Both the position numbers and the translations under genes were made by a program. From NCBI GenBank assembly GCA_963727905.1, contig CAVSIC010000021.1, positions 34,998 to 98,997 of the forward strand: a stretch of DNA of 64,000 bases, written 5' to 3'. The DNA comes from an uncultured Microthrixaceae bacterium (GTDB taxonomy: Bacteria; Actinomycetota; Acidimicrobiia; Acidimicrobiales; VFJN01). This document shows positions 1 through 64,000 of the stretch, in pieces (position 1 is the first letter of the stretch; each line of letters starts with the position of its first letter). The notes beneath the pieces were generated by a model. That model saw nothing but the letters and a program-made list of their open reading frames with translations, was not told where the DNA came from and did no database searches.

Positions 1-327
1 TCGACCGCGGACGACCGCGGGCACGCCGAGGTCGAAGACGTCCGTCGTGCCGGTCATCTCGAACACGCGCAGCACGGCCGGCGAGGCGTCCTCCACCACC
101 ACACGGCCCTCGCCCTGCGACAGCGCGATGAGGGCACCGAGCCCGCTCGAGTCGAGGAAGGTCACGGCGGAGAGGTCGAGCACGACGTCCTGGCCCCGGC
201 CCACGAGCTCGGCCACGAGTGCTTCGATCCGGTCACCGCCGTCCAGGTCCAGGTCGCCCGACGCCAGCACCCGGATGGGGCGAGCATCTGTGTCGACCCA
301 GAGGGAGAGCTCCTGCGCGTCCTGCAC
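1..327 (-). CDS. STAS-domain anti-sigma-factor antagonist (RsbV/SpoIIAA-like); C-terminus runs off the window edge
   Basis: Absent from the supplied ORF track because there is no stop inside the window. The reverse strand from GTG at 327-325, with GGAGG 5 nt upstream, reads VQDAQELSLWVDTDARPIRVLASGDLDLDGGDRIEALVAELVGRGQDVVLDLSAVTFLDSSGLGALIALSQGEGRVVVEDASPAVLRVFEMTG. This contains the STAS core 'LDLS.V.FLDSSGLG.L'. Confidence 0.75.
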   Translation of the reverse strand, partial: MQDAQELSLWVDTDARPIRVLASGDLDLDGGDRIEALVAELVGRGQDVVLDLSAVTFLDSSGLGALIALSQGEGRVVVEDASPAVLRVFEMTGTTDVFDLGVPAVVRGR

Positions 328-536
328 GGCTGCCTCCTAGCGGCATCGGGACCGCCCCAGCGGGTCGATCCGGTCTCCCCAGGCATTCCCGCTCGGGTCC
401 GGGCCCAACCCGCCCGGGCAGGTCTGCGATCTGAACGGGACGGGTAGGGCGGTCGGCGGTGCGAAGGACGGACCGAAGGACCAGCGCGGGCAAGCATCGG
501 AACGGAGCCCGGATCACCGTGGCACCGGGCCCGGGT

Positions 537-590
537 GCCCGCGATGAGGACCCGCGCATGAGGACCCGCGCATGAGGACCCGCGCATGAG
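537..590 (+). repeat. 14-bp tandem direct repeat ATGAGGACCCGCGC: 3 full copies (544, 558, 572) plus partial copies at both ends
   Basis: Read directly: gcccgcg ATGAGGACCCGCGC ATGAGGACCCGCGC ATGAGGACCCGCGC ATGAG. The last ATG (586) is the start codon of the downstream CDS. Confidence 0.95.
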
Positions 591-1770
591 TAGCGGCGCC
601 GTCGACCCGTTCGCGCTCGATCTCCCCGCCGACAGCTCGGCCCCTCGCCTCGCCCGATCCGCCGTGTCCGAGCTCGTCGGCGAGCACCCGCGGCACGACG
701 ACCTCCTGCTGTGCGTGTCCGAGGTCGTCACCAACGCGGTGCTCCACGCCCACTCCACCTCCCAGCTGCGGGTGCACCACGAGGGGAACCGCCTGATCGT
801 GGAGGTCCTCGACCACGACCCCACGATCCCGACCCGGCGCCAGCACGACCTCGCTGCCCCGACGGGCCGCGGACTCCACCTCCTCGACGCGCTCACCACC
901 GCGTGGGGCACCAGCCCCGCCGAGGGTGGGAAGATCGTCTGGTTCGAGTTCGACCTGCACGGGGGGCGGCCGGTGGCCGATGCGGGACAGGCGATGGCGC
1001 GCGTGGAGCTCGTGGGACTGCCCCTCGACGTCCACCGGCGCGCGAGCGAGCACGGGGAGACCCTCCGGCGCGAGCTCTCCCTCGTGCACTACGCCGCCTC
1101 GCCCGACGGGGTCCCCGTCCGGCTCTACGAGCTCGGCGTCGAGCTGGGCGAGCGCTACGGAGGCCTCAACAACGAGGTCGACGAGCGGATGGCCCAGGCC
1201 GTCGCCGACCTCGCGACCACCAGCGTCGACCTGTCCTACGTCCTGCCCGCCGCCGCCGCCGACGATGTCGAGCGCCTCGCCGGACTCCTCGACGAGCTCG
1301 ACCAGTACTGCGCCGACCGCGACCTCCTCACCTTGGTCACCCCGCCCGAGGCCCTCGCCTACCGGCGGTGGTGGCTGTCCGAGGTCATCGAGCAGCTCCG
1401 CGACGGACGACCGCCGCGCCCGTGGAGCGATCCCGGTGCCGACGCTCCCCCTGGGGCGGTGCCGGCCCGACCGGCGTCGGCCGTGACGGTCGACGGCGCC
1501 GCCGCCACCACCGTCGTCGTGGTCGGCGACCTCGATCTCGAGCAGGCCCCGCGACTGCGCGACGAGCTCGTCGGGCACGTCGACGCCGGAGTCCGCGAGA
1601 TCGTGGTCGACCTGGAGCGCTGCTCGTTCCTCGACTCCACTGGCATCAGCCTGCTCGTCACCACCCACCTCCGACTCGCCGCCGAGGGCGGCGGGCTGGC
1701 CTTGGCGAACCTGACCCCGCAGGTCGCCGCCGTGATCGAGCTCTCGGGGCTGCAAGAGATGATCCTGTAG
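586..1770 (+). CDS. Fusion protein: N-terminal RsbW/SpoIIAB-like HATPase_c anti-sigma serine-kinase domain, unassigned middle region, C-terminal STAS domain
   Basis: 394-aa ORF. The N-terminus 'LLLCVSEVVTNAVLHA ... PTGRGLHLLDALTTAWG' shows the kinase N-box and G-box pattern of anti-sigma kinases. The C-terminus 'VVVVGDLDLEQAPRLRDELV...VVDLERCSFLDSTGISLLVTTHLRL...LANLTPQVAAVIELSGL' is a STAS fold signature. Confidence 0.8.
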   Translation: MSSGAVDPFALDLPADSSAPRLARSAVSELVGEHPRHDDLLLCVSEVVTNAVLHAHSTSQLRVHHEGNRLIVEVLDHDPTIPTRRQHDLAAPTGRGLHLLDALTTAWGTSPAEGGKIVWFEFDLHGGRPVADAGQAMARVELVGLPLDVHRRASEHGETLRRELSLVHYAASPDGVPVRLYELGVELGERYGGLNNEVDERMAQAVADLATTSVDLSYVLPAAAADDVERLAGLLDELDQYCADRDLLTLVTPPEALAYRRWWLSEVIEQLRDGRPPRPWSDPGADAPPGAVPARPASAVTVDGAAATTVVVVGDLDLEQAPRLRDELVGHVDAGVREIVVDLERCSFLDSTGISLLVTTHLRLAAEGGGLALANLTPQVAAVIELSGLQEMIL

Positions 1771-1846
1771 GCGATGGGTCCGGGCGGAACCTCCGAGCAG
1801 CTGCCCACCCGCCGGTCGCGCCGCGCGCGGGCTGCCGGTCGCCCTG

Positions 1847-3961
1847 GTGCTGCTCGTCGGCGGCGTCTCCACGGCGCTCGTCTGGCACCGCGCGGACACC
1901 GACGTCGACCGACGTGACGACGCCGCGGTGAGCGCGACCGTCGACCTGATCGACGGGACCGTCATGGCGGTGCAAGCCGGGCTCTCCGGTGCCGACGCCC
2001 TCGTCCAGCAGGATGGCACCGTCAACCTCGACGCGTTCCGCTCGTACGCGTCCGGCGTCGTCGCAGCCACCACCCTGGAGTCGCTGGCGTTCGTGCCGAT
2101 CGTGCGCGAGGCCGACCGCGCCGCCTGGGAGCTGTCCACGGGCCGGACGATGATCGAGCGGCCCACCGCGGGGGCCGCGCCGGCGCCGCCCCGCCCGTTC
2201 CACTACCCCGTCACCGAGGTCGTCCCGATCACCGACGTGAACCGCGGCATCCTCGGCTTCGACCTGGCCGGCGATCCCATCCGTGGCACTGCGGCCGACC
2301 AGGCCCGGGACCGTGGGGTCCTCGTCTTCAGCGAGCCGGTGCCATCGCAGCCCACGGGCCGCCTCTCGTTCTTCCTCACCCGGGCCCTGTACCGGCCCGG
2401 GGTTCCCCTCGACACCGTGGCGCAGCGCCGCGACGCCACCGTGGCGTTCATGTCCACCGGATACCTGGCCGAGGTCCTGCACGACACCCTCATCGCCGGG
2501 CTCCCGAAGGGGACCTTCTTCGAGGTCCGCGACGGCACCACGTCGCTCGCCAGCGGCGGCAGCCACCACCGGCACGATGCCGAGCTCACCACCGAGGCCA
2601 CCGGCCGCACCTGGTCCGTCATCGCCGCCAACCCCAACGGTCCGACCCGCTGGCTGGCCGGGCTGATCGCCGGCGTCACGGTGCTGCTCACCGGCGCGCT
2701 GGCGATGCTGTGGCGCCGCACCAACCGCTACGACGACCAGGTCCTCCGGTCGACCACCCACCTCCAGGCCCTCGCCGGGTTCGCCACCGGCCTGGCCCCG
2801 CGCCGCAGCAGCGACGACGTGATGAGCTACCTCACGAGCGCCGTGCTCGCCCCGCTCGACGGGATCCATGCCGCCGTCGGCGTGGTCGAGGGCGATCGCC
2901 TCAAGCGCTACTTCACGCCGGGTCCGCTCGCCCAGGCCACCCGCACCGCGCTCCCGGCCACCAACCCGCTGTCCGCCGACACCCCCCTCACCGTCGCCGC
3001 CCGCACTGACGAGACGGTGCTCCTCGCGTCCACGGCCGAGATGCGCGACCGGTACCCGCACCTGGCCGACGCGTGGATGGCAGCCGGGTTCGGGGCGACG
3101 GCCAACCTCCCACTGCACGATCGCCAGGGCGCGGTGATCGGTGCCCTCGGTGTGGCGTGGGACCGCCCGGTGGAGTTCGACGCCGACCTCGTCGGCCGGC
3201 TCACCACCGTCGCCGGCATCGCCGGTCAGTCGTTGGAGCGGGCCCGGCTCGCCGACGCCGAGCACCGGCTGGTCGACGCGCTGCAGACCGATGTCCTTGC
3301 CCCGCTCCCCCACTCCGACGCCCTGGCCTGCGCCGCCCGCTACCTGCCCGCGTCCCAGTCCGTCGGGATGGGGGGCGACTGGTTCGAGGGGATCCTGCTC
3401 GACGACGGCCGCTACGTGGTGGTGGTCGGCGACATCGCCGGGCACGGGATCACCGCGGTCGGGCAGATGGCGCAGTTCCGCACGATGCTCGGCACCCTGA
3501 TCCGCCTCGGCACGCCCCTCGACGAGCTGATCGAACGGGCGTCGCGGTCGGTGGAGGGCACGGGGCGCATCGCCACCGCCGTCGTCGTGGCGATCGACCC
3601 GGCGGCCGGCACCCTCGCCTACGTGGCCGCCGGCCACCCGCCGCCGCTCCTGCGCCTCCCCGACGGCACCACGCGCGTCCTCGGCGACGGGCGCCGCCCG
3701 CTCATCGGCGTCACCCGTGCGTCCGACCCGGCCGGCACCCACGAGTTCCCGATCGGCGCGACCCTGCTCTGCTACACCGACGGGCTCATCGAACGGCGGA
3801 GCGAGTCGATCGACCTCTCGGTCCGACGCCTCGCCGAGCAGCTGACGGGGCTCAGCGCCGGCGACCCGGAGCGCATGGCCGACAGCCTGCTCGAGGCGTG
3901 CCTGTCGCCGGGCGAGCAGACCGACGACGTCGCCCTCGCGCTGATCACCCGCCGCGCGTAG
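1847..3961 (+). CDS. Membrane sensor phosphatase: CHASE extracytoplasmic domain - TM - GAF - PP2C/SpoIIE phosphatase (RsbU-like)
   Basis: 704-aa ORF. The N-terminal TM segment is followed by 'FHYPVTEVVPITDVNRGILGFDLAGDPIRGTAADQARDRGVLVFSEPV', which is CHASE-like. A second TM (WLAGLIAGVTVLLTGALAML) and a GAF-like region follow. The phosphatase part reads 'GGDWFEGILLDDGRYVVVVGDIAGHGITA...CYTDGLIERR...DDVALALI'. The only in-frame start after the upstream stop is GTG 1847 (CTG 1832 is possible). Confidence 0.85.
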   Translation: MLLVGGVSTALVWHRADTDVDRRDDAAVSATVDLIDGTVMAVQAGLSGADALVQQDGTVNLDAFRSYASGVVAATTLESLAFVPIVREADRAAWELSTGRTMIERPTAGAAPAPPRPFHYPVTEVVPITDVNRGILGFDLAGDPIRGTAADQARDRGVLVFSEPVPSQPTGRLSFFLTRALYRPGVPLDTVAQRRDATVAFMSTGYLAEVLHDTLIAGLPKGTFFEVRDGTTSLASGGSHHRHDAELTTEATGRTWSVIAANPNGPTRWLAGLIAGVTVLLTGALAMLWRRTNRYDDQVLRSTTHLQALAGFATGLAPRRSSDDVMSYLTSAVLAPLDGIHAAVGVVEGDRLKRYFTPGPLAQATRTALPATNPLSADTPLTVAARTDETVLLASTAEMRDRYPHLADAWMAAGFGATANLPLHDRQGAVIGALGVAWDRPVEFDADLVGRLTTVAGIAGQSLERARLADAEHRLVDALQTDVLAPLPHSDALACAARYLPASQSVGMGGDWFEGILLDDGRYVVVVGDIAGHGITAVGQMAQFRTMLGTLIRLGTPLDELIERASRSVEGTGRIATAVVVAIDPAAGTLAYVAAGHPPPLLRLPDGTTRVLGDGRRPLIGVTRASDPAGTHEFPIGATLLCYTDGLIERRSESIDLSVRRLAEQLTGLSAGDPERMADSLLEACLSPGEQTDDVALALITRRA

Positions 3962-3973
3962 GGCTCCCCGCAG

Positions 3974-4318
3974 TCACCGCCAGCTCCCGCCGGACTCGTC
4001 GGTCGCGACGATGACGGCGTCGCGCCGCTGGAACATCGCCAGGCAGCCGTACGGGAGATCGGTGCGGTGGTAGGCGTCGCAGAGGCCGTCGTCGCGGTGG
4101 ACCCAGGCCGCGAGGCGATCACCGACGCTCTCGTCGTCGTCCGCGCCGAGCTCGTCGGGCGGACGGAACGCGAGCGTGACCAGCTGGGCCGGACGACCGG
4201 CCCCCCCGTCTCCCCCCTCGACGAGCTCGAGTGCGTCGACGACGAGGGTGCCGTCGTCGTGGGAGACGTGCACCAGCTGCCAGCGGTGCCGCTCCCAGTG
4301 GTCGCCGCCGATCTCCAC
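3974..4318 (-). CDS. Hypothetical protein (about 114 aa)
   Basis: This is the C-terminal part of track ORF 3974..4867. Coding-like composition starts only near GTG 4318 (VEIGGDHWERHRWQLVHVSHDDGTLVVDALELVEGG...). The upstream part of the ORF is antisense to the thiolase gene and Arg/Pro-rich. No recognisable domain. Confidence 0.45.
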   Translation of the reverse strand: MEIGGDHWERHRWQLVHVSHDDGTLVVDALELVEGGDGGAGRPAQLVTLAFRPPDELGADDDESVGDRLAAWVHRDDGLCDAYHRTDLPYGCLAMFQRRDAVIVATDESGGSWR

Positions 4319-4338
4319 GAAGCCGGGCCGGTCGGAGA

Positions 4339-4491
4339 TCAGCTGGTGCTTCGGCTTCGGAAGACGGAGTAGCCGCCCGGGCCGACGAGGCAGGCGGCGA
4401 CGAGCAGCAGCACCCCGAAGATGATCTGGCCCTGCAACAGCTGGACCACCCCGACGATGGCGATGATGACGGCGATGATGGGAAGGAGCAT
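4339..4491 (-). CDS. Small two-TM membrane protein with a GPGG motif (50 aa)
   Basis: Not in the ORF track. The reverse strand from ATG 4491 reads MLLPIIAVIIAIVGVVQLLQGQIIFGVLLLVAACLVGPGGYSVFRSRSTS*, i.e. two hydrophobic helices and a GPGG turn. It resembles the small 'GPGG-motif membrane protein' family as I recall it. Confidence 0.55.
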   Translation of the reverse strand: MLLPIIAVIIAIVGVVQLLQGQIIFGVLLLVAACLVGPGGYSVFRSRSTS

Positions 4492-4562
4492 GCCCACCCC
4501 CTACCCGGGCGCACGCGGCTAGAACCATCGGACCGATCGCACCCGCCGACCTGGAGGTCCCC

Positions 4563-5804
4563 GTGGCGCAGCCCCGTGAAGCGCTCATCATCGAAGCCGT
4601 CCGCTCTCCGCGAGGCACGGGCAAGGACACGGGGTCGCTGCACCCGGTCCACCCGCAGCGCGTCCTCGCGCAGGTGCTCAACGCGCTGCGCGACCGCACC
4701 GATCTCGACACGCGCCAGGTCGACGACGTGGTGATGGGGTGCGGCGCGGGCTCGGGCGACCACTCGATGGACATCGCCCGCATGGCCGCGCTCGACGCCG
4801 GCTGGGACACCGACGCGCCCGGCGTGACCCTGAACCGCTTCTGCGGCTCCGGCCAGCAGGCGGTCACGTTCGCGGCGATGGGCGTGCTGTCCGGTCACCA
4901 GGACATCGTCGTGAGCGGCGGCGTCGAGTCGATGTCCCGCCCGTCGCCCATGCACGTCGACGGCTTCAGCGCGAACAACCCTCACCTGTTCGAGCAGTAC
5001 GCGATGGTCCCGCAGGGCATCTCGGCCGACCTGATCGCCACGATCGGCGGCTTCACCCGCGAGCAGTGCGACCAGCTGGCCGTGGACAGCCAGGCCCGGG
5101 CCGCGGCCGCGATCGCCGAGGGCCGCTTCGAGCGGAGCCTCGTGCCGATCAGCGACGACGACGGCAACGTGGTCCTCGCCGCCGAGGAGTTCCCCCGGCC
5201 CGGCACCACCCTCGAGGGCCTCGCAAGGCTCTCGCCGAGCTTCGAGAAGATGGGCGCGTACGAGGACCCGAAGTCCGGCATCACCCTCGACCAGACGGCC
5301 CTCCTCGCCTATCCGCAGGTCGAGCGCATCGAGCACGTGCACCACGCCGGCAACTCCTCGGGCGTGGTCGACGGCGCGGGCGCGGTGCTGGTGGCGTCGA
5401 GGCAGGCGGCGGAGGCGAACGGTTGGACGCCGCGGGCAAGGATCACCATGACGGCGACGGCCGGCACCGAGCCGGTGATCATGCTCACCGCCCCCGGGCC
5501 GGCCACGCTCCGATGCCTCGAGAAGGCCGGCATGACGATCGGCGACATCGACCTGTTCGAGGTCAACGAGGCCTTCGCCTCCGTGGTGCTGCAGTGGCTG
5601 GCCGACACGGGCGCCGACTGGGACCGGGTGAACGTCAACGGCGGGGCCATGGCGCTCGGCCACCCGATCGGGGCCACCGGCGCCATGTTGATCGGCACGC
5701 TCGTGGACGAGCTCGAGCGCCGGGACCTCCAGACGGGTCTCGTCACGATGTGCACCGGCGGCGGGATGGGCGTGGCCACCATCATCGAGCGCACCGGACC
5801 GTGA
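4563..5804 (+). CDS. Acetyl-CoA C-acyltransferase (thiolase)
   Basis: 413 aa. Active-site Cys context 'LNRFCGSGQQAV', then 'NVNGGAMALGHPIGATGA' and the C-terminal 'MCTGGGMGVA' thiolase signatures. Confidence 0.9.
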   Translation: MAQPREALIIEAVRSPRGTGKDTGSLHPVHPQRVLAQVLNALRDRTDLDTRQVDDVVMGCGAGSGDHSMDIARMAALDAGWDTDAPGVTLNRFCGSGQQAVTFAAMGVLSGHQDIVVSGGVESMSRPSPMHVDGFSANNPHLFEQYAMVPQGISADLIATIGGFTREQCDQLAVDSQARAAAAIAEGRFERSLVPISDDDGNVVLAAEEFPRPGTTLEGLARLSPSFEKMGAYEDPKSGITLDQTALLAYPQVERIEHVHHAGNSSGVVDGAGAVLVASRQAAEANGWTPRARITMTATAGTEPVIMLTAPGPATLRCLEKAGMTIGDIDLFEVNEAFASVVLQWLADTGADWDRVNVNGGAMALGHPIGATGAMLIGTLVDELERRDLQTGLVTMCTGGGMGVATIIERTGP

Positions 5805-7243
5805 TCTCGTTCGTCCAGCGCCTGCGAGACCTCGCCGCGGAGGACCCCGACCGCCCCGCCGTCACCCTCGGGTCCACCACGATGACCCGGGCCCAGCTCG
5901 AGGACCGGTCCGACGCGCTGGCCCGCGTGCTGCTCGACCGGGGCATCGGCGTCGGCGACCTGGTGTCGATCGTGTCGGGGAACCACCCGGACTGGTTCGT
6001 CGCCTGCGAGGCCCTGTGGAAGGTCGGGGCCATCCCGCAGCCGTTGAACGTGAAGATGGCCGACTCGGAGATCGCCGCGGTGGTCGACCTGGCGGAGTCG
6101 AAGGTGGTGATCACCGCGGACGCCGCCCGCTTCCCGGACCGCGTCACCGTCGATCCCGGCGAACGGCTCGACGACGGGCGCCCGCTGCCCGACGTGGTGA
6201 GCCCGGCCTGGAAGGCGCCGACGTCGGGCGGGTCCACCGGCCGGCCGAAGCTCATCGTCACCGCCGACGCCGCCGAGCTCGACCCCGAGGCCCTTCCCCT
6301 GTCGGCCACGTTCGGGATCCCGCCGGGCGGCTGCCTGGTGATGCCCGGGCCGCTGTACCACAACGGTCCGCTGATCTGGTCGTGGGCGTCGGTTCTCAGC
6401 GGGGCGCAGGTGGTGCTGTTCGAGCGGTTCGACGCGGAGGCGGTGCTGCGGGCGATCCAGGACCACCGGGCCGACGTCGTCTACCTCGTGCCGACGATGA
6501 TGAAGCGGATCTGGCGCCTCCCGGATGAGGTGCGCAACGCCTACGACCTCTCCAGCCTGCAGCTCGTCTGGCACCTCGCCGAGCCGTGCCCGGTGTGGCT
6601 GAAGCGCGCATGGATCGAGTGGCTCGGGCCGGAGCGGATCATCGAGCTCTACGGCGGCACCGAGGCCCAGCTCAGCTGCATCATCCTCGGCACCGAGTGG
6701 CTCGAGCACGAGGGGTCGGTCGGCAAGCCGCTCGGCGGCCGGATCAGCATCCGCGATCCCGACGGCAACGAGGTCCCCGCCGGGACCCAGGGCGAGGTGT
6801 GGCTCCGCAGCGACCGCGAGACCCCCACGTACCGCTACGTCGGGGCGGAGGCCCGCACCGTGGGCGACGGGTGGGAGTCGCTGGGCGACCTCGGCCATGT
6901 GGACGACGAGGGCTACCTGTACCTCGGCGACCGCAGCGCCGACATGATCCTCGTGGGCGGGGCCAACGTGTACCCGGCCGAGGTGGAGGGCGTGCTGGGC
7001 GAGCACCCCGCGGTGCGGTCGTGCGCGGTGATCGGCCTCCCCGACGAGGACAAGGGCAACCGCGTCCACGCCATCGTCGAGGCCGAGCCGGGCAGCGTCT
7101 CCGAGGAGGAGCTCATCGCGCTGGCCCGGGCCCACCTCTCGATCTACAAGGTCCCCCGCACCGTCGAGCTGGTGGACGAGCCGCTGCGCGACGACGCCGG
7201 CAAGGTCCGCCGGACGCAGCTCCGGGCAGAGCGCCTCTCGTGA
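5801..7243 (+). CDS. AMP-dependent acyl-CoA synthetase/ligase
   Basis: GTG 5801 overlaps the thiolase stop (GTGA). Motifs: AMP-binding 'PTSGGSTGRPKLI', 'YGGTEA', 'GDLGHVDDEGYLYLGDRSADMILVGGANVYPAEVE' and 'KVPR'. The long upstream extension of track ORF 4739..7243 is out of frame with, and overlaps, the thiolase gene. Confidence 0.9.
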   Translation: MISFVQRLRDLAAEDPDRPAVTLGSTTMTRAQLEDRSDALARVLLDRGIGVGDLVSIVSGNHPDWFVACEALWKVGAIPQPLNVKMADSEIAAVVDLAESKVVITADAARFPDRVTVDPGERLDDGRPLPDVVSPAWKAPTSGGSTGRPKLIVTADAAELDPEALPLSATFGIPPGGCLVMPGPLYHNGPLIWSWASVLSGAQVVLFERFDAEAVLRAIQDHRADVVYLVPTMMKRIWRLPDEVRNAYDLSSLQLVWHLAEPCPVWLKRAWIEWLGPERIIELYGGTEAQLSCIILGTEWLEHEGSVGKPLGGRISIRDPDGNEVPAGTQGEVWLRSDRETPTYRYVGAEARTVGDGWESLGDLGHVDDEGYLYLGDRSADMILVGGANVYPAEVEGVLGEHPAVRSCAVIGLPDEDKGNRVHAIVEAEPGSVSEEELIALARAHLSIYKVPRTVELVDEPLRDDAGKVRRTQLRAERLS

Positions 7244-7283
7244 CGGGTGGCCGACTCCATCCGACGCGGTACGGTCCGTCCCC

Positions 7284-8459
7284 GTGACCGCCGTGAACGT
7301 CCCCACCGCCGATCTGCTCGACCCCGCCTGGTGGGTCGATCTCGATTCGGTCCACGAGTTCTTCACGTGGGCCCGCCGCGAGGCGCCGGTGTGGCGCGAC
7401 GAGAAGCGCTCCGTGTGGGCCGTCACCCGCCACGCCGACGTGATGGACGTCGAGCGCCGAAGCGACGTGTTCTCCTCCCGGGGCGCCTACCGCGCCAACG
7501 TCGTGCCCGACGAGACCAACACGATCGCGCTCGACGATCCGGAGCACCTCCAGCAGCGCCGCATCGTCAACCGGCGCTTCACGCCCCGCGCCGTCGACGA
7601 GCACGTGCCGTTCCTGCAGTCCCGCATCGACGAGCTGATCGACACCGTGAGCCCGACCGGCCGGTGCGAGGTCGTCCACGACCTCGCCGGCCAGCTGCCG
7701 AGCCGGCTCACGGCCGAGCTCCTGGGCTTCCCCGAGGAGCGCTGGGAGGACGTCAAGGGCTGGTCGGAGCGCCTGATGCGGACCGACGCCCTCATGGTCG
7801 ACCCCGAGGTCGGCATCGGGATGATGCAGGCCATCGTCGAGTTCAACTCCCTGCTGGTGGACACCGCGACCGAGCGCAGGGGCTGCCCCGCCGACGACCT
7901 CGTGACCGCCTGGGTCGAGGCCGGCATGGACGAGATGACGATGATGCACGAGACCGGGCTGTTCATCGCCGGCGGTGCCGAGACCACACGCACCGCGATC
8001 GCCCGGGGCCTCGCGATCCTGGCCGAGCACCCCGACCAGTGGGAGGCGGCCGCCGGCGACCCCGAGCTCGTGCCCGGCCTGGTCGAGGAGGTCATCCGCT
8101 GGGTGACCCCGCTCAACAACATGTTCCGGATCGTCACCCGCGACGACCAGATCGCCGACCAACCGGTGGCCACCGGCGACCGCGTGATGCTGGCGTACCC
8201 GTCGGCGAACCGTGACGAGGCGATCTTCGACGAGCCCTTCACCTTCGACATCCGCCGCGACCCGAACCACCACATCGCGTTCGGGCAGGGCACGCACTTC
8301 TGCGTGGGGGCCAACCTGGCCCGGCTCGAGCTGCGGATGCTCTTCGGCTCCCTCACCCAGCGGTGGACCGACCTGCGGATCCTCACGCCGCCCGACATCG
8401 AGCCGAACATCTTCGCCGGGGCGGTCCGCCGCTTCGACCTCGGGTTCTCGCTGCGCTGA
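7284..8459 (+). CDS. Cytochrome P450
   Basis: 391 aa. Contains 'AGGAETT' (I-helix), the 'EEVIRW' ExxR motif and the heme-thiolate loop 'FGQGTHFCVGANLA'. Confidence 0.9.
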   Translation: MTAVNVPTADLLDPAWWVDLDSVHEFFTWARREAPVWRDEKRSVWAVTRHADVMDVERRSDVFSSRGAYRANVVPDETNTIALDDPEHLQQRRIVNRRFTPRAVDEHVPFLQSRIDELIDTVSPTGRCEVVHDLAGQLPSRLTAELLGFPEERWEDVKGWSERLMRTDALMVDPEVGIGMMQAIVEFNSLLVDTATERRGCPADDLVTAWVEAGMDEMTMMHETGLFIAGGAETTRTAIARGLAILAEHPDQWEAAAGDPELVPGLVEEVIRWVTPLNNMFRIVTRDDQIADQPVATGDRVMLAYPSANRDEAIFDEPFTFDIRRDPNHHIAFGQGTHFCVGANLARLELRMLFGSLTQRWTDLRILTPPDIEPNIFAGAVRRFDLGFSLR

Positions 8460-8475
8460 CGCGCCGCGCTGACGC

Positions 8476-9000
8476 GTGGCCATCACGTTCCGCCCCCTGC
8501 GCGACCACGACCTCCCGCTGCTGCACGCGTGGCTGAACGACCCCGAGGTCGTGCGCTGGTGGGAGGGAGACGACGTCCGCTGGCCTGCGGTTGTGCAGGA
8601 CTACTGCGAGGCCTCCACCCGCGACGAGCCCGAGGAGCACCACCTCGCCCTCGATGACGGGCGGCCGTTCGGGTGGATCCAGTGCTACCCGGCGTCGGCG
8701 CACCCCGAGGAGGGCGAGCCCTGGACGGCGGCCGGCGCCGACCCCACGTGCGCGGGCATCGACTACCTCATCGGACGCCCTGAGGATCGCGGCCGGGGGC
8801 TCGGCCCACGGATGATCGCCGCCTTCGTGGAGCACGTGGTGTTCCCGCGCCATCCGGAGTGGACCCAGGTCGGCGCCGCCCCCGACGTCGGCAACGCCGC
8901 CAGCTGGGGGTCCCTGGCCAAGCTCGGCTTCCGCCGCGTCGACGACATCCCCGGCAAGGACGGCCCTGGCCGACTGATGGTGTTGGACCGCCCGGCCTAG
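8476..9000 (+). CDS. GNAT-family N-acetyltransferase (Acetyltransf_8 / AAC(6')-like fold)
   Basis: 174 aa. N-terminus 'FRPLRDHDLPLLHAWLNDPEVVRWW', then 'IDYLIGRPEDRGRGLGPRMI' (acetyl-CoA pyrophosphate-binding R/Q-x-x-G-x-G/A pattern). Confidence 0.75.
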   Translation: MAITFRPLRDHDLPLLHAWLNDPEVVRWWEGDDVRWPAVVQDYCEASTRDEPEEHHLALDDGRPFGWIQCYPASAHPEEGEPWTAAGADPTCAGIDYLIGRPEDRGRGLGPRMIAAFVEHVVFPRHPEWTQVGAAPDVGNAASWGSLAKLGFRRVDDIPGKDGPGRLMVLDRPA

Positions 9001-9494
9001 CCGACGGAAGCCGAGTCGAGGCGTTGCGCCAGGCGGCGCAGCGACTCGGCGTTGCGGGCGTGGAGGACCGGCCGCAGCACCGGCGTGAGGGCCACCCAGC
9101 CGCCCTTGGGCCGCTCGCTGAACCGGACCTCGCTGCCGGTCGCGCACGGCACCACGAGCAGCTCGACGTCCGCCCGGAACAGGCCGACGTGGACCACGAG
9201 CTCGAGGCGGTAGGGCGGGTCGGCCGCGGTGGCCTCGGTGGAGTCGTCGATCGTGGCGCCCTTCGTCGGACCGACGGAGTGGCGGAACTCGGCCCCCGGC
9301 GCCGGGAACGCCGAGTCGACCCCCCGGATGCGCTGGGCGCCGACAAGCCAGTCCGGGTACGTGGCGGGGTCCGCGATCACCGCCCACACGTCCTCCGGGG
9401 AGACCGACACCTCGACGCGGGCTTCGACGGGCGACAGGAGGCCGGGCACGCCCTGCACCTGCCCGCTGCCCGCGTGGGCCAGACGGGGTTTCAC
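8997..9494 (-). CDS. SRPBCC-family protein (polyketide cyclase/dehydrase-like)
   Basis: 165 aa. 'VEVSVSPEDVWAVIADPATYPDWL' is a typical SRPBCC N-terminal strand-helix. Its stop shares the CTAG tetranucleotide with the convergent GNAT stop. Confidence 0.7.
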   Translation of the reverse strand: MKPRLAHAGSGQVQGVPGLLSPVEARVEVSVSPEDVWAVIADPATYPDWLVGAQRIRGVDSAFPAPGAEFRHSVGPTKGATIDDSTEATAADPPYRLELVVHVGLFRADVELLVVPCATGSEVRFSERPKGGWVALTPVLRPVLHARNAESLRRLAQRLDSASVG

Positions 9495-9496
9495 GC

Positions 9497-9533
9497 GGGC
9501 GGGCCCGCCGAGCGTCTTCCGACGGGCCCGCCC
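9497..9533 (-). terminator. GC-rich hairpin between the hemerythrin and SRPBCC genes (11-bp stem, 15-nt loop, no U-tract)
   Basis: GGGCGGGCCCG (9497-9507) pairs perfectly with CGGGCCCGCCC (9523-9533). It lies 13 nt downstream of the hemerythrin stop on the minus strand. Confidence 0.4.
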
Positions 9534-9545
9534 ACGCGGCCTGAG

Positions 9546-10109
9546 CTACTGGGCCATCGCCTCCGACAGCGCCTCGGCCAGCTCTTCCTTCTTCATGTCC
9601 GACGCGCCGTCGATGCCGGCGTTCTCGGCCTCGGCGACGAGCTCCTCCTTGGACGAAGCCTTGGCGAGGGCCTCGGCCGGCATCGGCATGCCGAGGGCGA
9701 GCCGCTTGGCCATGAACGGCGTGGCCATGTCGGCCAGCACCGTCTCGCCATCCGAGCGGAGCTTCGGGAAGACGTCGTTCTCCTCCTCGTCGACGTGGTG
9801 CGTGATGCCGGCGATGAGCGCGTCGAGCGCGGCACCGAACCCGGGTTCGTCGGGGGCCAGCGACTGCACGTCCTTGAGGGCCTTCTTGGCGAGCTCGTGC
9901 TCGGTCTCGCCCTCCTGCACGGGCTCCTCGCCGGTGACGGGCTTCATCTTCGGGTACACGACCTCCTCCTCGAGCGCCATGTGCGCCAGGAGGTTGGTGG
10001 TCAGCTCCTCGATGAGAGGCGTGCGGGCGGCGCCCTCGGCCTTCTCGATCTTGTCGAAGAGCTCCTCCACCGTGCGGTGGTCGGCTTCCAGGATCCGGGT
10101 CACGTCCAT
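9546..10109 (-). CDS. Hemerythrin HHE cation-binding domain protein with a C-terminal Rho_N/SAP-like helix-extended-helix tail
   Basis: 187 aa. 'ILEADHRTVEELF', 'HMALEEEVVYP' and 'HHVDEEENDVFP' are hemerythrin His/Glu ligand motifs. The tail 'SKEELVAEAENAGIDGASDMKKEELAEAL' resembles the Rho N-terminal motif. Confidence 0.85.
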   Translation of the reverse strand: MDVTRILEADHRTVEELFDKIEKAEGAARTPLIEELTTNLLAHMALEEEVVYPKMKPVTGEEPVQEGETEHELAKKALKDVQSLAPDEPGFGAALDALIAGITHHVDEEENDVFPKLRSDGETVLADMATPFMAKRLALGMPMPAEALAKASSKEELVAEAENAGIDGASDMKKEELAEALSEAMAQ

Positions 10110-10123
10110 TGCGCGTCCTCCAT

Positions 10124-10157
10124 CGGGGTGGGTTGGGAACCGGGGTGGGTTGGGAAC
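10124..10157. repeat. Perfect 17-bp tandem direct repeat CGGGGTGGGTTGGGAAC x2
   Basis: Read directly at 10124-10140 and 10141-10157. It starts 15 nt upstream of the hemerythrin start codon (10109, minus strand), in the divergent intergenic region. Confidence 0.95.
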
Positions 10158-10231
10158 GACCCGCCGCTACCCAGGCCCGGGCTCGTCCAACCAACGGGTT
10201 TGCCGCCGCCGAAGGCGGGTAGCGGCTGCCG

Positions 10232-11281
10232 ATGACCATCCTGAGCCCGAGCGGCCCGAGCACCGCAGGACCCGAGGATCGGCCCGTCGACCTGCCTGCC
10301 GCCCGCGGCCCGGTGTCCGGTTGGCTGCTCCACCATCTCCGTCGCCCGGTGCACGACGTCGGTCGGGCGCCGATGGCGGACGACCACCCGATCACCGGCG
10401 AGGACAGCGCGCTCGCGCTGTACCTCTGCTACGAGCTCCACTACCTCGGCCTCCCGGACGTGGAGGAGAGCTGGGAGTGGGAGCCGTCGCTGCTGGCCGT
10501 GCGGGCCGGCCTCGAACACCGCTTCGAGCGGGCGCTGGTCGACCTCGTCGGCCACCCCCCGGTCGGCCTCGCCGCCGAGGACGTGGTCGACGACCTCCGG
10601 AGCCTCGCCGAGGGCGGCGACGACGGGCCTTCGCTCTCCGCCCACCTCGAGGCGGCCGGCACCCTGACCGAAGCCCGCGAGCTGGCGGTCCACCGCTCCG
10701 CCTACCAGCTCAAGGAGGCCGATCCACACACCTGGGGGCTCCCCCGCCTGACCGGCCGGGCCAAGGCCGGGATGCTCGAGATCCAGCGCGGCGAGTACGG
10801 CGACGGAGATCCGAACGAGGTCCACGCCACGCTGTTCGCCCGGACGATGCGGGCCCTCGGGCTCGACGCCCGCTACGGGGCGCTCGTCGACCAGGTGCCG
10901 GCCATCTCCCTGAGCACGTGCAACCTCATCTCGCTCTTCGGCCTGCACCGCCGCTGGCGGGGCGCGCTCGTCGGCCACCTCGCGCTGTTCGAGATGTGCT
11001 CGGTGACGCCCATGAGCCGCTACCAGCGCGGCCTCGAGCGCCTCGGCCTCGACGAGGCGGCCACCCGCTTCTACGCGGCGCACGTCATCGCCGACGAGCA
11101 CCACCAGGTGGTGGCCTTGCGCGACATGGTCCGCCCACTCGTGGAGGACGAGCCGTTCCTCAGCGGCGAGGTGGTGTTCGGAGCGCGGGCCCTGCAGGCG
11201 GTCGAGTCGTTGTTCGCCGAGCACGTGCTGGGCGCCTGGGAGCGGGGCGAGACCTCGCTGCGCTCGGGCGACCTCGGCTAG
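10232..11281 (+). CDS. Iron-containing redox enzyme family protein (heme-oxygenase-like fold, Haem_oxygenas_2 type)
   Basis: 349 aa. 'ALALYLCYELHYLG', 'HRSAYQLKEADPHTW' and 'EIQRGEYGDGDPNEVHATLFARTM...FEMCSVTPMSRY...HVIADEHH' match the helical di-iron/heme-oxygenase-like family as I recognise it. Confidence 0.75.
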   Translation: MTILSPSGPSTAGPEDRPVDLPAARGPVSGWLLHHLRRPVHDVGRAPMADDHPITGEDSALALYLCYELHYLGLPDVEESWEWEPSLLAVRAGLEHRFERALVDLVGHPPVGLAAEDVVDDLRSLAEGGDDGPSLSAHLEAAGTLTEARELAVHRSAYQLKEADPHTWGLPRLTGRAKAGMLEIQRGEYGDGDPNEVHATLFARTMRALGLDARYGALVDQVPAISLSTCNLISLFGLHRRWRGALVGHLALFEMCSVTPMSRYQRGLERLGLDEAATRFYAAHVIADEHHQVVALRDMVRPLVEDEPFLSGEVVFGARALQAVESLFAEHVLGAWERGETSLRSGDLG

Positions 11282-11310
11282 CGACCCGCCGAGGCGGGTA
11301 CGCCCCGACC

Positions 11311-12192
11311 ATGCCCCGCCCCGTCTGGACCGGTTCGCTCTCCTTCGGCCTGGTCAACGTCCCCGTGAAGGCGTTCACCGCCACGCGGGACCACTCCGTC
11401 CACTTCCACCAGCTGGAGAAGAAGACCGGCGCCCGCATCCGCAACCAGCGGGTGTCCGACAAGACCGGCAAGCAGGTCGACGCCGACGACATCGAGATGG
11501 GCTACGAGCTGCGCAAGGGCCGCTACGTCACCTTCGAGAAGGACGAGCTCGAGGAGCTCAAGCCGGAGTCGACCCGAGCGGTCGAGGTCACCGACTTCGT
11601 GGCGCTGGAGGACATCGACCCGATGTTCTACGACCGCACCTACTGGCTGGCCCCCGCCGACGACCACGCCAAGGAGGCGTACCAGCTCCTCCACGCGGCG
11701 ATGGTCGAGCGCGGCCGCGTGGGCATCGGCACGGTGGTGATGCGCAACAACCAGTACCTCACCGCCATCCGACCCATCGACAAGGCGCTCGCCATGTCGA
11801 CGATGCGCTTCGCCGACGAGATCGTCGACCGCAGCGACATCGACGGGCTCCCCACCCGCCGCACCAAGCCCAGCCCCAAGGCGTTGCAGCTGGCCACGCA
11901 GATCGTCGACGCGCTGTCGAGCGAGTGGAACCCCGAGCAGTACCACGACACCTACACCGAGGAGCTCGAGGACATCATCGCCAAGAAGGACAAGGGCAAG
12001 GCCGACGTGGTGGAGGAGTCGGGCACCACCGAGCCCCGTGCCGACGTCGGCGACCTGATGGCCGCCCTCGAGGCCAGCATCTCGAAGTCGGGGCGCAAGG
12101 GCTCCTCCCGGCGCTCGTCCCGGCCGGCCACCAAGACGGGCACCGCATCCGGCACGACCACCAAGCGCAAGGCCCGCGCCAAGGCCGGCTGA
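11311..12192 (+). CDS. ku: Ku protein (non-homologous end joining)
   Basis: 293 aa starting at ATG 11311, inside the spurious track ORF 9229..12192. 'MPRPVWTGSLSFGLVNVPVKAFTATRDHSVHFHQL...GYELRKGRYVTFEKDELE...MFYDRTYWLAP' is the canonical bacterial Ku core. The tail is Lys/Arg-rich. Confidence 0.92.
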   Translation: MPRPVWTGSLSFGLVNVPVKAFTATRDHSVHFHQLEKKTGARIRNQRVSDKTGKQVDADDIEMGYELRKGRYVTFEKDELEELKPESTRAVEVTDFVALEDIDPMFYDRTYWLAPADDHAKEAYQLLHAAMVERGRVGIGTVVMRNNQYLTAIRPIDKALAMSTMRFADEIVDRSDIDGLPTRRTKPSPKALQLATQIVDALSSEWNPEQYHDTYTEELEDIIAKKDKGKADVVEESGTTEPRADVGDLMAALEASISKSGRKGSSRRSSRPATKTGTASGTTTKRKARAKAG

Positions 12193-12195
12193 TGG

Positions 12196-12753
12196 TCACT
12201 CCTCCACGTGGACGTGCTCGTGGTGGGCACCGACGAGGACGACCGCCAGCGTGGCCGGTTCGGTGCCGGGGTTCGACCACCGGTGGCGGGTGCCGTTCTG
12301 CACCACCGTGTCGCCGGCGGCGAGCGTGACCATCGCGCCGTCGTCCAGCTCGAGCACGGGGGTGCCGGACAGCACGACCTCGATGTCGCAGGTGGCGGTG
12401 GTGTGCATGCCGGGGGCGCCTGGCTCCATGTGGTCGAGCAGGCCGGGGAGGGTGGCGTTGACCTCGGCCAGGGCGGCCCCGACGTCGACGCCTTCGGGCA
12501 GCTCGTTGTCGCCGTCGGGCGGCAGCGTGAAGAAGTTGAAGCGGAAGCCGCCGACGCTCGGGAAGTAGCGCGACCGCGGCTGCATCGTGCCGTCGTCCGG
12601 GAAGTGCGGCGCCTCGTCGAAGCTCCACAGCTGGTGGAACGAGCTCTTCGGCGAGAACCCCGGCACGAACGGCGCGACGAGGTCGTCGCTGACGAACACC
12701 GCCTTGCCGTCGGCGTCGTGCCCCGTGACCACCCTGCGCACGTCCATGTGCAT
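12196..12753 (-). CDS. Cupin-domain protein
   Basis: The cupin beta-barrel motif 'GMHTTATCDIEVVLSGTPVLELDDGAMVTLAAGDTVVQNGTRHRW' is present. Start set at ATG 12753 (GGGGGA just upstream). The track start 12789 is less likely because it lies in a hairpin-containing upstream region. Confidence 0.7.
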   Translation of the reverse strand: MHMDVRRVVTGHDADGKAVFVSDDLVAPFVPGFSPKSSFHQLWSFDEAPHFPDDGTMQPRSRYFPSVGGFRFNFFTLPPDGDNELPEGVDVGAALAEVNATLPGLLDHMEPGAPGMHTTATCDIEVVLSGTPVLELDDGAMVTLAAGDTVVQNGTRHRWSNPGTEPATLAVVLVGAHHEHVHVEE

Positions 12754-12923
12754 CCCCCGTTCGGTTCTGAATGCGCGAAACCCTCGCATGCCGAGGTTTC
12801 ACGCACACAGAATCCGTGGACGTCGCTACCGGACCCTGGTGACCGGGCCGAGGTAGCCGTGGAACAGCCGCCACATCCGGTGCGGGGGTGCTCCGACCTC
12901 GAACAGCACCTCGTGCCGCTGCA

Positions 12924-13571
12924 TCAGCCGCCGGTCCCCCACTCGTCCCAGTAGGTGATGGTCTCGGCAGGCGGGCGGGCCGCCGGCTTGAAGTCGGTGC
13001 CGATCGTGTGGGCCACGGGGAACAGCGCCACCTGCGTGATGTCGGCGGGGATGCCGAGCAGCTCCGCCACCTCCTGCTCCTTGAAGAGGTGGAGCGTGGT
13101 CCACACGGAGCCGAGGCCGCGGGAGCGCAGCGCGAGGAGGAAGCTCCAGGCGGCCGGGAGGATGGACCCATAGCTCGACGCCGCGATGCCGTTGGGCAGG
13201 TTGTCGACGCGGCCCTGGATGCACGGGATGACGTGGACCGGCACGCGGTCGAGGAACTTGGTGAGCTCGAAGGCGCTCTCGTAGACACGTCGGGTCTGCG
13301 GATCCTCCGAGGTCTGGGCCGCCATCTCGAGGTAGGCCGCCCCCGCCTCGCTGTAGAGCCGGGCGATCTCGGCCCGCTTCGCGGCGTCGGTCACCACGAC
13401 CCAGCGCCAGCCCTGGCCGTTGCTCCCCGTCGGGGCCTGTTGGGCCAGCTCGACGCACTCGAGGATCACGGCCGGATCGACCGGGCGCTCCAGGTCGAGC
13501 CGGCGACGCACGCTCCGCGTGGTGCTCAGCAGGCGATCGGTCTCGGCAAGGTCGAACAGTGCTTCTGACAC
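12924..13571 (-). CDS. Nitroreductase-family (FMN) oxidoreductase
   Basis: 'TTRSVRRRLDLERPVDPAVILECVELAQQAPTGSNGQGWRWVVV' is the typical nitroreductase N-terminus. Start chosen at GTG 13571; GTG 13583 and the track start 13712 are alternatives, and 13712 would run through the divergent promoter. Confidence 0.8.
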   Translation of the reverse strand: MSEALFDLAETDRLLSTTRSVRRRLDLERPVDPAVILECVELAQQAPTGSNGQGWRWVVVTDAAKRAEIARLYSEAGAAYLEMAAQTSEDPQTRRVYESAFELTKFLDRVPVHVIPCIQGRVDNLPNGIAASSYGSILPAAWSFLLALRSRGLGSVWTTLHLFKEQEVAELLGIPADITQVALFPVAHTIGTDFKPAARPPAETITYWDEWGTGG

Positions 13572-13597
13572 CCGTGTCACCGTACTGCCAAGGTCCG

Positions 13598-13632
13598 TTG
13601 CCAGATGGTATCCATTCGGATACCATCTGCCC
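13598..13632 (+). promoter_or_regulatory. Sigma70-like promoter (-35 TTGCCA 13598-13603, 17-bp spacer, -10 TACCAT 13621-13626) overlapped by a perfect 12-4-12 inverted repeat (13602-13629); the transcript is predicted to be leaderless
   Basis: CAGATGGTATCC attc GGATACCATCTG read directly. The ATG at 13633 lies 6 nt after the -10 hexamer and has no Shine-Dalgarno sequence. Confidence 0.6.
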
Positions 13633-13953
13633 ATGACCGCCGCCCAGGCCCTCAAGGAGATCCGCCGCCGCTCGGGGCTGGGCCTCCGGGAGCTGGCGCG
13701 ACGCGGGGGCACCTCGCACGCGACCCTCCACGCCTACGAGTCGGGCGCCAAGGAGCCGCGCCTCGACACGGTGGCCCGACTGGCCGACGCCGCCGGCTTC
13801 ACCCTCGAGGTCAACCTCGCCCCTCGCCCCGACGCTGGGGCCGCTCGGGCGGACAAGGGTCGGGAGCTGGCCGAGGCCCTCGAGCTGGCCGCCGCGTTCC
13901 CCGCCCGCCACCACGCCCGCCTGCGGGCGCCCATCTTCGGCGCGGTCACCTGA
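13633..13953 (+). CDS. XRE-family helix-turn-helix regulator (antitoxin-like)
   Basis: 106 aa. 'LKEIRRRSGLGLRELARRGGTSHATLHAYESGAKEPRLDTVARLADAAG' is a classic HTH_XRE (HTH_3) domain. The C-terminal 45 aa are unassigned. Confidence 0.8.
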   Translation: MTAAQALKEIRRRSGLGLRELARRGGTSHATLHAYESGAKEPRLDTVARLADAAGFTLEVNLAPRPDAGAARADKGRELAEALELAAAFPARHHARLRAPIFGAVT

Positions 13954-13976
13954 CGCTCATCGGGAAGATCCTCGCG

Positions 13977-14480
13977 GTGCACCACGCGCTGCGCGAAGCC
14001 GGGACCCCCCACGCGTTCGGCGGGGCACTCGCCCTCGCGTGGTGCACCCAGCAGGCCCGAGGCACGATCGACATCGACGTCAACGTGTTCGTCGGTGTGG
14101 ACCAGGCCGGCGCGGTGCTCGCCGCCCTGCCCGACGGCGTGGTGTGGGATGACGCCGACCGGGCCCAGCTCGAGCGCGACGGCCAGATCCGGCTCTGGTG
14201 GGACCGGACCCCCGTCGACGTGTTCCTCAACACGACGGACTTCCACGCAGGTGCCGCGTCCCGGGCGCGGCTCGAGCCGTTCGAGGGCGAGGACGTCCCG
14301 TTCCTCGCCTGCCGGGACCTCGCCGTGTTCAAGGCCTTCTTCAACCGGACCAAGGACTGGGCGGACCTCGAGGCGATGGCCGAGGTCGGGGCACTCGACG
14401 TGGAGGCCGTCCTCGGCGTGCTCGCCCGCTACCTCGGCTCCGACGACGAGCGCCTCGACCGGCTCCGCTCCCTCACCTGA
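13977..14480 (+). CDS. Minimal nucleotidyltransferase-fold protein (toxin-like partner of the XRE gene)
   Basis: 'AFGGALALAWCTQQARGTIDIDVNVFV' fits the pol-beta nucleotidyltransferase signature G[GS]-x(9-13)-D-x-[DE]. The start is uncertain: GTG 13977, or CTG 13950 overlapping the XRE stop. Confidence 0.55.
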   Translation: MHHALREAGTPHAFGGALALAWCTQQARGTIDIDVNVFVGVDQAGAVLAALPDGVVWDDADRAQLERDGQIRLWWDRTPVDVFLNTTDFHAGAASRARLEPFEGEDVPFLACRDLAVFKAFFNRTKDWADLEAMAEVGALDVEAVLGVLARYLGSDDERLDRLRSLT

Positions 14481-14530
14481 CGGGGCAGGCGCCACGAGTC
14501 GAGGAGGGGCACCTGGGGTAGGCCCCCGGC

Positions 14531-15130
14531 ATGACCACCGCACCGGAAGCGCTCATCCGCGACCTCGAGCACGAAGATGCCCTCGACGGACCGCAGCAGG
14601 TGATCGGGCGGATCCGCGACGCCCTCCCCGACCCCGTTCGGGAGGAGCTCGAGGGCCAGCGGCTCGGCCATCGGCTCCACCCGCTGTTCACGGACCTGCC
14701 GATCGGGTTCTGGACCAGCGCCTTCTGCATCGACCTCGTCGCCCCGCGCCGTGGCGCCACGGCCGCCCGTCGGTTCGTCGGCCTGGGCGTCCTCAGCGCC
14801 CTGCCCGCCGTGGCCACCGGCGTGGCCGACTTCGGCTACCTCTCGCCGGGCAAGCGGCGGGTCGCGGTGGTGCACGTCGCGGCCAACGCCACCGCCACGG
14901 CGACGTACGGCCTGTCGTACCTGGCTCGGCGCCGGGGCCACCTCGCCCGCGGCATCGTGCTCGGGATGGTGGGGGCCGGGCTCGCGACCGCCGGCGGGTT
15001 CCTGGGCGGCCACCTCGCCTTCGGCCACGACAGCCTCGGCGACGGGGCCGACGCCCCGGCGCCGGAGTCGGCCGGCGTGAGCGTGGCGACCGATCCCGCC
15101 AACGGCCACGCGGTGCCGCTGCGCGTCTGA
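14531..15130 (+). CDS. DUF2231-like integral membrane protein
   Basis: 199 aa. 'HPLFTDLPIGFWTSAFCIDL' followed by three further hydrophobic helices, matching the DUF2231 pattern as I recall it. Confidence 0.65.
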   Translation: MTTAPEALIRDLEHEDALDGPQQVIGRIRDALPDPVREELEGQRLGHRLHPLFTDLPIGFWTSAFCIDLVAPRRGATAARRFVGLGVLSALPAVATGVADFGYLSPGKRRVAVVHVAANATATATYGLSYLARRRGHLARGIVLGMVGAGLATAGGFLGGHLAFGHDSLGDGADAPAPESAGVSVATDPANGHAVPLRV

Positions 15131-15178
15131 CGCTCCTCGTCGCGCCTGACGCTCCTCGTCGACCCCTACGCTCGCATC

Positions 15179-15583
15179 GTGATCGAGGCGGCGGGCGGAG
15201 TGGTCTGGCGGACGGACGACGCGGGACGGCCCGTGCTGCTCCTCGTCCACCGGCCGCACTACGACGACTGGTCGCTGCCGAAGGGCAAGCTCGACGCGGG
15301 TGAGTCGGTCGAGGACGCCGCGCTGCGCGAGGTCCTCGAGGAGACCGGGTTGGCCTGCCGGCTCGGCCGCGAGGCGGCCGAGGTCCGCTACGTGGACCGC
15401 AACGGCAACCGCAAGCGCGTGCGCTACTGGCACATGGAGCTGGTGGAGCCCTTGGCCCTGGCGTTCACGCCCAACGACGAGGTGGACGAGCTGCGCTGGC
15501 TCCCCCCCGACGGGGCCGCCGCCCTCCTCAGCTACGAGCGCGACGTGGCCGTGGTCCGGGAGCTGGAGCGACCCTCGGGCTAG
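15179..15583 (+). CDS. NUDIX hydrolase
   Basis: 134 aa with the Nudix box 'GKLDAGESVEDAALREVLEETGL' (GX5EX7REUXEEXGU). Confidence 0.88.
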   Translation: MIEAAGGVVWRTDDAGRPVLLLVHRPHYDDWSLPKGKLDAGESVEDAALREVLEETGLACRLGREAAEVRYVDRNGNRKRVRYWHMELVEPLALAFTPNDEVDELRWLPPDGAAALLSYERDVAVVRELERPSG

Positions 15584-15596
15584 CGAGCCTTCCGGC

Positions 15597-16055
15597 TCAG
15601 CTGCCCGTCTTCCACTTGTGGACCATGGCAAGGACGGCGGTCAGCACGATCACGGTGTCGAGCACAGCGAAGCCGAGCGTGCGGGACAGGAGCGCGGCCG
15701 CGCCGGACGCGTCGCCGCCCTCCAGCGCGGCGACCCGGCGCTCCGCCAGCCTGGCGAACACGGTGGAGCCCATCACCGCTCCGATCACCACCGCCGAGAC
15801 GCCGACCCAGATGAAGCCGCTGCTCCACGGCCATTCGCCGTCGAGCACCAGGAGCACCCCGGTGATGGGGATGATCGCTCCCATCGCGACGTAGTAGCGC
15901 TGGCCGAGCCACATGGTCTGGCGGGTCCAGGCCACGGCCGACGCGGTCGGCTCCTTGGCGAAGCGGGGTGACAGCACCATCTGCACGAAGTTGGCCCCGA
16001 GCCAGCCGGCCACGGCCGCGATGTGGAGCGTCAGGAGGAGGGTCCGGGTCGTCAT
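15597..16055 (-). CDS. Integral membrane protein, four predicted TM helices, unknown function
   Basis: 152 aa with four hydrophobic segments (LLLTLHIAAVAGWLGANFV, YYVAMGAIIPITGVLLVL, FIWVGVSAVVIGAVMG, FAVLDTVIVLTAVLAMV). Good GC3 bias. Confidence 0.6.
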   Translation of the reverse strand: MTTRTLLLTLHIAAVAGWLGANFVQMVLSPRFAKEPTASAVAWTRQTMWLGQRYYVAMGAIIPITGVLLVLDGEWPWSSGFIWVGVSAVVIGAVMGSTVFARLAERRVAALEGGDASGAAALLSRTLGFAVLDTVIVLTAVLAMVHKWKTGS

Positions 16056-16159
16056 GGGCGCTCAGTCTTCCCCCGTTCGCCAGCCGGTGCTGCCATCCCG
16101 TACGGTGCGGGACGAAGCAGGCAACGCGCGTGACCAATCTCAGGGGGGACCCTCGCACC

Positions 16160-18316
16160 ATGTCGATCGCCATCACCGAAGACCATCTGGCCCTGGCCGA
16201 GACGGCCGCCGACTTCCTCCAGAAGCGGGACGCCCGGGGGGTGGCCCGCTCGATGCTCGAGGCTCCCATCGAGGAGCTCCCCGACTTCTGGAAGGCCCTC
16301 GTCGACCTCGGCTGGCTCGGCCTCCACATCCCGGAGGACCTCGGTGGCTCGGGCTACGGGCTCGAGGAGCTCGTGGTCGTGGTCGAGCAGCTCGGCCGCC
16401 AGATCACGCCCGGCCCGTTCGTCCCCACCGTGATCGCCAGCGCCCTGCTGGTCGCCGCGGGCGACGACGCCACCAAGAGCAAGCTCCTCCCCGGCCTGGC
16501 CGACGGCTCCGTCGCCGGCGCCGTGGCCCTCGCGGGCAACGTCACCGTCGAGGGCGGCAAGGCCTCCGGCGATGCCGGCAACGTGCTCGGCGGCGGCCTG
16601 GCCCAGGTCCTCCTCGTGGCCTCGGGCGACGACGTCGCCGTGGTGGAGGTGGGCGACGGCGTCACCGTCACCGTGCCCGCCAACCTCGACCCCAGCCGCC
16701 GCACCGCCAAGGTCACGCTCGACGGCGCCGCCGCCACCGTGCTCGAGGGCGCCCGCCGCACCCTCACCGACCTGGCCCGCGTGATCCTCGCCGCCGAGGC
16801 CGTCGGCGTCGCCGGCGAGGCGGCCGAGATGGGCGCCGCCTACGCGCGGGAGCGCCTGCAGTTCGGTCGCGTGATCGGCACCTACCAGGCCGTGAAGCAC
16901 CACTGCGCCAACATGGTCGTGGCCACCGAGATGGCCACCAGCGCCGTGTGGGACGCCGCTCGCGCCACCTCCACCGGCGGCGACCAGCTCAGCTATGCCG
17001 CGGCCGTGGCCGCCACGCTCGCGGCGCCGGCCGCCGACAAGTGCGCCAACCTCAACACCCAGGTCCACGGCGGCATCGCCATCACCTGGGAGCACGACGC
17101 CCACCTGTACATGCGCCGGGCCACGACCCTCCTCGGGTACCTGGCCGCCGACGAGGCCGCCGCGGACCTGACCGACCTCGTGCGCAGCGGCGTGGAGCGC
17201 GAGAAGGCCATCGAGCTGCCGCCGGAGGCCGAGGCCATCCGCACCGAGGTCCGGGCCTTCGTCGAGAGCATCAAGGGACTGTCGTCCGACGACCAACGCA
17301 CCAAGCTCATCGAGACCGGCTACCTCATGCCGAACTGGCCCAAGCCGTACGGCCGGGCCGCCGGCGCGGTGGAGCAGCTCGTCATCGAGCAGGAGTTCAA
17401 GGCCGGCGGGATCAAGAAGCCGCAGTACGGCATCACCGCGTGGAACATCCTCACGATCATCCAGTACGGCAACCAGGACCAGCTCGACCGCTGGGTGAAG
17501 CCGGCGCTGGACCAGGAGGTCATCTGGTGCCAGCTCTTCAGCGAGCCCGACGCCGGGTCTGACGCGGCCGGCATCAAGACCAAGGCCACCCGGGTGGACG
17601 GCGGCTGGCTGGTCAACGGCCAGAAGGTCTGGACCTCCGGCGCCCACTACAGCGGCATGGGCTTCGCCACCGTGCGCACCAACCCGGACGTCCCGAAGCA
17701 CGACGGCATCACGATGATGGCGATCGACATGCACGGCACCGGCGTCGAGGTGCGGCCGCTGAAGATGACCACCGGGAACTCGGAGTTCAACGAGGTCTTC
17801 TTCAACGACGTGTTCGTTCCGGACGACGACGTCGTCGGCCCCGTGGACGGCGGCTGGACCGTCGCCCGCGCCACGCTCGGCAACGAGAGCGTGAGCATCG
17901 GCGGCGGCGGTGGCGGCGGCTTCGCGATGCCGCCCCAGGCCCTCCTGTCGCAGTTCGACGCCCACCCGGAGCGCCTCTACGGCGGCGCCGCCCGCATCGG
18001 CCGCTACATCGCCGAGAACCAGGCCATCACGCTGCTCAACCTGCGTTCGGCCAACCGGGCGGTCGCCGGCGGCGGCCCCGGCCCCGAGGGCGCCATGACC
18101 AAGCTCATCCTCTCGGAGATCGGCCACGAGTCGGCGGCCATCCTCACCGAGGTCATCGGTCCAGAGTCCGCCTTCATGGAGGGCGACGGGATGATGAGCA
18201 ACATGATGGTGCTCATGCACCGCGGCCTCTCGATCGCCGGCGGCACCAGCGAGATCAAGCGGAACCAGATCGGCGAGCGCCTCGCCGGCCTGCCCCGCGA
18301 CCCGCTCATCAAGTAG
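16160..18316 (+). CDS. Fused double acyl-CoA dehydrogenase (two ACAD units in one 718-aa chain)
   Basis: Start ATG 16160 inside track ORF 15968..18316. The first half ends with 'YARERLQFGRVIGTYQAVKHHCANM...QVHGGIAITWEHDAHLYMRRA'. The second half has 'CQLFSEPDAGSDAAGIKTKATRVDGGWLVNGQKVWTSGA' and 'IAGGTSEIKRNQIGERLAGLP'. Confidence 0.85.
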   Translation: MSIAITEDHLALAETAADFLQKRDARGVARSMLEAPIEELPDFWKALVDLGWLGLHIPEDLGGSGYGLEELVVVVEQLGRQITPGPFVPTVIASALLVAAGDDATKSKLLPGLADGSVAGAVALAGNVTVEGGKASGDAGNVLGGGLAQVLLVASGDDVAVVEVGDGVTVTVPANLDPSRRTAKVTLDGAAATVLEGARRTLTDLARVILAAEAVGVAGEAAEMGAAYARERLQFGRVIGTYQAVKHHCANMVVATEMATSAVWDAARATSTGGDQLSYAAAVAATLAAPAADKCANLNTQVHGGIAITWEHDAHLYMRRATTLLGYLAADEAAADLTDLVRSGVEREKAIELPPEAEAIRTEVRAFVESIKGLSSDDQRTKLIETGYLMPNWPKPYGRAAGAVEQLVIEQEFKAGGIKKPQYGITAWNILTIIQYGNQDQLDRWVKPALDQEVIWCQLFSEPDAGSDAAGIKTKATRVDGGWLVNGQKVWTSGAHYSGMGFATVRTNPDVPKHDGITMMAIDMHGTGVEVRPLKMTTGNSEFNEVFFNDVFVPDDDVVGPVDGGWTVARATLGNESVSIGGGGGGGFAMPPQALLSQFDAHPERLYGGAARIGRYIAENQAITLLNLRSANRAVAGGGPGPEGAMTKLILSEIGHESAAILTEVIGPESAFMEGDGMMSNMMVLMHRGLSIAGGTSEIKRNQIGERLAGLPRDPLIK

Positions 18317-18322
18317 CGGCGA

Positions 18323-19762
18323 TCAGCCCAGCGACACCCGGAGCGACGGGGCGGTCCCGCGCGGCCCCGCCGGGGGCAAGGGCGCGCGCGTGCGGTTCCG
18401 GGTCAGGGTCAGGCGGTCGATCACGGCCCCGGTAGGGGTGACCGCTCGCAGACGCAGCTCGGTCGTGCCGTCGGGACCCGGCGGGATCACGTCGATCGCG
18501 AGCACGGAGCTGACGGGGTTCGCCACCGCGGACCAGGTCGTCAGCTCCGGGACCTTGAGGCCGATGCCGCCCTGGGTGACGTAGGAGACCCCGGGAAGGA
18601 AGGTCGGGTACGCAGCCTGCCCGCCCCCGCCGGCGGTGATGTAGGTGGTGCCGCGGGCGCTCGACCACGAACCGCCGTTGGCGACCTCGCGCACGACCTC
18701 GCCGCCGCGCATCGGGTGGGCCCGCTCGTAGCAGTGGTTGTGGCCGTTGACGACGAGGTCGACCTGGTGCTCGTCGAACAGCGCGCCCCACGCATCGCGC
18801 ACGCCGCCGTCGGAGCCGTGGACGGCGTTCGAGCAGTAGGCGCAGTGGTGGAAGCCCGCCACGATCCAGTCGATCGTCGGATCCGTCCGCAGCGCAGCGA
18901 GCGTGCGGCCGAGCCACGCCGTCTGCGCGCCACCGGTCCAGCCGCGGTTGCGGGCGATCTCGGAGGAGACGTCGTTGGCGTCGAGGTTCACGAACGCGAC
19001 GTTGCCGTGGCGCGCCGTCCACGCGGTGGGCACGCCCTTCGGGCCGTTGCCGGGCAGCGGCACGCGGGCGAGGTACCCGTCGTAGCCGAGCTCGCCCTGG
19101 CCGTCCTCCATCTCGTGGTTGCCGACGCCGGCCAGCCACGGCGTGGCGGCGCCGCCCGCTCCGGAGACGAGGCCGAGCCACCGGTCCCACACCGCGTGGT
19201 CGACGGTGGGTGGGATCAGCTCAGGCAGGTTGGGCGTGAGGCCGCCGGTCTTCGACGCGTACGAGAGGTCACCCACGACGAACACCACGTCGGGAGCGAT
19301 GCGCCGGATGCTGGCGTCCACCGCGGCGGCCTCGGCGCCGTCGCCCTGGTCACCGAACGCGACGAACGTGAACGGCACCGCCGCCGTCGGCGCCGTGGTC
19401 GCCGTGCCGGAGACGGCGCCACCGGTGTGCGACAGGCGGTACGAGTGCACGGTCGCGGAATCGAGGCCGTCGACCAGCACGTGGTGGTAGCGGACGCTGC
19501 TCCCGACCACCGCCCGCGTCTCGACCGGCACGACCCGGCCGAGGCTGCCATCGAGACCGACCTCGGCCCGCAGGTCGCGCACGGGACCGGGCGTCGACCA
19601 GGCCAGGCGAAGGGACCGGGCCGCATCGGGCCCGTAGCCCACTCGCGGCGCGACCGGCGGCGCGGCCCACGCCCCCGGGGTGCGGAGCAGGAGCAGGCCG
19701 GCGGTGGCCGCCGAGCCCGCGAGGAAGTGGCGGCGGGTGAGGCGGACGGACACCGCCGGCAC
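18323..19762 (-). CDS. Tat-secreted metallophosphoesterase (purple-acid-phosphatase-like)
   Basis: 479 aa. Twin-arginine signal 'LTRRHFLAGSAATAGLLLL...AWA'. Metallophosphoesterase motifs 'FGDQG', 'GDLSY', 'GNHE', 'VAGFHH' and 'GHNHCYER'. Confidence 0.85.
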   Translation of the reverse strand: MPAVSVRLTRRHFLAGSAATAGLLLLRTPGAWAAPPVAPRVGYGPDAARSLRLAWSTPGPVRDLRAEVGLDGSLGRVVPVETRAVVGSSVRYHHVLVDGLDSATVHSYRLSHTGGAVSGTATTAPTAAVPFTFVAFGDQGDGAEAAAVDASIRRIAPDVVFVVGDLSYASKTGGLTPNLPELIPPTVDHAVWDRWLGLVSGAGGAATPWLAGVGNHEMEDGQGELGYDGYLARVPLPGNGPKGVPTAWTARHGNVAFVNLDANDVSSEIARNRGWTGGAQTAWLGRTLAALRTDPTIDWIVAGFHHCAYCSNAVHGSDGGVRDAWGALFDEHQVDLVVNGHNHCYERAHPMRGGEVVREVANGGSWSSARGTTYITAGGGGQAAYPTFLPGVSYVTQGGIGLKVPELTTWSAVANPVSSVLAIDVIPPGPDGTTELRLRAVTPTGAVIDRLTLTRNRTRAPLPPAGPRGTAPSLRVSLG

Positions 19763-19977
19763 GGTAGCGGGAGGGAGCCGTCCGGATCAGGCCAGCCGGC
19801 GGTCGATCTCGGCACCCGGCGGCGCCGCGGCCGCGGCGATGCCCTCGCCGTCCTCGCCATCCGGCCGTGACGCCGGGCACAACCGATGAACGGACGTGCC
19901 AGCCGTCGTCAGAAGGGGAACACTTGGGGGGAACCCACGGTTGACGCCGGGTGACGAAATCGGGTGGGGGTGAGCGC

Positions 19978-22083
19978 ATGACCGAACCACGGACGGAGGG
20001 AGAGCCCTCTGCCGTCGGGCCCCGGCGCACGTCCGACGACATCGCCCCGCTCGTCGACCTCCGGGACCCCGCCGCCGTCGATCCGGCCGCCACCGGGGCC
20101 AAGGCCGCTGCGCTGGCCCGAGCGGCCGCCGCGGGGCTCCCCACCCTCCCCGGGCTGGTGCTCACCACGGCATTCACCGACGACGTCGACGCGGGGGCGC
20201 AGGTGGCCGGCCACCCTGCGCTGCGCGACCTGCCCCGCGCCCTCGTCACCGGAAGCGACCAGCGGCTCATCGTCCGCAGCTCGTCCACGGCCGAGGACGG
20301 CGAGCACACCTCGCAGGCCGGTCAGTTCGCCTCCGTCGCCCCTGTCGATGGCCCCGACGAGCTCGCCATGGCGGTGCAGGTCGTCCTCGACTCGCGACGT
20401 GCCCCCGGCGCGCCGGCCGACGCGGCCATGGCCGTGCTCGTGCAGCCGTACCTCGACGTGGTCGTCGGTGGCGTGATGTTCGGCGTCGACCCCGTGAGCG
20501 GGCGCCGCGACCGCCGGGTGGTGTCCGCCGTCCGCGACTCCGTGGAGGGGCTGGTCAGCGGCACCGTGGCCGGCTCGAGGTACGTGGTGGACCCGGCGGG
20601 CGGCGTCGTCGAGCGCGACCGCGGCGACGGCCCCGCGCTGAGCCGGCGTTCGCTGCGGCGGCTGGTGCGACTTGCCGATCGAGCGGCTGCGCTCTTCGGC
20701 GGTCCGCAGGACATCGAGTGGGCCATCGACCGCCATCGTCGGCTCTGGCTGCTGCAGAGCCGGCCGGTCACCACCGAGGTGCGCGGGGTCCCGATCGGTC
20801 CCGTCTACGGGCCCGGCCCCGTGGCCGAGACGTTCCCGGAGCCGCTCACCGAGCTCGAGCACGACCTCTGGGTGCCGCCCCTGCGCGACGCCGTCCGCCA
20901 CGCGGTCGTCCTCGCGGGGGCGGCGTCGCACCGCGAGATCGCGGCCAGCGGCGTGGTGGTGCAGGTCGAGGGACACGTCGCCATCGACCTCCACCTCGCC
21001 GGTCAGCAGGAGCGGCACCGCGGGATCGCCCACCACGTGGACCCGCGCCCCGCACTGCACCGGCTCCGGGGCACGTGGCGCGTCGGGCGCCTCCGCGCCG
21101 CGCTCCCGAGCCTGGCCGAGCACCTCCTGTCCCGCACCGACGCCGACCTTCGGCGGGTGCCCGAGCTCGGCGACCTCTCCGCCCGGCAGCTCGTCGCCCT
21201 CCTGCACCGTGCCCGCGACGTGCTGCGCGCCCTGCACGCCCACGAGGTGCTGATGGGCCTCCTGACCGACGCCGGCAGCACCCTCACGGGCGCGTCCGTG
21301 GCGCTGCGCGTCCTGGGCAACGCGCGGGAGGAGGGGCTCACCGACGCCGAGATCGTGGAGCGCTACCCGGTCGTGCTCGCCGTCACCGCGCCGCGGGTCG
21401 GCCCGCGGCCCGACCTCGCCCCGGGCCTCGAGACCGGCCTCCTCGGCGACGGTCCCGCCGGCGATCCGCACGAGAACGAGGCGGGCGTGCTGCGGGAGGC
21501 GCTGCGGCTCCGCGTCCGCTGGGTCCAGGAGCTCGGAGGCCGGGCCGCCTGGGAGCTCGGTCAGCGGCTCCACGCAGAGGGCCTCCTCACCGACCCCGAG
21601 CGGGTCCGCCACCTGCACCTCGAGGACCTCGATGCCGTGGCCACCCATCGGGGCGAGCTGGTGCCGGCCCTCCTCACCACCCACGAGGACCACCCGGGTC
21701 CGGCGCTGCCCGCCCGGTTCCGCATCTCCGACACGGGGCGGCCCATCCGGGTGCGCGAGGGCGAGGCCGGCGGCGGCACCGGCGCCGGAGGCGGCGTGGG
21801 CCGCGGGGTCGTCACCCACGACGCGGCCGATCCGCCGGAGGGGTCCGTCCTCGTCACCACCACCCTCACCCCCGGGCTCGGCCCGCTCCTCTCACGGCTC
21901 GAGGGCATCGTCGCCGAGACCGGCTCCGTGCTGTCGCACCTCGCGATCCTCGCCCGGGAGGCCGGCGTCGCCACCGTGGTCGGGTACCCCGCCGCCACCG
22001 AGGAGCTCGCCGAGGGCTCCGTCGTGGTGGTCGACGGCCACACCGGGAACGTCACGATCGAGTCCACGGAGGCCCGGTCGTGA
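19978..22083 (+). CDS. PEP/pyruvate-binding (PPDK_N ATP-grasp) plus C-terminal phosphohistidine swivel-domain enzyme; rifampicin-phosphotransferase-like architecture
   Basis: N-terminal half: 'RSSSTAEDGEHTSQAGQFASV', 'AVLVQPYLDVVVGGVMFGVDPVSG', 'DIEWAIDRHRRLWLLQSRPVTT'. C-terminus: 'LVTTTLTPGLGPLLSRLEGIVAETGSVLSHLAILAREAGVATVVG' (mobile His domain). The start is ATG 19978 or the track start 19951. Confidence 0.8.
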   Translation: MTEPRTEGEPSAVGPRRTSDDIAPLVDLRDPAAVDPAATGAKAAALARAAAAGLPTLPGLVLTTAFTDDVDAGAQVAGHPALRDLPRALVTGSDQRLIVRSSSTAEDGEHTSQAGQFASVAPVDGPDELAMAVQVVLDSRRAPGAPADAAMAVLVQPYLDVVVGGVMFGVDPVSGRRDRRVVSAVRDSVEGLVSGTVAGSRYVVDPAGGVVERDRGDGPALSRRSLRRLVRLADRAAALFGGPQDIEWAIDRHRRLWLLQSRPVTTEVRGVPIGPVYGPGPVAETFPEPLTELEHDLWVPPLRDAVRHAVVLAGAASHREIAASGVVVQVEGHVAIDLHLAGQQERHRGIAHHVDPRPALHRLRGTWRVGRLRAALPSLAEHLLSRTDADLRRVPELGDLSARQLVALLHRARDVLRALHAHEVLMGLLTDAGSTLTGASVALRVLGNAREEGLTDAEIVERYPVVLAVTAPRVGPRPDLAPGLETGLLGDGPAGDPHENEAGVLREALRLRVRWVQELGGRAAWELGQRLHAEGLLTDPERVRHLHLEDLDAVATHRGELVPALLTTHEDHPGPALPARFRISDTGRPIRVREGEAGGGTGAGGGVGRGVVTHDAADPPEGSVLVTTTLTPGLGPLLSRLEGIVAETGSVLSHLAILAREAGVATVVGYPAATEELAEGSVVVVDGHTGNVTIESTEARS

Positions 22084-22607
22084 AGCTCGTCGCCTGGCTC
22101 GCGGGCCTCGCCTCCGCCGTCACCGCCGGGGGCTACATGGTCGTGTCGCTCAACCGGTGGGAGTGGGACCGGGCCCTCTTCTTCGGCCTCATCCTGCTGA
22201 TGGCCGAGGTCGGGCTGGCCACGGGCCTCGTGCTCCGCAAGCTCGATCGCATCTCCGCGCAGGTCGAGCGCGCCGGTCCCGTCGATCCCGCCGTCACCGG
22301 CATCGTGCAGCACACCCGCCCGGCGGCCCCCGACCGGTTCGCGTGGCTCCGGGAGACCACCCAGCGCACCAACGTCTTCATCACCTTCCTCGTCGGCGGC
22401 GGCGTGCTCCTGTCGGGCATGGCGTGGCTCGTCGACCGCGTCGCCTCCCGCACCTCCACCCCCCAGCGCGAGGAGCGCCTCGTTCGCCTCCTCGCCCCGA
22501 TCAGCTACCCCGCCGCGGGCCTCCTGGTCGACGACGCCACGGCCCTGACGCAGGACGTCCCGGGCGACGACGACGGCCAGCTGCGCCGCCTGCTGCGCGG
22601 GACCTGA
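22080..22607 (+). CDS. Hypothetical membrane protein (175 aa), translationally coupled to the PEP-utilising enzyme
   Basis: GTG 22080 overlaps the upstream TGA (GTGA). Hydrophobic helices: VAWLAGLASAVTAGGYMVV, LFFGLILLMAEVGLATGLVL, VFITFLVGGGVLLSGMAWLV. No recognisable domain. Confidence 0.55.
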   Translation: MKLVAWLAGLASAVTAGGYMVVSLNRWEWDRALFFGLILLMAEVGLATGLVLRKLDRISAQVERAGPVDPAVTGIVQHTRPAAPDRFAWLRETTQRTNVFITFLVGGGVLLSGMAWLVDRVASRTSTPQREERLVRLLAPISYPAAGLLVDDATALTQDVPGDDDGQLRRLLRGT

Positions 22608-22612
22608 ACGCC

Positions 22613-23008
22613 GTGCCGGATCAGCGTCGCCTCGTCGCCCGGTTGCTGCTGGCCGGCGTCGGGCTGGCGCTCGGGATCGGGGGCGTGCTGGCGCTGCGGG
22701 AGGCGACCCTCTCCACGCACCAGCACGTGAGCCGCAATACGGAGGCTGTGCTGCTGCTCGACGCGGAGATCAAGGGCGGCGAGCCGGGGCAGACGCGCGA
22801 CGAGGCCGTGGAGGCGATGGTGTGGACCTGCCGCCTCGAGGTGGGGCGCTCGGACCCTCACCGCATCGACGACCTCGGTGACGGTCGCTACCGGGTGGTG
22901 CTGCGGCCGGGCATGGACCAGACCAACCAGCGCCAGCTACGTGGCTGCCTCGAGGACTGGCACATCGACCACGTCCGCATCGACGTGGTCAGCCTCGAGG
23001 TGCGCTGA
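22613..23008 (+). CDS. Hypothetical protein (131 aa) with an N-terminal TM anchor
   Basis: GTG 22613 lies 5 nt after the previous stop. 'LVARLLLAGVGLALGIGGVLAL' is followed by a soluble domain (...VWTCRLEVGRSDPHRIDDLGDGRYRVVLRPGMDQTNQRQLRGCLEDW...). Its 3' end overlaps the convergent PAP2 gene by 72 nt. Confidence 0.45.
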   Translation: MPDQRRLVARLLLAGVGLALGIGGVLALREATLSTHQHVSRNTEAVLLLDAEIKGGEPGQTRDEAVEAMVWTCRLEVGRSDPHRIDDLGDGRYRVVLRPGMDQTNQRQLRGCLEDWHIDHVRIDVVSLEVR

Positions 23009-23701
23009 CGGGTCGGGGGCGACCGTCCGTCCGCCGTGCAGGCGGAGGAGGAGCCACTCGGCGGCCGCGACACCGAGGATGGTGAGCGCCAGGGCGGCCA
23101 CCACGTCGGAGGCCCAGTGCACGCCGAGCCACACCCGGCTGAAGGCCACCGCCACGGCGAGGATCCACACCGAGATGGCCGAGAGCCACCACAGGAACCG
23201 GCGCCGCGTGTAGAGCGCGATCACGGGCGGGAGCAGCCCCCAGCTGGCGGCGATGGCCAGCGGGTGCCCGCTCGGGAACGAGTAGCCGGCGCCGTTGACC
23301 ATCCGGTTGCCATCGGGCCGGGGCCGCGAGATGAGCTCCTTGAGGGTGAACTCCGCCAGCGGGCGGGCGACGGCGATGATCACGATCGCGAGGGCCAGGC
23401 GCGGGCAGCGGCGGGCGGCGAGCAGCGCGGCGACGCCGGCGACCGGGAAGACCACCTTGGTGGAGCCCAGGAACGACACGCGGCGGACCACGGCGTTGAG
23501 CTCCGGCGTGCGGAGGGAGACCAGCCAGCGGGTGATGACCTCGTCCCACGGCAGGGTGTTGAAGATCGCCCCTGCGGCGAGCGCCACGAAGAGGAGGATG
23601 GCGGCCGGGACGAGCCAGCGGAACCGGGCCGACACCTGTCCGAGGGTCATGGGCGGATGGGCGTGCAGGTCCACGAGGGCCAAGGGTAAGGGTTCGGGCA
23701 C
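22937..23701 (-). CDS. PAP2-family lipid phosphatase
   Basis: The three PAP2 motifs are present: 'KELISRPRP', 'PSGH' and 'SRVWLGVHWASD'. Several TM helices. The start could instead be the internal ATG at 23650. Confidence 0.8.
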   Translation of the reverse strand: MPEPLPLALVDLHAHPPMTLGQVSARFRWLVPAAILLFVALAAGAIFNTLPWDEVITRWLVSLRTPELNAVVRRVSFLGSTKVVFPVAGVAALLAARRCPRLALAIVIIAVARPLAEFTLKELISRPRPDGNRMVNGAGYSFPSGHPLAIAASWGLLPPVIALYTRRRFLWWLSAISVWILAVAVAFSRVWLGVHWASDVVAALALTILGVAAAEWLLLRLHGGRTVAPDPSAHLEADHVDADVVDVPVLEAAT

Positions 23702-23741
23702 CCCCGTTGGAAGTCGCGCGACCCGAAATGAGCCGAACGAC

Positions 23742-24680
23742 CTAGCGGGGACCCGCGATCCCCGCGTGCTCGAGGAGGAGCGAGCGGAACTCCGCCTCGG
23801 TGGCGTGCGCCGGCTCCGTCGCGGCCACGAACGCCTCGAACGCCTCGATGAAGTCGGGCGCGGCGTCGGTCGGCAGGAAGTGGCCGATGCCCGGGAGCAC
23901 CACGAGGGTGCTGCCCGGGATGAGCGCGTGGGCGGCGTGGGCGTGGGCCACCGGGATGATCTGGTCGCGCTCGCCCCACAGGATCAGGGTGGGCACCTCG
24001 CTCGCCAGGTAGAGGCGATCGCGGGCGCTCACGCGCTGCCCCATCGGGTCGATCACCGACCGGACGGTGTGGATGAACGCCATCCGGCCGCCGATCTCCG
24101 ACAGACCGGTGTAGCTGCGCCACACCTCGCGGCCCGTGGCGCCCATGCGCAGGCCCCGCCGGCCGAACCACCGGTTGATGGCGTCGAGCACGCTGTGCAT
24201 CTGGCCGCTGAGCAGCACCGGCATCACGAGCTCGCTGCCGGGGAGGCTGACCGCTCGCAGCAGCGAGTTGACCTCCTTGCCCAGACCGCCGCTGGCCACG
24301 AGCACCAGGCGCTCGCACCGCTCGGGGAACTGGTAGGCCAGCTGCAGCGCGACGCCGCCGCCGAGCGAGTGGCCCACGAACGTGGCCCGCTCGATGCCGA
24401 GCGCCACCATCAGGTCGCGCAGGCCGCTGGCGTAGGCGCCGAGGGAGTAGTCGCCCCGGGGCTTGGCGGAGTCGCCGTGGCCCAGCAGGTCGGGCGCCAG
24501 CACGGTGAAGTGGTCGGCCAGGGACGGCATCACCTCGTGCCAGGTGGTGGAGCTGCCGGCCAGGCCGTGGACCAGGACCACGGCGGGACCGGAGCCGGCC
24601 ATGCGGTAGCCGACGTCGTGGCCGTGGATCGTGATGTGGCGAAGGCTCAGGTCGTGGGGGTGGTCGGGCACGGCGTCCAC
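23742..24680 (-). CDS. Alpha/beta-fold hydrolase
   Basis: 'VVLVHGLAGSS', the nucleophile elbow 'GHSLGG' and the C-terminal 'GHF' His motif are present. Start set at GTG 24680 (or 24671), overlapping the upstream gene's stop at 24647. The track start 24848 lies inside that upstream gene. Confidence 0.85.
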   Translation of the reverse strand: MDAVPDHPHDLSLRHITIHGHDVGYRMAGSGPAVVLVHGLAGSSTTWHEVMPSLADHFTVLAPDLLGHGDSAKPRGDYSLGAYASGLRDLMVALGIERATFVGHSLGGGVALQLAYQFPERCERLVLVASGGLGKEVNSLLRAVSLPGSELVMPVLLSGQMHSVLDAINRWFGRRGLRMGATGREVWRSYTGLSEIGGRMAFIHTVRSVIDPMGQRVSARDRLYLASEVPTLILWGERDQIIPVAHAHAAHALIPGSTLVVLPGIGHFLPTDAAPDFIEAFEAFVAATEPAHATEAEFRSLLLEHAGIAGPR

Positions 24681-25414
24681 TGTGGCAGGGCCCGGCGGCG
24701 GTCCAGGAATCGGACCGCGGCCACCACCATCACGAGGACCACGAGCCCGTCGAGCCAGTAGTGGTTGGCGGTGACGACGACCGCGAACGACGTGACCACG
24801 GCATGGACGACCCCGATCCAGCGCCAGCGGGCGCGGGTCATCTGCCACATGCCGTACGCCACGATCAGCGCCCAGCCCACGTGCAGCGAGGGCATGGCGG
24901 CGTACTGGTTGGCCACGCTGGCCACGCCGGGCCGGGAGTAGATGGCCGGGCCGTAGCGGGCGATGGTGTCCACGAAGCCGGCCATCATCCGCGGCGGGGC
25001 CAGCGGGTAGAGGATCTGGGTCGCGAGGGCCACCCCCGTGACGGAGACGAACACGAACCGGATCCGGCGGTACAGGTCGGGGCTCTTCACGTACACGAGC
25101 GCGATGAACGCGACCGTGGCCGGGAAGTGGACCATCGCGTAGTACCGGTTCAGGAGCTTGATCACCGGCAGGTGGTCGAGCAGGACGTCCTGGAGCCGCT
25201 CCTCGTTGGCGAGGCCGACGTCGCGCTCCCAGCGCAGCACGTCACGGGCGTGGTCGAACGCCTCGTCGATGTTGTTCCGCCCGAGGTAGCGGCCGAGCCG
25301 GTACAGGGTGAGCAACGAGAACAGGAGCGCGATCTCGAGGAGCAGCCGACGGCCGAACCGCCCGCGCCACCAGACGCCGACGTGCGACCCCATCTGGACG
25401 CGCCCCGCAGACAC
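24647..25414 (-). CDS. PAP2_3-type membrane protein (inositol-phosphorylceramide-synthase/PAP2-like superfamily)
   Basis: 255 aa, polytopic. 'YAAMPSLHVGWALIV ... VVTANHYWLDGL' matches the PSLH ... H.x.D motif of the PAP2_3 family as I recall it. Confidence 0.65.
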   Translation of the reverse strand: MSAGRVQMGSHVGVWWRGRFGRRLLLEIALLFSLLTLYRLGRYLGRNNIDEAFDHARDVLRWERDVGLANEERLQDVLLDHLPVIKLLNRYYAMVHFPATVAFIALVYVKSPDLYRRIRFVFVSVTGVALATQILYPLAPPRMMAGFVDTIARYGPAIYSRPGVASVANQYAAMPSLHVGWALIVAYGMWQMTRARWRWIGVVHAVVTSFAVVVTANHYWLDGLVVLVMVVAAVRFLDRRRALPQWTPCPTTPTT

Positions 25415-25453
25415 GCTCGGGACCGTACCCCTCTTGCCGTGCTCGAAGCTCCC

Positions 25454-27763
25454 TCAGGCGTCCTGCGGGACCTTCTCCTCCAGCTCGTCGTCGAGGGGGG
25501 CGGCCACGCTGGTGCCCTCCACCGCGACGTGCGGGATCAGCCGGTCGAGCCACCGCGGCAGCCACCAGTTCCGGTCGCCCAGGAGCTCCATGGTGGCCGG
25601 CACCAGGAGCATGCGGACGATGGTGGCGTCGAGGAAGATCGCCGACGCGAGGCCGGTGCCCATCAGCTTGAACGTGCGGTCGTTCTCGAGGATGAAGCTC
25701 CCGAACACCACGACCATGATCGCGGCAGCTGCCGTGATCACCTTCGCCGTGGCGGCGAGCCCGTCGGCCACGGAGGTCCGGCTGTCGCCCGTGCGGTGCC
25801 ACTCCTCCCGCACCCGCGAGAGCAGGAAGACCTCGTAGTCCATCGACAGGCCGAACACGATGGCGAACAGCATCATCGGCATCCAGGGCTCGACCGGGCC
25901 GGGCTGCACGCCGGTGATGTCGCTCAGCCACCCCCACTGGAAGAGGGCGACCATGATCCCGTAGGCGGCACCGATCGACAGCAGGTTCATCACCACCGCC
26001 TTCAGCGGGACCAGCAGCGACCGGAACACCACCATCAGCAGCAGGAACGACAGGATCAGCACGGCCCCGAAGAAGATCGGGATGCGCTCGCGCATCAGGC
26101 TGGAGGCGTCGACGTTGGCGGCGACGATGCCCGTGACCTTGATGTCGGTGCCGGTGGCCTGCTCGACGCCCGGGAGGACGTCGTCACGGAGGCGGTCGAC
26201 GAGCGCGTCGGTGGCCTCGTCCTGCGGTCCGGAGGTGGGGGCGACGAACCACCGCACCGCGGTGCCGGCCTCGTTCGGCTGCGGACCGAGCACGGCCGCC
26301 ACGGACGGATCCGCGCCGACCGCCGTGTTGACCGCCGCGAGCGCCTGCAGGTCGGCCCCCGGCTGGACCTCGGTCACGAGGTACAGCGGGCCGTTGAAGC
26401 CCTTGCCGAAGCCCTCGACCAGGAGGTCGTAGGCCTGCTTCGTGGTGGTGTCGTCCGCGAAGTTGCTCTCGTCGGAGAAGGCCAGGCGCAGCCCGAGCAC
26501 CGGGATCGTGAGCACGAGGAGCACCACAGCCCCGCCGAGCGTCGCCCGCCACGGCCGGTGCTGGATCACGCGGCTCCACCGGTAGGCGACGGTCTCGCGG
26601 CGCGGCTTCGGCGGTCGGTGGGTGATCTCGGTCTTGAGGGCCGGGACGAACGTCCCGACGATCAGGACCAGGATCGCGAGTGGGAACGCGCCCATGAGCG
26701 GGGGGACGTCGAGGCCGAACCCGACGAGGCCGACGGCGACGAGGGTGGCGGCGAGCAGCCCGCGGCGCTTGGTCCGCTCGATGTTCTCGCCGGCGAAGCC
26801 GAGGAACGCCGGGAGCAGCGTCACCGAGGCCAGGACCGTGAGCAGGACGGTGAAGGCGGCCGTGACGGCGAGGCCCTGCACGAACCCGATGCCCATGAGC
26901 AGCATGCCGAGGACCGAGACCACGACCGTGGCGCCCGCGAACAGCACGGAGCGGCCGGCGGTGTCCATCGCGATGCCGACCGACTCCCGCACGTCGTGTC
27001 CGGCATGGAGCTGCTCGCGGTGTCTCGTGATGATCAGCAGCGCGTAGTCGATGCCGACGCCGAGCCCGATCATGATCCCGATGAACGGGGCGAACTCCGG
27101 GACGTCGATGAGGTTGCTGAACAGGATGACGCCCGCCCCACCGATGCCGATCCCCACGAGCGCGACCGCGACGGGCAGGCCCATGGCCAGCACCGAGCCG
27201 AACGCGACGATGAGGATGATCACGGCGAAGGCGAGGCCGAGGGCCTCGGAGCTGGGCTCCTCGAACTCGGCGAAGAGGTAGCCACCGAGCTCCACCCGCA
27301 GGCCGTCGATCTCCGGGAAGTTGTCCTCGATGGCGTCGCGGTCGTCGCCGACCTTCGCGAAGTCGACGTCCTCGGGATACTCGACGTTGGCGTACGCGAT
27401 GGTGCCGTCCTCGGAGATGAGCTCCTCGCCGCCCGGGCCGTACGGGCTCTGCACCGCGACGACCTCGGGGTACGTGGCGACCTCGTCGATGAGCGCGGAC
27501 ATGGCGGCCTGCACCGCGGGGTCGTCCACGCCCTGGTCGGCCTGGAACACGATCGTGCCGACCTGGCCGGCGCCCTGTCCCTCGAACTCCGCGGTGAGGA
27601 TGTCGAAGCCCTCGGACGATTCGGCCCCGGGGAGGCTGAAGTCCTGTCGGTAGTCCTCGCCGATGCTGCTGGCGATGCCGTTGCTCAGGACGAGGATGAG
27701 GACCCACGCGGCGACCACCCAGCGGCGGCGGTCGTGGCACCAGGGACCGAGTCGGGCGAACAT
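25454..27763 (-). CDS. MMPL-family (RND superfamily) lipid transporter
   Basis: 769 aa from ATG 27763. Two six-TM bundles each follow a large periplasmic domain. 'GLGVGIDYALLIITRHRE' and 'GLSMDYEVFLLSRVREEW' are the duplicated MMPL signatures. The track ORF extension to 29329 is antisense to the WS/DGAT gene. Confidence 0.92.
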   Translation of the reverse strand: MFARLGPWCHDRRRWVVAAWVLILVLSNGIASSIGEDYRQDFSLPGAESSEGFDILTAEFEGQGAGQVGTIVFQADQGVDDPAVQAAMSALIDEVATYPEVVAVQSPYGPGGEELISEDGTIAYANVEYPEDVDFAKVGDDRDAIEDNFPEIDGLRVELGGYLFAEFEEPSSEALGLAFAVIILIVAFGSVLAMGLPVAVALVGIGIGGAGVILFSNLIDVPEFAPFIGIMIGLGVGIDYALLIITRHREQLHAGHDVRESVGIAMDTAGRSVLFAGATVVVSVLGMLLMGIGFVQGLAVTAAFTVLLTVLASVTLLPAFLGFAGENIERTKRRGLLAATLVAVGLVGFGLDVPPLMGAFPLAILVLIVGTFVPALKTEITHRPPKPRRETVAYRWSRVIQHRPWRATLGGAVVLLVLTIPVLGLRLAFSDESNFADDTTTKQAYDLLVEGFGKGFNGPLYLVTEVQPGADLQALAAVNTAVGADPSVAAVLGPQPNEAGTAVRWFVAPTSGPQDEATDALVDRLRDDVLPGVEQATGTDIKVTGIVAANVDASSLMRERIPIFFGAVLILSFLLLMVVFRSLLVPLKAVVMNLLSIGAAYGIMVALFQWGWLSDITGVQPGPVEPWMPMMLFAIVFGLSMDYEVFLLSRVREEWHRTGDSRTSVADGLAATAKVITAAAAIMVVVFGSFILENDRTFKLMGTGLASAIFLDATIVRMLLVPATMELLGDRNWWLPRWLDRLIPHVAVEGTSVAAPLDDELEEKVPQDA

Positions 27764-27904
27764 GGCAGCTCCTGCAGGCGTGGGATGGATGTCCGGCAGA
27801 CGCAGCATGGCCTCCCGAGTCATCGGACAAAGGGATCTTTCCTGCACCATCGCGCAGAATCCCTGACATCCCGTGTCCGGTGACAACCGACCAAATACGC
27901 CCAG

Positions 27905-29317
27905 ATGGTCAAGTTCGATAGCGTCGGTCGGATGCCCACTGCGAAGCGCTTGAACGAGGCCGATGCCAACTTCGTGGTGGTGGGGGCCGCGAGCGGCACC
28001 CCGTTCGTGCCCGTCGCGGTCACGGTCTACGAGCACCCGCACCCCGATCCGGCCACCACCGAGCACCTCATCGAGGTGATGTCCCGGCTGCTCCCGTCGA
28101 TGCACCAGCGCATCGTGCGCGATCGGCTGAGCCCCGCGCTCCCCCGCTGGGAGGACGTCCCCGGGTTCGATCCCGCCGACCACACGGTGGTGCTGCCCGC
28201 CCCGGGCGACGGCACCCTGCGGGCCGTCCTCGACTGGGCCCAGGAGTGGGGACGGCTGCCGCTCCCCCTCGACCGTCCGCAGTGGCGGTCCGTGAGCTTC
28301 GAGGACGTCACCGTCGACGGCGTCCCCGGCCGACTCGTGATGGTGGCGCAGTTCCACCACGCGGTGATCGACGGGATGGGCGCGATGCGTCTGGCCGAGC
28401 ACTTCTACCAGTGGGGTCCCGACGGCGAGCTGCCGGCGATGCCCGACCCCGTCGAGGCCGACACCTCCACCCCGTTGGAGGCGTGGAAGGCCGGGTGGGC
28501 ATCCGAGGCCGGCAAGGCCAAGGCGCTGCTCCGCAACACGGGGCGCCGCCTGCGGTGGGCCGCGTCGAACCCGAAGGCCGGCGTCGCCCGCGCCAAGGAG
28601 CTCGGCGCCGCGCTGCAGCGCATGCAGGCCGAGCAGGGCACCGAGCCGCTCAGCCCCCTGCTCCGCCGCACGTCCGACCGCAACCGCTTCGACCACCTTC
28701 GCGTCGACCTCGACGCCCTGCGGGCCGGCGCCCGCTCCCTGGGCGGCAGCGCCAACGACGGCCTGCTGGCGGCGGTGAGCCTCGGCCTGCACCGGTACCA
28801 CCTCGACCACGGCCTGCGCGTCCCCGCGGTGCGCACGGCGATGGCGATCAGCACCCGCACCGAGGCCGACGGCCACGCCGGCAACGAGCTGATCGCCGCG
28901 ATCATGGGGCTGCCGCTCATCGGTGACGCGGAGACCGCGGTGAAGGAGTGCCAGGCCGTCAGCCGCGCCCAGCGGGACGACCGCGACGTGATGTGGCTGA
29001 TGGACCGCTCGCGGGCGGCGATCAACCGCTTCCCGAAGCCCCTGATCGCCCGCACGATCGTGAAGGGCAGCAAGGCCCTCGACATGACGATCTCCAACGT
29101 CAAGGGCATGCCCCTGCGCAGCTGGGTGGGCGGCGTCGAGTCCCTGGAGACCGTGCCCTTCGTCATCGGCGGCCCGGCCCTCTCCGTCACCCTCATCAGC
29201 GGCCCGTCGTTCGCCTCCCTCGGCGTGGTCACCTGCCCCGAGGCCATCACCGACCCCGAGGTCCTGGTGCAGCACTTCGAGAAGGCCTTCGAAGAGGTCA
29301 GCGCCCTCGCCGGTTGA
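27905..29317 (+). CDS. WS/DGAT-family O-acyltransferase (wax ester synthase / diacylglycerol acyltransferase-like)
   Basis: 470 aa. The catalytic 'HHAVIDGMG' (HHxxxDG) motif is present, and the C-terminal half is typical of WS/DGAT. ATG 27932 is an alternative start. Confidence 0.85.
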   Translation: MVKFDSVGRMPTAKRLNEADANFVVVGAASGTPFVPVAVTVYEHPHPDPATTEHLIEVMSRLLPSMHQRIVRDRLSPALPRWEDVPGFDPADHTVVLPAPGDGTLRAVLDWAQEWGRLPLPLDRPQWRSVSFEDVTVDGVPGRLVMVAQFHHAVIDGMGAMRLAEHFYQWGPDGELPAMPDPVEADTSTPLEAWKAGWASEAGKAKALLRNTGRRLRWAASNPKAGVARAKELGAALQRMQAEQGTEPLSPLLRRTSDRNRFDHLRVDLDALRAGARSLGGSANDGLLAAVSLGLHRYHLDHGLRVPAVRTAMAISTRTEADGHAGNELIAAIMGLPLIGDAETAVKECQAVSRAQRDDRDVMWLMDRSRAAINRFPKPLIARTIVKGSKALDMTISNVKGMPLRSWVGGVESLETVPFVIGGPALSVTLISGPSFASLGVVTCPEAITDPEVLVQHFEKAFEEVSALAG

Positions 29318-29323
29318 CCCCGA

Positions 29324-29389
29324 CCCCACTGGTTCTGGCCCGGAACGGTGGACCTATAGGTCGACGATCCCGGGCCAGAACGCGTGGGG
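29324..29389. repeat. 66-bp palindromic intergenic element, copy A (20-bp arms CCCCACTGGTTCTGGCCCGG / CCGGGCCAGAACGCGTGGGG, centre with perfect palindrome GACCTATAGGTC)
   Basis: Read directly. It begins 7 nt after the WS/DGAT stop. A second copy of identical length and arm sequence lies at 46892-46957. Confidence 0.9.
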
Positions 29390-29537
29390 TGTCGCGGGCG
29401 GTGATGGCTCCGATGTAACGCGAAGCCGTCTCCGCGCAATACAGGGGTAGGCACCGACCGGTCCTACCAAGCAGAGGAACCGCGACGCGGTGTCGACCCA
29501 CCGAGGGAGTCCCCTCAGATCGGAGGTCGACGTCTCG

Positions 29538-29930
29538 ATGATCGAGACGGAAGGTCATCGCCTCACTCGGAGGCGCTTCATGGTCGGATCCACAGCAACG
29601 CTCGCGGCCGGGTCCGGATTGCTCGTGGCGTCTGCCACTCCCGCCGGGGCCCTTCCAGGATCCGCGACCGCGAAGATCACCTACGTTGGCGTCGGGGATT
29701 TCGTCCGCTGCCGCATGTACGGCGCAGGGTGGATCCGCGGGACGATCACCTACACCGTGTACCACTACGGCACCGTCATCTGGCGCGACACTCGCGTCAA
29801 GTACAGCGCCACCAGCTTCGACTACACCCACGTCGTCGACTGTGACGGCCTCGACGGTCCATGGGGACTTGTCGTGGACGTCTCCGGGGCCGGGGGCGCA
29901 ACCTCGGCAAACGACGGCACTTGGGTTTGA
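29538..29930 (+). CDS. Small Tat-signal secreted protein, unknown function
   Basis: 'LTRRRFMVGSTATLAAGSGLLVASATPAGA' is a twin-arginine signal with an AxA cleavage site. The mature part is about 100 aa and beta-rich (ITYVGVGDFVRCRMYGAGWIRGTITYTVYHYG...). GC content is visibly lower than in the flanks. The start is ATG 29538 or the track start 29490. Confidence 0.5.
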   Translation: MIETEGHRLTRRRFMVGSTATLAAGSGLLVASATPAGALPGSATAKITYVGVGDFVRCRMYGAGWIRGTITYTVYHYGTVIWRDTRVKYSATSFDYTHVVDCDGLDGPWGLVVDVSGAGGATSANDGTWV

Positions 29931-29942
29931 GGGGAGATTGAC

Positions 29943-30296
29943 ATGACCGACAAGAGCATTCCGAGCCGCACCACCTCCGACGGCGTCTTCCAGACCTTCG
30001 ATCGGGGAGTGTGGACCAGCCACGATGCCCCCGGCTCCTACCGCGAGCAGGTCGAAGAACGAGCCATGGCCCTACTCGCGGCAGCGATCAGGCAGGCCGA
30101 GAACCCGTCGGCCGCTCGACGAGACGCCTCCGAGTCGCTCCGAGCCGCACGGGTCCTCCGGCGTGAGGCCGAGGTTGTGCAGCTCGCCCTCGCCATGACG
30201 GACCGCCACGAGGCGAACGGCTCACCGTTCGACGCGAACCTGGTCCGTTCGTTCATCCGAGAACGCGCCGCCACCAAAACGACCGGCCCACGCTAG
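29943..30296 (+). CDS. Hypothetical cytoplasmic protein (117 aa)
   Basis: ATG preceded by GAGGGGAG. The protein is predicted helical (EQVEERAMALLAAAIRQAENPSAARRDASESLRAARVLRREAEVVQLALAM). No recognisable domain. Confidence 0.45.
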   Translation: MTDKSIPSRTTSDGVFQTFDRGVWTSHDAPGSYREQVEERAMALLAAAIRQAENPSAARRDASESLRAARVLRREAEVVQLALAMTDRHEANGSPFDANLVRSFIRERAATKTTGPR

Positions 30297-30320
30297 CCGA
30301 TTCGGCTCGGACAGCCGCGC

Positions 30321-31422
30321 TTAGGGCTGGCGGCGGGTGAGGCGGTGGAGGTGGGGGGCGGCGCGGCCGGCGACCAGCGGGAGATCGAGGTAGGTGCGGA
30401 GGCCGGGGTCGGCGGCCACGACGTAGGGCACTGCGTTCACGCAGTGCTGCGCGGTGGCGACGATCCCCGGGTTGCGCAGCGAGGCCGGCCTCCACGCTCA
30501 CGGGGTGCAGCTTGTGCGAAGGTCGTCAGGCAGCTCGGGTCACCGGTGACCTCCACCTCGAAGCGCTCGCCGCCGGGGCCGAAGGTCCAGCCGGGATCGA
30601 GGTCGTCGTCGCCCATGAACCAGTTCACCGCCGCGGTGATCACCGGCGTCCCGTCGACCGTGCCCTCCCACCGGAAGCGCTGCGCGGCGACGAGACCCGG
30701 CTCGATCGGCCCGATGGGTGAGTCGATCGGCGCCGTCGCCACGGCCATCTCGTGGGTGGTGCGCAGCTCCGGGTCGAGGTCGAACCCGAGCTCGTCGGCG
30801 ACCATCCACACCGACTGCCGGAAGCCGGCGCCGAGGGCGTCGGCCATGACGCTCGTGCGCGCCTCCTCGGGCGTCTTGCCGAACAGCATCCAGTCGCGGA
30901 TCACGTCGGGGGCGCCGTAGGTGCGGATGTCGGAGAACTCCTCGGCCCGCACGTGGGTGATCGAACCCGAGAGCGCCGACACCATCAGCGGGAAGCGCTC
31001 GGTGATCCCGCCCGGGTGGATGCCCGTGCCGTGCAGGGTGACGCCGGCCTCGCGGCACACCGCGTCGAAGTGCTCGCGCTGGTCGGTCGGCGGGTAGAAC
31101 CAGCCGAGCGGCGTGACCACGTTCTTGCCCGACCGCAGCAGCTGCTCGCACCACGGCCGGGTCCGCCATGAACGGGCTGTAGACGACGCAGTCGGCCTCG
31201 GTGTCGAGCAGTCGCTCGACGTCGGTCGTTGCGGCGACGCCGACCGGCTCGCGGCCGACGAGCGTGCCGAGGTCGGCGCCGTCCTTCGCATCGCTGTGCA
31301 CCCAGCACGCCGACCAGCTCGAGGTCGGCGCGGTCGAGCACCGCCTCGATGGCGGCGCGGCCGACCCCTCCGGTGGCCCACTGGATGACGCGGAGCGGAC
31401 GGTTGGGCGTGGCCGTGGTCAT
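30321..31422 (-). pseudogene. Frameshifted paralogue of the NAD(P)-binding DapB-like/amine-dehydrogenase-family gene at 32968..34035 (at least 4 frame breaks)
   Basis: The protein can only be read by hopping frames. The segments are MTTATPNRPLRVIQWATGGVGRAAIEAVLDRADLELVG, then HSDAKDGADLGTLVGREPVGVAATTDVERLLDTEADCVVYSPFMADPAVV, then EQLLRSGKNVVTPLGWFYPP...WTFGPGGERFEVEVTGDP, then LHPVSVEAGLAAQPG, then IVATAQHCVNAVPYVVAADPGLRTYLDLPLVAG...*. The whole path is colinear with the intact paralogue. Confidence 0.8.
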
Positions 31423-31453
31423 CCCGCAATATCGCGCGGGATCGCCGCCGAGG

Positions 31454-32869
31454 TCAGCGGAGGCGGTGGAACGGGCCGGTGATCGCGAAGCAGAGGCCCT
31501 CGTCCTGGATGTTGGCGAACAGGGTCTTGCCGTCCGGGGCGAAGCACACACCGGTGAACTCGGAGCCGCTGAGCCGGTTGCGGGCGAAGGGGCGGACCTG
31601 GCCGCGCTCGTCCACGGCGAGCAGGTGCTGGGCACCCTGGCCGTCCTCGGCCAGGAAGAACCCGCCGTACGGCGACACGGTGATGTTGTCCGGGCCGTCG
31701 GGCTGGTCCGAGGCGGTGTCGGGATTCACCGGCAGGTGCAGCTCGAGGGTGAGCGTGCGACGGTCGGGGTCGTAGCCCCAGACCTGGCCGTCGTGCTCGG
31801 CCAGCGAGCCGTCGCCGAGCCGGGCGAACGAGCACACGAGGTGGGCCTTGGCGTCGTCGCGGAAGTCGAACCACCGGCGGTCGGGGGTGGCATCCCCCCA
31901 CCACGCCCCCTCGAACTTCCGGCTGCGGGTGACCTCGGTGTCGGCCAGCTGCTTGCGGGTCGACACCGTCGCGGCCTGCGGGTCGGGGACCGGCACCCAG
32001 TCGACGCGGAGTGTCGTGCCGGGGTCGGAGAACACCGACAGGTCGGGCACGTGGGCGCCGCGGAGGCTGCAGCGCATCGCGCTGAGCCGGCCGCCGTTGC
32101 GCAGCGCGCCGTAGGTGCGGCTGCGGTCCCGGGGCTCGAAGCGGTACACGAGCCCGTTGGGGCCCGAGGCGTCCTCCGTGAGGTAGAGGTCGCCGCGGGC
32201 CGGGTCGACGCACACGGCCTCGTGGGCGAACCGGCCGAGCGCCGTCAGCGGCGTGGGCACGAGGTTGTGGAACCGCTGGGCCGGGTCGACCTCGAACACG
32301 AAGCCGTGGTCCTTGTCGGCGGTGGGGCCGGCCTTCTGCTCGGTCTCCTCGCAGGTCAGCCACGTGCCCCACGGGGTGACGCCGCCGGCGCAGTTGGACC
32401 AGGTGCCGGCCAGGCTCACCCGCTCGTCGACCCGCTGGTTGCGGCGGTCGAGCGTGAGGGTGGTGGTGCCGCCCTTGCCCTTGGGGTCGTAGGTGAGCTG
32501 GAGGTCGGCCAGCGTCGGGTTGGCGTCGGCGGCGCCGATCTCGTGGTTCTGGACGAGGCGGACCCCGCCGGCGGGGCCCCAGAACGCGGCGGTGCCGTCG
32601 TGGCGGCCGGGCGTGGCGCCGCCCTCGGTGAGGGGGTCGCCGGCGCGCGACACCACGGCGTAGGTGAACCGGTCGGGCAGGTCGATGACCCCGGCGGGAT
32701 CGGGCACGGGATCGCCGACGGAGCTGGCGGCGGACGCGGGGTTGGCGGCGAGGAGCGTGCTCACGTTGCCGACGGCGAAGGCGCCGGCTCCGATCGCGGT
32801 GTGCTTGAGCATCTGGCGGCGGGTGAGCGACACGGGGGGACCTCCGGGGTGCGTTGGGAGCGACCTCAT
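31454..32869 (-). CDS. Tat-secreted PhoX-like/DUF839 beta-propeller phosphatase
   Basis: 471 aa. Tat motif 'LTRRQMLKHTAIGAGAFAV'. 'NCAGGVTPWGTWLTCEE', 'FAHEAVCVDP...LYLTEDA' and 'PDNITVSPYGGFFLAEDG...EFTGVCFAPDGKTLFANIQ' are DUF839/PhoX hallmarks. Confidence 0.8.
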   Translation of the reverse strand: MRSLPTHPGGPPVSLTRRQMLKHTAIGAGAFAVGNVSTLLAANPASAASSVGDPVPDPAGVIDLPDRFTYAVVSRAGDPLTEGGATPGRHDGTAAFWGPAGGVRLVQNHEIGAADANPTLADLQLTYDPKGKGGTTTLTLDRRNQRVDERVSLAGTWSNCAGGVTPWGTWLTCEETEQKAGPTADKDHGFVFEVDPAQRFHNLVPTPLTALGRFAHEAVCVDPARGDLYLTEDASGPNGLVYRFEPRDRSRTYGALRNGGRLSAMRCSLRGAHVPDLSVFSDPGTTLRVDWVPVPDPQAATVSTRKQLADTEVTRSRKFEGAWWGDATPDRRWFDFRDDAKAHLVCSFARLGDGSLAEHDGQVWGYDPDRRTLTLELHLPVNPDTASDQPDGPDNITVSPYGGFFLAEDGQGAQHLLAVDERGQVRPFARNRLSGSEFTGVCFAPDGKTLFANIQDEGLCFAITGPFHRLR

Positions 32870-32967
32870 GCAAGACGACGCAGATGACCCCTCGGTGGCC
32901 TCCGGTGAGCGCGCGGGTGAGGCGGCGGCGAACTCACCGTCCCGACGACGCCCTAGGGTCCGCCCCC

Positions 32968-34035
32968 ATGGCTGAACAGGTGCCGACGGTCGTGTGGGGG
33001 ACGGGCAACGTGGGGAGGGCGGCGATCCGCGCGGTGGCCGCCCACCCGGGGCTCGACCTGGCGGCGGTCCTCGTGCACGACCCCGCCAAGGTGGGTCGGG
33101 ACGCCGGTGACCTGGCGCGCGCCGGTCGAGACCTCGGAGTGGCCGCCCGCCCCGACGCCGACGGGACCCTGGGCGACATGGCCCCGGGCGCGGTCGTCTA
33201 CGCCGCCTCCGGCGACATCCGGCCGGACGACGCGGCGGCCGACATCGCCAAGGCGCTGCGGGCCGGACACGTGGTGGTCACCCCGGCGATCTACGCGATG
33301 TACGACCCCCGCTCCGCGCCCGCCGAGGTGCGCGACCCCCTCGCGGCGGCGGCCCAGGAGGGTGGCAGCGCCCTGTTCGTGTCGGGCATCGACCCGGGCT
33401 GGGGCAACGACGTGCTCCCCCTGTGGCTCACGGGTCTGGCGTCCACGATCACCCAGGTCCGGTGCCAGGAGATCTTCGACTACACGAGCTACGACCAGCC
33501 CGACTCGGTCCGCTACCTGGTGGGCATGGGTCAGCCGATGGACGAGGTCCCGCCGATGGTGGCCCCGACCGTGCCCACGATGGTGTGGGGCGGGCAGATC
33601 CGCCTCATGGCCCGTGCGCTCGAGCTCGAGCTCGACGAGATCCGCGAGGTGGTCGAGCGCCGGCCGCTCGAGGCCACCGTGGAGAACTCGATGGGCACCT
33701 TCGAGGCCGGCGGGCAGGGCGCCCTCCGCTTCGAGGTGCAGGGCATCGTGGGCGGCGAACCGGTCCTGGTGATCGAGCACGTCACCCGCATCGACCCCCG
33801 CTGCGCGCCCGACTGGCCGCAGCCCCCCGACGGCGCCGACGGTGCCCACACCGTGGTGGTCGACGGGTCGCCCCGCATCGAGGTCACCGTGGAGGCCATC
33901 GCCGAGGACGGACGGGCGGGGGGCGGCAACGCCACCGCGGTCGCCCGTCTGGTCAACGCCATCCCGTGGCTCCGAGCCGCCACGCCGGGCATCTACGACG
34001 CCCTCGACGTGCCGATCCTGCCCGGATGGAAATAG
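32968..34035 (+). CDS. NAD(P)-binding DapB-like / NAD(P)H-dependent amine-dehydrogenase-family protein
   Basis: Start ATG 32968 inside the track ORF. Rossmann N-terminus 'VVWGTGNVGRAAIRAV'. It is colinear with the decayed copy at 30321..31422. Confidence 0.75.
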   Translation: MAEQVPTVVWGTGNVGRAAIRAVAAHPGLDLAAVLVHDPAKVGRDAGDLARAGRDLGVAARPDADGTLGDMAPGAVVYAASGDIRPDDAAADIAKALRAGHVVVTPAIYAMYDPRSAPAEVRDPLAAAAQEGGSALFVSGIDPGWGNDVLPLWLTGLASTITQVRCQEIFDYTSYDQPDSVRYLVGMGQPMDEVPPMVAPTVPTMVWGGQIRLMARALELELDEIREVVERRPLEATVENSMGTFEAGGQGALRFEVQGIVGGEPVLVIEHVTRIDPRCAPDWPQPPDGADGAHTVVVDGSPRIEVTVEAIAEDGRAGGGNATAVARLVNAIPWLRAATPGIYDALDVPILPGWK

Positions 34036-34063
34036 TTGCACTGACAAGTAGGTTGGAGGGAAC

Positions 34064-34585
34064 ATGCCGATCCAACGCCTGAACCACGCGGTGCTCTACG
34101 TCCGTGACCTGGAGCGGACGAGGGCCTTCTACACGGAGGCCCTCGACTTCCGGGTCGTGAACGAGATCCCGGGCTTCGGCCTCTTCTTCCAGGCTCCCGG
34201 ATCGACCAACGACCACGACCTCGGCACCTTCGCCATCGGCGACCAGGCCGGGCCCTCGCCCGCCGGCAAGACCACCGTCGGGCTGTACCACCTGGCCTGG
34301 GAGGTCGACACGCTGGCCGAGCTCGAGCGGCTGGGCGGCGTGCTGTCGGCGCGCGGCGCCCTGGTGGGCGCGTCGAGCCACGGCACCACGAAGTCGCTCT
34401 ACGCGAAGGACCCCGACGGCAACGAGTTCGAGCTCGCCTGGCTGGTGCCGCTCGACCTGCTCGACCAGGTCGCCGTCGACGCCCGATCCGAGATCTCCAC
34501 CCTCGACCTCGCCGGCGAGCAGGCCCGCTACGGCGCCGAGACGCTCGGCGGCATCGGCATCTCCCGTCCGGGGGTCCGGTCGTGA
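34064..34585 (+). CDS. VOC-family (glyoxalase/bleomycin-resistance/extradiol dioxygenase) protein
   Basis: 'RLNHAVLYVRDLERTRAFYTEALDF' and 'LYHLAWEV ... KSLYAKDPDGNEFEL' are VOC beta-alpha-beta-beta-beta modules. RBS GGAGGG upstream. Confidence 0.85.
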   Translation: MPIQRLNHAVLYVRDLERTRAFYTEALDFRVVNEIPGFGLFFQAPGSTNDHDLGTFAIGDQAGPSPAGKTTVGLYHLAWEVDTLAELERLGGVLSARGALVGASSHGTTKSLYAKDPDGNEFELAWLVPLDLLDQVAVDARSEISTLDLAGEQARYGAETLGGIGISRPGVRS

Positions 34586-35637
34586 GCACCGAGACCACGA
34601 CCGAAGCCGGCACCGACAGCCCGGTGCTGCAGACCGTGCCGCTCGGCGCGCAGTGGCCCACGCTCGACCCGTTCCTGTTCTGCGCCCACCACGACGACGA
34701 CTACCCCGCCGGTGACGACGCGATGGCGCCCGCGGTGCCCATCGACGACCGAGAGCTGGGCATGGACTTCAGCGGCCAGGACGGCTGGAGCATGTACCAC
34801 GGCCGCACCGTGCCAGGGTTCCCCAACCACCCCCACCGCGGCTTCGAGACGGTCACCTACGTGCGCAAGGGCCTCATCGACCACTCCGACTCGCTCGGCG
34901 CCGCGGCGCGGTTCGGACGGGGCGACGTGCAGTGGCTCACCGCCGGCGGGGGCATCGTCCACGCGGAGATGTTCCCGCTCCTCGAGCGCGACCGCCCGAA
35001 CCCGCTCGAGCTGTTCCAGATCTGGCTGAACCTGCCCGCCGTCGACAAGCTCGTCGAGCCGTACTTCACGATGCTCTGGGCCGGCGACGTGCCCGTGGTC
35101 CACGAGGTGGACGACGAGGGCCGCGCCACCGACGTCACCGTGATCGCGGGATCGTTCGGCGGCGCCACGCCGCCGGCTCCCCCGCCCGACTCGTACGCGG
35201 CGCGGGCGGACGCCGACGTGGCCATCCTCCACCTGCGCCTCGAGCCCGGCGCCCGCTTCCGCCTCCCTGCCGCGCAAGGCGCCGGCACCGCGCGCGTGCT
35301 CTACATCTTCGAGGGCGACACCCTGCGGGTGGCCGACATCGAGGTCGGCAACGACACCGGCGTGGCCGTCCGGGCCGACGTCGCGGTGGACCTCGTCGCC
35401 GGATCCGCCGAGGTCGACGTGCTCGTGCTCCAGGGCCGTCCGATCGGCGAGCCCGTGGCCCGCTACGGCCCGTTCGTGATGACCACCGAGCAGGAGATCG
35501 AGCAGGCGTTCGCGGACTACCGGGAGACCTCCTTCGGCGGCTGGCCGTGGGACGACGATGCCCCAACCCACGGGCGCGACCGGCCGAGGTTCGCCCGCCA
35601 CGTCGACGGCCGCGTCGAGGAGCCGGCGGAGGCCTGA
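34582..35637 (+). CDS. Pirin-family protein
   Basis: 'GFPNHPHRGFETVTYVRKGLIDHSDSLG...GDVQWLTAGGGIVHAEMFP' is the pirin N-terminal cupin with its His ligands. The start overlaps the VOC stop (GTGA). Confidence 0.9.
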   Translation: MSTETTTEAGTDSPVLQTVPLGAQWPTLDPFLFCAHHDDDYPAGDDAMAPAVPIDDRELGMDFSGQDGWSMYHGRTVPGFPNHPHRGFETVTYVRKGLIDHSDSLGAAARFGRGDVQWLTAGGGIVHAEMFPLLERDRPNPLELFQIWLNLPAVDKLVEPYFTMLWAGDVPVVHEVDDEGRATDVTVIAGSFGGATPPAPPPDSYAARADADVAILHLRLEPGARFRLPAAQGAGTARVLYIFEGDTLRVADIEVGNDTGVAVRADVAVDLVAGSAEVDVLVLQGRPIGEPVARYGPFVMTTEQEIEQAFADYRETSFGGWPWDDDAPTHGRDRPRFARHVDGRVEEPAEA

Positions 35638-35721
35638 TCGGCCGGGTCGGCGCTCTGCAAGTGCCGTTCTCATGGGACTACAGTCACCTTCTCGCCAGAT
35701 CGTCGGAGCAGGGAGAACAGG

Positions 35722-36471
35722 GTGCGCATCGTCGTCGTAGGTGCCTCGAGCGGGATCGGTCGGTGCATCGGGGTCGGTCTGGCCCAGGGCGGGGCGCAGG
35801 TCGCGCTCCTGGCCCGCCGCAAGGAACGCCTCACCGACGCCGCCAAGGACGCCGGACCGGGCACGCTCGCCATCGAGTGCGACGTCACCGACGAGGCATC
35901 GTGCCGCGCTGCCATCGAGGAGGCCGCCTCCGGGCTCGGCGGCATCGACGGCCTCGTCTACACGCCGGGGATCGGACCGCTCGTCCGCCTCGTGGACACG
36001 GACGCCGACCAGTGGCGCCGGGTGTTCGACACCAACGTCATCGGCGCGTCGCTCGTCACCGCCGCCGCGCTCCCCCACCTCAAGGCCGCCACCGGCACCG
36101 GCATCTACCTGTCGTCGGTGAGCGCCTCCCAGACCCCGCCGTGGCCCGGGCTCGGCGCCTACGCCGTGAGCAAGGCCGCCCTCGACAAGCTCGTCGACGC
36201 GTGGCGGGCGGAGCACCCCGACCTCGGGTTCACCCGGCTGATCGTCGGCGAGTGCGCCGGCGGCGAAGGCGATGCGGGGACGGGGTTCGCGGACGCCTGG
36301 GACCAGGACCTCGCCGCCGAGCTCGTGCCGATGTGGATCTCACGGGCCTACATGAGTGGGGCGATGATGCCCGTCGAGCGCGTGGTGGGCGCCGTGGAGC
36401 ACATCCTGCGGGCCGGGGCCACCGATTCGGTCCCGTCCGTCACCGTCGCCCCCCGGCACCCGCCGCTCTAG
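35722..36471 (+). CDS. Short-chain dehydrogenase/reductase (SDR)
   Basis: 'VVVGASSGIGR' (TGxxxGxG type) and 'YAVSKAAL' (YxxxK) are present. Confidence 0.85.
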   Translation: MRIVVVGASSGIGRCIGVGLAQGGAQVALLARRKERLTDAAKDAGPGTLAIECDVTDEASCRAAIEEAASGLGGIDGLVYTPGIGPLVRLVDTDADQWRRVFDTNVIGASLVTAAALPHLKAATGTGIYLSSVSASQTPPWPGLGAYAVSKAALDKLVDAWRAEHPDLGFTRLIVGECAGGEGDAGTGFADAWDQDLAAELVPMWISRAYMSGAMMPVERVVGAVEHILRAGATDSVPSVTVAPRHPPL

Positions 36472-36483
36472 CGGGGACCTTCG

Positions 36484-36876
36484 TTGGACCCGGCGACCTC
36501 CGGCTACGTCGATCGGCCCGACTACCGGGTCGAGCTCCTCCGCCGGCGCAACCGCTGCGAGGTCCGCGCCGGCGACGTCCTGATCGCCGCGAGCGAGCAG
36601 TGCACGGTCGTCGACGAGCAGGACCACGGGCTCGTCGTCTACTTCCCGCGCGCGGATGTCGACCTGACGAAGCTCGAGCCGAGCGACCGCACCAGCCGCT
36701 GCCCGTTCAAGGGCACCGCCACCTACTGGCGCCTGCCCGGAGCAGAGGCCGAGGTGGCCTGGACCTACGAGGACCCGTACCCGCAGGTCGCGGACCTCGC
36801 CGGTCAGGTCGCGTTCTACCAGGACCGCGTCACGGTCACGATCGGCGTGGCCCACCCGGCGGTCTCCGGTCGGTGA
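36484..36876 (+). CDS. DUF427-domain protein
   Basis: 130 aa. '...VVYFPRADVD...TSRCPFKGTATYW...AWTYEDPYPQVADLAGQVAFY' matches the DUF427 pattern. Confidence 0.75.
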   Translation: MDPATSGYVDRPDYRVELLRRRNRCEVRAGDVLIAASEQCTVVDEQDHGLVVYFPRADVDLTKLEPSDRTSRCPFKGTATYWRLPGAEAEVAWTYEDPYPQVADLAGQVAFYQDRVTVTIGVAHPAVSGR

Positions 36877-37724
36877 GCTCGCTCGCCGGCCTGCTGGACG
36901 TGTTCGACGTCGAGGAGGTCGGACCGCACCGGTACCGCGGTCAGCACGACGCCGGGGACCGCGAGGTGATCGACGGCAGCCAGGTGCTGGCCCAGTCGAT
37001 CGTCGCTGCGACCCGGTCGTGCACCGGCAAGGTCGTCCGCTCCGCCCACGCGGTGTTCATCGCGCCGGTCACCGCCGCCCAGCCGATCGACGTCGCGGTC
37101 GAGGTCGTGCGGGAGGGCCGCACGGCCGCGTCCGCGCGGGTGGTCGGCACGCAAGGCGATCGCACGAAGGTCGACGTGCTCCTGCTGCTCGACGTGCCCC
37201 AGCCCGACGTCGTGCGCCGCGCCGCCCAGGTCGAGGCGGTTGGCCCCGACGAGGCCATCGCGCTGCACATGCCGGTGGACGGACGCGAGGTCCGGCTGGT
37301 CGGCGTCGCCGACCCGAACGACCCCGACCACGTCGGGCCGCCGGTGCTCGACGCCTGGGTCCGCTACGACGACCCGCCCCAGCGGGACGACCTGGTGCGG
37401 GCGCTGCTCGCCCACTTCACCGGCCACCTGTCGATCTCCACGAGCATGTTCCCCCACCTGGGCCTCGGCACCGCCCAAGCCCACCGCACGCTGTCCACCG
37501 GCGTGATGACGATCGGCATCGCCTTCCACGAGCCCGTCAGCGCGGGCGGATGGCTGCTGTACCACCACGAGAGCACACAGGTCGGGGCCGGGATGTCCTA
37601 CGTGCGCGGTCAGATCGTGGGCGACGACGGCGCGCTCGTGGCGTCGTTCACCCAGGAGGGGCTGATCCGCGCCTTCGTGCCGGAGGCCGGCGCCGAGGCG
37701 ATCCCGGAGGCCGCGCGGCTCTGA
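36873..37724 (+). CDS. Acyl-CoA thioesterase II (TesB-like, double hotdog)
   Basis: GTG 36873 overlaps the upstream stop (GTGA). 'LLDVFDVEEVGPHRYRGQH...IDGSQVLAQSIVAA...SAHAVFI' and '...GAGMSYVRGQIVGDDGALVASFTQEGLIR' resemble TesB. Confidence 0.8.
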   Translation: MSSLAGLLDVFDVEEVGPHRYRGQHDAGDREVIDGSQVLAQSIVAATRSCTGKVVRSAHAVFIAPVTAAQPIDVAVEVVREGRTAASARVVGTQGDRTKVDVLLLLDVPQPDVVRRAAQVEAVGPDEAIALHMPVDGREVRLVGVADPNDPDHVGPPVLDAWVRYDDPPQRDDLVRALLAHFTGHLSISTSMFPHLGLGTAQAHRTLSTGVMTIGIAFHEPVSAGGWLLYHHESTQVGAGMSYVRGQIVGDDGALVASFTQEGLIRAFVPEAGAEAIPEAARL

Positions 37725-37740
37725 CCGACGGGCCCGTCGG
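37725..37740. terminator. Perfect 16-bp palindrome CCGACGGGCCCGTCGG between the convergent TesB-like and ABC ATPase genes (candidate bidirectional hairpin)
   Basis: Read directly. It fills most of the 19-nt gap between the two stop codons. No U-tract. Confidence 0.4.
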
Positions 37741-37743
37741 CGA

Positions 37744-38469
37744 TCAGGTCAGGACGCCGAGGTACGCGGCCTGCACGTCCGGGTGCTCGCGGACGTGCTT
37801 GGGCGTCCCGGTGGCGATGACCTCGCCGAAGTTGAGGACGAAGATCTCCGAGCACAGCTGCATCACGAGGTCCATGTCGTGCTCCACCAGGAGGATGGCC
37901 ACCCCGGAGCCGGCGACCGTCTCCAGCACCTCGGCGAGGCGCAGGGTCTCGACCTCGTCGAGGCCGCTGGCTGGCTCGTCGAGGAGCAGCACCTTCGGCT
38001 CCGTGGCGAGCGCTCGGCCGAGCTCCACGAGGCGGGCCTGCCCGGTGGGCAGTGCGTCGGCGCGGCGGCCGGCCACCGGCCCGAGGCCGAGGAGCTCCAC
38101 CACCCGGTCGGCCACCGCCACCGCCCCCCGCGTGCCGTGCCGCCGGTTCAGGCCGGCGATCTCCGCGGCGGTGCGGACGTTGTCGAACGCGGTCATCGAC
38201 CCGAACAGCTCGAGCCGCTGGAAGGTGCGGTTCATGCCGAGGCTGGCCCGACGGTGCGGGGGCGCACTGGAGACGTCGACGCCGTCGAGGTGGACCCGGC
38301 CGCGGCAGCGCTGGACGCCCGCGATGGCGTTGAAGGTGGTGGTCTTGCCGGCTCCGTTCGGACCGATCAGGCCGACGATCGTGCCGGCCTCGACCGTCAG
38401 CGAGACGTCACGAACCGCTGCGTGCGCCCCGAAGCGGACGTCCAGGTGCTGCGCGTCGAGCACGGCCAT
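37744..38469 (-). CDS. Branched-chain-amino-acid-type ABC transporter ATP-binding protein (LivG-like), intact
   Basis: 241 aa from ATG 38469 (AGGAGG upstream). Walker A 'GPNGAGKTT', 'LPTGQARLVELGRAL' (signature variant) and Walker B 'LLLDEPASGL' are present. Confidence 0.9.
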   Translation of the reverse strand: MAVLDAQHLDVRFGAHAAVRDVSLTVEAGTIVGLIGPNGAGKTTTFNAIAGVQRCRGRVHLDGVDVSSAPPHRRASLGMNRTFQRLELFGSMTAFDNVRTAAEIAGLNRRHGTRGAVAVADRVVELLGLGPVAGRRADALPTGQARLVELGRALATEPKVLLLDEPASGLDEVETLRLAEVLETVAGSGVAILLVEHDMDLVMQLCSEIFVLNFGEVIATGTPKHVREHPDVQAAYLGVLT

Positions 38470-38883
38470 TGCGAGGCTCCTCCTGTGAGGGATCGGATGG
38501 CGTCCACGAGCTCGAGGTGGTCTCGGCGACGCGCCGCCTCGTGGGCGCGGGCGTCGCGGATCGCCACCGTGAGCCAGTGGGTGAAGAGCGTGAGCGCCCC
38601 GATGATCGCCAGCGCCAGGCCGAGGAGGCCACCGGAGATCAGGTACGGGACCTGCTCCTCGATCAGCACCGAGTTCGCGGCGCCCGACCCACCCGAGCAC
38701 GATCACCAGGAGCCCGGTCGCCATCAGAGAGGCCGCCACGCTCAGGAGGAAGCGCGGGTGGCCGACGATCGACCGGCGACCCTCGTCTCGCAGGTGGTCG
38801 TCGGCGCCGTCGGCGAGTCGGGCGTCGCGCTCCTCCGGAGGTGGCCCCCCGTCGAGCACCTCGAACCGCTCGGGTGAGGTCAT
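38397..38883 (-). pseudogene. Two-TM membrane protein of unknown function embedded in the ABC operon; one +1 frame break near 38685
   Basis: ATG 38883 overlaps the upstream stop (ATGA). It reads MTSPERFEVLDGGPPPEERDARLADGADDHLRDEGRRSIVGHPRFLLSVAASLMATGLLVIVLGWVG. After one extra base it continues as AANSVLIEEQVPYLISGGLLGLALAIIGALTLFTHWLTVAIRDARAHEAARRRDHLELVDAIRSL. The 3' end is uncertain and overlaps the LivG-like start. Confidence 0.5.
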
Positions 38884-40269
38884 GGTTCCTCCCAGTCACA
38901 GGGATCGGTGTGGTCCGCCGTCAGGACGGCGAAGGCGAGCGCCCCGAGCCGGTCGCCGATGAACGGCACCGCCAGCAGGGCGAGCAGCACGAGCGAGCCG
39001 ATGCCGGCGCCCTCGGGGATCGGGACGTCGGTGCCGACCGGGCGCTGGCCGCCGGGGCCGACGGGAGCGGGGGCGACGGTGCCCGGCAGGTCGAAGGTCG
39101 GGGAGATCGACGGCACGTCGAACGAGGTGTCGGGCAGGAACGGTGTCTCGGGCAGGCCGGCCTCGAAGCCCGGACGGGCGGCCAGCGACACGGTGCCGCG
39201 GGCGACCTCGACGGACACGAGGTGCTTCGCCTTCGCGATGGTGAGGACGTCCTCGACGCCGGGAGCACCCGGGATGCGGGTTGTCGATCGGCGGGAAGGC
39301 GTCGATCAGCAGGGCGAGGCCGGGGAGGGTGCGCTGCGACAGCTCGAGGTCGACCTTCAGGCCAGCCGTGGCGAGCTGGCCGGCGGCGCCGCCCTCGAGC
39401 TTCACAGGGCTCGACAGCGTGACGGTGATGCCGACCTGGCGGAGGATCTCGCCGACCGGTCCGGCCAGCCCGCCGAGGAGCGGCCCGAGGATCGGATCGG
39501 CGGCGTCGCCCTGGTGGATGCCCTTGCTGTCGATGGTGACGGGGACGCCCAGGATCGACGCGCCGGCGACGGTGGTGCCACCACTCAGCTTGGTGTCACC
39601 GCCCTCGGAGGTCGCCGTGAGGTCGGTGGTGATCGAGTCGATCACCAGGAGCCCGAGCACGTTGAAGCCGCTGGTCTGGGTGCGGGCGTGCACGGTGACC
39701 GTGGAGCCGTCGGTCTCGGTGGTGGCCGTCGCGGTGACGGTGCCGAACGTGGCCACGGCGGGAGCGTCGACCGCGGGCAGCGTGGCGTGGGCCCGCGATC
39801 CGCGCGTCGGTGACGTCGACCCGCGCCGACGAGGCCCGGGACCGGGCTCACCTCCGCGCTCGGGTTGCCGGAGCCCGACGTCGCCGAGATGCGGTACGGG
39901 TAGGGCGGGAGCGTGCCGGCGGGGTACTGCTGCCGACGCGAGCGACAGCACGACGTCGGGGTTGGCGAGCAGGTCGCCGGGGTCGGCCACGGAGGCCCGG
40001 GCGAAGGTCGACGGGCCGCTGGCGATCGTGGCGAGGGCGTCGGGGATCCCGAGGTCGACGGGGGGCGGCGTCGGGAGGATGTTGCCGAGGTTGTAGAAGG
40101 CGTGGACGCCGGACGCGGCGGCCGACCCCTGGTAGCCGCCGAGCGTGCCGCCGTCCTGCGCGGCGCTGGGGGCACCCTCGAAGAAGCTCGCGGCCACGAC
40201 GAGCCCGAGCACCACCCGGATCGCTCGCAGCGCCGGGTGCCTCCGACCCCTCGTGCCTCTCGCGGTCAT
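38880..40269 (-). pseudogene. Secreted, C-terminally membrane-anchored protein of unknown function embedded in the ABC operon; about 4 +1 frame breaks
   Basis: ATG 40269 overlaps the permease stop (ATGA). The signal-like N-terminus is MTARGTRGRRHPALRAIRVVLGLVVAASFFEGAPSAAQ. The body is readable through four frames (...QYPAGTLPPYPYRISATSGSGNPSAEVSPVPG / ARVDVTDARIAGP / HATLPAVDAPAVATFGTVTATATTETDGSTVTVHARTQTSGFNVLGLLVIDSITTDLTATSEGG... / ...SVEVARGTVSLAARPGFEAGLPETPFLPD...). It ends with the TM segment GIGSLVLLALLAVPFIGDRLGALAFAVL. The length of 1390 nt equals 462 codons plus 4 nt. Confidence 0.55.
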
Positions 40270-41279
40270 GCCTCGACCCCCAGCTCCCCGGGTGCGGCGG
40301 CTCGAGCCTCGGACCGACGGCGGGCCCGTCCCACGAGGGCCTCCCGCCAGCTGCCGCCCTGCCCGAACCCGGACGTCAGCATGCCGGCGAGCCCGTCCGG
40401 CTGGCGGCCGAGGCCGATGGCGGCGGCGGCGATCACGACGAACACCAGCCCGGCGAGGTCGGGGTAGGTGGACTGGGCGTAGACGAGGGCGGCGAACAGG
40501 CCGCCGGCGATCGCCGCACCGGTGACGGTGGTGATGCCGCCGACGAAGGCGTAGAGGAGGATCACGAGGCTGTTCACCGGGTCGAACTGCGTGCCGTCGG
40601 CCGTGCCGTTCATCCCACCGAAGAGCGCCCCCGCGCACCCGGCGATGAACGCCGAGAACGCGAAGATCGCGACCTTGGCCCACCGGACCCGCAGGCCGAG
40701 GGTGGCGGCGGCGAGCTCGCTGTCCCGGATCGCGGTGAGCTGGCGACCGAACCAGCTCCGCCGCACCACGCCCACCACGATCGCCAGCACGACGAACACG
40801 ATCGCGCACCACACGGCGAACGCGGTGTCCGACCGGGTGGAGATGCCGAGCACGTCGGGGCGGCCCACGAAGCGGCCGCTCCGGCCGAAGACGTGCGGGT
40901 CGTCGAGGATCACCGCGCGCCCGATCAGCGCGATGCCGAACGTGCTGAGCGCGAGGTGGAGGCCCCGCAGCCGCACCGACGGCAGCGCGACGAGGACGCC
41001 GAGCAGCCCGGACACCAGCCCGCCGAGCGAGCATGCCGAGCACGTTGTTGCCGCCGAACGCCTCGCCGCCACGAACGCGCCGATCCCCGAGGAACAGGTA
41101 CTGGGTGAGCGAGATCTGGCCCGAGAGCCCGTGAGCGCGACCAGCGACAGCGCGATGGTGGCGATCACGAGGCCGCGCACCAGGTGCGCCGAGATGTCGG
41201 ATCCTCCGAGGTTGCCCGCGAGGGCGACCAGGCCGACGAGCACGGCACCGGCCACAGCCGAGCGGCGCAGGTCGGCACC
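40266..41279 (-). pseudogene. LivM-like ABC permease, multiple frame breaks (boundary with the LivH-like part is approximate)
   Basis: Recognisable only by frame hopping: ...LVIATIALSLVALT / GLSGQISLTQYLFLG / IGAFVAA / EAFGGNNVLGMLA / GGLVSGLLGVLVALPSVRLRGLHLALSTFGIALIG.... These give the LivM 'GQISL...G.GAY' and 'RLRG.Y.A..T' motifs. The C-terminal 230 aa are in one frame. Confidence 0.7.
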
Positions 41280-42187
41280 GGCGGCTGGTCGCGCCCGACC
41301 ACCCGTCCCGCTGACAGGCGGAACGACGGGACGAAGAGCACGGCCAGCACGAGGAAGATGCCCGGGATGGCGAGGCGCAGCCGGAGGAACACGTCGCCGT
41401 CCGGCCAGAGCCACGAGACGTTCGGGAGCTCCTGGCACAGCCCGAGGATCAGCGCGCCGACGAACGTCATCGGCAGGCTGGTGAGCCGGCCGATCATCGC
41501 GGCGCCGTAGGCGTTGAGCACCAGCAGGGTGAGCACGATGGCGTTGAGGTTGGTGCCGGCGGAGAACGAGCACCCCGGCGAGGGCCGCCAGGACGAAGCC
41601 GATCATCCAGCTGTACCGGGCCATCGCCACCGAGCGCACGCCGTTCAGGCGGGCCAGCTCGGGGTCGTCGACCACCGACCGCATGCGGGCGCCGAGCGAG
41701 GTGCCGAAGAGGAGGAACCGCAGGCCGAACGCCACCGCGATGGCGATCGCCACCTGGGCGATGCGGTCGTAGGAGATCGGCACGTCGAGGACCGGATCTT
41801 GTGGTCACCGAGCAGGAACGGGGCGTTGCGGGCCACGTCCTCGGGGAACACCTTCTGCGCGACGCCGAGCAGCCCGACCGTGAGCGCGACGGTGACGACC
41901 AGCGAGGTGGCGTAGTCCGACCCCTGGAACTGTCGCAGCAGGCGCTCCACGACGAGGCCCGCGAGCGGTGCGGCGATGAACACCACGAGGACGACGGCGA
42001 TCGGCGTCGGCACGTCCTGGTTGACGTGGAGCTCGTAGTAGACGAACGCCGCGATCATGCCGACCGCGCCGTGGGCGAAGTTGAAGACGCCGGTCACCGT
42101 GTAGGTGAGCACGAGGCCCATCGCGGCGATGGCGTAGATGCAGCCGAGCATCAGGCCGAACAGCGTGAACTGGAGGAGCTCGGTCAC
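41280..42187 (-). pseudogene. LivH-like ABC permease, multiple frame breaks; reads in frame from the LivF-like ATPase with no stop
   Basis: VTELLQFTLFGLMLGCIYAIAAMGLVLTYTVTGVFNFAHGAVGMIAAF... (LivH N-terminal signature), then ...FLLGDHKI / VLDVPISYDRIAQVAIAIAVAFGLRFLLFGTSLGARMRSVVDDPELARLNGV... / ...LTLLVLNAYGAAMIGRLTSLPMTFVGALILG..., each segment in a different frame. Confidence 0.7.
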
Positions 42188-42915
42188 CGCGCCGCTCCCG
42201 AGGTAGGCGGCCTGCACGGCGTCGTCGGCCCCCGAGCTCGGGCCGTCGTAGGTGACGACGCCGTGGGCCATCACGTAGGCGTGGTCGGCGAAGCGGAGCC
42301 CGACGGTGGCGAACTGCTCGACCACGAGCACCGACACGCCGGCGGAGGCCACGTGGGCGACCGCCTCGTAGAGCTCGCCGACGATCAGCGGGGCCAGGCC
42401 CATCGACAGCTCGTCGACGAGGAGGACCGAGGGGTCGGTGCCCAGCCCGCGGGCGAGGGCCAGCATCTGCTTCTCGCCGCCGGACAGCGTGCCGGCCAGC
42501 TGGGTGCGGCGTTCGGCGAGCCGGGGGAACAGGGTGAAGGCGACCTCGGTGATGCGCTCGAGGTCGGCCCCGCAGGCGGCCGCCACCCGGAGGTTGTCGG
42601 CCACGTTGAGGTTCGGGAACACCGACCGGCCCTCGCGGATGTGGCAGACGCCGAGCCGGGCCAGCACGTCGGCCCCGGCGCCGGTTGAGGTGGCGGCCCT
42701 CGACGTGGCGGCAGCCGCGGGTCGGGGTGAGGAGCCCGCTCATGACGCCGAGGACCGTGGTCTTGCCGGCGCCGTTCGGCCCGAGGAGGGCGGTCACGCT
42801 CGCCACGTCGGACGCCGATGTCGACGCCGTGGACCACCTCGATGCGGCCGTAGGCGGCCCCGACCCCGCGCAGCGCGATCGGCGCGACCTCGGTCGCCTC
42901 CAGCACGCCCGTCAA
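42188..42915 (-). pseudogene. LivF-like ABC ATP-binding protein, two +1 frame breaks in the N-terminal 100 aa
   Basis: TTG 42915 overlaps the substrate-binding-protein stop (TTGA); GTG 42906 is an alternative start. It reads LEATEVAPIALRGVGAAYGRIEVVHGVDIGV / ASVTALLGPNGAGKTTVLGVMSGLLTPTRG (Walker A) / LARLGVCHIREGRSVFPNLNVADNL...LSGGEKQMLALARGL...LLVDELSMGLAP (signature and Walker B), across three frames. Confidence 0.75.
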
Positions 42916-44339
42916 CAGATGAACCCTCGGTCCGGGGTGATCCGCTTCCACTTGCCGTTGACGACCTGCATGAGCACGTAGCACCCGTTGCTCAGCTTCT
43001 TGCCGAGCTGGATCGGCCCGAAGAACCCGTCGGCGTCGTAGGTGCCCGTCCCCCGCAGCTGGGCCAGGAGCGCGTCCCGGGAGATGGGCCCGGGGAGGGC
43101 CTTCACGGAGTCGAAGAAGGCCTTCGACGCCGCCCAGGCGTCGGCCGCGAAGTAGTCGGGGCGGACCCCGGGGGCCACCCGCGCCATCCACTCGACGAAG
43201 CGGGCGGTCTCCGGGTTGGATCCCGCCTCCTCGGTGGGGAGCGAGCGGATCCAGGTGACGGCGTTCTCCGCCGCGGCCTCGCCGGCCACCTCGATGAAGT
43301 CGGACCCGTAGCCGGAGATCAGCTCGAGCTGCTTGAGCTTGTACCCGGTGTCGTACATCGCCCGCGCCATCGTGGCGTTCAGGTTCCCGGCGGCCGGGTA
43401 GAAGAGGTAGTCGGCCTTGCTGTTGGCCACGCCCCGGGCGGCCGCGTCGTAGCTGATCGTGCTGAGCGGGAGCGCCTGCTCGTTCACGATCTTGATGCCG
43501 ACGGCCTGCATCTGCGCCTTCTGCTGCTCGACCTGCGTCCGCACGATGGCGTTGTCGATGTACACGAGGGCGGCCCTCCGGATGCCCTGGGCGTACAGGT
43601 ACTTGTACTTGCCGATCTGCGCGTTGACGTTCGCGAACGGGGGGTTGATGTCGAAGACGGTGGGGGCGGCCTGGAACGTGTCGGCCGTGGCCGTGGCGAC
43701 CACCGGGATCTTCGCGTTGGTCACGATGTCGACCCCACCGCCGTCGCCTGAGGCCAGCCCGCCGGAGATGCCGAGGATCTGCGGGTTGAAGCCCGTGATG
43801 AGGGACCGGTACCGCGCGTTCTCGAAGCCGTCGTCGCCGGACTTGAGCACCACCTGGCGCCCGCACACGCCACCGGTGGCGTTGAGGTAGGCGACGTAGG
43901 CCCGCGACGCGGCGGCCGAGGTCTCGCCCAGGCCGGGAAGGGGGCCGGAGATGGTGTTGATGGCGGCCACCGTGATGGTCTGGGCGGTGACGCCGGGCGC
44001 GGTCGACGGCGCTGCGCAGGGCCGAGGGCCCGAGGCGCCACCCGTGCCGCCGCCGGTGGTCCCGCCGGTGCCGCCGGTGGTCCCGCCGGTGCCGCCGGTC
44101 GTCCCGCCGTCGGTCGCGCCGGCCACCGTGGAGGCCGTCGGGGAATCGGAGCCGCCGTCGCCGCCATCGGTCGCGTCGGCGCCGCTCCCCGCACCGCGGT
44201 TGACGACGAACGAGCGCTCCTCGTCCGACCAGCGGGAGCCGCAGGCCGCCGTGGCGATCAACGCGCACAGCAGGAGCAGCGCAGTGGCGCGACGGGCCGC
44301 CCTGATCGTGCGCGGTGCGCTCAGATCCCCAGCGGCCAT
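42912..44339 (-). CDS. ABC transporter substrate-binding lipoprotein (LivJ/Peripla_BP_6-like), intact
   Basis: ATG 44339 (GGGGAG upstream) is preferred over the track's TTG 44357. The signal and lipobox-like 'LLLLCALIATAAC' are followed by a Gly/Thr-rich linker. The body includes 'ITVAAINTISGPLPGLGETSAAASRAYVAYLNATGGVCGRQV...'. Confidence 0.85.
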   Translation of the reverse strand: MAAGDLSAPRTIRAARRATALLLLCALIATAACGSRWSDEERSFVVNRGAGSGADATDGGDGGSDSPTASTVAGATDGGTTGGTGGTTGGTGGTTGGGTGGASGPRPCAAPSTAPGVTAQTITVAAINTISGPLPGLGETSAAASRAYVAYLNATGGVCGRQVVLKSGDDGFENARYRSLITGFNPQILGISGGLASGDGGGVDIVTNAKIPVVATATADTFQAAPTVFDINPPFANVNAQIGKYKYLYAQGIRRAALVYIDNAIVRTQVEQQKAQMQAVGIKIVNEQALPLSTISYDAAARGVANSKADYLFYPAAGNLNATMARAMYDTGYKLKQLELISGYGSDFIEVAGEAAAENAVTWIRSLPTEEAGSNPETARFVEWMARVAPGVRPDYFAADAWAASKAFFDSVKALPGPISRDALLAQLRGTGTYDADGFFGPIQLGKKLSNGCYVLMQVVNGKWKRITPDRGFIC

Positions 44340-44352
44340 GCTCTCCCCCTGT

Positions 44353-44395
44353 CGCAAGAACGCCCTAATCAGATATGGATATCATAGTTCTCGCA
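44353..44395. promoter_or_regulatory. Imperfect inverted repeat CGCAAGAAC ... GTTCTCGCA flanking an AT-rich core, in the divergent substrate-binding-protein/SDR intergenic region (candidate operator)
   Basis: Read directly: CGCAAGAACgccctaatcagatatggatatcataGTTCTCGCA. The core contains GATATggATATC. This is the only AT-rich stretch in the 91-bp intergenic gap. Confidence 0.4.
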
Positions 44396-44430
44396 ACGGG
44401 CCCACGGCACACCAGGGGAGCACCACACAC

Positions 44431-45258
44431 ATGTCGCTGTTCGACGCCTTCGGCTACAAGGGGAAGCGAGCGGTCGTCGTCGGCGGCGCCACCGGGATGG
44501 GCGCGGCAGCCGCCGAGCTGGTCCGGGACGCCGGCGCCGAGGTGGTCGTGATGGACCGCGCCGAGGTCACCCTCGACGGGGTGAAGGCGATGCAGGTCGA
44601 CATGTCCGACAGGGCCTCCATCGAGGCGGCCGTCGCCGAGAGCGGCGGTCCGGTCGACGCCCTGCTGTCCTGCGCCGGGGTGGCCGACGGCACGCCCGGC
44701 ATCGAGCGGATCAACTTCATCGGCCACCGCCACATGATCGACCTCATGGTCGCCGGCGGGCAGCTGCGCCGCGGCTCGGCCATCGGCCTCATCTCCTCCG
44801 CCGCCGGCTTCGGCTGGGAGCAGAACCTCCCCCTCCTCAACGAGTACCTCGCGATCACGGACTTCGACGAGGCGTCGAAGTGGGCGGTCGACCACGGCAA
44901 GGCCGACTACCTCTGGAGCAAGCTCTCCATCAACGCCTACATCGCCCGCGAGGCGATGGGCTTCCTGAAGCAGGGCATCCGGATCAACGCCATCCTCCCG
45001 GGGCCGACGAACACCCCGCTGGCCCGCGCCAACGCCGAGACGTGGCTGTCCTTCGGCGCCGACTACCGCGAAGAGGTCGGGCTCGAGGCGTCCACGCCGC
45101 TCGACCAGGCCTACCCCCTCGTGTACCTCTGCTCCGATGCCGCCTCGGTGATCACCGGCGTCACCCTCGTCACCGACCTCGGGTACTTCGCCTCCGGGGT
45201 GAGCGGCGCCTTCCCCACCGCGGGCGAGGCGGTCGGGTTCCTGCGCAGCACCTTCTGA
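44431..45258 (+). CDS. Short-chain dehydrogenase/reductase (SDR)
   Basis: 275 aa from ATG 44431 inside track ORF 43951..45258. 'AVVVGGATGMGAAAA' is the dinucleotide-binding loop, followed by 'INAILPGPTNTP'. Confidence 0.85.
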   Translation: MSLFDAFGYKGKRAVVVGGATGMGAAAAELVRDAGAEVVVMDRAEVTLDGVKAMQVDMSDRASIEAAVAESGGPVDALLSCAGVADGTPGIERINFIGHRHMIDLMVAGGQLRRGSAIGLISSAAGFGWEQNLPLLNEYLAITDFDEASKWAVDHGKADYLWSKLSINAYIAREAMGFLKQGIRINAILPGPTNTPLARANAETWLSFGADYREEVGLEASTPLDQAYPLVYLCSDAASVITGVTLVTDLGYFASGVSGAFPTAGEAVGFLRSTF

Positions 45259-45262
45259 CCGC

Positions 45263-46891
45263 GTGCGGCCCCTCCCCGAGCTGACGCCGGCCAACGAGCG
45301 GTTCTGGACCGGCGGGGCCGACGGCACCCTCCACATCGACGGCTGCGGCGACTGCGGTGCCCTGGTGCACCCGCCCGTCCCCGTGTGCCAGGTGTGCCGG
45401 AGCCGCAACCGCGTGATGGTCCCGGTGTCGGGCCGGGCCACGGTCATCGGGTTCACGGTGAACCACCACAGCTGGACCCCCGCGTTCGAGCCGCCGTACG
45501 TCATCGCCAACGTGGCGCTCGAGGAGGACCCGAGCGTCCGCCTCACCACCAACGTCGTGGGCTGCGACCCCGACGACGTGCACGTGGGCCAGCACGTCGC
45601 GGTGCGCTTCGAGCACCACGAGGACGTGTGGGTGCCGCTCTTCGCGCCGACCGGCGAGCCGGCCGCCGACGAGCTGCCGGTGGCCGCGCCGCAACGCCCG
45701 ACGCCGCGCGCGCCGCTGGGCGACGACCGGTACGAGCACCGGTCGGTGCTCTCCGGGATCGGCCGGTCGAGGCTGGGCCGGCGCCTGATGGTCGACCCGC
45801 TGTCGCTCACGATCGACGCCTGCCTCGAGGCCATCGCCGACGCCGGCCTCACCCCCGACGACATCGATGGCCTGTCGACCTACCCCGGCCCGGTGGGCAT
45901 GGGCATGAGCGAGGGCGGTGTCACCGCGGTCGAGGAGGCGCTGCGCCTGCGGCCCACCTGGATCAACGGCGGCGGGGAGCTCCCCGGGCCGGCCGGCTCG
46001 ATCATCGCGGCGATGCTCGCGGTGAGCGCCGGCCTCTGCCGCCACGTCCTGTGCTTCCGCACCGTGTGGGAGTCGACCTACGCGACCCTGGGGCTGCGAC
46101 CCCCGGCCGGCGGCCGGGTTTCGGGCATGAGCGAGCACCGCGCCCCCTTCGGCGCGATGTCGGCGGCCAGCTGGATCGGCGTCAACGCCAACCACTACTT
46201 CCACCGCTACGGGGCGACGCGGGAGATGCTCGGCTGGATCGCCATCAACGGCCGCACCAACGCCGGTCGCAACCCGGCGGCGATCTACCGCGACCCGATG
46301 ACGATGGACGACTACATGGCCGCCCGCCCGATCTCGAGCCCGTTCGGCCTCTACGACTGCGACGTGCCCTGCGACGGCTCGATCGCGGTGATCGTCTCGG
46401 CCGCCGAGGTGGCGCCCGACCTCCCTCACCCCGCGGTCCGGGTCGAGGCCGCGGGCACGCAGATCCTCGAGCGGGTGTCGTGGGACCAGGACACCGTCAG
46501 CCACGAGCCCCAGGTGCTCGGCCAGAGCGCGCACCTCTGGACGCGCACCGGCCTGCGGCCGGCCGACGTCGACCTCGCGCTCGTCTACGACGGGTTCACG
46601 TTCAACGCCATCTCCTGGCTCGAGGGCCTCGGGTTCTGCGGACTGGGCGAGGCCCAGGACTGGCTCGACGGCGGCCGCCGGATCGCGCTCGACGGCGAGC
46701 TCCCGGTGAACCCGCACGGCGGGCAGCTGTCCGAGGGCCGCACCCACGGCTTCGGCTTCCTCTACGAGGCGGTGACCCAGCTCCGCCACGACGCCGGTGA
46801 GCGCCAGGTGCGCGACGCCCGCACCGCGGTCGTCACCTCCGGCGGCGGCACTCCCTCCGGCGTGCTGCTCCTCCGCAACGACCGCCCGTAA
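45263..46891 (+). CDS. Fusion of a DUF35 OB-fold/Zn-ribbon domain with a thiolase-like (SCP-x / lipid-transfer-protein type) domain
   Basis: 542 aa. The N-terminus has 'FWTGGADGTLHIDGCGDCGALVHPPVPVCQVCRS' (Cys4 ribbon) plus an OB-fold. The C-terminal 390 aa are thiolase-fold without the classical biosynthetic thiolase signatures ('SGIGRSRLGRRL...DGLSTYPG...NPHGGQLSEGRTHGFGFLYEAVTQLR'). Confidence 0.8.
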   Translation: MRPLPELTPANERFWTGGADGTLHIDGCGDCGALVHPPVPVCQVCRSRNRVMVPVSGRATVIGFTVNHHSWTPAFEPPYVIANVALEEDPSVRLTTNVVGCDPDDVHVGQHVAVRFEHHEDVWVPLFAPTGEPAADELPVAAPQRPTPRAPLGDDRYEHRSVLSGIGRSRLGRRLMVDPLSLTIDACLEAIADAGLTPDDIDGLSTYPGPVGMGMSEGGVTAVEEALRLRPTWINGGGELPGPAGSIIAAMLAVSAGLCRHVLCFRTVWESTYATLGLRPPAGGRVSGMSEHRAPFGAMSAASWIGVNANHYFHRYGATREMLGWIAINGRTNAGRNPAAIYRDPMTMDDYMAARPISSPFGLYDCDVPCDGSIAVIVSAAEVAPDLPHPAVRVEAAGTQILERVSWDQDTVSHEPQVLGQSAHLWTRTGLRPADVDLALVYDGFTFNAISWLEGLGFCGLGEAQDWLDGGRRIALDGELPVNPHGGQLSEGRTHGFGFLYEAVTQLRHDAGERQVRDARTAVVTSGGGTPSGVLLLRNDRP

Positions 46892-46957
46892 CCCCACTCG
46901 TTCTGGCCCGGGTTTCACGACCCAGGGGTCGACTGTTCCGGGCCAGAAGCCGTGGGG
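46892..46957. repeat. 66-bp palindromic intergenic element, copy B (arms CCCCACTCGTTCTGGCCCGG / CCGGGCCAGAAGCCGTGGGG)
   Basis: Read directly. It starts the base after the stop of 45263..46891 and ends 1 nt before the stop of the convergent P450, so it fills the whole gap. It has the same length and arms as 29324-29389. Confidence 0.9.
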
Positions 46958-46958
46958 C

Positions 46959-48140
46959 CTACGGGGTGGTGACGGGGAGCTTCTCCCAGCCGCGGACGGT
47001 GGAGGTGCGGGCCTGGACGGCGTTGTCCCAGTCGACGTCCCATGTGGGGAACCGCTGCAGCACCTCGTCGAGCGCCACCCGGCCCTCCAGGCGGGCCAGC
47101 GCGGCACCGAGGCAGAAGTGGATGCCGTAGCCGAACGACAGGTGGTGGTCGATCTTGCGGTGGATGTCGAACGACTCGCCGTCCGGGAACTTCCGCTCGT
47201 CGCGGTTGGCCGACGCGTTCAGCAGGAGGATGGCGCTGCCTGCGGGCACCACCTGACCGTGGTGCTCCACGTCCTGGGTGACGTAGCGGGCCTGCACCGG
47301 TGACGGGGCCTCGAACCGCAGGAGCTCCTCGACCGCGCCCGGCACGAGCGAGCGGTCCGCCACGAGCTCGGCCCGCTGGTCGGGGTGCTCGGCCAGGACC
47401 TTGCCCGTCCAGCCGATGAGCCGCGTGGTGGTCTCGTTGCCGGCGGCTGCGATGAGCCCGACGTAGTTCAGGATCTCCTGGCGGTGCAGTCGGCGCGTGG
47501 TGCCGTCCTCGTCCTCGAACTCGGCCTGGAGGAGCTCGGTCATCAGGTCGTCCGACGGGTGGTCGGCTCGCCAGTCGATGTACTCGGCGAAGACCTTGCC
47601 GGAGTCGTCGACCTTCCCCTTCGGGTCGGGTGCGTCGCCGTCGGCCAGGCGCAGCCCCTCGTCGATGGAGTCGCGGATCGCCTCCTGGTCGGCCTCCGGG
47701 ATGCCGAGGAGGAGGCCGATCGTGCGCATCGGCATCCATGCGCCGAGGTCGCGGATGAAGTCGAACCCGCCGCTGCCCACGAGCGGATCGAGGGTCTGCG
47801 CGCAGAACGCGCGGATCTGCGGCTCGATGGCCGCCATCTTCTTCGGGGTGAACACCCGCGAGAGCAGGCCGCGGTGGAGGTCGTGGGTGGGCGGGTCCTC
47901 GAAGATGAAGGTGCCCGGCGGCATCTCGATGTCGGCCTTGATGAGCTCGAGCAGCGAGCCCTTGGCCGACGAGTAGGTCTTGACGTCGAGCAGACCCTGC
48001 TCCACGTCGGCGAAGCGGCTGAGCGCGTAGAAGTCGTGCTTCTCGTTGAAGTAGAGCGGCTGCTCGTCCCGGAGCCGCTTCCACACCGGGTACGGATCCG
48101 AGTCGATCTCGAAGTCGTACGGGTCGTAGTAGACGTCCAC
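46959..48140 (-). CDS. Cytochrome P450
   Basis: 393 aa from GTG 48140 (GGGGGAG upstream). 'AAGNETT' (I-helix), 'EELLRF' (ExxR) and the heme loop 'FGYGIHFCLGAALA' are present. The upstream part of the track ORF (to 48386) crosses the repeat array and is rejected. Confidence 0.9.
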   Translation of the reverse strand: MDVYYDPYDFEIDSDPYPVWKRLRDEQPLYFNEKHDFYALSRFADVEQGLLDVKTYSSAKGSLLELIKADIEMPPGTFIFEDPPTHDLHRGLLSRVFTPKKMAAIEPQIRAFCAQTLDPLVGSGGFDFIRDLGAWMPMRTIGLLLGIPEADQEAIRDSIDEGLRLADGDAPDPKGKVDDSGKVFAEYIDWRADHPSDDLMTELLQAEFEDEDGTTRRLHRQEILNYVGLIAAAGNETTTRLIGWTGKVLAEHPDQRAELVADRSLVPGAVEELLRFEAPSPVQARYVTQDVEHHGQVVPAGSAILLLNASANRDERKFPDGESFDIHRKIDHHLSFGYGIHFCLGAALARLEGRVALDEVLQRFPTWDVDWDNAVQARTSTVRGWEKLPVTTP

Positions 48141-48148
48141 AGCTCCCC

Positions 48149-48196
48149 CAGGTTCTTGCGCAGGTGCTGCGCCAGCTTCTTGCGCAGCTTCTTGCG
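48149..48196. repeat. Four tandem 12-mers (CAGGTTCTTGCG CAGGTGCTGCGC CAGCTTCTTGCG CAGCTTCTTGCG)
   Basis: Read directly. The last two copies are identical. The array abuts the RBS of the minus-strand P450 and lies about 70 nt upstream of the plus-strand LLM oxidoreductase start. Confidence 0.85.
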
Positions 48197-48268
48197 ATTC
48201 GTGCCGACCGAGATCCACGTTACACTGCGGGGAGAGGGACGTTCTCGCTCGGAGGGGAGGGCCGCATC

Positions 48269-49228
48269 GTGCGCATCGGACTGATGGTGGGCCCCGAGCG
48301 CGGACGCTACGCGACCAAGGTCGATCGCCTGCGCGCCGATGCCCGCTGGGCCGAGGACGCCGGGTTCGCCTCCATCTGGGTCCCACAGATCCCGGACGAG
48401 TTCGACGCCCTCACTGCGGCGACGCTGGTCGGGCTCGAGACCTCCCGGATCGAGATCGGCACGGCCGTGATCCCCGTGCAGCCCCGCCACCCCATCGCGC
48501 TCGCCCAGCAGGTGCTGTCGGTGCAGGCGGTCCTGCAGGGCCGGCTCGCGCTGGGCCTCGGCGTGTCCCACCACTGGATCATCGACGAGATGCTCGGCCT
48601 CCCCTACGAGCGGCCGGCCGCCACCATGCGGGCCCACCTCGACGTGCTCGACCAGGCGCTCACGGGTGCCGGCGCCGGCTCGGTCGACGTGGAGAACGAC
48701 CGGTTCCGGGTCCACAACCCGATCGACATCACCGACGTCGGGCCCACCCCCGTGCTGATCGCGGCGCTCGGCCCGCAGATGCTGAAGATCGCCGGCGAGC
48801 GCACCGACGGCACGATCCTCTGGATGGCCGACGAGCGGGCCATCGCCACGCACGTGGTCCCCCACCTCCACGCGGCGGCCGAGTCGGCCAGGCGGCCCAC
48901 GCCGCGCGTCGTGGCCGGCATCCCGGTCTGCGTGTGCGGTGACGACGAGGTCGACGTGGCCGTCGCTCGCACCAACCGGGTCCTGTCCGAGGCCGAGGTG
49001 TCGCCGAACTACCAGAAGCTGCTCGACCTCGGCGATGCGACGGCCGTCGGCGACCTGCTGGCGGCCGGCAGCGAGTCCACGGTCGAGAAGCGGCTCCGCT
49101 CCTTCGCCGACGCCGGCGTCACCGACCTGTCGATCCGCGTCGTCCCCATCGGCGACGACCGCGACCAGCTCATCGCCTCCCGCGACCGCACCCGCGCCTA
49201 CCTCGCCTCGCTCGCCGGCGCCCTCTGA
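48269..49228 (+). CDS. Luciferase-like monooxygenase (LLM) class oxidoreductase, probably F420-dependent
   Basis: GTG 48269 (GGAGGGGAGG upstream). 'VRIGLMVGPERG...AEDAGFASIWVPQ...IGTAVIPV' is TIM-barrel LLM N-terminal logic. The C-terminus reads 'LRSFADAGVTDL'. Confidence 0.8.
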   Translation: MRIGLMVGPERGRYATKVDRLRADARWAEDAGFASIWVPQIPDEFDALTAATLVGLETSRIEIGTAVIPVQPRHPIALAQQVLSVQAVLQGRLALGLGVSHHWIIDEMLGLPYERPAATMRAHLDVLDQALTGAGAGSVDVENDRFRVHNPIDITDVGPTPVLIAALGPQMLKIAGERTDGTILWMADERAIATHVVPHLHAAAESARRPTPRVVAGIPVCVCGDDEVDVAVARTNRVLSEAEVSPNYQKLLDLGDATAVGDLLAAGSESTVEKRLRSFADAGVTDLSIRVVPIGDDRDQLIASRDRTRAYLASLAGAL

Positions 49229-49266
49229 CGCCCGCCCCGACGACCCTCGACCCGATCGGAGACCCC

Positions 49267-50465
49267 ATGTCCGCCCCCCTCCTCGACATCCCGGTGTTCG
49301 ACGCCGACAACCACCTCTACGAGACGCGGGACTCCCTCACGAAGTTCCTTCCCGACCGCTACAAGTCGGCTGTCGACTACGTCGACGTGCGGGGCCGCAC
49401 GAAGATCGTCGTGCGGGGGACGATCAGCCAGTACATCCCGAACCCCACGTTCGACGTGGTGGCCCGACCCGGGGCCCAGGAGGACTACTTCCGCCACGGC
49501 AACCCCGAGGGCAAGAGCCGCCGCGAGATCTTCGGCGAGCCGATGCGCTCGATCCCGGCGTTCCGCGAGCCGGCCCCCCGCATCGAGCTGATGGACGAGC
49601 AGGGCCTCGACCGGGCGCTGATGTTCCCGACGCTGGCCAGCCTCATCGAGGAGCGGATGCGGGACGACCCCGACATGTGCCACGCGGTGATCCACTCGCT
49701 CAACCAGTGGATCCTCGAGACGTGGACCTTCGGCTACGAGGACCGCATCTTCCCCACCCCGGTGATCACGCTCGGCGTCGTGGACAAGGCCGTCGAGGAG
49801 CTCGAGTGGGTGGTCTCGCACGGCGCCAAGGTCGTGCTCATCCGGCCCGCACCCGCGTGGGGCTACCGCGGGCCCCGCTCCCCCGGCAAGGAGGAGTTCG
49901 ACCCGTTCTGGGCCAAGGTCGTGGAGCACGACGTCCTCGTCGGCATGCACTCCTCCGACAGCGGCTACGACCGCTACCAGAACGAGTGGGAGGGCAGCGA
50001 CAGCGAGATGCTGCCGTTCCAGCCGCAGGCGTTCCGGATGCTGTCGCAGTGGCGCCCGGTCGAGGACGCCGTGTCCGCGCTGATCTGCCACGGCGCCCTG
50101 TCGCGGTTCCCGCAGCTGAAGGTCGCGGTGATCGAGAACGGCAGCTCGTGGGTCGAGCCGCTGCTCAAGGTCCTCGCCGACACCTACAAGAAGATGCCGC
50201 AGGACTTCCCCGAGAACCCGATCGGGGTCTTCAAGCGGAACATCCACGTGTCCCCGTTCTGGGAGGAGGACCTCGTCGGCGCTGGCCGACGCTCATCGGC
50301 GAGGACCACGTGCTGTTCGGCAGCGACTACCCGCACCCCGAGGGCCTGGCCGACCCGGCCAGCTACGTCGGGCAGCTGGCCGGCGCCGCCGAGGGCGTCG
50401 TCCGCAAGATCATGGGCGGCAACCTCGCCCGGCTCATGGGCGTCGACGACAAGGTCCTCCGCTAG
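49267..50465 (+). pseudogene. Amidohydrolase-2 family protein with one frame break (-1) near 50285
   Basis: It reads MSAPLLDIPVFDADNHLYE...NIHVSPFWEEDLVG in one frame. It continues as ...TLIGEDHVLFGSDYPHPEGLADPASYVGQL...NLARLMGVDDKVLR* in the track frame 48939..50465. 'FGSDYPHPEG' is the conserved metal-binding end of this family. Confidence 0.8.
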
Positions 50466-50468
50466 CCC

Positions 50469-52017
50469 ATGTCCGCGAGCCCGATGGCCGACAGCATCCC
50501 GGGACTGCTCGACGCCACCGCCTCACAGCACGGCGACCGGGCCGCCGTCGTCGACGGCGACGTCCGACGGACCTGGTCCGAGGTGCAGGCGCGCTCGGAT
50601 GCGGTGGCCGCGGCGCTGATCGAGCTCGGCGTCGAGGTGGGCGACCGCGTCGCGATCTGGGCGCCCAACGGCCACCGGTGGATCGAGGCGGTGCACGGCC
50701 TGCTCCGGGCGGGTGCCGTCCTCGTGCCGATCAACACGCGCTTCAAGGGCCAGGAGGCGGCCGACCTGCTCGGCCGGAGCGGCGCCAAGGTGCTCATCGC
50801 CACCCGGACCTTCCTCGACACCGACCACGTCGCGATGCTCGAGGCCACGGGGGCCGACCTTCCCGACCTCCGCACGACGGTCGTGGCCGAGGGCGAGCGG
50901 TGGGAGGCGTTCCTCGCCACCGCCACGCCCGCCTCACTCGACGAGGCCCGTCGCCGCCGCGCGGCGCTCGGGCCGGACGACACCTCCGACCTCCTCTTCA
51001 CGTCGGGCACCACCGGCGTGCCGAAGGGCGTGGTGATGACCCACGGCCGGACCCTGCGGGTGGCATCGGACTGGGTGGCGATGACCGGGCTCAGCGCCGA
51101 CGACCGCTACCTGATGGTCAACCCGTACTTCCACATGTTCGGGTTGAAGGCCGGGATCCTCGCCTCGACCGTGGCGGGGGCGACGATGTACCCCGAGCCC
51201 GTGTTCGACGCCGGCCGGGCGCTGGCCCGGGTGGCGTCGGACGGCATCACGGTGTTCCCCGGCGCGCCGACGATCTACCAGTCGCTGCTCGACCACCCCG
51301 ACCGGGCCGCCCACGACCTGTCGAGCCTGCGGGTGGCGGTGACCGGCGCCGCCGACATCCCGGTGCGCCTGATCGAGCGCATCCGCGAGGAGCTGCCCTT
51401 CTCCCTCGTGGTCACCGGGTACGGCCTGAGCGAGGCCGGCACCGCCTCCGCCACCACCCCCGACGACGACGCCGAGATCGTGGCCACCACCGTGGGCCGG
51501 GCCCGCCCCGGCTTCGAGATCCGGATCGTCGACGGCGACCGCGACCTCCCCACGGGCGAGGCCGGCGAGGTCGTCCTCCGCGGGCCGTCGGTGATGGCCG
51601 GCTACCTCGACGACCCCGGCGCCACCGCCGCCTCGCTGTCTCCGGACGGCTGGCTGCGCACCGGCGACCTCGGCGTGCTCGACGAGCGCGGCAACCTGCG
51701 CATCGTCGGCCGCAGCAAGGACATGTTCATCGTGGGCGGCTTCAACGCCTACCCCGCGGAGATCGAGAACGCCCTCCTCCGCCACCCCGACGTGCAGCAG
51801 GCCGCGGTGATCGGCATCCCCGACGAGCGCCTCGGCGAGGTCGGCATGGCCTTCGTGGTCACGCGCTCGGGCGACCCGGGCGCCGGACCCGGGATCCTGG
51901 CGTGGTGCAAGGACCAGATGGCCAACTACAAGGTCCCGCGCGCCATCGAGCTCATCGACCGAGCTGCCGCTGAATGCCACCGGCAAGGTCGTGAAGGACG
52001 AGCTCCGTGCGCGTCGC
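50469..52017 (+). pseudogene. AMP-dependent acyl-CoA synthetase 1; +1 frame break at about 51959, after which the frame runs without a stop into the next ligase
   Basis: 'LFTSGTTGVPKGV', 'TGYGLSEAG', 'TGDLGVLDERGNLRIVGRSKDMFIVGGFNAYPAEIE' and 'YKVPRAIELID' are in one frame. One extra base follows, then 'ELPLNATGKVVKDELRAR' (the canonical ligase C-terminus) reads in the frame of 51991..53559. Confidence 0.8.
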
Positions 52018-53559
52018 GACGTCTTCCTGCACCGCGCACTCGAACGGGCCGCCGCCCGGCTCGGAGCCCGCGACGCGGTGCTCGTCGGCGACGACCGCTT
52101 CTCGTTCGCCGACCTCGACGGGCGCAGCAACGCGGTCGCCCGTCACCTGGCCGGGTGCGGGGTGGCCAGGGGCGATCGGGTCGCCGTGATGATGACCAAC
52201 CGCGTCGAGTTCGTCCTCGTGGTGAACGCGGTCAGCAAGCTCGGGGCCGCGTCGGTGCTGCTCAGCCCGGCATGGAAGTCGCTCGAGGTCACCCACGCGA
52301 TCGGCCTCACGGCCCCCACCCACGCGGTGGCCGACGAGCCCGGTTCCGCGCTCCTCGCCGAGGTGCTCGGCGCGGAGCACGTGACGGACCTCAGCGACGC
52401 CGCCGCCCTCGCGGCTGCGCTCGACCACCCGACGGACCCGCTCGACCTCGCTGCGCTCGACCTCGCTGCGCTCGACCCCGTCGCGCTGGAGCCGGCCGAC
52501 GAGGCGATCCTCGTGTTCAGCTCCGGCACCACCGGGCTCCCGAAGGCGGTCCGCCACACGCACGCGTCGATGGGTGCCGCCACCCGGCACTGGGTCGCCG
52601 CCCTCGGCCTGGGGCCGGAGGACCGGTTCCAGGTGGCCACTCCCCCGTCGCACATCCTCGGCCTGCTCAACCTGCTGGCCGCGGCGGAGGCGGGCGCCAC
52701 GGTGCGCCTGCACGGCCGCTTCGACCTCGACGAGGTCCTCCGCCGGATCGGGTCCGATCGGATCACCCTCGAGATGGCGGTCGCCCCCATCGCCCTCGCG
52801 ATGGCCAACCACCCCACGCTGGAGTCCTTCGACCTCTCGTCGCTCCGCTACATCATGTGGGGCGCCACACCGGTCACCGAGAGCGTGGCCGCCACCGTCA
52901 CCGAGCGCACCGGCGTCCGCTTCCTGCCGGCCTACGGCGCCAGCGAGTTCCCCGTGCTCGCCTGCAACCCGGTGGCCGACCCCACCCGCTGGCGGCTCGA
53001 CTCCGCCGGGCTCCCCCCGACCGAGGTGGAGCTGCGCGTCGTCGACCTCGACACCCGCGAGGTGCTCGAGCCGGGAGGCATCGGCGAGATCCAGGCCCGC
53101 GGGCCGTCGGTCATGTCCGGGTACCTCCCCGACGAGGCCAACGCCGACGCGTTCGAGGACGGGTGGTACCGCACGGGCGACGTGGGGTGGCTCGAGGCCG
53201 AGGGCTGGGTGCACCTCACCGACCGGTCGAAGGAGATGATCAAGGTCAACGGCTTCCAGGTGGCCCCGGCCGAGATCGAGGCCGTGCTGCACGGTCACCC
53301 CGCCGTGCTCGACTGCGCGGTGTTCGGCATGGCCGACGAGCGGGCCGGCGAGGTGCCGGTCGCCGCGGTGCAGCTCGACCCCGACCGGCCGGTGGCCGAC
53401 GGCGAGCTCGAGCAGCTCGTGGCCGACTCGCTCGCCACCTACAAGCACCTCCGCCACCTCGTGGTGGTCGACGCCATCCCGCGGCTGCCGTCCGGGAAGG
53501 TGCTGCGGCGCACGCTCCGCGACGAGTGGACGCCCAAGCTCACCGCGGCGGACCGCTGA
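51991..53559 (+). CDS. AMP-dependent acyl-CoA synthetase 2 (start codon unresolved)
   Basis: 'LVFSSGTTGLPKAV', 'YGASEF', 'TGDVGWLEAEGWVHLTDRSKEMIKVNGFQVAPAEIE' and 'LPSGKVLRRTLR' are present. The N-terminal 'FLHRALERAAARLGARDAVLVGDDRFSFADLDGRSNAVARHL' is a normal ligase N-terminus, but no stop separates it from ligase 1. Confidence 0.8.
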   Translation: MKDELRARRDVFLHRALERAAARLGARDAVLVGDDRFSFADLDGRSNAVARHLAGCGVARGDRVAVMMTNRVEFVLVVNAVSKLGAASVLLSPAWKSLEVTHAIGLTAPTHAVADEPGSALLAEVLGAEHVTDLSDAAALAAALDHPTDPLDLAALDLAALDPVALEPADEAILVFSSGTTGLPKAVRHTHASMGAATRHWVAALGLGPEDRFQVATPPSHILGLLNLLAAAEAGATVRLHGRFDLDEVLRRIGSDRITLEMAVAPIALAMANHPTLESFDLSSLRYIMWGATPVTESVAATVTERTGVRFLPAYGASEFPVLACNPVADPTRWRLDSAGLPPTEVELRVVDLDTREVLEPGGIGEIQARGPSVMSGYLPDEANADAFEDGWYRTGDVGWLEAEGWVHLTDRSKEMIKVNGFQVAPAEIEAVLHGHPAVLDCAVFGMADERAGEVPVAAVQLDPDRPVADGELEQLVADSLATYKHLRHLVVVDAIPRLPSGKVLRRTLRDEWTPKLTAADR

Positions 53560-54620
53560 TGGACGTCCGCCTCTCGCCCGAGCAGAACGCCCTGCGCGAC
53601 TCCGCGGCCCAGGTGGTCGACCGACTCGGCGTCGGCGCCGTCGGCGAGCTCGACGACGTCGAGCGGGCTGCCAAGCTCGACGCCGCCGTCGACGCGGCCG
53701 GGTGGCGCGAGCTGCGGACCGACGACGACACGGGCGGGCCGCTGGCCTCCGCGGTCGAGGCCGGCCTGCTCGCCGAGGAGCTGGCTCGCGGCCTCGCCGA
53801 CGCCGCGTTCGTCGGACCGACGCTGGCCGCCGACCTCCGCCGACGAGCTGGCGCGCCGGCGGCCACCGTCCCCGAGACGGTCCTGCTCACCGGGGACCTC
53901 GGTGCGCTCGCGGTCGTCGAGGACCCCTCCCCTCCGGCGAACGCCGTCGCCGTCGACGCCCGAGGGGCCTCCACCGCCCTCGTGCTCATCCCCACGGGAG
54001 CCGGTCACGCGCTCGGCTGGGTCCGACTCCCCGCGGCGGAGACGCGCACCGACCTCACCCGAGCGATGGCACCGTGCGGCGCGGGCGCCGAGGTCGTCCT
54101 CGTCCCCGACCAGCAGCGGACGCTCTGGGAGGACGACCTGGCCGCGTGGACGGCGCTCGGGCTGGCGCTCACCTCCGCCGACCTCGTCGGCACGATGCGC
54201 GGCGCAGTGGACCTCGGGTGCGGGTACGCCAAGGACCGCCACCAGTACGGCAGCCCGATCGGCTCGTTCCAGGCGGTGCAGCACCTGCTCGCCGACGCGT
54301 TCGTGGCGATGGAGGGGTCTCGCAGCGTCGCGCTCCACGCGGCGTGGGCGGTCGATTCGCTCCCGCCGCGGGAGGCGCTGGCCGCCGCCGCGCTGGCCAA
54401 GGCGTACTGCGCCCGCGCCGCCCGCACGGCGTGCGAGACGGCCATCCAGGTGCACGGCGGCATCGGCAACACCTGGGAGTGCCTCGCCCACGTGCACCTC
54501 CGCCGGGCGCTGCTGTCGACCGACGTGCTCGGCGGCGCCGGCGCCAACCTCGACCGGGTGCTCGCCCACCGCGGGCTCAAGGGGTCCCAGGAGATCGGAG
54601 GTGCCCGTGGACTTCGGTGA
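53559..54620 (+). CDS. Acyl-CoA dehydrogenase family protein (first member of an adjacent ACAD pair)
   Basis: 353 aa. Its ATG overlaps the ligase stop (TGATG). 'YAKDRHQYGSPIGSFQAVQHLLAD...IQVHGGIGNTWECLAHVHLRRA' is an ACAD C-terminal domain. It lacks the 'SEPDAGSD' middle-domain motif. Confidence 0.85.
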   Translation: MDVRLSPEQNALRDSAAQVVDRLGVGAVGELDDVERAAKLDAAVDAAGWRELRTDDDTGGPLASAVEAGLLAEELARGLADAAFVGPTLAADLRRRAGAPAATVPETVLLTGDLGALAVVEDPSPPANAVAVDARGASTALVLIPTGAGHALGWVRLPAAETRTDLTRAMAPCGAGAEVVLVPDQQRTLWEDDLAAWTALGLALTSADLVGTMRGAVDLGCGYAKDRHQYGSPIGSFQAVQHLLADAFVAMEGSRSVALHAAWAVDSLPPREALAAAALAKAYCARAARTACETAIQVHGGIGNTWECLAHVHLRRALLSTDVLGGAGANLDRVLAHRGLKGSQEIGGARGLR

Positions 54621-55736
54621 CGCCCCTGAGGAGGCCGCCTTCCGCCACCGCCTGCGCGAGCTGGCTCGCGGAGAACAACCCGGGGCTCCCGACGTCGTCG
54701 ACCGACGACGACTACTGGGCCGGTGCCGCCGCCTGGCACCAGGCGCTCTACGACGCCGGCTTCTTCGCGCATGTCGTGGCCGAAGGAGATCGGCGGCCAG
54801 GAGCTGTCGACCGTCTACGAGGTGATCGTCGACGAGGAGCTGGCCGCCGCCGGCGCCCCGCCCCGCCCGAGCCTCGGCTACCTCGTGAAGGGCATCCTCG
54901 AGCACGGCAGCGAGGACGTCCAGCGGCGCTTCCTGCCCGGGATCGTCAACGGGCGCGAGCGCTGGTGCCAGGGGTTCAGCGAGCCCGACGCCGGCTCCGA
55001 CCTCGCCTCGCTCCGCACCCGGGCCGTGCGCGACGGCGACGACTACGTCATCACCGGGCACAAGGTCTGGACGAGCTACTCCGACGTCGCCGACTGGTGC
55101 CTCGTGCTCGCCCGCACCGACCCCGACGTGGCCAAGCACAAGGGCCTCTCCGCCTTCATCGTGGCGATGGACCAGCCGGGCATCGAGCAGCGTCCGCTCC
55201 GCATGATCAACGGCATCACCACCGAGTTCGGCGAGGTGATCTTCGACGACGCCCGCGTCCCCGCCGCCAACATGATCGGCGACCCCGGCGAGGGGTGGCG
55301 CCTGGCGATGACCGTCGTCAGCCACGAGCGCGAGCCGGGCGAGCTCGGCTACGTCGCCCGCTACACGAAGTCCGTGAACCAGCTCGCCGCCGCGGTGCGC
55401 GAGGAGCCCGAGCGGTTCTCCGACGACCAGGTCACGGACCTCGGCTGGGCCATCGTCGAGGCGGAGATGCTGCGGCTCCACGTCTGCCGCCGGCTGTCCG
55501 ATCGCCTCGACGGCATCGAGCACGGCCCCGATGGCTCGGTGGACAAGCTGCTGATGACCTCCGTCGAGCAGGCCGTCGGCCACGCGGCGCTGGCGATCGG
55601 CGGGACCGGCCACGCCGGCGCGGACACGTGGCTCAAGATCTACCTGTACAGCCGGGCCCAGAGCGTCATGGGCGGCACCTCGCAGATCCAGCGCAACCTC
55701 GTGGCCACCCGCATCCTCGGGCTCCCCACCTCCTGA
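54601..55736 (+). pseudogene. Acyl-CoA dehydrogenase (second member of the pair), two +1 frame breaks at about 54660 and 54770
   Basis: The segments VPVDFGDAPEEAAFRHRLRE, WLAENNPGLPTSSTDDDYWAGAAAWHQALYDAGFFA and MSWPKEIGGQELS...CQGFSEPDAGSDLASLRTRAVRDGDDYVITGHKVWTSY...MGGTSQIQRNLVATRILGLPTS* lie in three successive frames. Confidence 0.8.
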
Positions 55737-55768
55737 TCCACCCCCTCCCGCTGAGCAAGGATCCCCGC

Positions 55769-56566
55769 ATGACCAAGTACGACCTGCCGAACGAGATCCA
55801 GGTCGAGGCCGACGGCCCGATCCGGGTCATCCGGCTCAACCGGCCCGACGAGCTCAACGCCACCAACCACGAGCTCCACAAGGGCCTGGCCGAGCTGTTC
55901 CCGCAGCTCGACGCCGACCTCGACGCCCGGGTGGCGGTGCTCACCGGCAACGGCCGGGCCTTCTCCGCCGGCGGCGACTTCGGCTACATCGACGAGCTCA
56001 CCAAGGACGTCGACCTCCGCCGCGAGACGCTCGTGCACGGGCGCCAGATCGTCACCGGGATGGTCGCCTGCCGCCTGCCGATCGTGGCCGCCGTGAACGG
56101 CCCCGCCGTCGGGCTCGGCTGCAGCCTGGTGGCCCTGTCCGACATCGTGTTCATGGCCGAGAGCGCCCACCTCGCCGACCCCCACGTGCTCATCGGCCTC
56201 GTCGCCGCCGACGGCGGGCCCGTCACCTGGCCGCTGCTCACCAGCCTGCAGCTGGCCAAGGAGTACGCCCTCACCGGCGATCGGATCTCGGCCGAGCGGG
56301 CCGCGGAGATCGGCCTGGCCAACCACGTGTGCCCCGACGACGAGGTGTTCGACCAGGCCCTGGCCTGCGCCAAGAAGATCGCCAAGCTGCCCCAGAAGGC
56401 GTCCGAGGACACCAAGCGCATCCTCAACCTGCACCTCGAGCGGGCGGTGCTGGCCACCCTCGACTTCGCGTTCGCCGCCGAGGACCGCTCGTTCACCTCG
56501 CCCGAGCTGCGGGCCAACCTCGATCGCATGATGTCTGGTGACAAGCCAGCGAAGAAGGACGCCTAG
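55769..56566 (+). CDS. Enoyl-CoA hydratase/isomerase (crotonase)
   Basis: 265 aa. 'VLTGNGRAFSAGGDF' and 'AAVNGPAVGLGCSL' are crotonase oxyanion-hole motifs. Confidence 0.9.
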   Translation: MTKYDLPNEIQVEADGPIRVIRLNRPDELNATNHELHKGLAELFPQLDADLDARVAVLTGNGRAFSAGGDFGYIDELTKDVDLRRETLVHGRQIVTGMVACRLPIVAAVNGPAVGLGCSLVALSDIVFMAESAHLADPHVLIGLVAADGGPVTWPLLTSLQLAKEYALTGDRISAERAAEIGLANHVCPDDEVFDQALACAKKIAKLPQKASEDTKRILNLHLERAVLATLDFAFAAEDRSFTSPELRANLDRMMSGDKPAKKDA

Positions 56567-56569
56567 CCC

Positions 56570-57669
56570 GTGGACTTCGAGCTGACCGACGAGCAGGTCG
56601 CGCTGCAGGAGATCGCCCGCGAGGTGGTCGAGCGCGAGTGCCCGCCCACGCTCGTGCGCGCCGTCGTCGAGGACGACGCCGACACCGACGCGCTCTGGAA
56701 GACGCTCGTCGGCCTCGAGTGGCCCGGCCTCACCGTGCCGGTGGAGCACGGCGGCAGCGGCGCGACCACGGTCGAGCTGGCGGTCGTGCTCGAGCAGCTC
56801 GGCTGGGCGGCCGACCCCACCCCGTTCCTCGCCACCACGACCCAGCACCTCCCGCTCGTGGCCGAGGCGCTCGAGGGCGCGGTGCGCGACGAGCGCCTGG
56901 CGGCCATCGCCGGTGGCAGCCCGGGCGCGGCCGTGCTCGACGCCGGCACCGTCTCGGCCCGCGCCGACGGCGACGACTGGGTGCTGACGGGGACCGCCCC
57001 GCACGTGCTCGACGCCGACCGGGCCGACGAGCTCGCGGTGGTCGTCACGACCGAGCACGGGCCCGGCGTCGTCCTCGTCCCGGGCGGCGTCGGCGCGGCG
57101 ACCAGGGAGCCGTCGGTCGACGCCAGCTTCCACCTGTGCACGGTGACCCTCGACGGCGTCCGCGTGCCGTCGGCCCGCGTGGCGACGGGACCCGCGGTGG
57201 CGACCGCGATCGAGCGGGCCCGCCACGAGGCGCTCACCGGGCTGGCCGCCGCGATGGTCGGCGCCTCGCAGCGGGTCTTCGACCTCGTGCTCGACCACAT
57301 CCGCAGCCGCCACCAGTTCGGCGTGCCCATCGGCTCGTTCCAGGCCGTGAAGCACATGGCCGTCGACGTGCTACATGGCGATCGAGCGGGCCCGGGCCCT
57401 CGTGCCAGTTCGCGGCGCTGACCATCGCCGAGGACGACGAGCGGCGGACGCTGGCCGCCTCGCTGGCCAAGGCGGCCGCCGGCGACGCCCAGCGCATCGC
57501 CAGCCAGCACGGCATCCAGCTGTTCGGCGGCCTCGGCTACACGTGGGAGAACGACCTGCAGCTCTACCTGCGGCGGGCCAAGGTCGGCGAGCTGCTCCTC
57601 GGCTCCGCCCACCAGCACCGCGTCGCCATCAGCCGGCTCGTCCTCGCGGAGCAGGAGGCACCCCGATGA
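56570..57669 (+). pseudogene. Acyl-CoA dehydrogenase family protein, two +1 frame breaks within about 45 nt (57370-57415)
   Basis: MDFELTDEQVALQEIAREVV...RHQFGVPIGSFQAVKHMAVDV is followed by MAIERARALV and then FAALTIAEDDERRTLAASLAKAAAGDAQRIASQHGIQLFGGLGYTWENDLQLYLRRAKVGELLLG...*, in three successive frames. Confidence 0.8.
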
Positions 57670-58864
57670 AGCTGGCCTTCGACGACGCAGACCGAGGCCT
57701 TCCGCCGCGAGTTCGGCGCGTGGCTCGACGCCAACGCGCCGACGCCCGAGGACGACCACCGAGCGCCCGCGCTCGAGCGCGCACATCCCCGAGTGGGCCC
57801 GCCGGTGGCAGCGCACGATGTTCGACGCCGGGTGGCTCGTCCCCGGCAACCCGCCCGAGTTCGGCGGCCGCAACGCCACCCTGCTCGAGCAGTTCGTCCA
57901 CCACGAGGAGCTGGCCCGCCGGAAGATCTACGCCAGCTTCAACCCGCAGGGGCTCTCGATCATCGTCCCGTCGATCCTCGGCTTCGGCACCGACGAGCAG
58001 AAGCAGCGGTGGGCCCGGCCGATCCTGCGGGCCGAGATGACCGCCGCCCTCGGGATGAGCGAGCCCGACGCCGGCTCCGACCTGGCCGGGCTGCGCACCC
58101 GGGCGGTGCTCGACGGCGACCAGTTCGTCGTCAACGGGCAGAAGGTGTGGACCTCCGGCGCGCACGACGCCGACGTGATCCTCACCTTCGTCCGCACCGA
58201 TCCCGACGCGCCGAAGCACAAGGGCATCAGCGTGCTCCTCATCCCGACCGACACCCCCGGCGTGACCCGGCGCCCGTTCGGCTCGATCCAGGGCAAGGCG
58301 GACCAGGACTTCAACGAGGTCTTCTTCGACGACGCCGTCGTCCCCGCCGAGAACCTCCTCGGCGACGCTCCACGAGGGGTGGCGGGTGGCCACCGGCTCG
58401 CTCGGCCACGAGCGGGCGATGCTCTGGCTGGAGTACTCCGGCCACCTGCAGGACCTGACCGAGCGCGGCGGCAACGTGCTCCTCGACGAGGGCCTGCTCG
58501 ACGACGAGCTACGCGCTCGACTGGTTCGGTCGCCTCGTGACCGACGCCCACGCGCTGAGGCTCCTCGGCTACCGCACCCTGGCCAAGACCGGGAAGGGGC
58601 TCGTCCCCACGGAGCAGTCGATCCTCAAGCTCCTCGGCAGCGAGGCCGTGCAGGCCGCCACGCTCCACGTGCTCGAGGCGCTCGGCCCCGACGGGCTCGA
58701 TCCCAACGTGCCGCAGCGCGCCCGCCGAGCCCCTCAACCTCGACGTGTGGACCGAGGGCTGGTTCGACCAGTACCTGCGCACGTTCTCGATGACCATCGC
58801 CGGCGGCACGTCGCAGATCCAGCGCAACATCGTGGCCGAGCACGTGCTCGGCCTCCCCCGCTAG
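57666..58864 (+). pseudogene. Acyl-CoA dehydrogenase, five successive +1 frame breaks
   Basis: ATG 57666 overlaps the upstream stop (ATGA). The segments are MKLAFDDA, EAFRREFGAWLDANAPTPEDD.., HIPEWARRWQRTMFDAGW...MSEPDAGSDLAGLRTRAVLDGDQFVVNGQKVWTSGA...ENLLG, LHEGWRVATGSLGHERAMLWLEY..., YALDWFGRLVTDAHALRLLGYRTLAK... and EPLNLDVWTEGWFDQYLRTFSMTIAGGTSQIQRNIVAEHVLGLPR*. The frame order is 0,1,2,0,1,2. Confidence 0.8.
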
Positions 58865-58870
58865 TCCGGC

Positions 58871-59375
58871 TCAGGGCTCGTCCACCCGGTCGCCCTCGGC
58901 GACCCGGATCTTGCCGATGAGCCGCACGAGGAGGGCCAGCTCCTCCTCCGAGAGCTCGACCGTGTCGAACAGGTCGGCGTTCAGGCCGGTCGACGGCGCG
59001 GTCGAACAGCTTCCGGCCCTTCGCCGTGATCTCCACGAGCGTGGCCCGGGCGTCGGTCGGGTGCGACGCCGGCGGCAGAGGCCCGCGCGCCTCCAGGCGG
59101 TCGACGGCGCTGGTGACGGTGGCCGGCGTGATCCAGAGCCCGTGGCCGACGGCGCCCAGCGTCAGCGGACCGGCCCACCGGAGCATCCCGAGCACCTGGT
59201 AGCGGGCGAAGGTCAGCCCGAGCGGCCGCAGCACGGCCGTGGCGCGGCTCAGGAAGATCTGCTCGGCCCGCATCACGGACACGACCGCGGCCATGCCGTC
59301 GGCGCTGTCGGTCCAACCCTCCTGGAGCCAGCGCTGGCGCGAGGCCTCGACGGGGTCGTAGTCGAGGTGGGGCAC
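58871..59375 (-). pseudogene. MarR-family transcriptional regulator, one +1 frame break near 58990
   Basis: GTG 59375. 'LGLTFARYQVLGMLRWAGPLTLGAVGHGLWITPATVTSAVDRLEARG...HPTDARATLVEITAKGRKLFDRAV' is a winged-helix MarR core. The C-terminus (LNADLFDTVELSEEELALLVRLIGKIRVAEGDRVDEP*) is readable only after skipping one base. Confidence 0.75.
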
Positions 59376-59384
59376 CGGCCGAAC

Positions 59385-61812
59385 CTAGCCCCGCGATGCC
59401 GGCGCCCGGCCCGTGACGCCGCGCTCCGCGAGGTCGGCGAGCTCCTCGTCGGACAGGCCGAGGGCCCCGAGCACCTCCGTCGTGTGCTCGCCCAGCAGGG
59501 GGGCGTGGCGGCGATGGATGCGCTCCGGCCCGCGGGAGAACCGCATCGGCAGCGTGCTGTGCCGGGCGGTGCCGGCGATCGGGTGGTCGACCAGCTCGAA
59601 GAACCCGCGGTGCTGCAGCTGGGGCAGCTCGCCCTGCTGGTGCGGCAGGACCACCTTGCCGACAGGGACCCCCGCCTCCCAGAGGGCGTCGACGACCTCG
59701 TCGCCGGTCCGCGCGTCGCACCAGGCGGACAGCTCGGCGTCGATCTCGTCGTGGCGGGCCCGGCGGCCGTCAACGGTGTCCAGCTCGGGGTCCATCGCCC
59801 AGTCGGGGCCGCCGAGCGCCTCGCGGAGGGCAGCCCACTGGTCGTCGGTGGCGACAGCGATGGCCACCCAGTCGTCTCGCCCGCCGGCGTCGTCGACGTC
59901 GGCCGTGCGGTAGAGGCCCTGGGGCGCGGCGGCCGGGCCGCGGTTGCCGTGCCTCGCGAGGACCGCGCCGTAGGCCGCGTGCTCCACGATCTGCTCGGCG
60001 GCCACGTTGAGCGCGGCGTCGACCATCGGGGCCTCCACGACCACGCCCTCGCCGGTCCGCCGCCGGTGCTCGAGCGCGAGGAGCAGCCCGGTCAGCGCGT
60101 GGAGGCCGGCGTTGGAGTCGCCCACGCAGTACGGCGACACCGGGTTGGTGTCCGGGAACCCGGTCCGCCAGGTGATGCCGGCGGCGTCTTCGATCACGAA
60201 CGCGAACGCGGGTCGTCGCGCCACGGCCCGTCGAGGCCGAAGCCGGGCATCCGCACCACCACCAGGTCGGGCCGGAGCCCGCGCACCGTGTCGAGGTCGA
60301 GTCCGATCTGCTCGAGCACCCGGGGCGTGTTGTTCTCGACGAGGACGTCGCAGGTCGCGACGAGTCGGCGCGACCAGCTCCTTGCCCTCGTCGGTGGCGA
60401 GGTCGAGGGTGACGCTGCGCTTGCCGGCGTTGAGCCCGGAGAAGATCCCCGACTGCTCCCACCAGTCGGGCTCCGAGAAGCGGAGCCCCGCCAGCATCCG
60501 GGTGCCGTCGGGCCGGGTGGTCGACTCGAGGTGGAGCACGTCGGCCCCGAGCATCGCCAGCACGTGCGTGCACAGCGGCCCCGCCCAGAACGCCGTGAGG
60601 TCCAGCACCCGCAACCCCGCGAAGGGCAAGGACCCCACCCCAATGGGTTCTCGCGACGCCGGCGGGACGCCGGCGTCGTCCCCGCGTCGCAGGTTCGACG
60701 GGGTGTGCTCGCCGAGGTGGGGGGCGGGGGTGGGGGTCGCCAGCAGCGGGGGGTCGAAGCGGTAGGGGCGGGCGGGCTCGGCGAAGCCGTCGCGGGGGTT
60801 GGCGACGATCGAGCCGCGGGCCTGGAAGTGGTCGGTGGCGGGGATGGAGGCGCCGTTGCCGATCGGGGCGTGGGGGATGCGGAACGCCCCGGCCAGGTCG
60901 AGGACCTCGGCCGTGGTGTGCTCGGCCATCCAGGCCGCGATCTCCGGCCGCAGGTGCGACCGGTCGGCGAAGAGCTTCCGGTCGTCGGTCCACTCGTCGT
61001 GGCCGACCATCGTGCAGAAGTCGAGCCACTGCTGGCCGGTGCCGACGCCGAGGCCGACGAGGCCGTCGCTCGTCGACTCCACGCCGGGGGTGACGTTGCT
61101 GCGACCGGTGCGGAAGGGCCGACCCACCATGTCGGCGTAGGTCACCGGGTAGTAGGTGAGGCACATCGCCATCACCTCGAGCATCGACAGGTCGACCAGC
61201 TCGCCAGGGCCGTCGGCCAGCGCCCGGGTCCGGGACACGAGCGTGCCGATGGCCGCGTAGGTGCCGGAGAGCCACTCGCCGATCTGCCCGCCGACGGACA
61301 CCGGGGCCCGGTCGGGCGCAGCCGCGGCCGAGCCCGAGGATCCCGCCGGACCAGGCCTGCAGCGTGAGGTCGGTGGCCGGCCGGTCGCTCCACGGCCCGT
61401 CGAGGCCGAACGGCGTGATGGCGGTGACCGTGAGGTGCGGGGCCGACTCCCGGAGCGCGGCCGGCGAGAGCGACGGGAGCTCGGCCAGCCGCGAGCCGCG
61501 CGACCACACGACCGCGTCCGCCCCGCGCAGGAGCTCGTGCACCCCCTCGATGGCGGCGGCGTCGCCCGGATCGACGACGACGCTGCGCTTCGACGAGGCC
61601 AGGAACGCGAACAGCGCGCCGTCCTCGCCGTGGGGGATGGCCGCGCCCGAGGCCGACCAGCGGCGCAGCGGGTCGCCCTCCGGCGCCTCGACCTTGACGA
61701 CGTCCGCGCCGCCGTCGGCGAGGAGCTTCGTGCAGTAGGCGCCGGCGATCCCGCTGGAGAGGTCGACGACGACGTAGCCGTGCAGGGGCGGGGTGGGGGC
61801 AGCCGCGCTCAC
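59385..61812 (-). pseudogene. Double-domain family III (CaiB/BaiF) CoA-transferase, three frame breaks (about 61335, 60375, 60205)
   Basis: GTG 61812 overlaps the upstream stop (GTGA). Domain 1 reads 'LHGYVVVDLSSGIAGAYCTKLLADGGADVVKVEAPEGDP'. Domain 2 reads 'LAGLRVLDLTAFWAGPLCTHVLAMLGADVLHLES'. The segment 'RLVATCDVLVENNTPRVLEQIGLDLDTVRGLRPDLVVVRMPGFGLDGPWRDDP' sits in a different frame from its flanks. Confidence 0.8.
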
Positions 61813-62789
61813 TCGCCGGCCGCTCGACCCTTCTTGCTGAGGCGCCACTCCGGCGGGAAGCGGCTGTCGAAGTCCTTCACGGCCTTCGACAGGCCCTTGT
61901 CGATCGCCTCGCCGGTGCTGTTGTCCTTCCTCTCGTCGGGACGGCCGTAGCCGGCCATCGACTCGAGCATGCCGCTGATGAGCGAGCCCATGTACTCGCC
62001 CTGGTGCTGCTTCATGACCTCGAAGAACGTCTTCTGGATGAAGACCACGTCGGTCGAGCGGTTCTGGGCGCAGGCCGACGCGTACTTGGCGACCTCGGCC
62101 TCGAGCTGACCGCGGGGCACCACGCTGTTCACGAAGCCGAGCTCGGCCATCTCGTCGGCGGTGAAGGGACGGCCGGTGAAGACCATCTCCATGAACTTCC
62201 GCATGCCCATCGTGTGCGCCCACCACCACATGCGCGGCGCGGCGCCCGCGTAGCGGAAGGCGGCGTGGCCGAAGAGCGCGTCGTCAGAGGCGATCACGAG
62301 GTCGGCATCGCCCGCTTGGTAGAAGTGCCAGCCGTAGCAGTAGCCCTTCACCTCCACGATGGAGATCTTCTTGAACTCCTGGAGCGTGCGGCAGCCGCCG
62401 CGGGGGTCGGTGAACCACGACTGGGTCGTGATGGCCCCGTGGCGGAACATCTTGCGGCCGGGGTAGACGACGTCCTCGCCCTCGAGCCGCACCTCGCGGA
62501 GGAGACCGTCGTCGCTGTTGACGGCCTCCATGAACTCGGGCAGGTCCTGGCCGGTGCCGAAGTCGTCGCCCTCGCCGCGGATCACGAGGACCTTCACGTC
62601 GTCGTCGATGTTCGCCTGGTGCAGCAGGTCGGCGTAGCGCAGGCGCATCGCGATGGTCGGCGCGTTGAGCTGCTCGGGCCGGTTCAGCGTGATCGTGGCG
62701 ATCTTGGTCGCCGGGTCCTTCTCGTAGAGGACCCAGCGGAGGGCGTCGGCCTCCGGGTCGGTCTCCGGCCCAGTCGTCTCGTCAGTCAT
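61809..62789 (-). CDS. Enoyl-CoA hydratase/isomerase-family (crotonase-fold) protein
   Basis: ATG 62789 overlaps the upstream stop by 8 nt (ATGACTGA). 'IATITLNRPEQLNA', 'VLVIRGEGDDFGTGQDL' and 'VKGYCYGWHFYQAGDADLVIASDDALF' are present. Confidence 0.85.
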   Translation of the reverse strand: MTDETTGPETDPEADALRWVLYEKDPATKIATITLNRPEQLNAPTIAMRLRYADLLHQANIDDDVKVLVIRGEGDDFGTGQDLPEFMEAVNSDDGLLREVRLEGEDVVYPGRKMFRHGAITTQSWFTDPRGGCRTLQEFKKISIVEVKGYCYGWHFYQAGDADLVIASDDALFGHAAFRYAGAAPRMWWWAHTMGMRKFMEMVFTGRPFTADEMAELGFVNSVVPRGQLEAEVAKYASACAQNRSTDVVFIQKTFFEVMKQHQGEYMGSLISGMLESMAGYGRPDERKDNSTGEAIDKGLSKAVKDFDSRFPPEWRLSKKGRAAGE

Positions 62790-63951
62790 CTCCGGCCTCG
62801 ATCCCCAGGAAGCGTTCCACGTTGGTGCTGACGATCTTGACCGCATCCTCGGGCCCGACGGCGTCCACCACCGCGGCGAGCGACTGCTCGGAGTAGCCGA
62901 AGGTGCTCTCGTTGTGCGGGTAGTCCGAGGACCACAGCACCCGGTCGACGCCGATCCGGTCGATCATCTCGAGGCCGAGCGGGTCGACCATGAACGAAGC
63001 GCACATGTGGTCGCGCCAGTAGTCGGCCACGGGCTTGGCGATGGGGTGGTCGCCCATGTGCTGGAGCGAGGCGTAGAGGTGCTCGCAGTCCTGGATGGCG
63101 GCCGGCACCCAGTTGATGCCGCCCTCGAACCAGCCGACGTGGATGCCGGGGTTGCGGTCGAGGATCCCGCCGAACACGTAGCGGCCGAACATCTCCCGGA
63201 ACGGCGCCACGTTGTGGGCCATGCCGATGAGGACGCTGTTGTCGGCGCACGGCGACCCGAGCGGCGACTCGCCGATGTGGTGCGACACGGGGAGGCCGCT
63301 CTCCTCGATGGCCTCCCACACGGGGTACATGGCCGGCGAGTTGTAGTCGATGGGCTTGTCGTCGTCGCCCTTGCCCGGCTTGAGCGGCAGCCAGAAGGTC
63401 CGGATGCCGAGGTCCTTCATCTCCGCGAGGGTGCGGCGGGCGCCGTCGCCGTCCCACCAGTTGATCATCCCGACGCCGAAGAACCGTCCGTCCGACGCGT
63501 CCTGCAGCTCGGCGACGTGCTCGTTGTAGATGCGGAAGCAGCGCTCGCGCACCGCCTTGTCCGGCCAGCCCATGAGCCCGAGCAGGGCGTTGGGGAAGGC
63601 CAGCTCGCGGTGGATGCCGTCGGACTCGAGCTCGCGCAGGCGGGCGGGGATGTCGGCCGTGCTCGACCCCGCCAGCGGGTCGTACTGCATGAGCACCGCG
63701 GTGAACTCGCGGGGCAGGAAGCCCTTGTCGCTCCCGCCCATCGCGAGGGTCCAGGCGCCGTCTTCGTAGATGACCCGGGGGGCCTGGTCCTTCAGGTCGT
63801 CCGGGAAGCGCTCGTAGAAGATGTCGCCGGCCAGCGAGATGTGGTCGTCGGCCGAGAAGACCCGCGTGCCGGCGGGCAGGCCGGTGGCCCCCGTGGCGCC
63901 GCCGTGGCGGTCCTTCGGTGCGCCGAACCCCCCGCTCGGGTATGTGAGCAT
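62782..63951 (-). CDS. Amidohydrolase-2 family protein
   Basis: 'VFSADDHI' (N-terminal metal-ligand motif), 'VSHHIGE' and 'VLWSSDYPHNEST' are present. Start set at ATG 63951. The track start (GTG 63996) would place an AT-rich TTGACA/TAAATA promoter inside the gene. Confidence 0.85.
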   Translation of the reverse strand: MLTYPSGGFGAPKDRHGGATGATGLPAGTRVFSADDHISLAGDIFYERFPDDLKDQAPRVIYEDGAWTLAMGGSDKGFLPREFTAVLMQYDPLAGSSTADIPARLRELESDGIHRELAFPNALLGLMGWPDKAVRERCFRIYNEHVAELQDASDGRFFGVGMINWWDGDGARRTLAEMKDLGIRTFWLPLKPGKGDDDKPIDYNSPAMYPVWEAIEESGLPVSHHIGESPLGSPCADNSVLIGMAHNVAPFREMFGRYVFGGILDRNPGIHVGWFEGGINWVPAAIQDCEHLYASLQHMGDHPIAKPVADYWRDHMCASFMVDPLGLEMIDRIGVDRVLWSSDYPHNESTFGYSEQSLAAVVDAVGPEDAVKIVSTNVERFLGIEAGDD

Positions 63952-63956
63952 TCCCC

Positions 63957-63986
63957 TATTTACTTTGATGTCGTAGTATCTGTCAA
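63957..63986 (-). promoter_or_regulatory. Sigma70-like promoter: -35 TTGACA (63986-63981), 18-bp spacer, -10 TAAATA (63962-63957), 5 nt before ATG 63951 (leaderless)
   Basis: The minus strand reads TTGACAgatactacgacatcaaagTAAATAggggaATG. It is by far the most AT-rich stretch of the window. Confidence 0.5.
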
Positions 63987-64000
63987 CGATGGGCACCTGG

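What the first reader, a model, noticed from the sequence alone, without database searches (positions are those of the whole stretch)
29324..29389. Conserved 66-bp palindromic element (copy A) at the edge of a lower-GC island
The element has 20-bp arms: CCCCACTGGTTCTGGCCCGG and CCGGGCCAGAACGCGTGGGG, which pair at 18 of 20 positions. The 26-bp centre contains the perfect palindrome GACCTATAGGTC and GGTCGAC. A second copy at 46892-46957 has exactly the same length, near-identical arms and the same GGTCGAC. Its inner stem sequence differs (GACCC..GGGTC) but remains self-complementary. That difference is a compensatory pattern pointing to selection on structure rather than on sequence. It looks like a REP/MITE-like or terminator-type family. 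Copy A sits between the WS/DGAT stop and the orphan two-gene island.
Basis: seen in the sequence. Interest (0 to 1): 0.55.

Follow-up and report, generated by a model that had tools for sequence, protein, structure and literature searches.

The report
Dispersed palindromic repeat with partner nuclease
The two 66-base palindromes are real members of a hairpin-forming repeat family scattered through Acidimicrobiia genomes; in relatives, a gene for a DNA-binding nuclease is always bracketed by two copies, an arrangement like the known REP/RAYT repeat systems but with a different kind of enzyme.

Summary
Copies at 29324-29389 and 46892-46957 are 66 nt each, have the arms described and fold far better than shuffles. 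They sit 6 nt and 0 nt after stop codons.

They belong to a family. About 40 more copies were found in Acidimicrobiia MAGs and metagenomes, none in viral contigs, and no Rfam family matches. The 11-bp middle stem TTCTGGCCCGG/CCGGGCCAGAA is near-invariant, partly because it was the search key. The inner hairpin shows many compensatory changes.

24 of 29 solitary copies lie 0-11 nt after a stop codon. There is no U-tract, no G-U over A-C bias on the sense strand, and no target-site duplication. Relatives lack the element at both window sites.

New here: in 10 of 10 loci examined, a ~314-aa protein (AbiEi-like winged-helix domain plus Vsr/DUF559-like nuclease domain) is bracketed by two copies of the palindrome. 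More distant homologues are bracketed by different, cognate palindromes that also occur as solitary copies. In five lineages the gene sits at the same site, between an acyl-CoA carboxylase gene and metH.

The best reading is a REP/REPIN-RAYT-like repeat system with a non-HUH nuclease. The genomic association is shown. The mobilising role is inferred. The nuclease gene is not in this window.

The parts
29324..29389 (.). Copy A of the 66-nt palindromic element. Outer stem 29324-29329/29384-29389 (CCCCAC/GTGGGG). 2-nt internal loop. Middle stem 29332-29343/29370-29381 (GTTCTGGCCCGG/CCGGGCCAGAAC). Inner hairpin GACC-TATA-GGTC at 29351-29362.
   Evidence: (77.5 bits, E 1.5e-19)
46892..46957 (.). 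Copy B of the element. It fills the whole gap between two convergent genes: TAA at 46889-46891 on the + strand, and the stop of the - strand gene at 46959-46961.
   Evidence: (68.2 bits)
27905..29317 (+). WS/DGAT acyltransferase gene. Its stop codon lies 6 nt before copy A.
   Evidence: (PF03007, PF06974)
45263..46891 (+). ChsH2-OB/thiolase-like gene. Its stop codon abuts copy B.
46959..48386 (-). Cytochrome P450 gene, convergent with the thiolase-like gene. Its stop codon is 1 nt from copy B. The start may be at 48140.
29321..30329 (.). Lineage-specific segment made of copy A plus about 940 nt of lower-GC orphan DNA. The syntenic relative L109 carries a MEDS/HATPase gene here instead. Homology to L109 stops at 29320 and resumes at 30330.

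Best explanation
The two elements are solitary members of a dispersed, REP-like palindromic repeat family of Acidimicrobiia. Each copy is a three-tier dyad: an outer stem CCCCAC/GTGGGG, a sequence-conserved middle stem GTTCTGGCCCGG/CCGGGCCAGAAC, and a variable inner hairpin that is kept self-complementary. In related genomes one chromosomal gene encodes an AbiEi-type winged-helix DNA-binding domain fused to a Vsr/DUF559-type PD-(D/E)xK nuclease domain. That gene is bracketed by two copies of the element, and the palindrome sequence changes together with the protein lineage. Inferred mechanism: the winged-helix domain recognises the conserved arms as an inverted repeat, and the nuclease nicks or cuts there. 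Copies are then spread or maintained at new sites by repair or recombination, as RAYT is thought to do for REP/REPINs. Copies survive almost only just past stop codons, often filling the gap between convergent genes. There they put a very stable hairpin at the 3' end of the transcripts. That may protect or delimit the mRNA, but this is a side effect that has not been shown. Shown: the family, its structure and covariation, its position, its variable presence between relatives, and the gene-palindrome association. Inferred: binding, cleavage and mobilisation by the protein. The window's own genome could not be checked for the gene.
For: Family: exact-core copies occur in four Acidimicrobiia MAGs, 3-8 hits each. 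Further copies came from metagenomes and the covariance model.

Structure: in the 43-copy alignment 80.2% of cells are paired, against 72.9% in shuffles (0 of 500 reached it) and 32-52% when partners are slid. Inner-stem pairs show 5-19 double changes each; for example pair 34/45 is GC 25, AU 10, CG 7, with 1 unpaired.

DNA-level symmetry: there is no G-U excess on the sense strand (31 G-U vs 38 A-C). Complementarity extends to 2 nt from the centre (35 of 43 copies against about 24 expected).

Position: 24 of 29 solitary copies lie 0-11 nt after a stop codon.

Variable presence: L109 (84-88% nt identity) lacks copy A. Orthologues of the thiolase-like gene at 77-83% identity lack copy B and carry other hairpins there.

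Associated gene: five loci retrieved through the palindrome (L014, L026, L035, L058, L087) hold a 313-314-aa protein between two copies. Five lineages retrieved through protein homology alone (P0168, P0124, P0214, P0218, P0195) are all bracketed as well.

Cognate palindromes: P0214, P0195 and P0218 (44-49% identity) are bracketed by different palindromes (GAACTGGGGT.., GCAACTCGGGTTCGAA.., CCGAACCGGGGTGCG..). Two of these types also have solitary copies 4-9 kb away.

Within-genome match: solitary copies share the inner-stem type of the gene-flanking copies in JANOQG01, CAVQWY01 and sample Ga0136633.

Fixed locus: the gene lies between an acyl-CoA carboxylase gene and metH in five lineages.

Protein identity: PADLOC AbiEi hits at E 1e-25 to 1e-32 over the N-terminal 180 aa. 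The AF2 model (pLDDT 88.6) matches AbiEi 6y8q, Rv2827c 1zel, I-Bth0305I 3r3p, Vsr 1vsr and DUF559 3hrl. Invariant residues E209, D241, E252, E256 and H259 lie in the nuclease part. AbiEi domains are known to bind inverted repeats (abstract of PMC7319586).

Many homologues sit on contigs of 1.04-1.2 kb, the size of the gene plus its flanking repeats, as expected if assemblies break in a multi-copy repeat.

The element is absent from viral contigs, and the protein from plasmids and phages.
Against: No biochemical or transcript data exist. The nuclease gene is not in the window, and the rest of this genome could not be searched. Copy numbers seen per genome are modest (3-8 exact-core hits), so active spread is not demonstrated. 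The near-invariance of the middle stem is inflated because it was the search key. The upstream flanking copy could be an operator for autoregulation and the downstream one a 3' hairpin, with no role in mobility. Gene calls around copies come from a simple codon-position model, and some short ORFs are uncertain. The tight spacing to stop codons could equally reflect a host function.
Confidence: 0.55

Rival explanations
1. The element is a host-selected RNA element, a family of sequence-conserved U-less terminators or 3'-end stabilising hairpins, like the TRIT motif proposed for Mycobacterium tuberculosis. Under this reading the nuclease gene merely uses the same element as its own terminator.
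For: 24 of 29 solitary copies lie 0-11 nt after stop codons, and seven lie between convergent genes. The RNA hairpins are very stable on both strands. Orthologues lacking the element carry other hairpins at the same place. TRIT is likewise palindromic, bidirectional and tightly placed at stop codons (PMC3152330).
Against: There is no T/U tract. The mBio 2014 paper PMC3993855 states in its title and abstract that mycobacterial RNA polymerase requires a U-tract at intrinsic terminators. Term-seq in M. tuberculosis found only 2-4% overlap between mapped 3' ends and predicted terminators, TRITs included. There is no G-U over A-C bias on the sense strand. The copy upstream of the nuclease gene lies between divergent gene starts, which is not a terminator position. 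Five solitary copies lie in 5' regions or elsewhere. This reading does not explain why palindrome type tracks the protein lineage.
Confidence: 0.2
2. The palindromes are a set of binding sites (operators) for the AbiEi-like protein. That protein would be a toxin-antitoxin or defence-type regulator or a nucleoid factor, and the copies would not be mobilised by it.
For: AbiEi domains bind inverted repeats in their own promoters (PMC7319586). The middle stem is conserved as sequence. An invariant GTCACA box lies 22-30 nt upstream of the start codon.
Against: No AbiEii toxin gene is adjacent in any locus. Binding sites just past stop codons of unrelated metabolic genes make little regulatory sense. 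The inner hairpin covaries, which a simple duplex operator would not need. A conserved nuclease domain is fused to the DNA-binding domain.
Confidence: 0.12
3. The causality is reversed. The nuclease gene would be a homing-type selfish gene that inserts into pre-existing host palindromes and duplicates its target, so that the palindromes are targets rather than passengers.
For: The C-terminal domain resembles the Vsr-like homing endonuclease I-Bth0305I. The two flanking copies in one locus resemble each other closely.
Against: The gene sits at one conserved site, carboxylase/metH, in five lineages whose proteins are only 55-65% identical, which indicates long vertical descent rather than repeated homing. 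It was never seen at other palindrome sites within the loci fetched. It is absent from phages and plasmids.
Confidence: 0.08
4. The element is a conventional MITE derived from an insertion sequence with terminal inverted repeats.
For: It is short, palindromic, multi-copy and variably present between relatives.
Against: There are no target-site duplications: the best flanking direct repeat averages 2.4 nt against 3.1 nt at random control sites, and none reaches 5 nt. No transposase was found in the flanks of any copy. The only recurrent neighbour is the AbiEi-DUF559 gene.
Confidence: 0.05

Closest known systems
REP/REPIN-RAYT systems of Gammaproteobacteria (Pseudomonas, E. coli, Neisseria)
   Same: Both have short extragenic palindromic repeats that form hairpins and are dispersed mostly at gene 3' ends. 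[quoted passage not shown] In both, the repeat type matches the lineage of the gene (features as described in bioRxiv 10.1101/2021.07.10.451892).
   Different: RAYT is an HUH/Y1 transposase related to IS200. Here the enzyme is an AbiEi-type winged-helix domain fused to a Vsr/DUF559 PD-(D/E)xK nuclease domain. No GTAG-type head was recognised. The host is an actinobacterial class. Copy numbers seen are tens rather than hundreds.
TRIT (Tuberculosis Rho-independent terminator) motif of Mycobacterium (RNIE paper, PMC3152330)
   Same: Both are sequence-conserved palindromic hairpins in a high-GC actinobacterium. Both are multi-copy, bidirectional, lack a canonical U-tail and sit within a very narrow distance of stop codons.
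   Different: TRIT is reported only from Mycobacterium and is centred about 8 nt inside the coding sequence. The present copies start 0-11 nt after the stop. No associated gene has been described for TRIT. Sequence relatedness could not be tested because no TRIT model or sequence was available here.
AbiEi antitoxins, including M. tuberculosis Rv2827c (PDB 6y8q, 1zel)
   Same: The N-terminal ~180 aa has the same fold and family. AbiEi binds inverted repeats (PMC7319586).
   Different: There is no AbiEii nucleotidyltransferase partner gene. The C-terminal domain is a Vsr/DUF559-like nuclease instead. The inverted repeats bracket the gene and are also dispersed in the genome.
Vsr-like (EDxHD) homing endonuclease I-Bth0305I and DUF559 proteins (PDB 3r3p, 1vsr, 3hrl)
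   Same: The C-terminal ~100 aa shares the fold (TM 0.5-0.8 on the target). The profile hit to 3hrl has E 0.006. Pfam hits to DUF559 and REase_MTES_1575 are weak.
   Different: The motif reads E-V-Q-S-E-R-F-H rather than the usual E-x-D-G-x-x-H. The domain is fused to an AbiEi module. It is not in an intron or intein, nor in a phage.

Membership tests
REP/REPIN-RAYT | Short palindromic extragenic repeats present in many copies per genome | tested here: met
   There are 3-8 exact-core copies per MAG plus variants, and two copies in this 64-kb window.
REP/REPIN-RAYT | A dedicated gene flanked by the repeats, at a fixed extragenic site and vertically inherited | tested here: met
   10 of 10 loci are bracketed. 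Five lineages share the same carboxylase/metH site. The gene is absent from plasmids and phages. Strict single copy per genome was not tested.
REP/REPIN-RAYT | The associated enzyme is an HUH / catalytic-tyrosine (Y1) transposase | tested here: not met
   Pfam, PADLOC and fold search give AbiEi plus Vsr/DUF559. There is no Y1_Tnp hit.
REP/REPIN-RAYT | The enzyme mobilises the repeats | not testable with these tools
   This needs biochemistry or comparison of very close strains.
MITE | Target-site duplication flanking each copy | tested here: not met
   No flanking direct repeat reaches 5 nt, and the values are below random controls.
Canonical intrinsic terminator | GC-rich hairpin followed by a U/T tract | tested here: not met
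   The terminator scan finds nothing at either copy. The tails read TGTCGCGG and CCTACGGG.
TRIT motif (Mycobacterium) | Conserved palindromic hairpin tightly positioned at stop codons | tested here: met
   24 of 29 solitary copies lie 0-11 nt after a stop. This compares.
TRIT motif (Mycobacterium) | Sequence/covariance-model match to TRIT; occurrence in Mycobacterium | not testable with these tools
   No TRIT model was available. Rfam gives no hit. The family found here is in Acidimicrobiia.
Integron attC site | R''/R' core sites (RYYYAAC ... GTTRRRY), arrays of same-direction cassettes, nearby IntI | tested here: not met
   The order is the reverse (GTTCTGG ... CCAGAAC). The window copies are 17.5 kb apart, and one lies between convergent genes. 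No integrase was looked for beyond the neighbouring genes.
Any Rfam RNA family | Score at or above the family's gathering threshold | tested here: not met
   There are no hits in the window. A permissive search of four loci gave only a sub-threshold miRNA-hairpin match.
AbiE type IV toxin-antitoxin | AbiEi antitoxin encoded next to an AbiEii (DUF1814) toxin | tested here: not met
   The neighbours are housekeeping genes in all loci.

The most novel reading that the evidence does not exclude
A second, independently evolved REPIN-RAYT-like partnership. A vertically inherited AbiEi-winged-helix/Vsr-like nuclease, not an HUH transposase, recognises the palindromic repeat populations of Acidimicrobiia, nicks them and thereby propagates or maintains them, with protein and palindrome co-evolving. 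Because the protein family is large (2347 clusters at E<=1e-30, 13840 at <=1e-10), this could give a function to many actinobacterial 'AbiEi/DUF559' proteins. It might also explain stop-codon-hugging palindromes such as TRIT.
Probability: 0.4. Interest if true: 0.85.

Novelty: new variant of a known kind. Interest (0 to 1): 0.68.

Why it matters
REP/REPIN-RAYT is so far the one well-argued case of short repeats that persist for long periods in bacterial genomes through a dedicated, domesticated enzyme. A parallel system built on a different nuclease fold, in a different phylum, would show that this way of life evolved more than once. It would also give a testable function to a very large family of uncharacterised AbiEi/DUF559 proteins. 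It could explain why some high-GC actinobacteria carry sequence-conserved, U-less hairpins pressed against stop codons. On the practical side, these repeats break metagenome assemblies: many homologues sit on 1.05-1.2 kb contigs. They also mark gene 3' ends, which helps annotation of Acidimicrobiia MAGs.

Tried and rejected
1. Rfam at gathering threshold on the window, and permissively on four loci, found no family.

2. Looking up the exact WS/DGAT protein to identify the source contig found nothing on record.

3. The one-arm metagenome scan returned 62 loci, but about 48 were unrelated coding sequences sharing the 18-mer. Only about 13 were true copies.

4. I tested whether the lower-GC island next to copy A is a decayed nuclease gene, since its size of about 1 kb fits. 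A profile search of all six frames found nothing. The apparently collinear tblastx hits were compositional noise: the best tblastn score of 23.5 bits was equalled or beaten by 12 of 40 random window segments. Rejected.

5. The island ORFs gave no hit against Pfam, NCBIfam or PHROGs.

6. The search for target-site duplications found none.

7. G-U against A-C asymmetry was tested as a sign of RNA-level selection. None was found.

8. Integron attC and CRISPR readings were rejected on anatomy.

9. Hits to the core pattern in Komagataeibacter, Pseudomonas, Mycobacterium sp. OTB74, Isoptericola, Planctomycetota, Dehalococcoidia and Thermodesulfatator have other lengths and low model scores (25-46 bits). 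I treated them as unrelated hairpins that share an 11-mer.

10. Literature searches for DUF559 with palindromic repeats, and for Acidimicrobiia repeats, found nothing relevant.

Full report
**Observation.**
- The arm pattern occurs four times in the window, as the two arms of each copy, against 0.23 expected. No shuffle out of 100 reached four.
- Each copy folds on either strand into a three-tier hairpin. The tiers are an outer stem CCCCAC/GTGGGG, a 2-3-nt internal loop, a 12-bp middle stem GTTCTGGCCCGG/CCGGGCCAGAAC, an internal loop, and a 4-5-bp inner stem with a 4-nt loop.
- As RNA the copies fold at -47 to -52 kcal/mol, z -4.9 to -6.7. As DNA they fold at -22.6 and -24.5 kcal/mol.
- A covariance model built later finds no third copy in the 64 kb.
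The inner stem GACC/GGTC is the same in both window copies. They differ in the loop and in one symmetric position pair. The 'compensatory pattern' therefore cannot be established from these two copies.

**Setting in the window.**
- Copy A begins 6 nt after the stop of a WS/DGAT gene (27905-29317).
- Copy B fills the whole gap between a ChsH2-OB/thiolase-like gene (stop at 46889-46891) and a convergent cytochrome P450 gene (stop at 46959-46961).
- Neither copy is followed by a T-run, and a terminator scan finds nothing at either.
- The window is high-GC (about 72%). Its proteins have best matches in Acidimicrobiales MAGs.

**It is a family.**
- Scanning one genome per species for TTCTGGCCCGG-N18-34-CCGGGCCAGAA gave 29 loci. 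All hits with the N26 spacing that also have the outer stem come from four Acidimicrobiia MAGs, at 3-8 hits each. These are Acidimicrobiales SMAG_U8648, 'Actinomycetes' VAR_4_metabat_369, and two Microthrixaceae bins.
- Hits in other phyla have other spacings and score only 25-46 bits with the family model. I regard them as unrelated hairpins sharing an 11-mer.
- A one-arm scan of metagenomes added about 13 true copies among many unrelated coding hits. The covariance model R1 added further variant copies.
- No Rfam family matches, and none of 2.9 million viral contigs carries the element.

**Structure and covariation.** In a 43-copy alignment (A3) the symmetric pairing i with 79-i gives 80.2% paired cells. 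Shuffles give 72.9% (0 of 500 reach the observed value), and sliding the partners gives 29-52%.
- The middle stem is invariant. This is partly an ascertainment effect, since it was the search key. Even so, copies found through one arm only, or through the model, keep it, with at most a C-to-T change or a one-base deletion.
- The inner stem shows heavy compensatory change: GTCGACC/GGTCGAC, GTGGACC/GGTCCAC, GTGACCC/GGGTCAC, GCCGCC/GGCGGC, CGCCCC/GGGGCG and GCCACA/TGTGGC. Each pair has 5-19 double changes and few unpaired cells.
- Two results argue that the constraint acts on the DNA dyad rather than on one transcript. G-U pairs are not favoured over A-C mismatches on the sense strand of the adjacent gene (31 vs 38). 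Complementarity reaches to within 2 nt of the centre (35 of 43 against about 24 expected), which a hairpin loop does not need.

**Position.** I used a codon-position model trained on four Pfam-confirmed window genes. With it, 24 of 29 solitary copies lie 0-11 nt after a stop codon, and seven of these lie between convergent genes. Five copies lie in 5' regions or elsewhere. Several of the short flanking ORFs are uncertain. There are no target-site duplications.

**Presence varies between relatives.**
- The closest syntenic relative for copy A is L109, whose WS/DGAT is 78% identical in amino acids and 84-88% in nucleotides. It aligns with the window up to 29320, 3 nt past the stop, and again from 30330.
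- Between those points L109 has a MEDS/HATPase gene. The window has copy A plus about 940 nt of lower-GC DNA with no recognisable genes.
- Orthologues of the thiolase-like gene at 77-83% identity lack copy B, but carry other, unrelated hairpins after the stop.
- A 96%-identical orthologue lies on a contig that ends 19 nt after its stop with CCCCAACTGCCTGTTC. This is probably the start of a copy cut off at the repeat.

**The associated gene.** Several contigs carried two copies 1040-1065 nt apart. Between them lies a 313-314-aa ORF that is 55-60% identical among five loci (L014, L026, L035, L058, L087).
- The layout is constant: palindrome, then 30-60 nt containing an invariant GTCACA box, then the start codon, then the stop codon, then 0-9 nt, then palindrome.
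- As an unbiased test I retrieved homologues through protein similarity alone and fetched their contigs. All five lineages examined are bracketed on both sides.
  - P0124 (63% identity) is bracketed by the canonical element.
  - P0168 (56%) is bracketed by tandem pairs of a GAACTGGCCCGG variant.
  - P0214 (44%) is bracketed by CGAACTGGGGT...ACCCCAGTTCG.
  - P0195 (49%) is bracketed by GCAACTCGGGTTCGAA...TTCGAACCCGAGTTGC.
  - P0218 (46%) is bracketed by CCGAACCGGGGTGCGAAAGGGCCC...GGGCCCTTTCGCACCCCGGTTCGG.
- The last two palindrome types also occur as solitary copies 4 and 9 kb away, again just after stop codons.
- Within a genome or sample, solitary copies share the inner-stem type of the gene-flanking copies. 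This holds for JANOQG01, CAVQWY01 and sample Ga0136633.
- In five lineages the gene occupies the same site, between a divergent biotin-carboxyl-carrier/carboxyltransferase gene and metH.
- Many homologues sit on contigs of only 1.04-1.2 kb, as expected if assemblies break in the flanking multi-copy repeats.
- The protein has no match in 72,556 plasmids or 50,697 phage genomes.

**What the protein is.**
- The N-terminal 180 residues match AbiEi models at E 1e-25 to 1e-32.
- Pfam gives weak AbiEi_4, DUF559 and REase_MTES_1575 hits.
- A profile of 41 homologues hits the DUF559 structure 3hrl at E 0.006.
- An AlphaFold model (pLDDT 88.6) matches AbiEi (6y8q) and Rv2827c (1zel) over the N-terminal and whole chain. 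It matches the Vsr-like homing endonuclease I-Bth0305I (3r3p), Vsr (1vsr) and 3hrl over the C-terminal domain.
- Invariant acidic and histidine residues (E209, D241, E252, E256, H259) lie in the nuclease part.
- AbiEi domains are known to bind inverted repeats (abstract of PMC7319586).
- No AbiEii toxin gene is adjacent in any locus.
- The family is large: 2347 50%-identity clusters at E<=1e-30.

**Interpretation.** The pattern is the one described for REP/REPIN-RAYT systems. It consists of a dispersed palindromic repeat, a chromosomal gene bracketed by that repeat, a repeat type that tracks the gene's lineage, a fixed genomic site and no link to plasmids or phages.
- The defining RAYT feature, an HUH/Y1 transposase, is not met. 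This is therefore not a member of that family but a functional analogue with a PD-(D/E)xK-type enzyme.
- I infer that the winged-helix domain reads the conserved middle-stem arms and the nuclease nicks there. Copies would then be propagated or homogenised by repair or recombination.
- That step is inference only, and the window's own genome could not be checked for the gene.
- The location of the copies means that transcripts of the flanking genes end in, or read through, a very stable hairpin. A role in 3'-end formation or stability is plausible but unsupported. There is no U-tract. Mycobacterial RNA polymerase needs one (PMC3993855). The analogous TRIT motif barely overlaps mapped 3' ends in M. 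tuberculosis.

**Comparison with TRIT.** TRIT has 147 palindromic, bidirectional copies tightly placed at stop codons in M. tuberculosis. It is the closest described look-alike of the solitary copies. Whether TRIT has a similar partner gene is an open question that follows from this work.

**Verdict.** The MITE and canonical-terminator variants are not supported. The most interesting result is the partner nuclease. No paper in the searchable library links DUF559 or AbiEi-nuclease fusions to palindromic repeats, though that library is incomplete. I rate the finding a new variant of a known kind, with interest 0.68.

Noticed in passing
window 29390-30329: About 940 nt of lower-GC DNA (0.64-0.67) sits here. 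Its two ORFs (29490-29930 and 29943-30296) have no Pfam, NCBIfam or PHROG hit. The syntenic relative L109 carries a MEDS/HATPase gene at this place. It is not a decayed copy of the nuclease gene.
   Followed up: yes
window 30272-30301 (- strand): A canonical-looking terminator (7-bp stem plus a T-run) lies downstream of the DAP_DH-like gene 30437-31429(-), inside the lineage-specific segment.
   Followed up: no
window 46874-46891 vs L030 2435-2452 and L032 11614-11631: The last five codons of the thiolase-like gene read RNDRP in the window but QRDGA in a 96%-identical orthologue and in L032. This suggests that the arrival of the element remodelled the gene's 3' end.
   Followed up: partly
L032 11650-11695; L031 11650-11700; L033 11645-11680: Orthologues that lack the element carry unrelated GC-rich hairpins right after the same stop codon, for example GGTGCACCCGGGTACC...GGTACCTGGGTGCACC between convergent genes.
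   Followed up: partly
L011 7785-7911; L026 5967-6093; L096 2832-2953 and 3948-4069: Some genomes have tandem copies 61 nt apart. These include tandem pairs on both sides of the nuclease gene, and chimeric arms (GAAC...GAAC next to GAAC...GTTC).
   Followed up: partly
L014, L026, L035, L058, L087, L096, L102, L104, L106, L107: 22-30 nt upstream of the nuclease start codon: An invariant GTCACA box (consensus TGTCACACCC) lies between the upstream palindrome and the start codon in all ten lineages. It may be an operator or a promoter element.
   Followed up: partly
L106 9820-9875: A tandem run of CCGAACCCGT units lies immediately upstream of the palindrome. In the same locus the nuclease ORF lacks its usual stop and reads through the downstream palindrome, giving a 395-aa product.
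   Followed up: no
window ~16.8-18.3 kb, 54.2-55.7 kb, 57.3-58.9 kb: Three paralogous genes share 65-84% identical DNA blocks. They are probably acyl-CoA dehydrogenases, judged from neighbours in related loci.
   Followed up: no
window 25454-27763 (- strand): The codon-position model strongly favours a 769-aa gene on the minus strand here. The long + strand ORF 24761-27883 gave no Pfam hit and is probably spurious.
   Followed up: no

Follow-up and report, generated by a model that had tools for sequence, protein, structure and literature searches.

Frame breaks in a branched-chain amino-acid transporter and beta-oxidation region of an Acidimicrobiia contig are best explained as consensus errors

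True gene decay in bacteria, as in Mycobacterium leprae and recently host-restricted pathogens, is characterized by nonsense mutations, deletion bias, larger deletions, slippage contexts and relaxed selection, and bacterial mutation-accumulation studies place substitutions at approximately 5 to 10 times the frequency of indels. Consensus sequences derived from PacBio continuous long reads at low coverage carry insertion-dominated random errors. Nanopore-only assemblies below ~40-fold coverage keep indels that fragment gene calls, and the classic Nanopore consensus errors have been described as homopolymer indels (PMC9262707). The Microflora Danica (MFD) MAGs are Nanopore-only and were assembled with Flye followed by one round of Medaka (PMC12313526). 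The window analysed here, a stretch of 64,000 nucleotides from an Acidimicrobiia contig, resembles each of these described systems in part. Like the residual errors of Nanopore-only Flye and Medaka assemblies, treated for R10.4 data (PMC9262707) and for the long-read MAGs of MFD (PMC12313526), its frame breaks are single-base indels that fragment otherwise normal genes, depend on support, are patchy and are not seen in short-read assemblies of relatives. However, the published Nanopore errors are mainly homopolymeric, whereas the inserted bases in the window and in one MFD locus (L068) are mostly isolated, so that the match is to the MFD contigs measured here and not to the textbook Nanopore error mode. 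The likeness to PacBio low-coverage errors, which are insertion-biased, largely context-independent and single-base as in the window, is offset by the fact that the relatives sharing the signature are Nanopore assemblies and nothing links the window to PacBio. With pseudogenes of decaying genomes the window shares several frameshifts per gene and inactivated metabolic and transport clusters beside intact genes, but it differs in having no nonsense mutations, deletion bias, slippage contexts or relaxed selection.

The reading frames of the window were scanned with a GC3-periodicity HMM combined with a stop-codon test at the junctions. The scan detected ~30 frame changes without a stop codon in 30322-61828, and alignment to orthologous DNA located 37 events that disrupt the frame, spread over 13 genes from position 30480 to 61318. 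These comprised 30 one-base insertions, six one-base deletions and one 17-nt deletion, insertions thus making up 83% of the 36 single-base events. The breaks were restricted to 30.3-61.4 kb of the window, with zero in 1-30321, an asymmetry between the halves with P about 5e-11 under the expectation of a uniform spread. These results agree with the preliminary description of this DNA, which had counted about 30 breaks, mostly +1, all to the right of 30.3 kb. The close pairs of breaks that it mentioned were recovered as strong clustering, since 42% of the distances between neighbouring events were no more than 150 nt, compared with 15% expected. Clusters spanned 0.1-1.5 kb, which is finer than long-read depth alone predicts; the cause of this scale is conjectural. 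Individual Pfam domain matches continued over the break junctions. The breaks are genuine features of the deposited sequence.

The clean half of the window (1-30321) contains ~30 genes, each encoded by one ORF with full-length domains and free of frame breaks. Complete Pfam domains were found throughout, so the earlier statement that all genes of this half are intact holds. The GC3 frame HMM called 0 shifts in the native sequence of 1-30321 and recovered all 150 of 150 insertions planted in it; a frameshift-aware check of this half revealed no breaks comparable to those on the right. Fifteen same-strand frame changes were present, and the HMM with the stop test located a stop codon at the junction in 14 of the 15. 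The scan marked the remaining one, at 1819, as a possible shift, but this was rejected, because the upstream ORF ends at 1770 and the frame change is an ordinary gene boundary. A search of metagenome contigs with a left-half anchor returned only relatives of 64-81% amino-acid identity, none of them syntenic; hence, the left half was judged by HMM sensitivity and Pfam completeness, not by base-level alignment. The kilobase at 29313-30321 that appeared non-coding was considered as a wrecked gene and rejected, as two small ORFs of lower GC content lie there. Scans for RNA genes with tRNA and Rfam models found nothing. A Ku gene is located at 11278-12072.

The first broken gene is DapB-like, or 2,4-diaminopentanoate-dehydrogenase-like (30324-31438, minus strand), with +1 events at 30480, 30514, 31149 and 31306, the junctions being bridged by the Pfam domains DapB_N and DAP_DH_C. 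Its corrected protein showed 93% identity over 99% of the length to an intact 365-aa protein (P0241). Alignment with the orthologous locus L086 gave 92% nucleotide identity with exactly four one-base gaps and no stops, and the mismatches fell at codon positions 1, 2 and 3 in the numbers 12, 5 and 64. On either side of this 1.1-kb segment lies a strain-specific insertion, 29318-30330 on the left and the PhoX gene (31439-32945) on the right; both are missing from L086 and contain zero errors.

The next affected genes belong to a minus-strand group that includes the branched-chain amino-acid (Liv) transporter. A secreted, C-terminally anchored protein (38889-40260), whose homologues are named 'choice-of-anchor P family' by NCBI, carries +1 events at 39275, 39804, 39827 and 39928; these insertions are missing in both L085 and L083, and the corrected protein was 74-77% identical over 100% of the length to intact proteins of 457-464 aa. 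Seven events interrupt the permease genes livM and livH (40265-42190), namely +1 at 41026, 41088 and 41566 and -1 at ~41066, 41128, 41272 and 41789, as placed by alignment to L085 and L083. The corrected frame of these permeases contains no stops, and the domain BPD_transp_2 was matched over the junctions at positions 3-268 and 4-242 of 269. The LivF-like ABC ATPase (42190-42915) has +1 events at ~42675 and ~42805, located only to within ~15 nt; the HMM placed its junctions at 42672 and 42811, both +1, ABC_tran bridges the one at 42672, and homologues are colinear through frames -2, -3 and -1.

Further to the right, the plus-strand Amidohydro_2 gene (49267-50465; intact orthologue of 398 aa in L081) matched positions 19-286 of 289 of its domain over the junction. 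The event at 50285 that had been read as -1 resolved into a pair of +1 insertions, one at 50278 and one 11 nt further on at 50289, with a net change of +2 that reads as -1. Acyl-CoA ligase 1 (50469-52010, plus strand; intact orthologue 475 aa) bears one extra G at 51957, close to its 3' end, which is found in neither L081 nor L082. Three acyl-CoA dehydrogenase (ACAD) genes follow on the plus strand. The one at 54600-55733 (orthologue 376 aa) has +1 events at 54660 and 54769, neither present in L081 or L082; that at 56570-57669 (orthologue 364 aa) has +1 events at 57372 and 57405, placed against the same two loci, with Acyl-CoA_dh_1 bridging the junction; and that at 57666-58864 (orthologue 397 aa) has five, at 57689, ~57750, 58364, 58507 and 58713, its corrected protein being 88-89% identical over 100% of the length to intact 397-aa proteins. 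On the minus strand, a MarR-family regulator (58874-59384), with its MarR domain matched, contains +1 at ~58990, -1 at 59069 and +1 at ~59089 according to length comparison with L081 and L082, and a family III CoA-transferase (59388-61812) contains -1 at 60214 and +1 at 60372 and 61318; intact orthologues of the latter are 783-807 aa long and its corrected frame has no stops. The earlier gene-by-gene counts stood for the DapB-like gene (4), the secreted protein (4), the Liv permeases (7, given earlier as at least 7), LivF (2), ligase 1 (1), the ACADs (2, 2 and 5) and the CoA-transferase (3), whereas orthologue DNA alignment raised those of the amidohydrolase from 1 to 2, of MarR from 1 to 3 and of a two-TM protein from 1 to 2. 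Orthologue alignments also bore out the intactness of the genes interleaved with these.

With the extra bases taken out, the genes encode full-length proteins that share 89-95% identity with intact orthologues (88-89% for the ACAD with five events and 74-77% for the secreted protein), and the native stop codon was kept in most corrected genes. No premature stop was found in the ~5,600 codons of the corrected genes read in the orthologue codon frame, as had been stated earlier; by computation, ~2.3% of random substitutions in the broken genes would yield a stop. The substitutions of the window lineage in these genes amounted to 1.8% at the first, 1.6% at the second and 5.5% at the third codon position, and the ratio of positions 1+2 to position 3 was 0.305 on the window lineage versus 0.304 on the lineage of L081, in which the same genes are mostly intact. 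The broken genes thus show no relaxed selection specific to the window lineage, and the alternative of relaxed selection raised in the preliminary description is not supported. Positions 1+2 evolve ~2 times faster in the broken than in the intact gene set on the window lineage, and since this difference is equal on the L081 lineage, it is a trait of these genes and not of the window. Substitution errors around the indels were also sought, and the window-specific rate within 10 nt (2.5%) showed no excess over the background (2.7%). Breaks aside, nothing distinguishes the affected genes from functional orthologues.

Among the inserted bases that could be assigned unambiguously, 20 of 25 were unlike both neighbours, compared with 48% expected for random insertion, and only 5 of 25 extended a run, compared with 52% by chance; the insertions were therefore not concentrated in homopolymers. 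This avoidance of identical neighbours is the opposite of replication-slippage mutations. No slippery motif shared among the sites was found. A CpG-creating bias (13 of 17 G/C insertions) was dropped, because it largely follows from base composition and the avoidance of identical neighbours.

The same HMM was applied to related Acidimicrobiia. In 31 MFD long-read loci it called 92 shifts in 670 kb (13.7 per 100 kb), while 48 loci from short-read MAGs or isolates gave 7 shifts in 768 kb (0.9 per 100 kb), so that such shifts are ~15 times rarer in the short-read or isolate loci than in the Nanopore-only loci. The MFD shifts were 74 of +1 and 18 of -1 (80% +1, which matches the 83% insertions in the window), and they were unevenly distributed, with 22, 20 and 15 in three loci and 0-2 in most. 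In L068, the lineage-specific one-base indels comprised 6 insertions, 4 of which were non-homopolymeric, and 4 deletions. The closest relative, L081, which has 91% nucleotide identity and a contig name in the style of Flye, has lineage-specific breaks of its own (6 insertions and 1 deletion) at sites different from those of the window. In contrast, the genes are uninterrupted in L082, L083, L085 and L086, which are MEGAHIT, JGI or short-scaffold assemblies. No sequence closer to the window than 91-92% nucleotide identity was found. A search of genome contigs with the DUF35-thiolase gave nothing closer than 79% amino-acid identity and was used for cross-assembly comparison only; L087 was rejected as a comparison locus, as it is not syntenic.

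Taken together, the breaks are an assembly or consensus artefact rather than pseudogenisation or recoding, with a probability of about 90%. The preliminary description had leaned towards consensus or assembly error, and this leaning is strengthened by the absence of nonsense codons, the retained third-position bias, the non-homopolymeric nature of the insertions and the lack of extra substitutions beside them, and the occurrence of the same signature in Nanopore-only MAG contigs. The window most likely belongs to a metagenome contig assembled from long reads, probably from Nanopore reads alone. In its poorly supported stretches the polisher would have failed to remove single surplus bases and, in fewer cases, would have lost a base. 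Poor support could reflect low local depth, or reads of co-occurring related strains piling onto shared segments, and each error would put out of frame a gene that is in other respects normal and under selection. The second of these causes defines a variant of the consensus-error reading, in which reads of a relative of ~90% identity were recruited to shared segments and confused the polisher, whereas strain-specific segments and the left half stayed clean; it differs from the general explanation only in what makes the errors patchy. The variant is possible but doubtful. The sub-kilobase clustering of errors is consistent with it, as are the four errors of the DapB-like segment, shared at 92% identity, beside flanks that are absent from L086 and have none. 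Substitutions of the L081 lineage reached 6.9% within 10 nt of the window indels versus 3.8%, suggesting that the indels occupy more strain-variable stretches, although this enrichment is confounded by rate differences from gene to gene. Most insertions are bordered by bases that agree with the references, which is unlike alleles written side by side, and on this ground two consecutively written strain alleles were rejected as a general mechanism.

Recent pseudogenisation, in which selection was lifted from the beta-oxidation cluster, from the Liv-type transporter and from a few neighbours so that they gained frameshifts, is very unlikely. It could account for breaks that lie in functionally related operons while some neighbours are intact, and the position of the DapB-like gene between two strain-specific insertions points to local genome flux. 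The faster evolution of positions 1+2 in the broken set would also fit on the window lineage, but it is equally present on the L081 lineage. Had 37 indels accumulated neutrally together with approximately 5 to 10 times as many substitutions, ~4 to 8 new stops would be implied at 2.3% per substitution, and 0 were found. The 30:6 excess of insertions is contrary to the deletion bias normally seen, homopolymers are avoided as insertion sites, and up to five independent frameshifts occur in one 1.2-kb gene that has fewer lineage-specific substitutions than its sister; moreover, such breaks are ~15 times fewer in short-read assemblies of relatives than in Nanopore-only assemblies of the clade. It is also very unlikely that the extra bases are truly in the DNA through a recent localized burst of untemplated single-nucleotide additions in a subpopulation or in relic DNA. 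Such a burst, for example by error-prone end-joining through Ku and LigD, might leave +1 changes without substitutions, too recent for other decay, but among relatives the signature goes with the technology used for sequencing, and no motif is common to the sites. Programmed recoding, by which ribosomal frameshifting or transcriptional slippage would restore the frame, is hardly conceivable: the mostly single direction of the shifts (+1) is all that favours it, whereas the 37 sites lack a common slippery motif or homopolymer, the orthologous ORFs are uninterrupted at every site in four independent assemblies, and several genes would require 4 or 5 successive events.

As the breaks are almost certainly consensus errors, the biology of the region is ordinary, and the genes for the transporter and for beta-oxidation are to be regarded as intact and not as pseudogenes. 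An analysis that accepted the contig as deposited would misjudge 13 genes, with consequences for metabolic reconstruction, pseudogene counts, coding density and completeness. The biological significance is small and the technical value modest: Nanopore-only contigs of high-GC Acidimicrobiia can carry patchy, insertion-biased, non-homopolymeric single-base errors, which simple homopolymer-aware filters would miss and which a GC3 frame plot or frameshift-aware alignment detects easily in GC-rich genomes.

One event stands apart from the others. The gene of the two-TM protein (38400-38886, minus strand; intact orthologues 163 aa) contains, besides a +1 event at 38686, the 17-nt deletion at 38486, both placed by three-way alignment with L085 and L083. 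The earlier statement that large deletions are lacking does not hold at this site. The deletion lies immediately upstream of the start ATG of livG (38469-38467, minus strand); consensus errors do not typically take this form, and the deletion may represent real variation.

Because the window has a G+C content of 72% and long ORFs in all six frames, plain ORF lists were uninformative, and a frame model (HMM) was therefore built with seven states, GC content per codon position and a penalty for stop codons. Same-strand frame changes were then sorted by the presence or absence of an upstream-frame stop at the junction. In the left half (1-30321) there were 15 such changes, every one an ordinary gene boundary: 14 had the junction stop, and the remaining one, at 1819, raised an automatic flag as a possible shift but follows an ORF that already terminates at 1770. 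About 30 changes without a stop were found at 30322-61828, and under the junction criterion common to the cross-assembly scan the left half showed 0 shifts and the right half 24. Since all 150 single-base insertions planted in left-half genes were recovered (150/150), the breakless left half is a true negative. Left-half genes carried complete Pfam domains within single ORFs (Thiolase_C 2-122/123, AMP-binding 4-381/384, Ku 1-189/190, WS_DGAT_cat 1-261/263), as did interleaved right-half genes (PhoX, Peripla_BP_6 1-342/343, glyoxalase, pirin, two SDRs, DUF427, thioesterase and P450). The preliminary description, which placed all breaks right of 30.3 kb among otherwise intact genes, was thus borne out.

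When frames were joined along the HMM path before the Pfam search, single matches crossed the junctions in the DapB-like gene, the LivF-like ATPase, LivH, LivM, Amidohydro_2 and two acyl-CoA dehydrogenases (ACADs). A search of a large protein collection with three frame-corrected proteins gave intact matches in each case: 397-aa proteins at 88-89% identity and 100% coverage for the ACAD at 57666-58864, 457-464-aa proteins at 74-77% and 100% for the secreted protein at 38889-40260, and a 365-aa protein at 93% and 99% for the DapB-like protein.

Reference DNA for base-level placement came from orthologous loci reached through protein matches, namely L081 (ENA ERZ25039476 contig_5226, a Flye-style name), covering 47532-64000 at 91% nucleotide identity, L082 and L083 from one shared MEGAHIT assembly, the JGI contig L085, and L086, a short scaffold with 92% identity to the DapB-like gene. 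Indels were polarised by three-way alignment, and the two LivF shifts were located by tblastn, as had been proposed. In total, 13 genes hold 37 events: 36 single-base changes (30 insertions, 6 deletions) and one deletion of 17 nt. The earlier per-gene counts were nearly exact, with three corrections from the orthologue alignments: the supposed -1 in the amidohydrolase gene resolves into a pair of +1 insertions separated by 11 nt, the single MarR break is three events (+1, -1, +1), and the two-TM gene has, besides the reported break, the deletion of 17 nt, which sits shortly before the LivG start.

Among 25 unambiguous inserted bases, 20 were unlike both neighbours, against an expectation of 48% for random insertion, and just one lengthened a run of three or more. 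Their composition (G 11, C 6, A 5, T 3) was in line with that of the genome. Window-specific substitutions were not enriched near indels (2.5% vs 2.7%). The events were clustered, with 21 of 34 one-kilobase bins empty against 11.3 expected and a variance-to-mean ratio of 2.5; 42% of neighbour distances were at most 150 nt against 15% expected, in agreement with the close pairs noted before. To our knowledge, no mutational process yields indels that are clustered, biased towards insertion, not of the slippage type and free of accompanying substitutions; the pattern looks like a consensus-calling artefact.

Pseudogenisation, which the preliminary description had kept open as relaxed selection, was not supported. 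Read in the orthologue codon frame, most corrected genes kept the native stop position and none had an internal stop, as previously stated; about 2.3% of random substitutions in the broken genes would create one. Lineage-specific substitutions in the window and L081 were polarised with L082 as outgroup. Window-specific rates at codon positions 1, 2 and 3 were 1.8%, 1.6% and 5.5% in broken genes and 0.95%, 0.66% and 6.0% in intact genes, but the twofold difference between the sets was also seen on the L081 lineage (2.6/2.5/8.5% vs 1.2/1.3/6.9%), where most of the window-broken genes are intact. The (pos1+2)/pos3 ratio of the broken genes was 0.305 in the window and 0.304 in L081, indicating no window-specific relaxation of selection by codon-position rates. 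The five-frameshift ACAD had accumulated fewer substitutions on the window lineage than its orthologue had on that of L081, and the DapB-like gene differed from L086 at 12, 5 and 64 sites at codon positions 1, 2 and 3. Recoding at the break sites was not supported either. A Ku (non-homologous end-joining) gene lies at 11278-12072 in the clean left half; it bears only on a reading of the +1 additions as real, which is unlikely.

The same HMM and junction test were applied to all fetched loci. In the Microflora Danica (MFD) class, 31 loci recognised by record titles, shifts numbered 92 over 670 kb, or 13.7 per 100 kb, with +1:-1 = 74:18, whereas the 48 loci from short-read MAGs or isolates had 7 over 768 kb, or 0.9 per 100 kb. 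MFD MAGs are Nanopore-only, assembled by Flye --meta --nano-hq with one Medaka polishing round, and some lower-coverage ones show reduced coding density (PMC12313526); about 40-fold coverage is required before Nanopore-only assemblies lose gene-fragmenting indels (PMC9262707). The spread was very uneven, most MFD loci having 0-2 shifts and three (L004, L038 and L068) having 22, 20 and 15 in some order, or 57 of the 92. Error load therefore varies greatly among MFD MAGs or regions, presumably because of coverage. L081 and L087 (ENA ERZ25039594 contig_60621), both Flye-named, had 10 and 15 shifts in 21 kb; L082 had 0. Polarised with L082, L081 carried 6 insertions and 1 deletion of its own at sites unlike those of the window; L068, polarised with the loci L026 and L018, carried 6 lineage-specific insertions (4 non-homopolymeric) and 4 deletions. 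Gene calls on L081 and L087 were visibly fragmented (for example, a ligase into 348 + 382 aa, BPD_transp_2 into 181 + 177 aa), and public-database proteins predicted from these contigs will include artefactual truncations. Taken with the character of the events and the absent signs of decay, the MFD versus short-read contrast supports the earlier leaning, and we consider it highly probable (about 0.9) that the breaks are errors of a long-read metagenome assembly, most likely a Nanopore-only one.

The error patches might correspond to segments common to co-occurring relatives, which could account for the sharp boundary at 30.3 kb and the sub-kilobase patchiness. The four-error DapB-like gene lies between two clean segments missing from L086, and L081-lineage variation is somewhat enriched around window indels, neither point being decisive. 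Both are insertions relative to L086, the closest scaffold. The first (29318-30330) is a lower-GC stretch of 1 kb with small ORFs at 29490-29930 and 29943-30296, the former bearing a twin-arginine-like signal (RRRF); the second (31439-32945) holds the entire PhoX-like phosphatase gene. In L086, the end of the WS/DGAT gene and the second DapB-like paralogue adjoin the DapB-like gene directly.

In the Liv-type ABC transporter operon (37744-42915, minus strand; counterparts L083 1-3543 and L085 1-4384), the permease and LivG ATPase genes are separated by an insert that is unusual and conserved. It encodes a secreted, C-terminally anchored protein of ~460 aa without a Pfam domain, whose more than 200 homologues, labelled 'choice-of-anchor P family' by NCBI, come mainly from Acidimicrobiia metagenome contigs, and a 163-aa two-TM protein whose gene overlaps the LivG start by ~60 nt at its 3′ end. 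At 38486, the two-TM gene lacks 17 nt that L085 and L083 both have, in the part encoding the C-terminal tail and 17 nt before the LivG ATG; unlike the single-base events, this deletion could be a genuine variant. A 435-aa ATG ORF (43951-45258, plus) is misleading as a gene, since its first ~170 codons run antisense to the 5′ portion of the substrate-binding protein gene (42915-44357, minus), the one with Peripla_BP_6 1-342/343; the real plus-strand gene is an SDR of ~265 aa starting near 44461. Two bigger length differences from L081 are both internally repetitive: an in-frame 30-nt insertion in ligase 2 (52439-52468), with two copies of CGCTCGACCTCGCTG giving the repeated peptide LDLAALDLAAL, and a 38-nt segment (48157-48194) with CTTCTTGCGCAG repeated, upstream of the P450 start.

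Follow-up and report, generated by a model that had tools for sequence, protein, structure and literature searches.

Two genes that belong to no canonical liv operon lie between the permease gene and an ATPase gene of a Liv-type ABC transporter operon in an uncultured Microthrixaceae bacterium. What are their products, here termed X and Y, and do they belong to the transporter? We analysed the window, a stretch of 64,000 nucleotides that contains the operon. A preliminary description of it, made from the sequence alone, had proposed X and Y as accessory parts, on the surface or in the periplasm, of a new transporter variant. This is the reading that the conserved operon context appears to support best.

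X and Y are embedded in the operon of a HAAT-type transporter

Pfam and NCBIfam profiles together with tblastn give the minus-strand order lipoprotein substrate-binding protein (SBP), LivF-like ATPase, fused LivH-LivM permease, X, Y and LivG-like ATPase (Table 1). The gene order proposed earlier is thereby confirmed, except that LivH and LivM had been listed as two genes, while every intact homologue encodes them as one fused polypeptide of ~636 aa.

Table 1. Features of the X-Y transporter operon, with positions in the window.
Feature	Position	Strand	Basis
Substrate-binding lipoprotein, LivK/LivJ-like, Peripla_BP_6	42912..44357	-	ORF intact; PF13458 E=2e-42, 146 bits
LivF-like ATPase	42184..42915	-	tblastn pieces in different frames, 82-84% identical to L001 LivF
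Fused LivH-LivM permease	40266..42187	-	two BPD_transp_2 halves, one polypeptide, ~636 aa in intact homologues
X	38880..40269	-	461 aa after frame correction
Choice-of-anchor P-like core of the X ectodomain	39529..39887 (approximate)	-	NF040603 on aa 128-238 of stitched X
C-terminal transmembrane anchor of X (GIGSLVLLALLAVPFIGDRLG...)	38922..39026	-	hydropathy, model helix 425-456, conservation
Y	38408..38883	-	157 aa after frame correction
Overlap of Y 3' end (basic tail) and livG 5' end, 62 nt, out-of-frame	38408..38469	-	read in window sequence
LivG-like ATPase	37744..38469	-	ORF intact; Pfam PF00005 (ABC_tran) and PF12399 (BCA_ABC_TP_C tail)

The genes are tightly packed. The livF start is a TTG that overlaps the SBP stop as TTGA, and the permease starts with a GTG at 42187. 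ATGA overlaps, already noted in the preliminary description at the starts of both X and Y, are present at the permease/X junction (GGCATGACC, 40269..40266) and at the X/Y junction (ACCATGACC, 38883..38880). The end of Y had been placed at 38397, but the ORF 38397..38669 is in the wrong frame at its 3' end and the true end lies at 38408; the two hydrophobic helices of Y and the charged helix after them stand as described. The SBP match to PF13458 is full-length (1-342 of 343), and a lipobox-like 'AACGS' is followed by a Gly/Thr-rich tether of ~70 aa ahead of the binding domain. In tblastn comparisons with a homologous locus (L001) the SBP is 64%, the permease 55-63% and LivG 74% identical to its counterpart, and solved HAAT SBPs are only weak relatives of the window SBP.

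The system has a Peripla_BP_6 cluster-B SBP, BPD_transp_2 permease domains and two ATPase types in common with E. coli LivJ/K-HMGF and with UrtABCDE (HAAT, TC 3.A.1.4). As in the LivG/UrtD and LivF/UrtE pair, the two ATPases differ from each other, and LivG carries the BCA_ABC_TP_C tail. Within the 636-aa permease of L001, UrtB/LivH matches cover aa 4-257 and UrtC/LivM matches aa 309-566, and the best NCBIfam matches of the L001 ATPase orthologues are LivG and LivF, respectively, below the equivalog cutoffs. Since all equivalog scores fall far under the NCBIfam cutoffs, the transporter is a HAAT member at the family level only and is orthologous to neither the Liv nor the Urt systems. E. coli has livK-H-M-G-F, in which LivH (308 aa) and LivM (425 aa) are separate proteins and no gene intervenes between permease and ATPase genes, in agreement with the contiguous livHMGF that had been taken as canonical. 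The window operon, in contrast, has fused permease halves, livF ahead of the permease, and X and Y between permease and livG; moreover, a long Gly/Thr tether carries its lipoprotein SBP, unlike in the E. coli Liv system.

Frame breaks in four genes are best read as local sequence error

About 16 frame breaks, each of +/-1 nt and of both signs, are confined to 38486 to ~42800. Those recognized earlier in X and Y are indeed present, but they are not restricted to these two genes, as livF (about three breaks) and the permease gene (seven single-base indels relative to the L002 locus in a DNA alignment) are broken as well. Frame correction, which had been suggested as a check, turns both genes into single intact ORFs. 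For X, removal of four extra single bases at 39928, 39827, 39802 and 39275 gives an uninterrupted ORF of 461 aa; for Y, removal of the bases at 38686 and ~38486 gives one of 157 aa. After removal of the six bases neither contains an internal stop.

The clustering of the breaks in livF, livHM, X and Y, with none in the SBP gene, livG and 5.6 kb downstream, could point to a decaying operon, in which X and Y would now be functionless pseudogenes or remnants of an inserted unrelated gene. We consider this highly improbable. Every break is a single base, of either sign, and six deletions restore stop-free X and Y; GC3 stays at 0.9-1.0 in each fragment; and the dN/dS values of X (0.31) and Y (0.17) are as low as that of the intact LivG (0.20). 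Neutral decay, moreover, would not be expected to spare the SBP gene and livG, in whose 2.2 kb about seven breaks are expected, an estimate from the local rate. X and Y are not insertion debris either, because intact orthologues sit in the same context in many genomes. A pseudogene reading of the breaks is therefore unlikely, and they would at most represent recent damage of this single copy. Thus, given the intact flanking genes and the low dN/dS, the breaks reflect either local sequence error or very recent damage, and they are best read as local error, since all are single bases, no in-frame stops remain after correction and dN/dS (0.17-0.31) is similar to that of livG. If they were real, the window copy with its four broken central genes may be non-functional.

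X is a predicted membrane-anchored protein with a beta-rich ectodomain

Corrected X is a predicted type-I membrane protein consisting of a signal peptide, a beta-rich ectodomain, a Pro-rich linker, a transmembrane (TM) anchor and a C-terminal Cys. Hydropathy places the N-terminal hydrophobic signal segment at aa 12-37 and the C-terminal hydrophobic anchor at aa 414-448, and Thr, Gly and Ala together account for 35% of the residues. The AF2 model of a relative that is 77% identical to X (P0001; pLDDT 79.5, pTM 0.70) has a signal helix, a beta ectodomain (41-363), a disordered segment (364-424) and a helix (425-456). A length of ~460 aa, a signal peptide and a C-terminal TM anchor had all been anticipated, and the supposed beta-like repeats turn out to be long beta-hairpins of one ectodomain rather than sequence repeats. 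Conservation is much higher in the TM anchor (3.2 bits) than in the linker (1.5-1.7 bits). The Cys that follows the anchor, C459, is invariant, and all distant X-like proteins end in a Cys-Pro-x-acidic C-terminus.

The NCBIfam profile NF040603 (choice_anch_P) matches X with 38.5 bits (cutoff 27) over profile positions 11-123 of 185. It also matches X', the counterpart of X in a paralogous system described below, with 30.7 bits (cutoff 27) over positions 16-119. Neither X nor X' matches the whole model of 185 positions, and X shares a domain with the choice-of-anchor P family and not its full architecture. The match covers about a quarter of X, and some X orthologues (P0062, P0079) are so named by NCBI. 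The conserved N-terminal part of the ectodomain, helical inserts, the TM anchor with the C-terminal Cys and the obligatory pairing with Y and a HAAT transporter all lie outside the definition of NF040603, a family with no known function and for which a literature search found no paper.

Pfam scans of X and 54 of its relatives at E up to 1 revealed no consistent domain, and a PDB sequence-profile search with X gave zero matches at E up to 1. In Foldseek searches of the PDB and BFVD with the X model only outer-membrane beta-barrels were retrieved, with TM-scores of 0.2 or less; these matches reflect long antiparallel hairpins and not a common fold. MCE (MlaD) and LptC/OstA domains were found in X neither by Pfam profile nor as a PDB fold match, and the ectodomain carries no recognizable ligand-binding or catalytic signature.

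Y is a predicted two-helix membrane protein with an invariant motif

Y is a predicted two-TM hairpin; its hydrophobic helices span aa 43-70 and 80-105, and an Arg-rich helix comes after them. In the predicted topology a cytosolic N-terminal helix precedes the hairpin, whose outer loop/TM2 region carries the motif EEQVPYLISGGLLG (EQxPYLISGG), and a long Arg-rich cytosolic helix and a basic tail complete the protein. The motif, in the form E-Q-x-P-Y-x-I-S-G-G, is invariant across the wide Y family. Concordant with hydropathy, the AF2 model of a Y homologue (P0127) places TM1 at 45-70 and continues TM2 as a helix to residue 133.

The Y family comprises 1404 clusters at 50% identity and is unannotated. 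No Pfam or NCBIfam family accounts for Y, including Pfam scans of 44 relatives at E up to 1, and a PDB sequence-profile search gave zero matches at E up to 1. Recurring weak Pfam matches (THEG4, DUF6338, Holin-X, CrgA, T2SSM, MnhG) are compositional TM matches. Several specific candidates were also rejected. The JGI label YeaQ/YmgE (GlsB, transglycosylase-associated) on some relatives is not borne out, as the corresponding Pfam model is absent among the matches of the 44 relatives at E up to 1. The Rv2732c family (NF050115) reaches 13.9 bits (E=0.03) against a cutoff of 60 and does not match any of nine wider-family members. Nor is Y a detached N-terminal extension of LivM (DUF3382), to which only four of the 44 members gave a weak match (best E=0.022); alignment of the Y family to aa 1-120 of E. 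coli LivM by hhalign gives a probability of 0.2%. Along the lines of the checks that had been proposed, profile searches and structure models give X a choice-of-anchor-P-like core and a modelled beta ectodomain plus TM helix, and Y a modelled two-TM hairpin.

The X-Y pair accompanies one type of transporter through operon rearrangements

The preliminary description had suggested searching for the six-gene arrangement in other genomes, and it is common there. A search with an X profile recovered 18 GTDB-species loci, all of them Acidimicrobiales MAGs, and the six-gene order recurs in 18/18 Acidimicrobiales loci where the contig allows, apart from a single gene swap and the absence of LivG from one locus. 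It is also present in L001 and L002. Overlaps of 4 nt (ATGA/GTGA) occur at the permease/X and X/Y junctions in nearly all of 19 homologous loci, and Y and livG overlap by 59-62 nt in 12 homologous loci and by 28 nt in L001. A metagenome scan with the Y family extended this picture, with variants of the gene order: an X-like gene lies directly upstream of Y in all 27 informative loci, and in the long ones the SBP and the fused permease are found on the same strand (11/11) in at least five gene orders. Altogether, the X-Y pair occurs with the same kind of transporter in more than 100 other high-GC bacterial loci, and the transporter subfamily occurs in Acidimicrobiia as well as in other soil bacteria of high GC content.

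The gene orders are SBP-F-PERM-X-Y-G, SBP-PERM-F-X-Y-G (L004), SBP-F-PERM-X-Y, SBP-PERM-X-Y, SBP-PERM-ATP-ATP-X-Y, ATP-ATP-X-Y-SBP-PERM and X-Y-ATP-ATP. In addition, there is a paralogous system, SBP'-permease'-X'-Y', without ATPase genes. X' is homologous to X over its full length, as the alignment begins at the signal peptide and extends through the TM anchor and Cys (hhalign probability 99.9, E=2e-36), and Y' bears an additional conserved C-terminal H/C...C-x2-C motif. Since LivG is missing from some variants (L014, L106) and both ATPase genes from others (L021, L022), the coupling of X-Y to LivG is not universal. Conversely, X-Y is no general requirement of fused permeases, because fused LivHM also occurs without the pair, for example in a second operon of L005. 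Wherever a locus was long enough for a judgement, HAAT genes accompanied the pair. We found neither X nor Y naturally fused to a transporter subunit; the only candidate, a 573-aa protein (P0324), includes stretches read out of frame and is an artefact of a frameshifted contig. A plasmid collection contained no relatives of X or Y'.

The idea that X and Y might be pieces of a recognizable unrelated inserted gene is not borne out by these data. With more than 214 relatives of X and the large Y family, both proteins are full-length members of families of their own and not fragments of an unrelated gene.

X and Y as candidate accessory subunits of the transporter

The X and Y genes are translationally coupled in the operon, are under purifying selection and co-occur with this type of transporter through several rearrangements. 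We propose that X and Y are probably dedicated accessory subunits of a distinct HAAT subfamily (Liv/Urt-type, TC 3.A.1.4). The linkage of the pair to the transporter is well supported; the mechanism that we infer, including a physical complex and its topology, would be as follows. A tethered lipoprotein SBP, the fused LivH-LivM permease and the LivF/LivG ATPases would form the core. X would be exported by its signal peptide, be kept at the membrane by its conserved C-terminal TM helix and display its ectodomain of ~320 residues on a flexible Pro-rich stalk of ~60 residues. Y would be an N-in/C-in two-helix hairpin whose outer-face motif and Arg-rich cytosolic helix would suit a role as an intramembrane adaptor. 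The anchor of X and the hairpin of Y may pack on the fused permease, with the Y helix possibly contacting an ATPase, and this packing would keep the X ectodomain over the translocation pathway. There, the ectodomain and the similarly long-tethered SBP might jointly capture the substrate or hand it over.

Alternatively, X and Y could be passengers that share the operon for joint production and do not touch the transporter. X would then act at the cell surface, for instance as an adhesin, as a receptor that scavenges substrate or as an unrecognized extracellular enzyme liberating the compound to be transported, with Y as its membrane partner. The core of X does fall in a 'choice-of-anchor' family, by definition surface proteins with interchangeable anchors, the position of X-Y relative to the transporter genes differs among operon types, and certain systems have no adjoining ATPase genes. 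However, conservation outside the ectodomain is highest in the TM anchor of X and in the membrane motif of Y, which is unexpected for a mere tether; the 4-nt overlaps at two junctions and the insertion between permease and ATPase argue for a fixed stoichiometry; and the consistent presence of HAAT genes beside the pair likewise speaks against this explanation, which we regard as unlikely.

The cytosolic features of the two proteins are also compatible with a regulatory or sensory module, in which the X ectodomain senses the substrate or the loaded SBP and the signal travels through the X anchor and Y into the cytosolic helix of the latter, or in Y' to its Cys-rich, probably metal-binding C-terminal domain, and gates the ATPase or informs other cytosolic partners. 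The long conserved cytosolic helix of Y runs on directly from TM2, Y' has its extra conserved Cys-containing motif, X ends in an invariant cytosolic Cys, and LptC, whose single TM helix modulates the ATPase activity of LptB2FG, provides a precedent. Against this, genes for kinases, transcription factors or other signalling proteins are not regular neighbours, window-type Y proteins lack the Cys domain, and no known signalling fold was recognized in the sequences. A sensory function is thus quite improbable, and we continue to favour accessory subunits.

Gene neighbourhoods suggest a poorly soluble acid substrate

Genes that recur near the operons encode P450, acyl-CoA dehydrogenase, family-III CoA-transferase, thiolase/DUF35 and SDR proteins, as well as luciferase-like oxidoreductase, acyl-CoA synthetase and amidohydrolase. 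Because these flanking genes are catabolic, the variable neighbourhoods suggest that the transporter takes up an organic (carboxylic) acid or amide of low solubility rather than free branched-chain amino acids. The current label 'branched-chain amino acid transporters' on these operons finds no support in their neighbourhoods. Among solved structures the SBP has only weak matches (E 1e-4 to 3e-7), to HAAT proteins that bind amino acids and aromatic acids, and these are uninformative on the substrate.

The textbook SBP-dependent ABC importer has four or five components, and to our knowledge extra integral subunits are rare and come mostly from lipid-trafficking systems of diderm bacteria and mycobacteria. 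The X-Y pair, in contrast, is unannotated and locked to one transporter subfamily, and the lock is kept through many operon rearrangements. If the pair belongs to a complex, it would represent a new architectural class in the HAAT family, provide two large 'hypothetical' families with a function and account for how the abundant Acidimicrobiia of soil and wastewater import substrates that feed CoA-dependent catabolic clusters. Literature searches on choice-of-anchor P, HAAT auxiliary subunits, fused LivH/LivM in Actinobacteria and transporter accessories in Acidimicrobiia returned nothing relevant.

Parallels with other multisubunit transporters

LptC, MlaD and Mce proteins serve ABC systems for hydrophobic cargo as extracytoplasmic partners anchored in the membrane. 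LptC in LptB2FGC, MlaD in MlaFEDB and Mce with YrbE/MceG have a design in common with the proposed complex, namely an ABC core with a single-TM partner that carries an external beta-rich domain. The genes around window-type operons, which point to hydrophobic acid catabolism, add to the parallel, and among NCBIfam models ATPases of the LivG/LivF type are the nearest relatives of LptB, which is their second or third best match. However, the Lpt, Mla and Mce systems have no SBP, whereas the window system has one, and their partners use an N-terminal signal anchor, whereas the anchor of X is C-terminal and follows a cleavable signal peptide. The resemblance is one of design only and involves no relationship of sequence or fold.

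Extending this analogy, X-Y might constitute an unrecognized class of ABC-importer subunits that, with the fused LivHM and the tethered SBP, serves envelope-reaching uptake in monoderm Actinomycetota, with poorly soluble organic acids as cargo. The X ectodomain, on its flexible stalk, would represent a new fold and would capture substrate or channel it to SBP and permease, Y would connect the X anchor with the permease/ATPase, and the whole would be a Gram-positive, SBP-dependent functional counterpart of the Lpt, Mla and Mce accessory proteins. We advance this wider proposal tentatively and regard it as doubtful in its entirety.

For Y, an analogy of role is offered by DctQ of TRAP and TctB of TTT transporters. 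Both are needed alongside a large permease and have four TM helices each. Y is likewise a small hydrophobic protein encoded beside a large permease, but it has two TM helices. Its matches to TctB are at chance level only (three of 44 members, E about 0.02), and it belongs to an unannotated family of its own.

Organization of the X-Y operon and nature of its frame breaks

X and Y are encoded on the minus strand, in a region of ~73% GC, within a liv-type operon whose genes we identified by Pfam and NCBIfam scans and by tblastn with intact homologues. The two overlaps proposed in a preliminary description are indeed present: GGCATGACC joins the permease gene to X (40269..40266) and ACCATGACC joins X to Y (38883..38880). 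Moreover, the genes for the substrate-binding lipoprotein (SBP) and LivF overlap by TTGA. Y stops at 38408, which lies 62 nt inside livG; coordinate 38397, given in that description, comes from an ORF in the wrong frame. The LivH- and LivM-like permeases, taken there for separate genes, form a single fused polypeptide in all intact homologues. Catabolic genes are found on both sides of the operon (window 44490-48410 and 34064-37724).

Features of the operon and its flanks (window coordinates)
Feature	Position	Strand	Basis
SBP, lipoprotein of Peripla_BP_6 type	44357..42912	-	Pfam/NCBIfam, tblastn
LivF-like ATPase	42915..~42184	-	Pfam/NCBIfam, tblastn
LivH/LivM-type permease	42187..40266	-	Pfam/NCBIfam, tblastn
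X	40269..38880	-	Pfam/NCBIfam, tblastn
Y	38883..38408	-	Pfam/NCBIfam, tblastn
LivG-like ATPase	38469..37744	-	Pfam/NCBIfam, tblastn
SDR	~44490-45258	+	
DUF35/thiolase-like protein	45203-46888	+	
Cytochrome P450	46962-48410	-	
Glyoxalase-fold protein, pirin, SDR, DUF427-like protein, thioesterase-like protein	34064-37724		

A GC3 frame plot reveals that the reading frame shifts repeatedly within livF, the permease gene, X and Y. DNA alignment with L002, the closest intact locus (86% nucleotide identity), shows that every break is a single-base insertion or deletion, about 16 of which lie within 4.3 kb (~38486-42800). No breaks were found in the SBP gene, livG or the 5.6 kb beyond livG, and the remainder of the window consists of long single-frame segments. 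Deleting four bases restores an unbroken 461-aa ORF for X, and deleting two yields a 157-aa Y. Compared to L002, dN/dS is 0.31 for X, 0.17 for Y and 0.20 for the intact livG. It is unlikely that X and Y are local pseudogenes, a reading that would leave their family-wide conservation unexplained. The breaks are most likely sequence errors confined to this stretch, or else no more than damage of very recent origin; their pattern looks more like an unpolished or low-coverage assembly patch than like gene decay, and they do not bear on the identity of X and Y. A 573-aa protein from the representative search (P0324), apparently fusing the C-terminus of X to Y and LivG, contains long out-of-frame stretches and was rejected as a gene-calling artefact of a frameshifted contig. 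Single-base errors of this type thus also affect the operon in further public assemblies.

X and Y remain together and with one type of transporter

The protein collection contains over 214 relatives of X and over 505 of Y, mainly from Acidimicrobiales metagenome bins and frequently on shared contigs. Two contexts that we inspected directly read SBP - ABC_tran - 636-aa BPD_transp_2 - X - Y - ABC_tran. When GTDB species were scanned with one genome each, 18 loci were recovered, all from Acidimicrobiales MAGs, including Microthrixaceae and Acidimicrobiaceae. Searching these by tblastn for the same six-gene order, as had been suggested, showed that it is kept in every sufficiently long locus except L004, in which livF follows the permease gene, and L014, which lacks livG. 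Nearly everywhere, X overlaps both the permease gene and Y by 4 nt. In the E. coli reference, by contrast, livH and livM are separate and directly followed by livG and livF. Another locus, L005, carries a second HAAT operon (1-2102, minus strand), apparently with one fused permease, which matches residues 3-558 of the 636-aa query at 31% identity, and then a LivG-like gene, with no X-Y in between. Permease fusion by itself therefore does not require X-Y.

A metagenome scan with a Y-family alignment yielded 80 loci, which we annotated using HMMs of X, Y, permease, SBP and ATPase. In all 27 loci that include 1.5 kb or more of sequence upstream of Y, an X-like gene immediately precedes Y, and all 11 loci with long flanks encode, on the same strand, the SBP and a fused permease. 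The genes come in five or more orders: SBP-F-PERM-X-Y-G, SBP-F-PERM-X-Y, SBP-PERM-X-Y, SBP-PERM-ATP-ATP-X-Y and ATP-ATP-X-Y-SBP-PERM, with X-Y-ATP-ATP on shorter contigs. That the pair stays together, and with one transporter type, despite this reshuffling provides strong comparative evidence that X-Y and the transporter share a function. On the short contig L075 (3-1062), a Y-like gene comes directly after an ATPase gene, without an intervening X-like gene, possibly an X-less variant or one whose X is located elsewhere.

X is a tethered, beta-rich membrane protein

X of the window matches no Pfam family. Its central region exceeds the cutoff of NCBIfam NF040603, 'choice-of-anchor P' (38.5 bits versus 27), over profile positions 11-123 of 185. 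An AlphaFold2 model of P0001, a protein 77% identical to X, built with 54 relatives (pLDDT 79.5, pTM 0.70), places a signal helix at the N-terminus, followed by a beta-rich ectodomain of long hairpins and three helices (residues 41-363), a disordered Pro-rich linker (364-424) and a C-terminal helix (425-456). All distant X-like proteins keep this layout, including the C-terminal Cys-Pro-x-acidic end. An invariant Cys is found a few residues past the TM anchor in X (window ~38883-38900) and in all X-like proteins of loci L049-L098. It usually stands in a Cys-Pro-x-acidic context (CPLEKP, CPIEEK, CPYEGN, CDWEEP) and is predicted from the topology to be cytosolic. Long low-complexity tethers are seen on both extracytoplasmic proteins: ~70 Gly/Thr-rich residues behind the lipobox of the SBP (window 43990-44230) and a Pro-rich stretch ahead of the anchor of X (~39030-39200).

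Y belongs to a large unannotated family

Y has an N-terminal cytosolic helix and two TM helices connected by a short acidic loop, from which the motif EEQVPYLISGGLLG extends into TM2. A long Arg-rich helix prolongs TM2, and the chain ends in a basic tail. No relative was found in Pfam, NCBIfam or PDB, and Y falls into no named family. With an E-value limit of 1e-3, a profile search among 1.84 billion cluster representatives retrieved 1404 clusters, of which just 28 lie below 1e-30; the family is thus large and unannotated, and Y represents its window-type branch. Membership in the LivM DUF3382 extension, YeaQ/YmgE or Rv2732c was tested and rejected. The basic tail is encoded out of frame over the first ~20 livG codons (window 38408-38469). 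The Y/livG overlap measures 59-62 nt in 12 loci, including L002 (3659-3720), and variants without a downstream livG (L014, L106/L038) have a shorter Y of 144-146 aa lacking the tail.

Putative function and relation to known transporters

At the family level the core transporter is a member of HAAT, and its core equivalog scores are all far under cutoff. For X-Y we have established co-transcription geometry, translational coupling, purifying selection, membrane anchoring and strict co-occurrence with the transporter. The conserved anchor of X and the Y hairpin would associate within the membrane into a unit attached to the fused permease, from which the cytosolic helix of Y may extend to the ATPase. 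The X ectodomain, on its stalk of ~60 residues, would work with the tethered SBP in substrate capture or hand-over. Alternatively, X-Y could be co-regulated surface passengers or a regulatory module.

The choice-of-anchor P proteins, which have a domain in common with X, are a family of no known function for which we found no literature. In overall design, the arrangement most resembles the beta-rich partners, each held by a single helix, of the Lpt, Mla and Mce systems; they show no sequence or fold relationship to X-Y, and these systems, unlike the X-Y transporter, lack an SBP. We found no account of the arrangement in full-text literature searches.

Recurrent neighbours of the operon encode P450s, acyl-CoA dehydrogenases, family-III CoA-transferases, a thiolase/DUF35 protein, SDRs, luciferase-like oxidoreductases, an acyl-CoA synthetase and an Xaa-Pro-dipeptidase-like amidohydrolase; a P450 lies within 8 kb in 12 of the 19 compared loci. 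These neighbourhoods hint, tentatively, that the transporter may take up amides or organic acids and not free branched-chain amino acids.

A paralogous four-gene system

Through P0271, a more distant member of the Y family, we identified three loci (L021, L022 and L104) encoding SBP', a fused permease' (678 aa), X' (~500 aa) and Y' (~226 aa); the genes overlap at their junctions, and the 6 kb around them contain no ATPase gene. The system lies at 1073-6681 in L021 and 1043-6654 in L022, and is also found in L049, L051 and L062. By hhalign (probability 99.9, E=2e-36), X' matches X all the way from signal peptide to TM anchor and terminal Cys; it likewise exceeds the choice-of-anchor P cutoff. 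Y' has an extra C-terminal H/C...C-x2-C motif, missing from window-type Y, which looks like a small cytosolic His/Cys metal-binding domain. In the seven proteins with this motif (P0271, P0281, P0290, P0314, P0357, P0445 and P0484), the C-terminal ~45 residues follow the pattern 'LVAT..G(T/S)M(A/L)HRPDC.VV.GK..LR.V.......C.(L/I)C.P'. SBP' and X' also sit on long low-complexity tethers. Finally, in L021, L022 and L104 a family-III CoA-transferase gene lies immediately downstream on the opposite strand.
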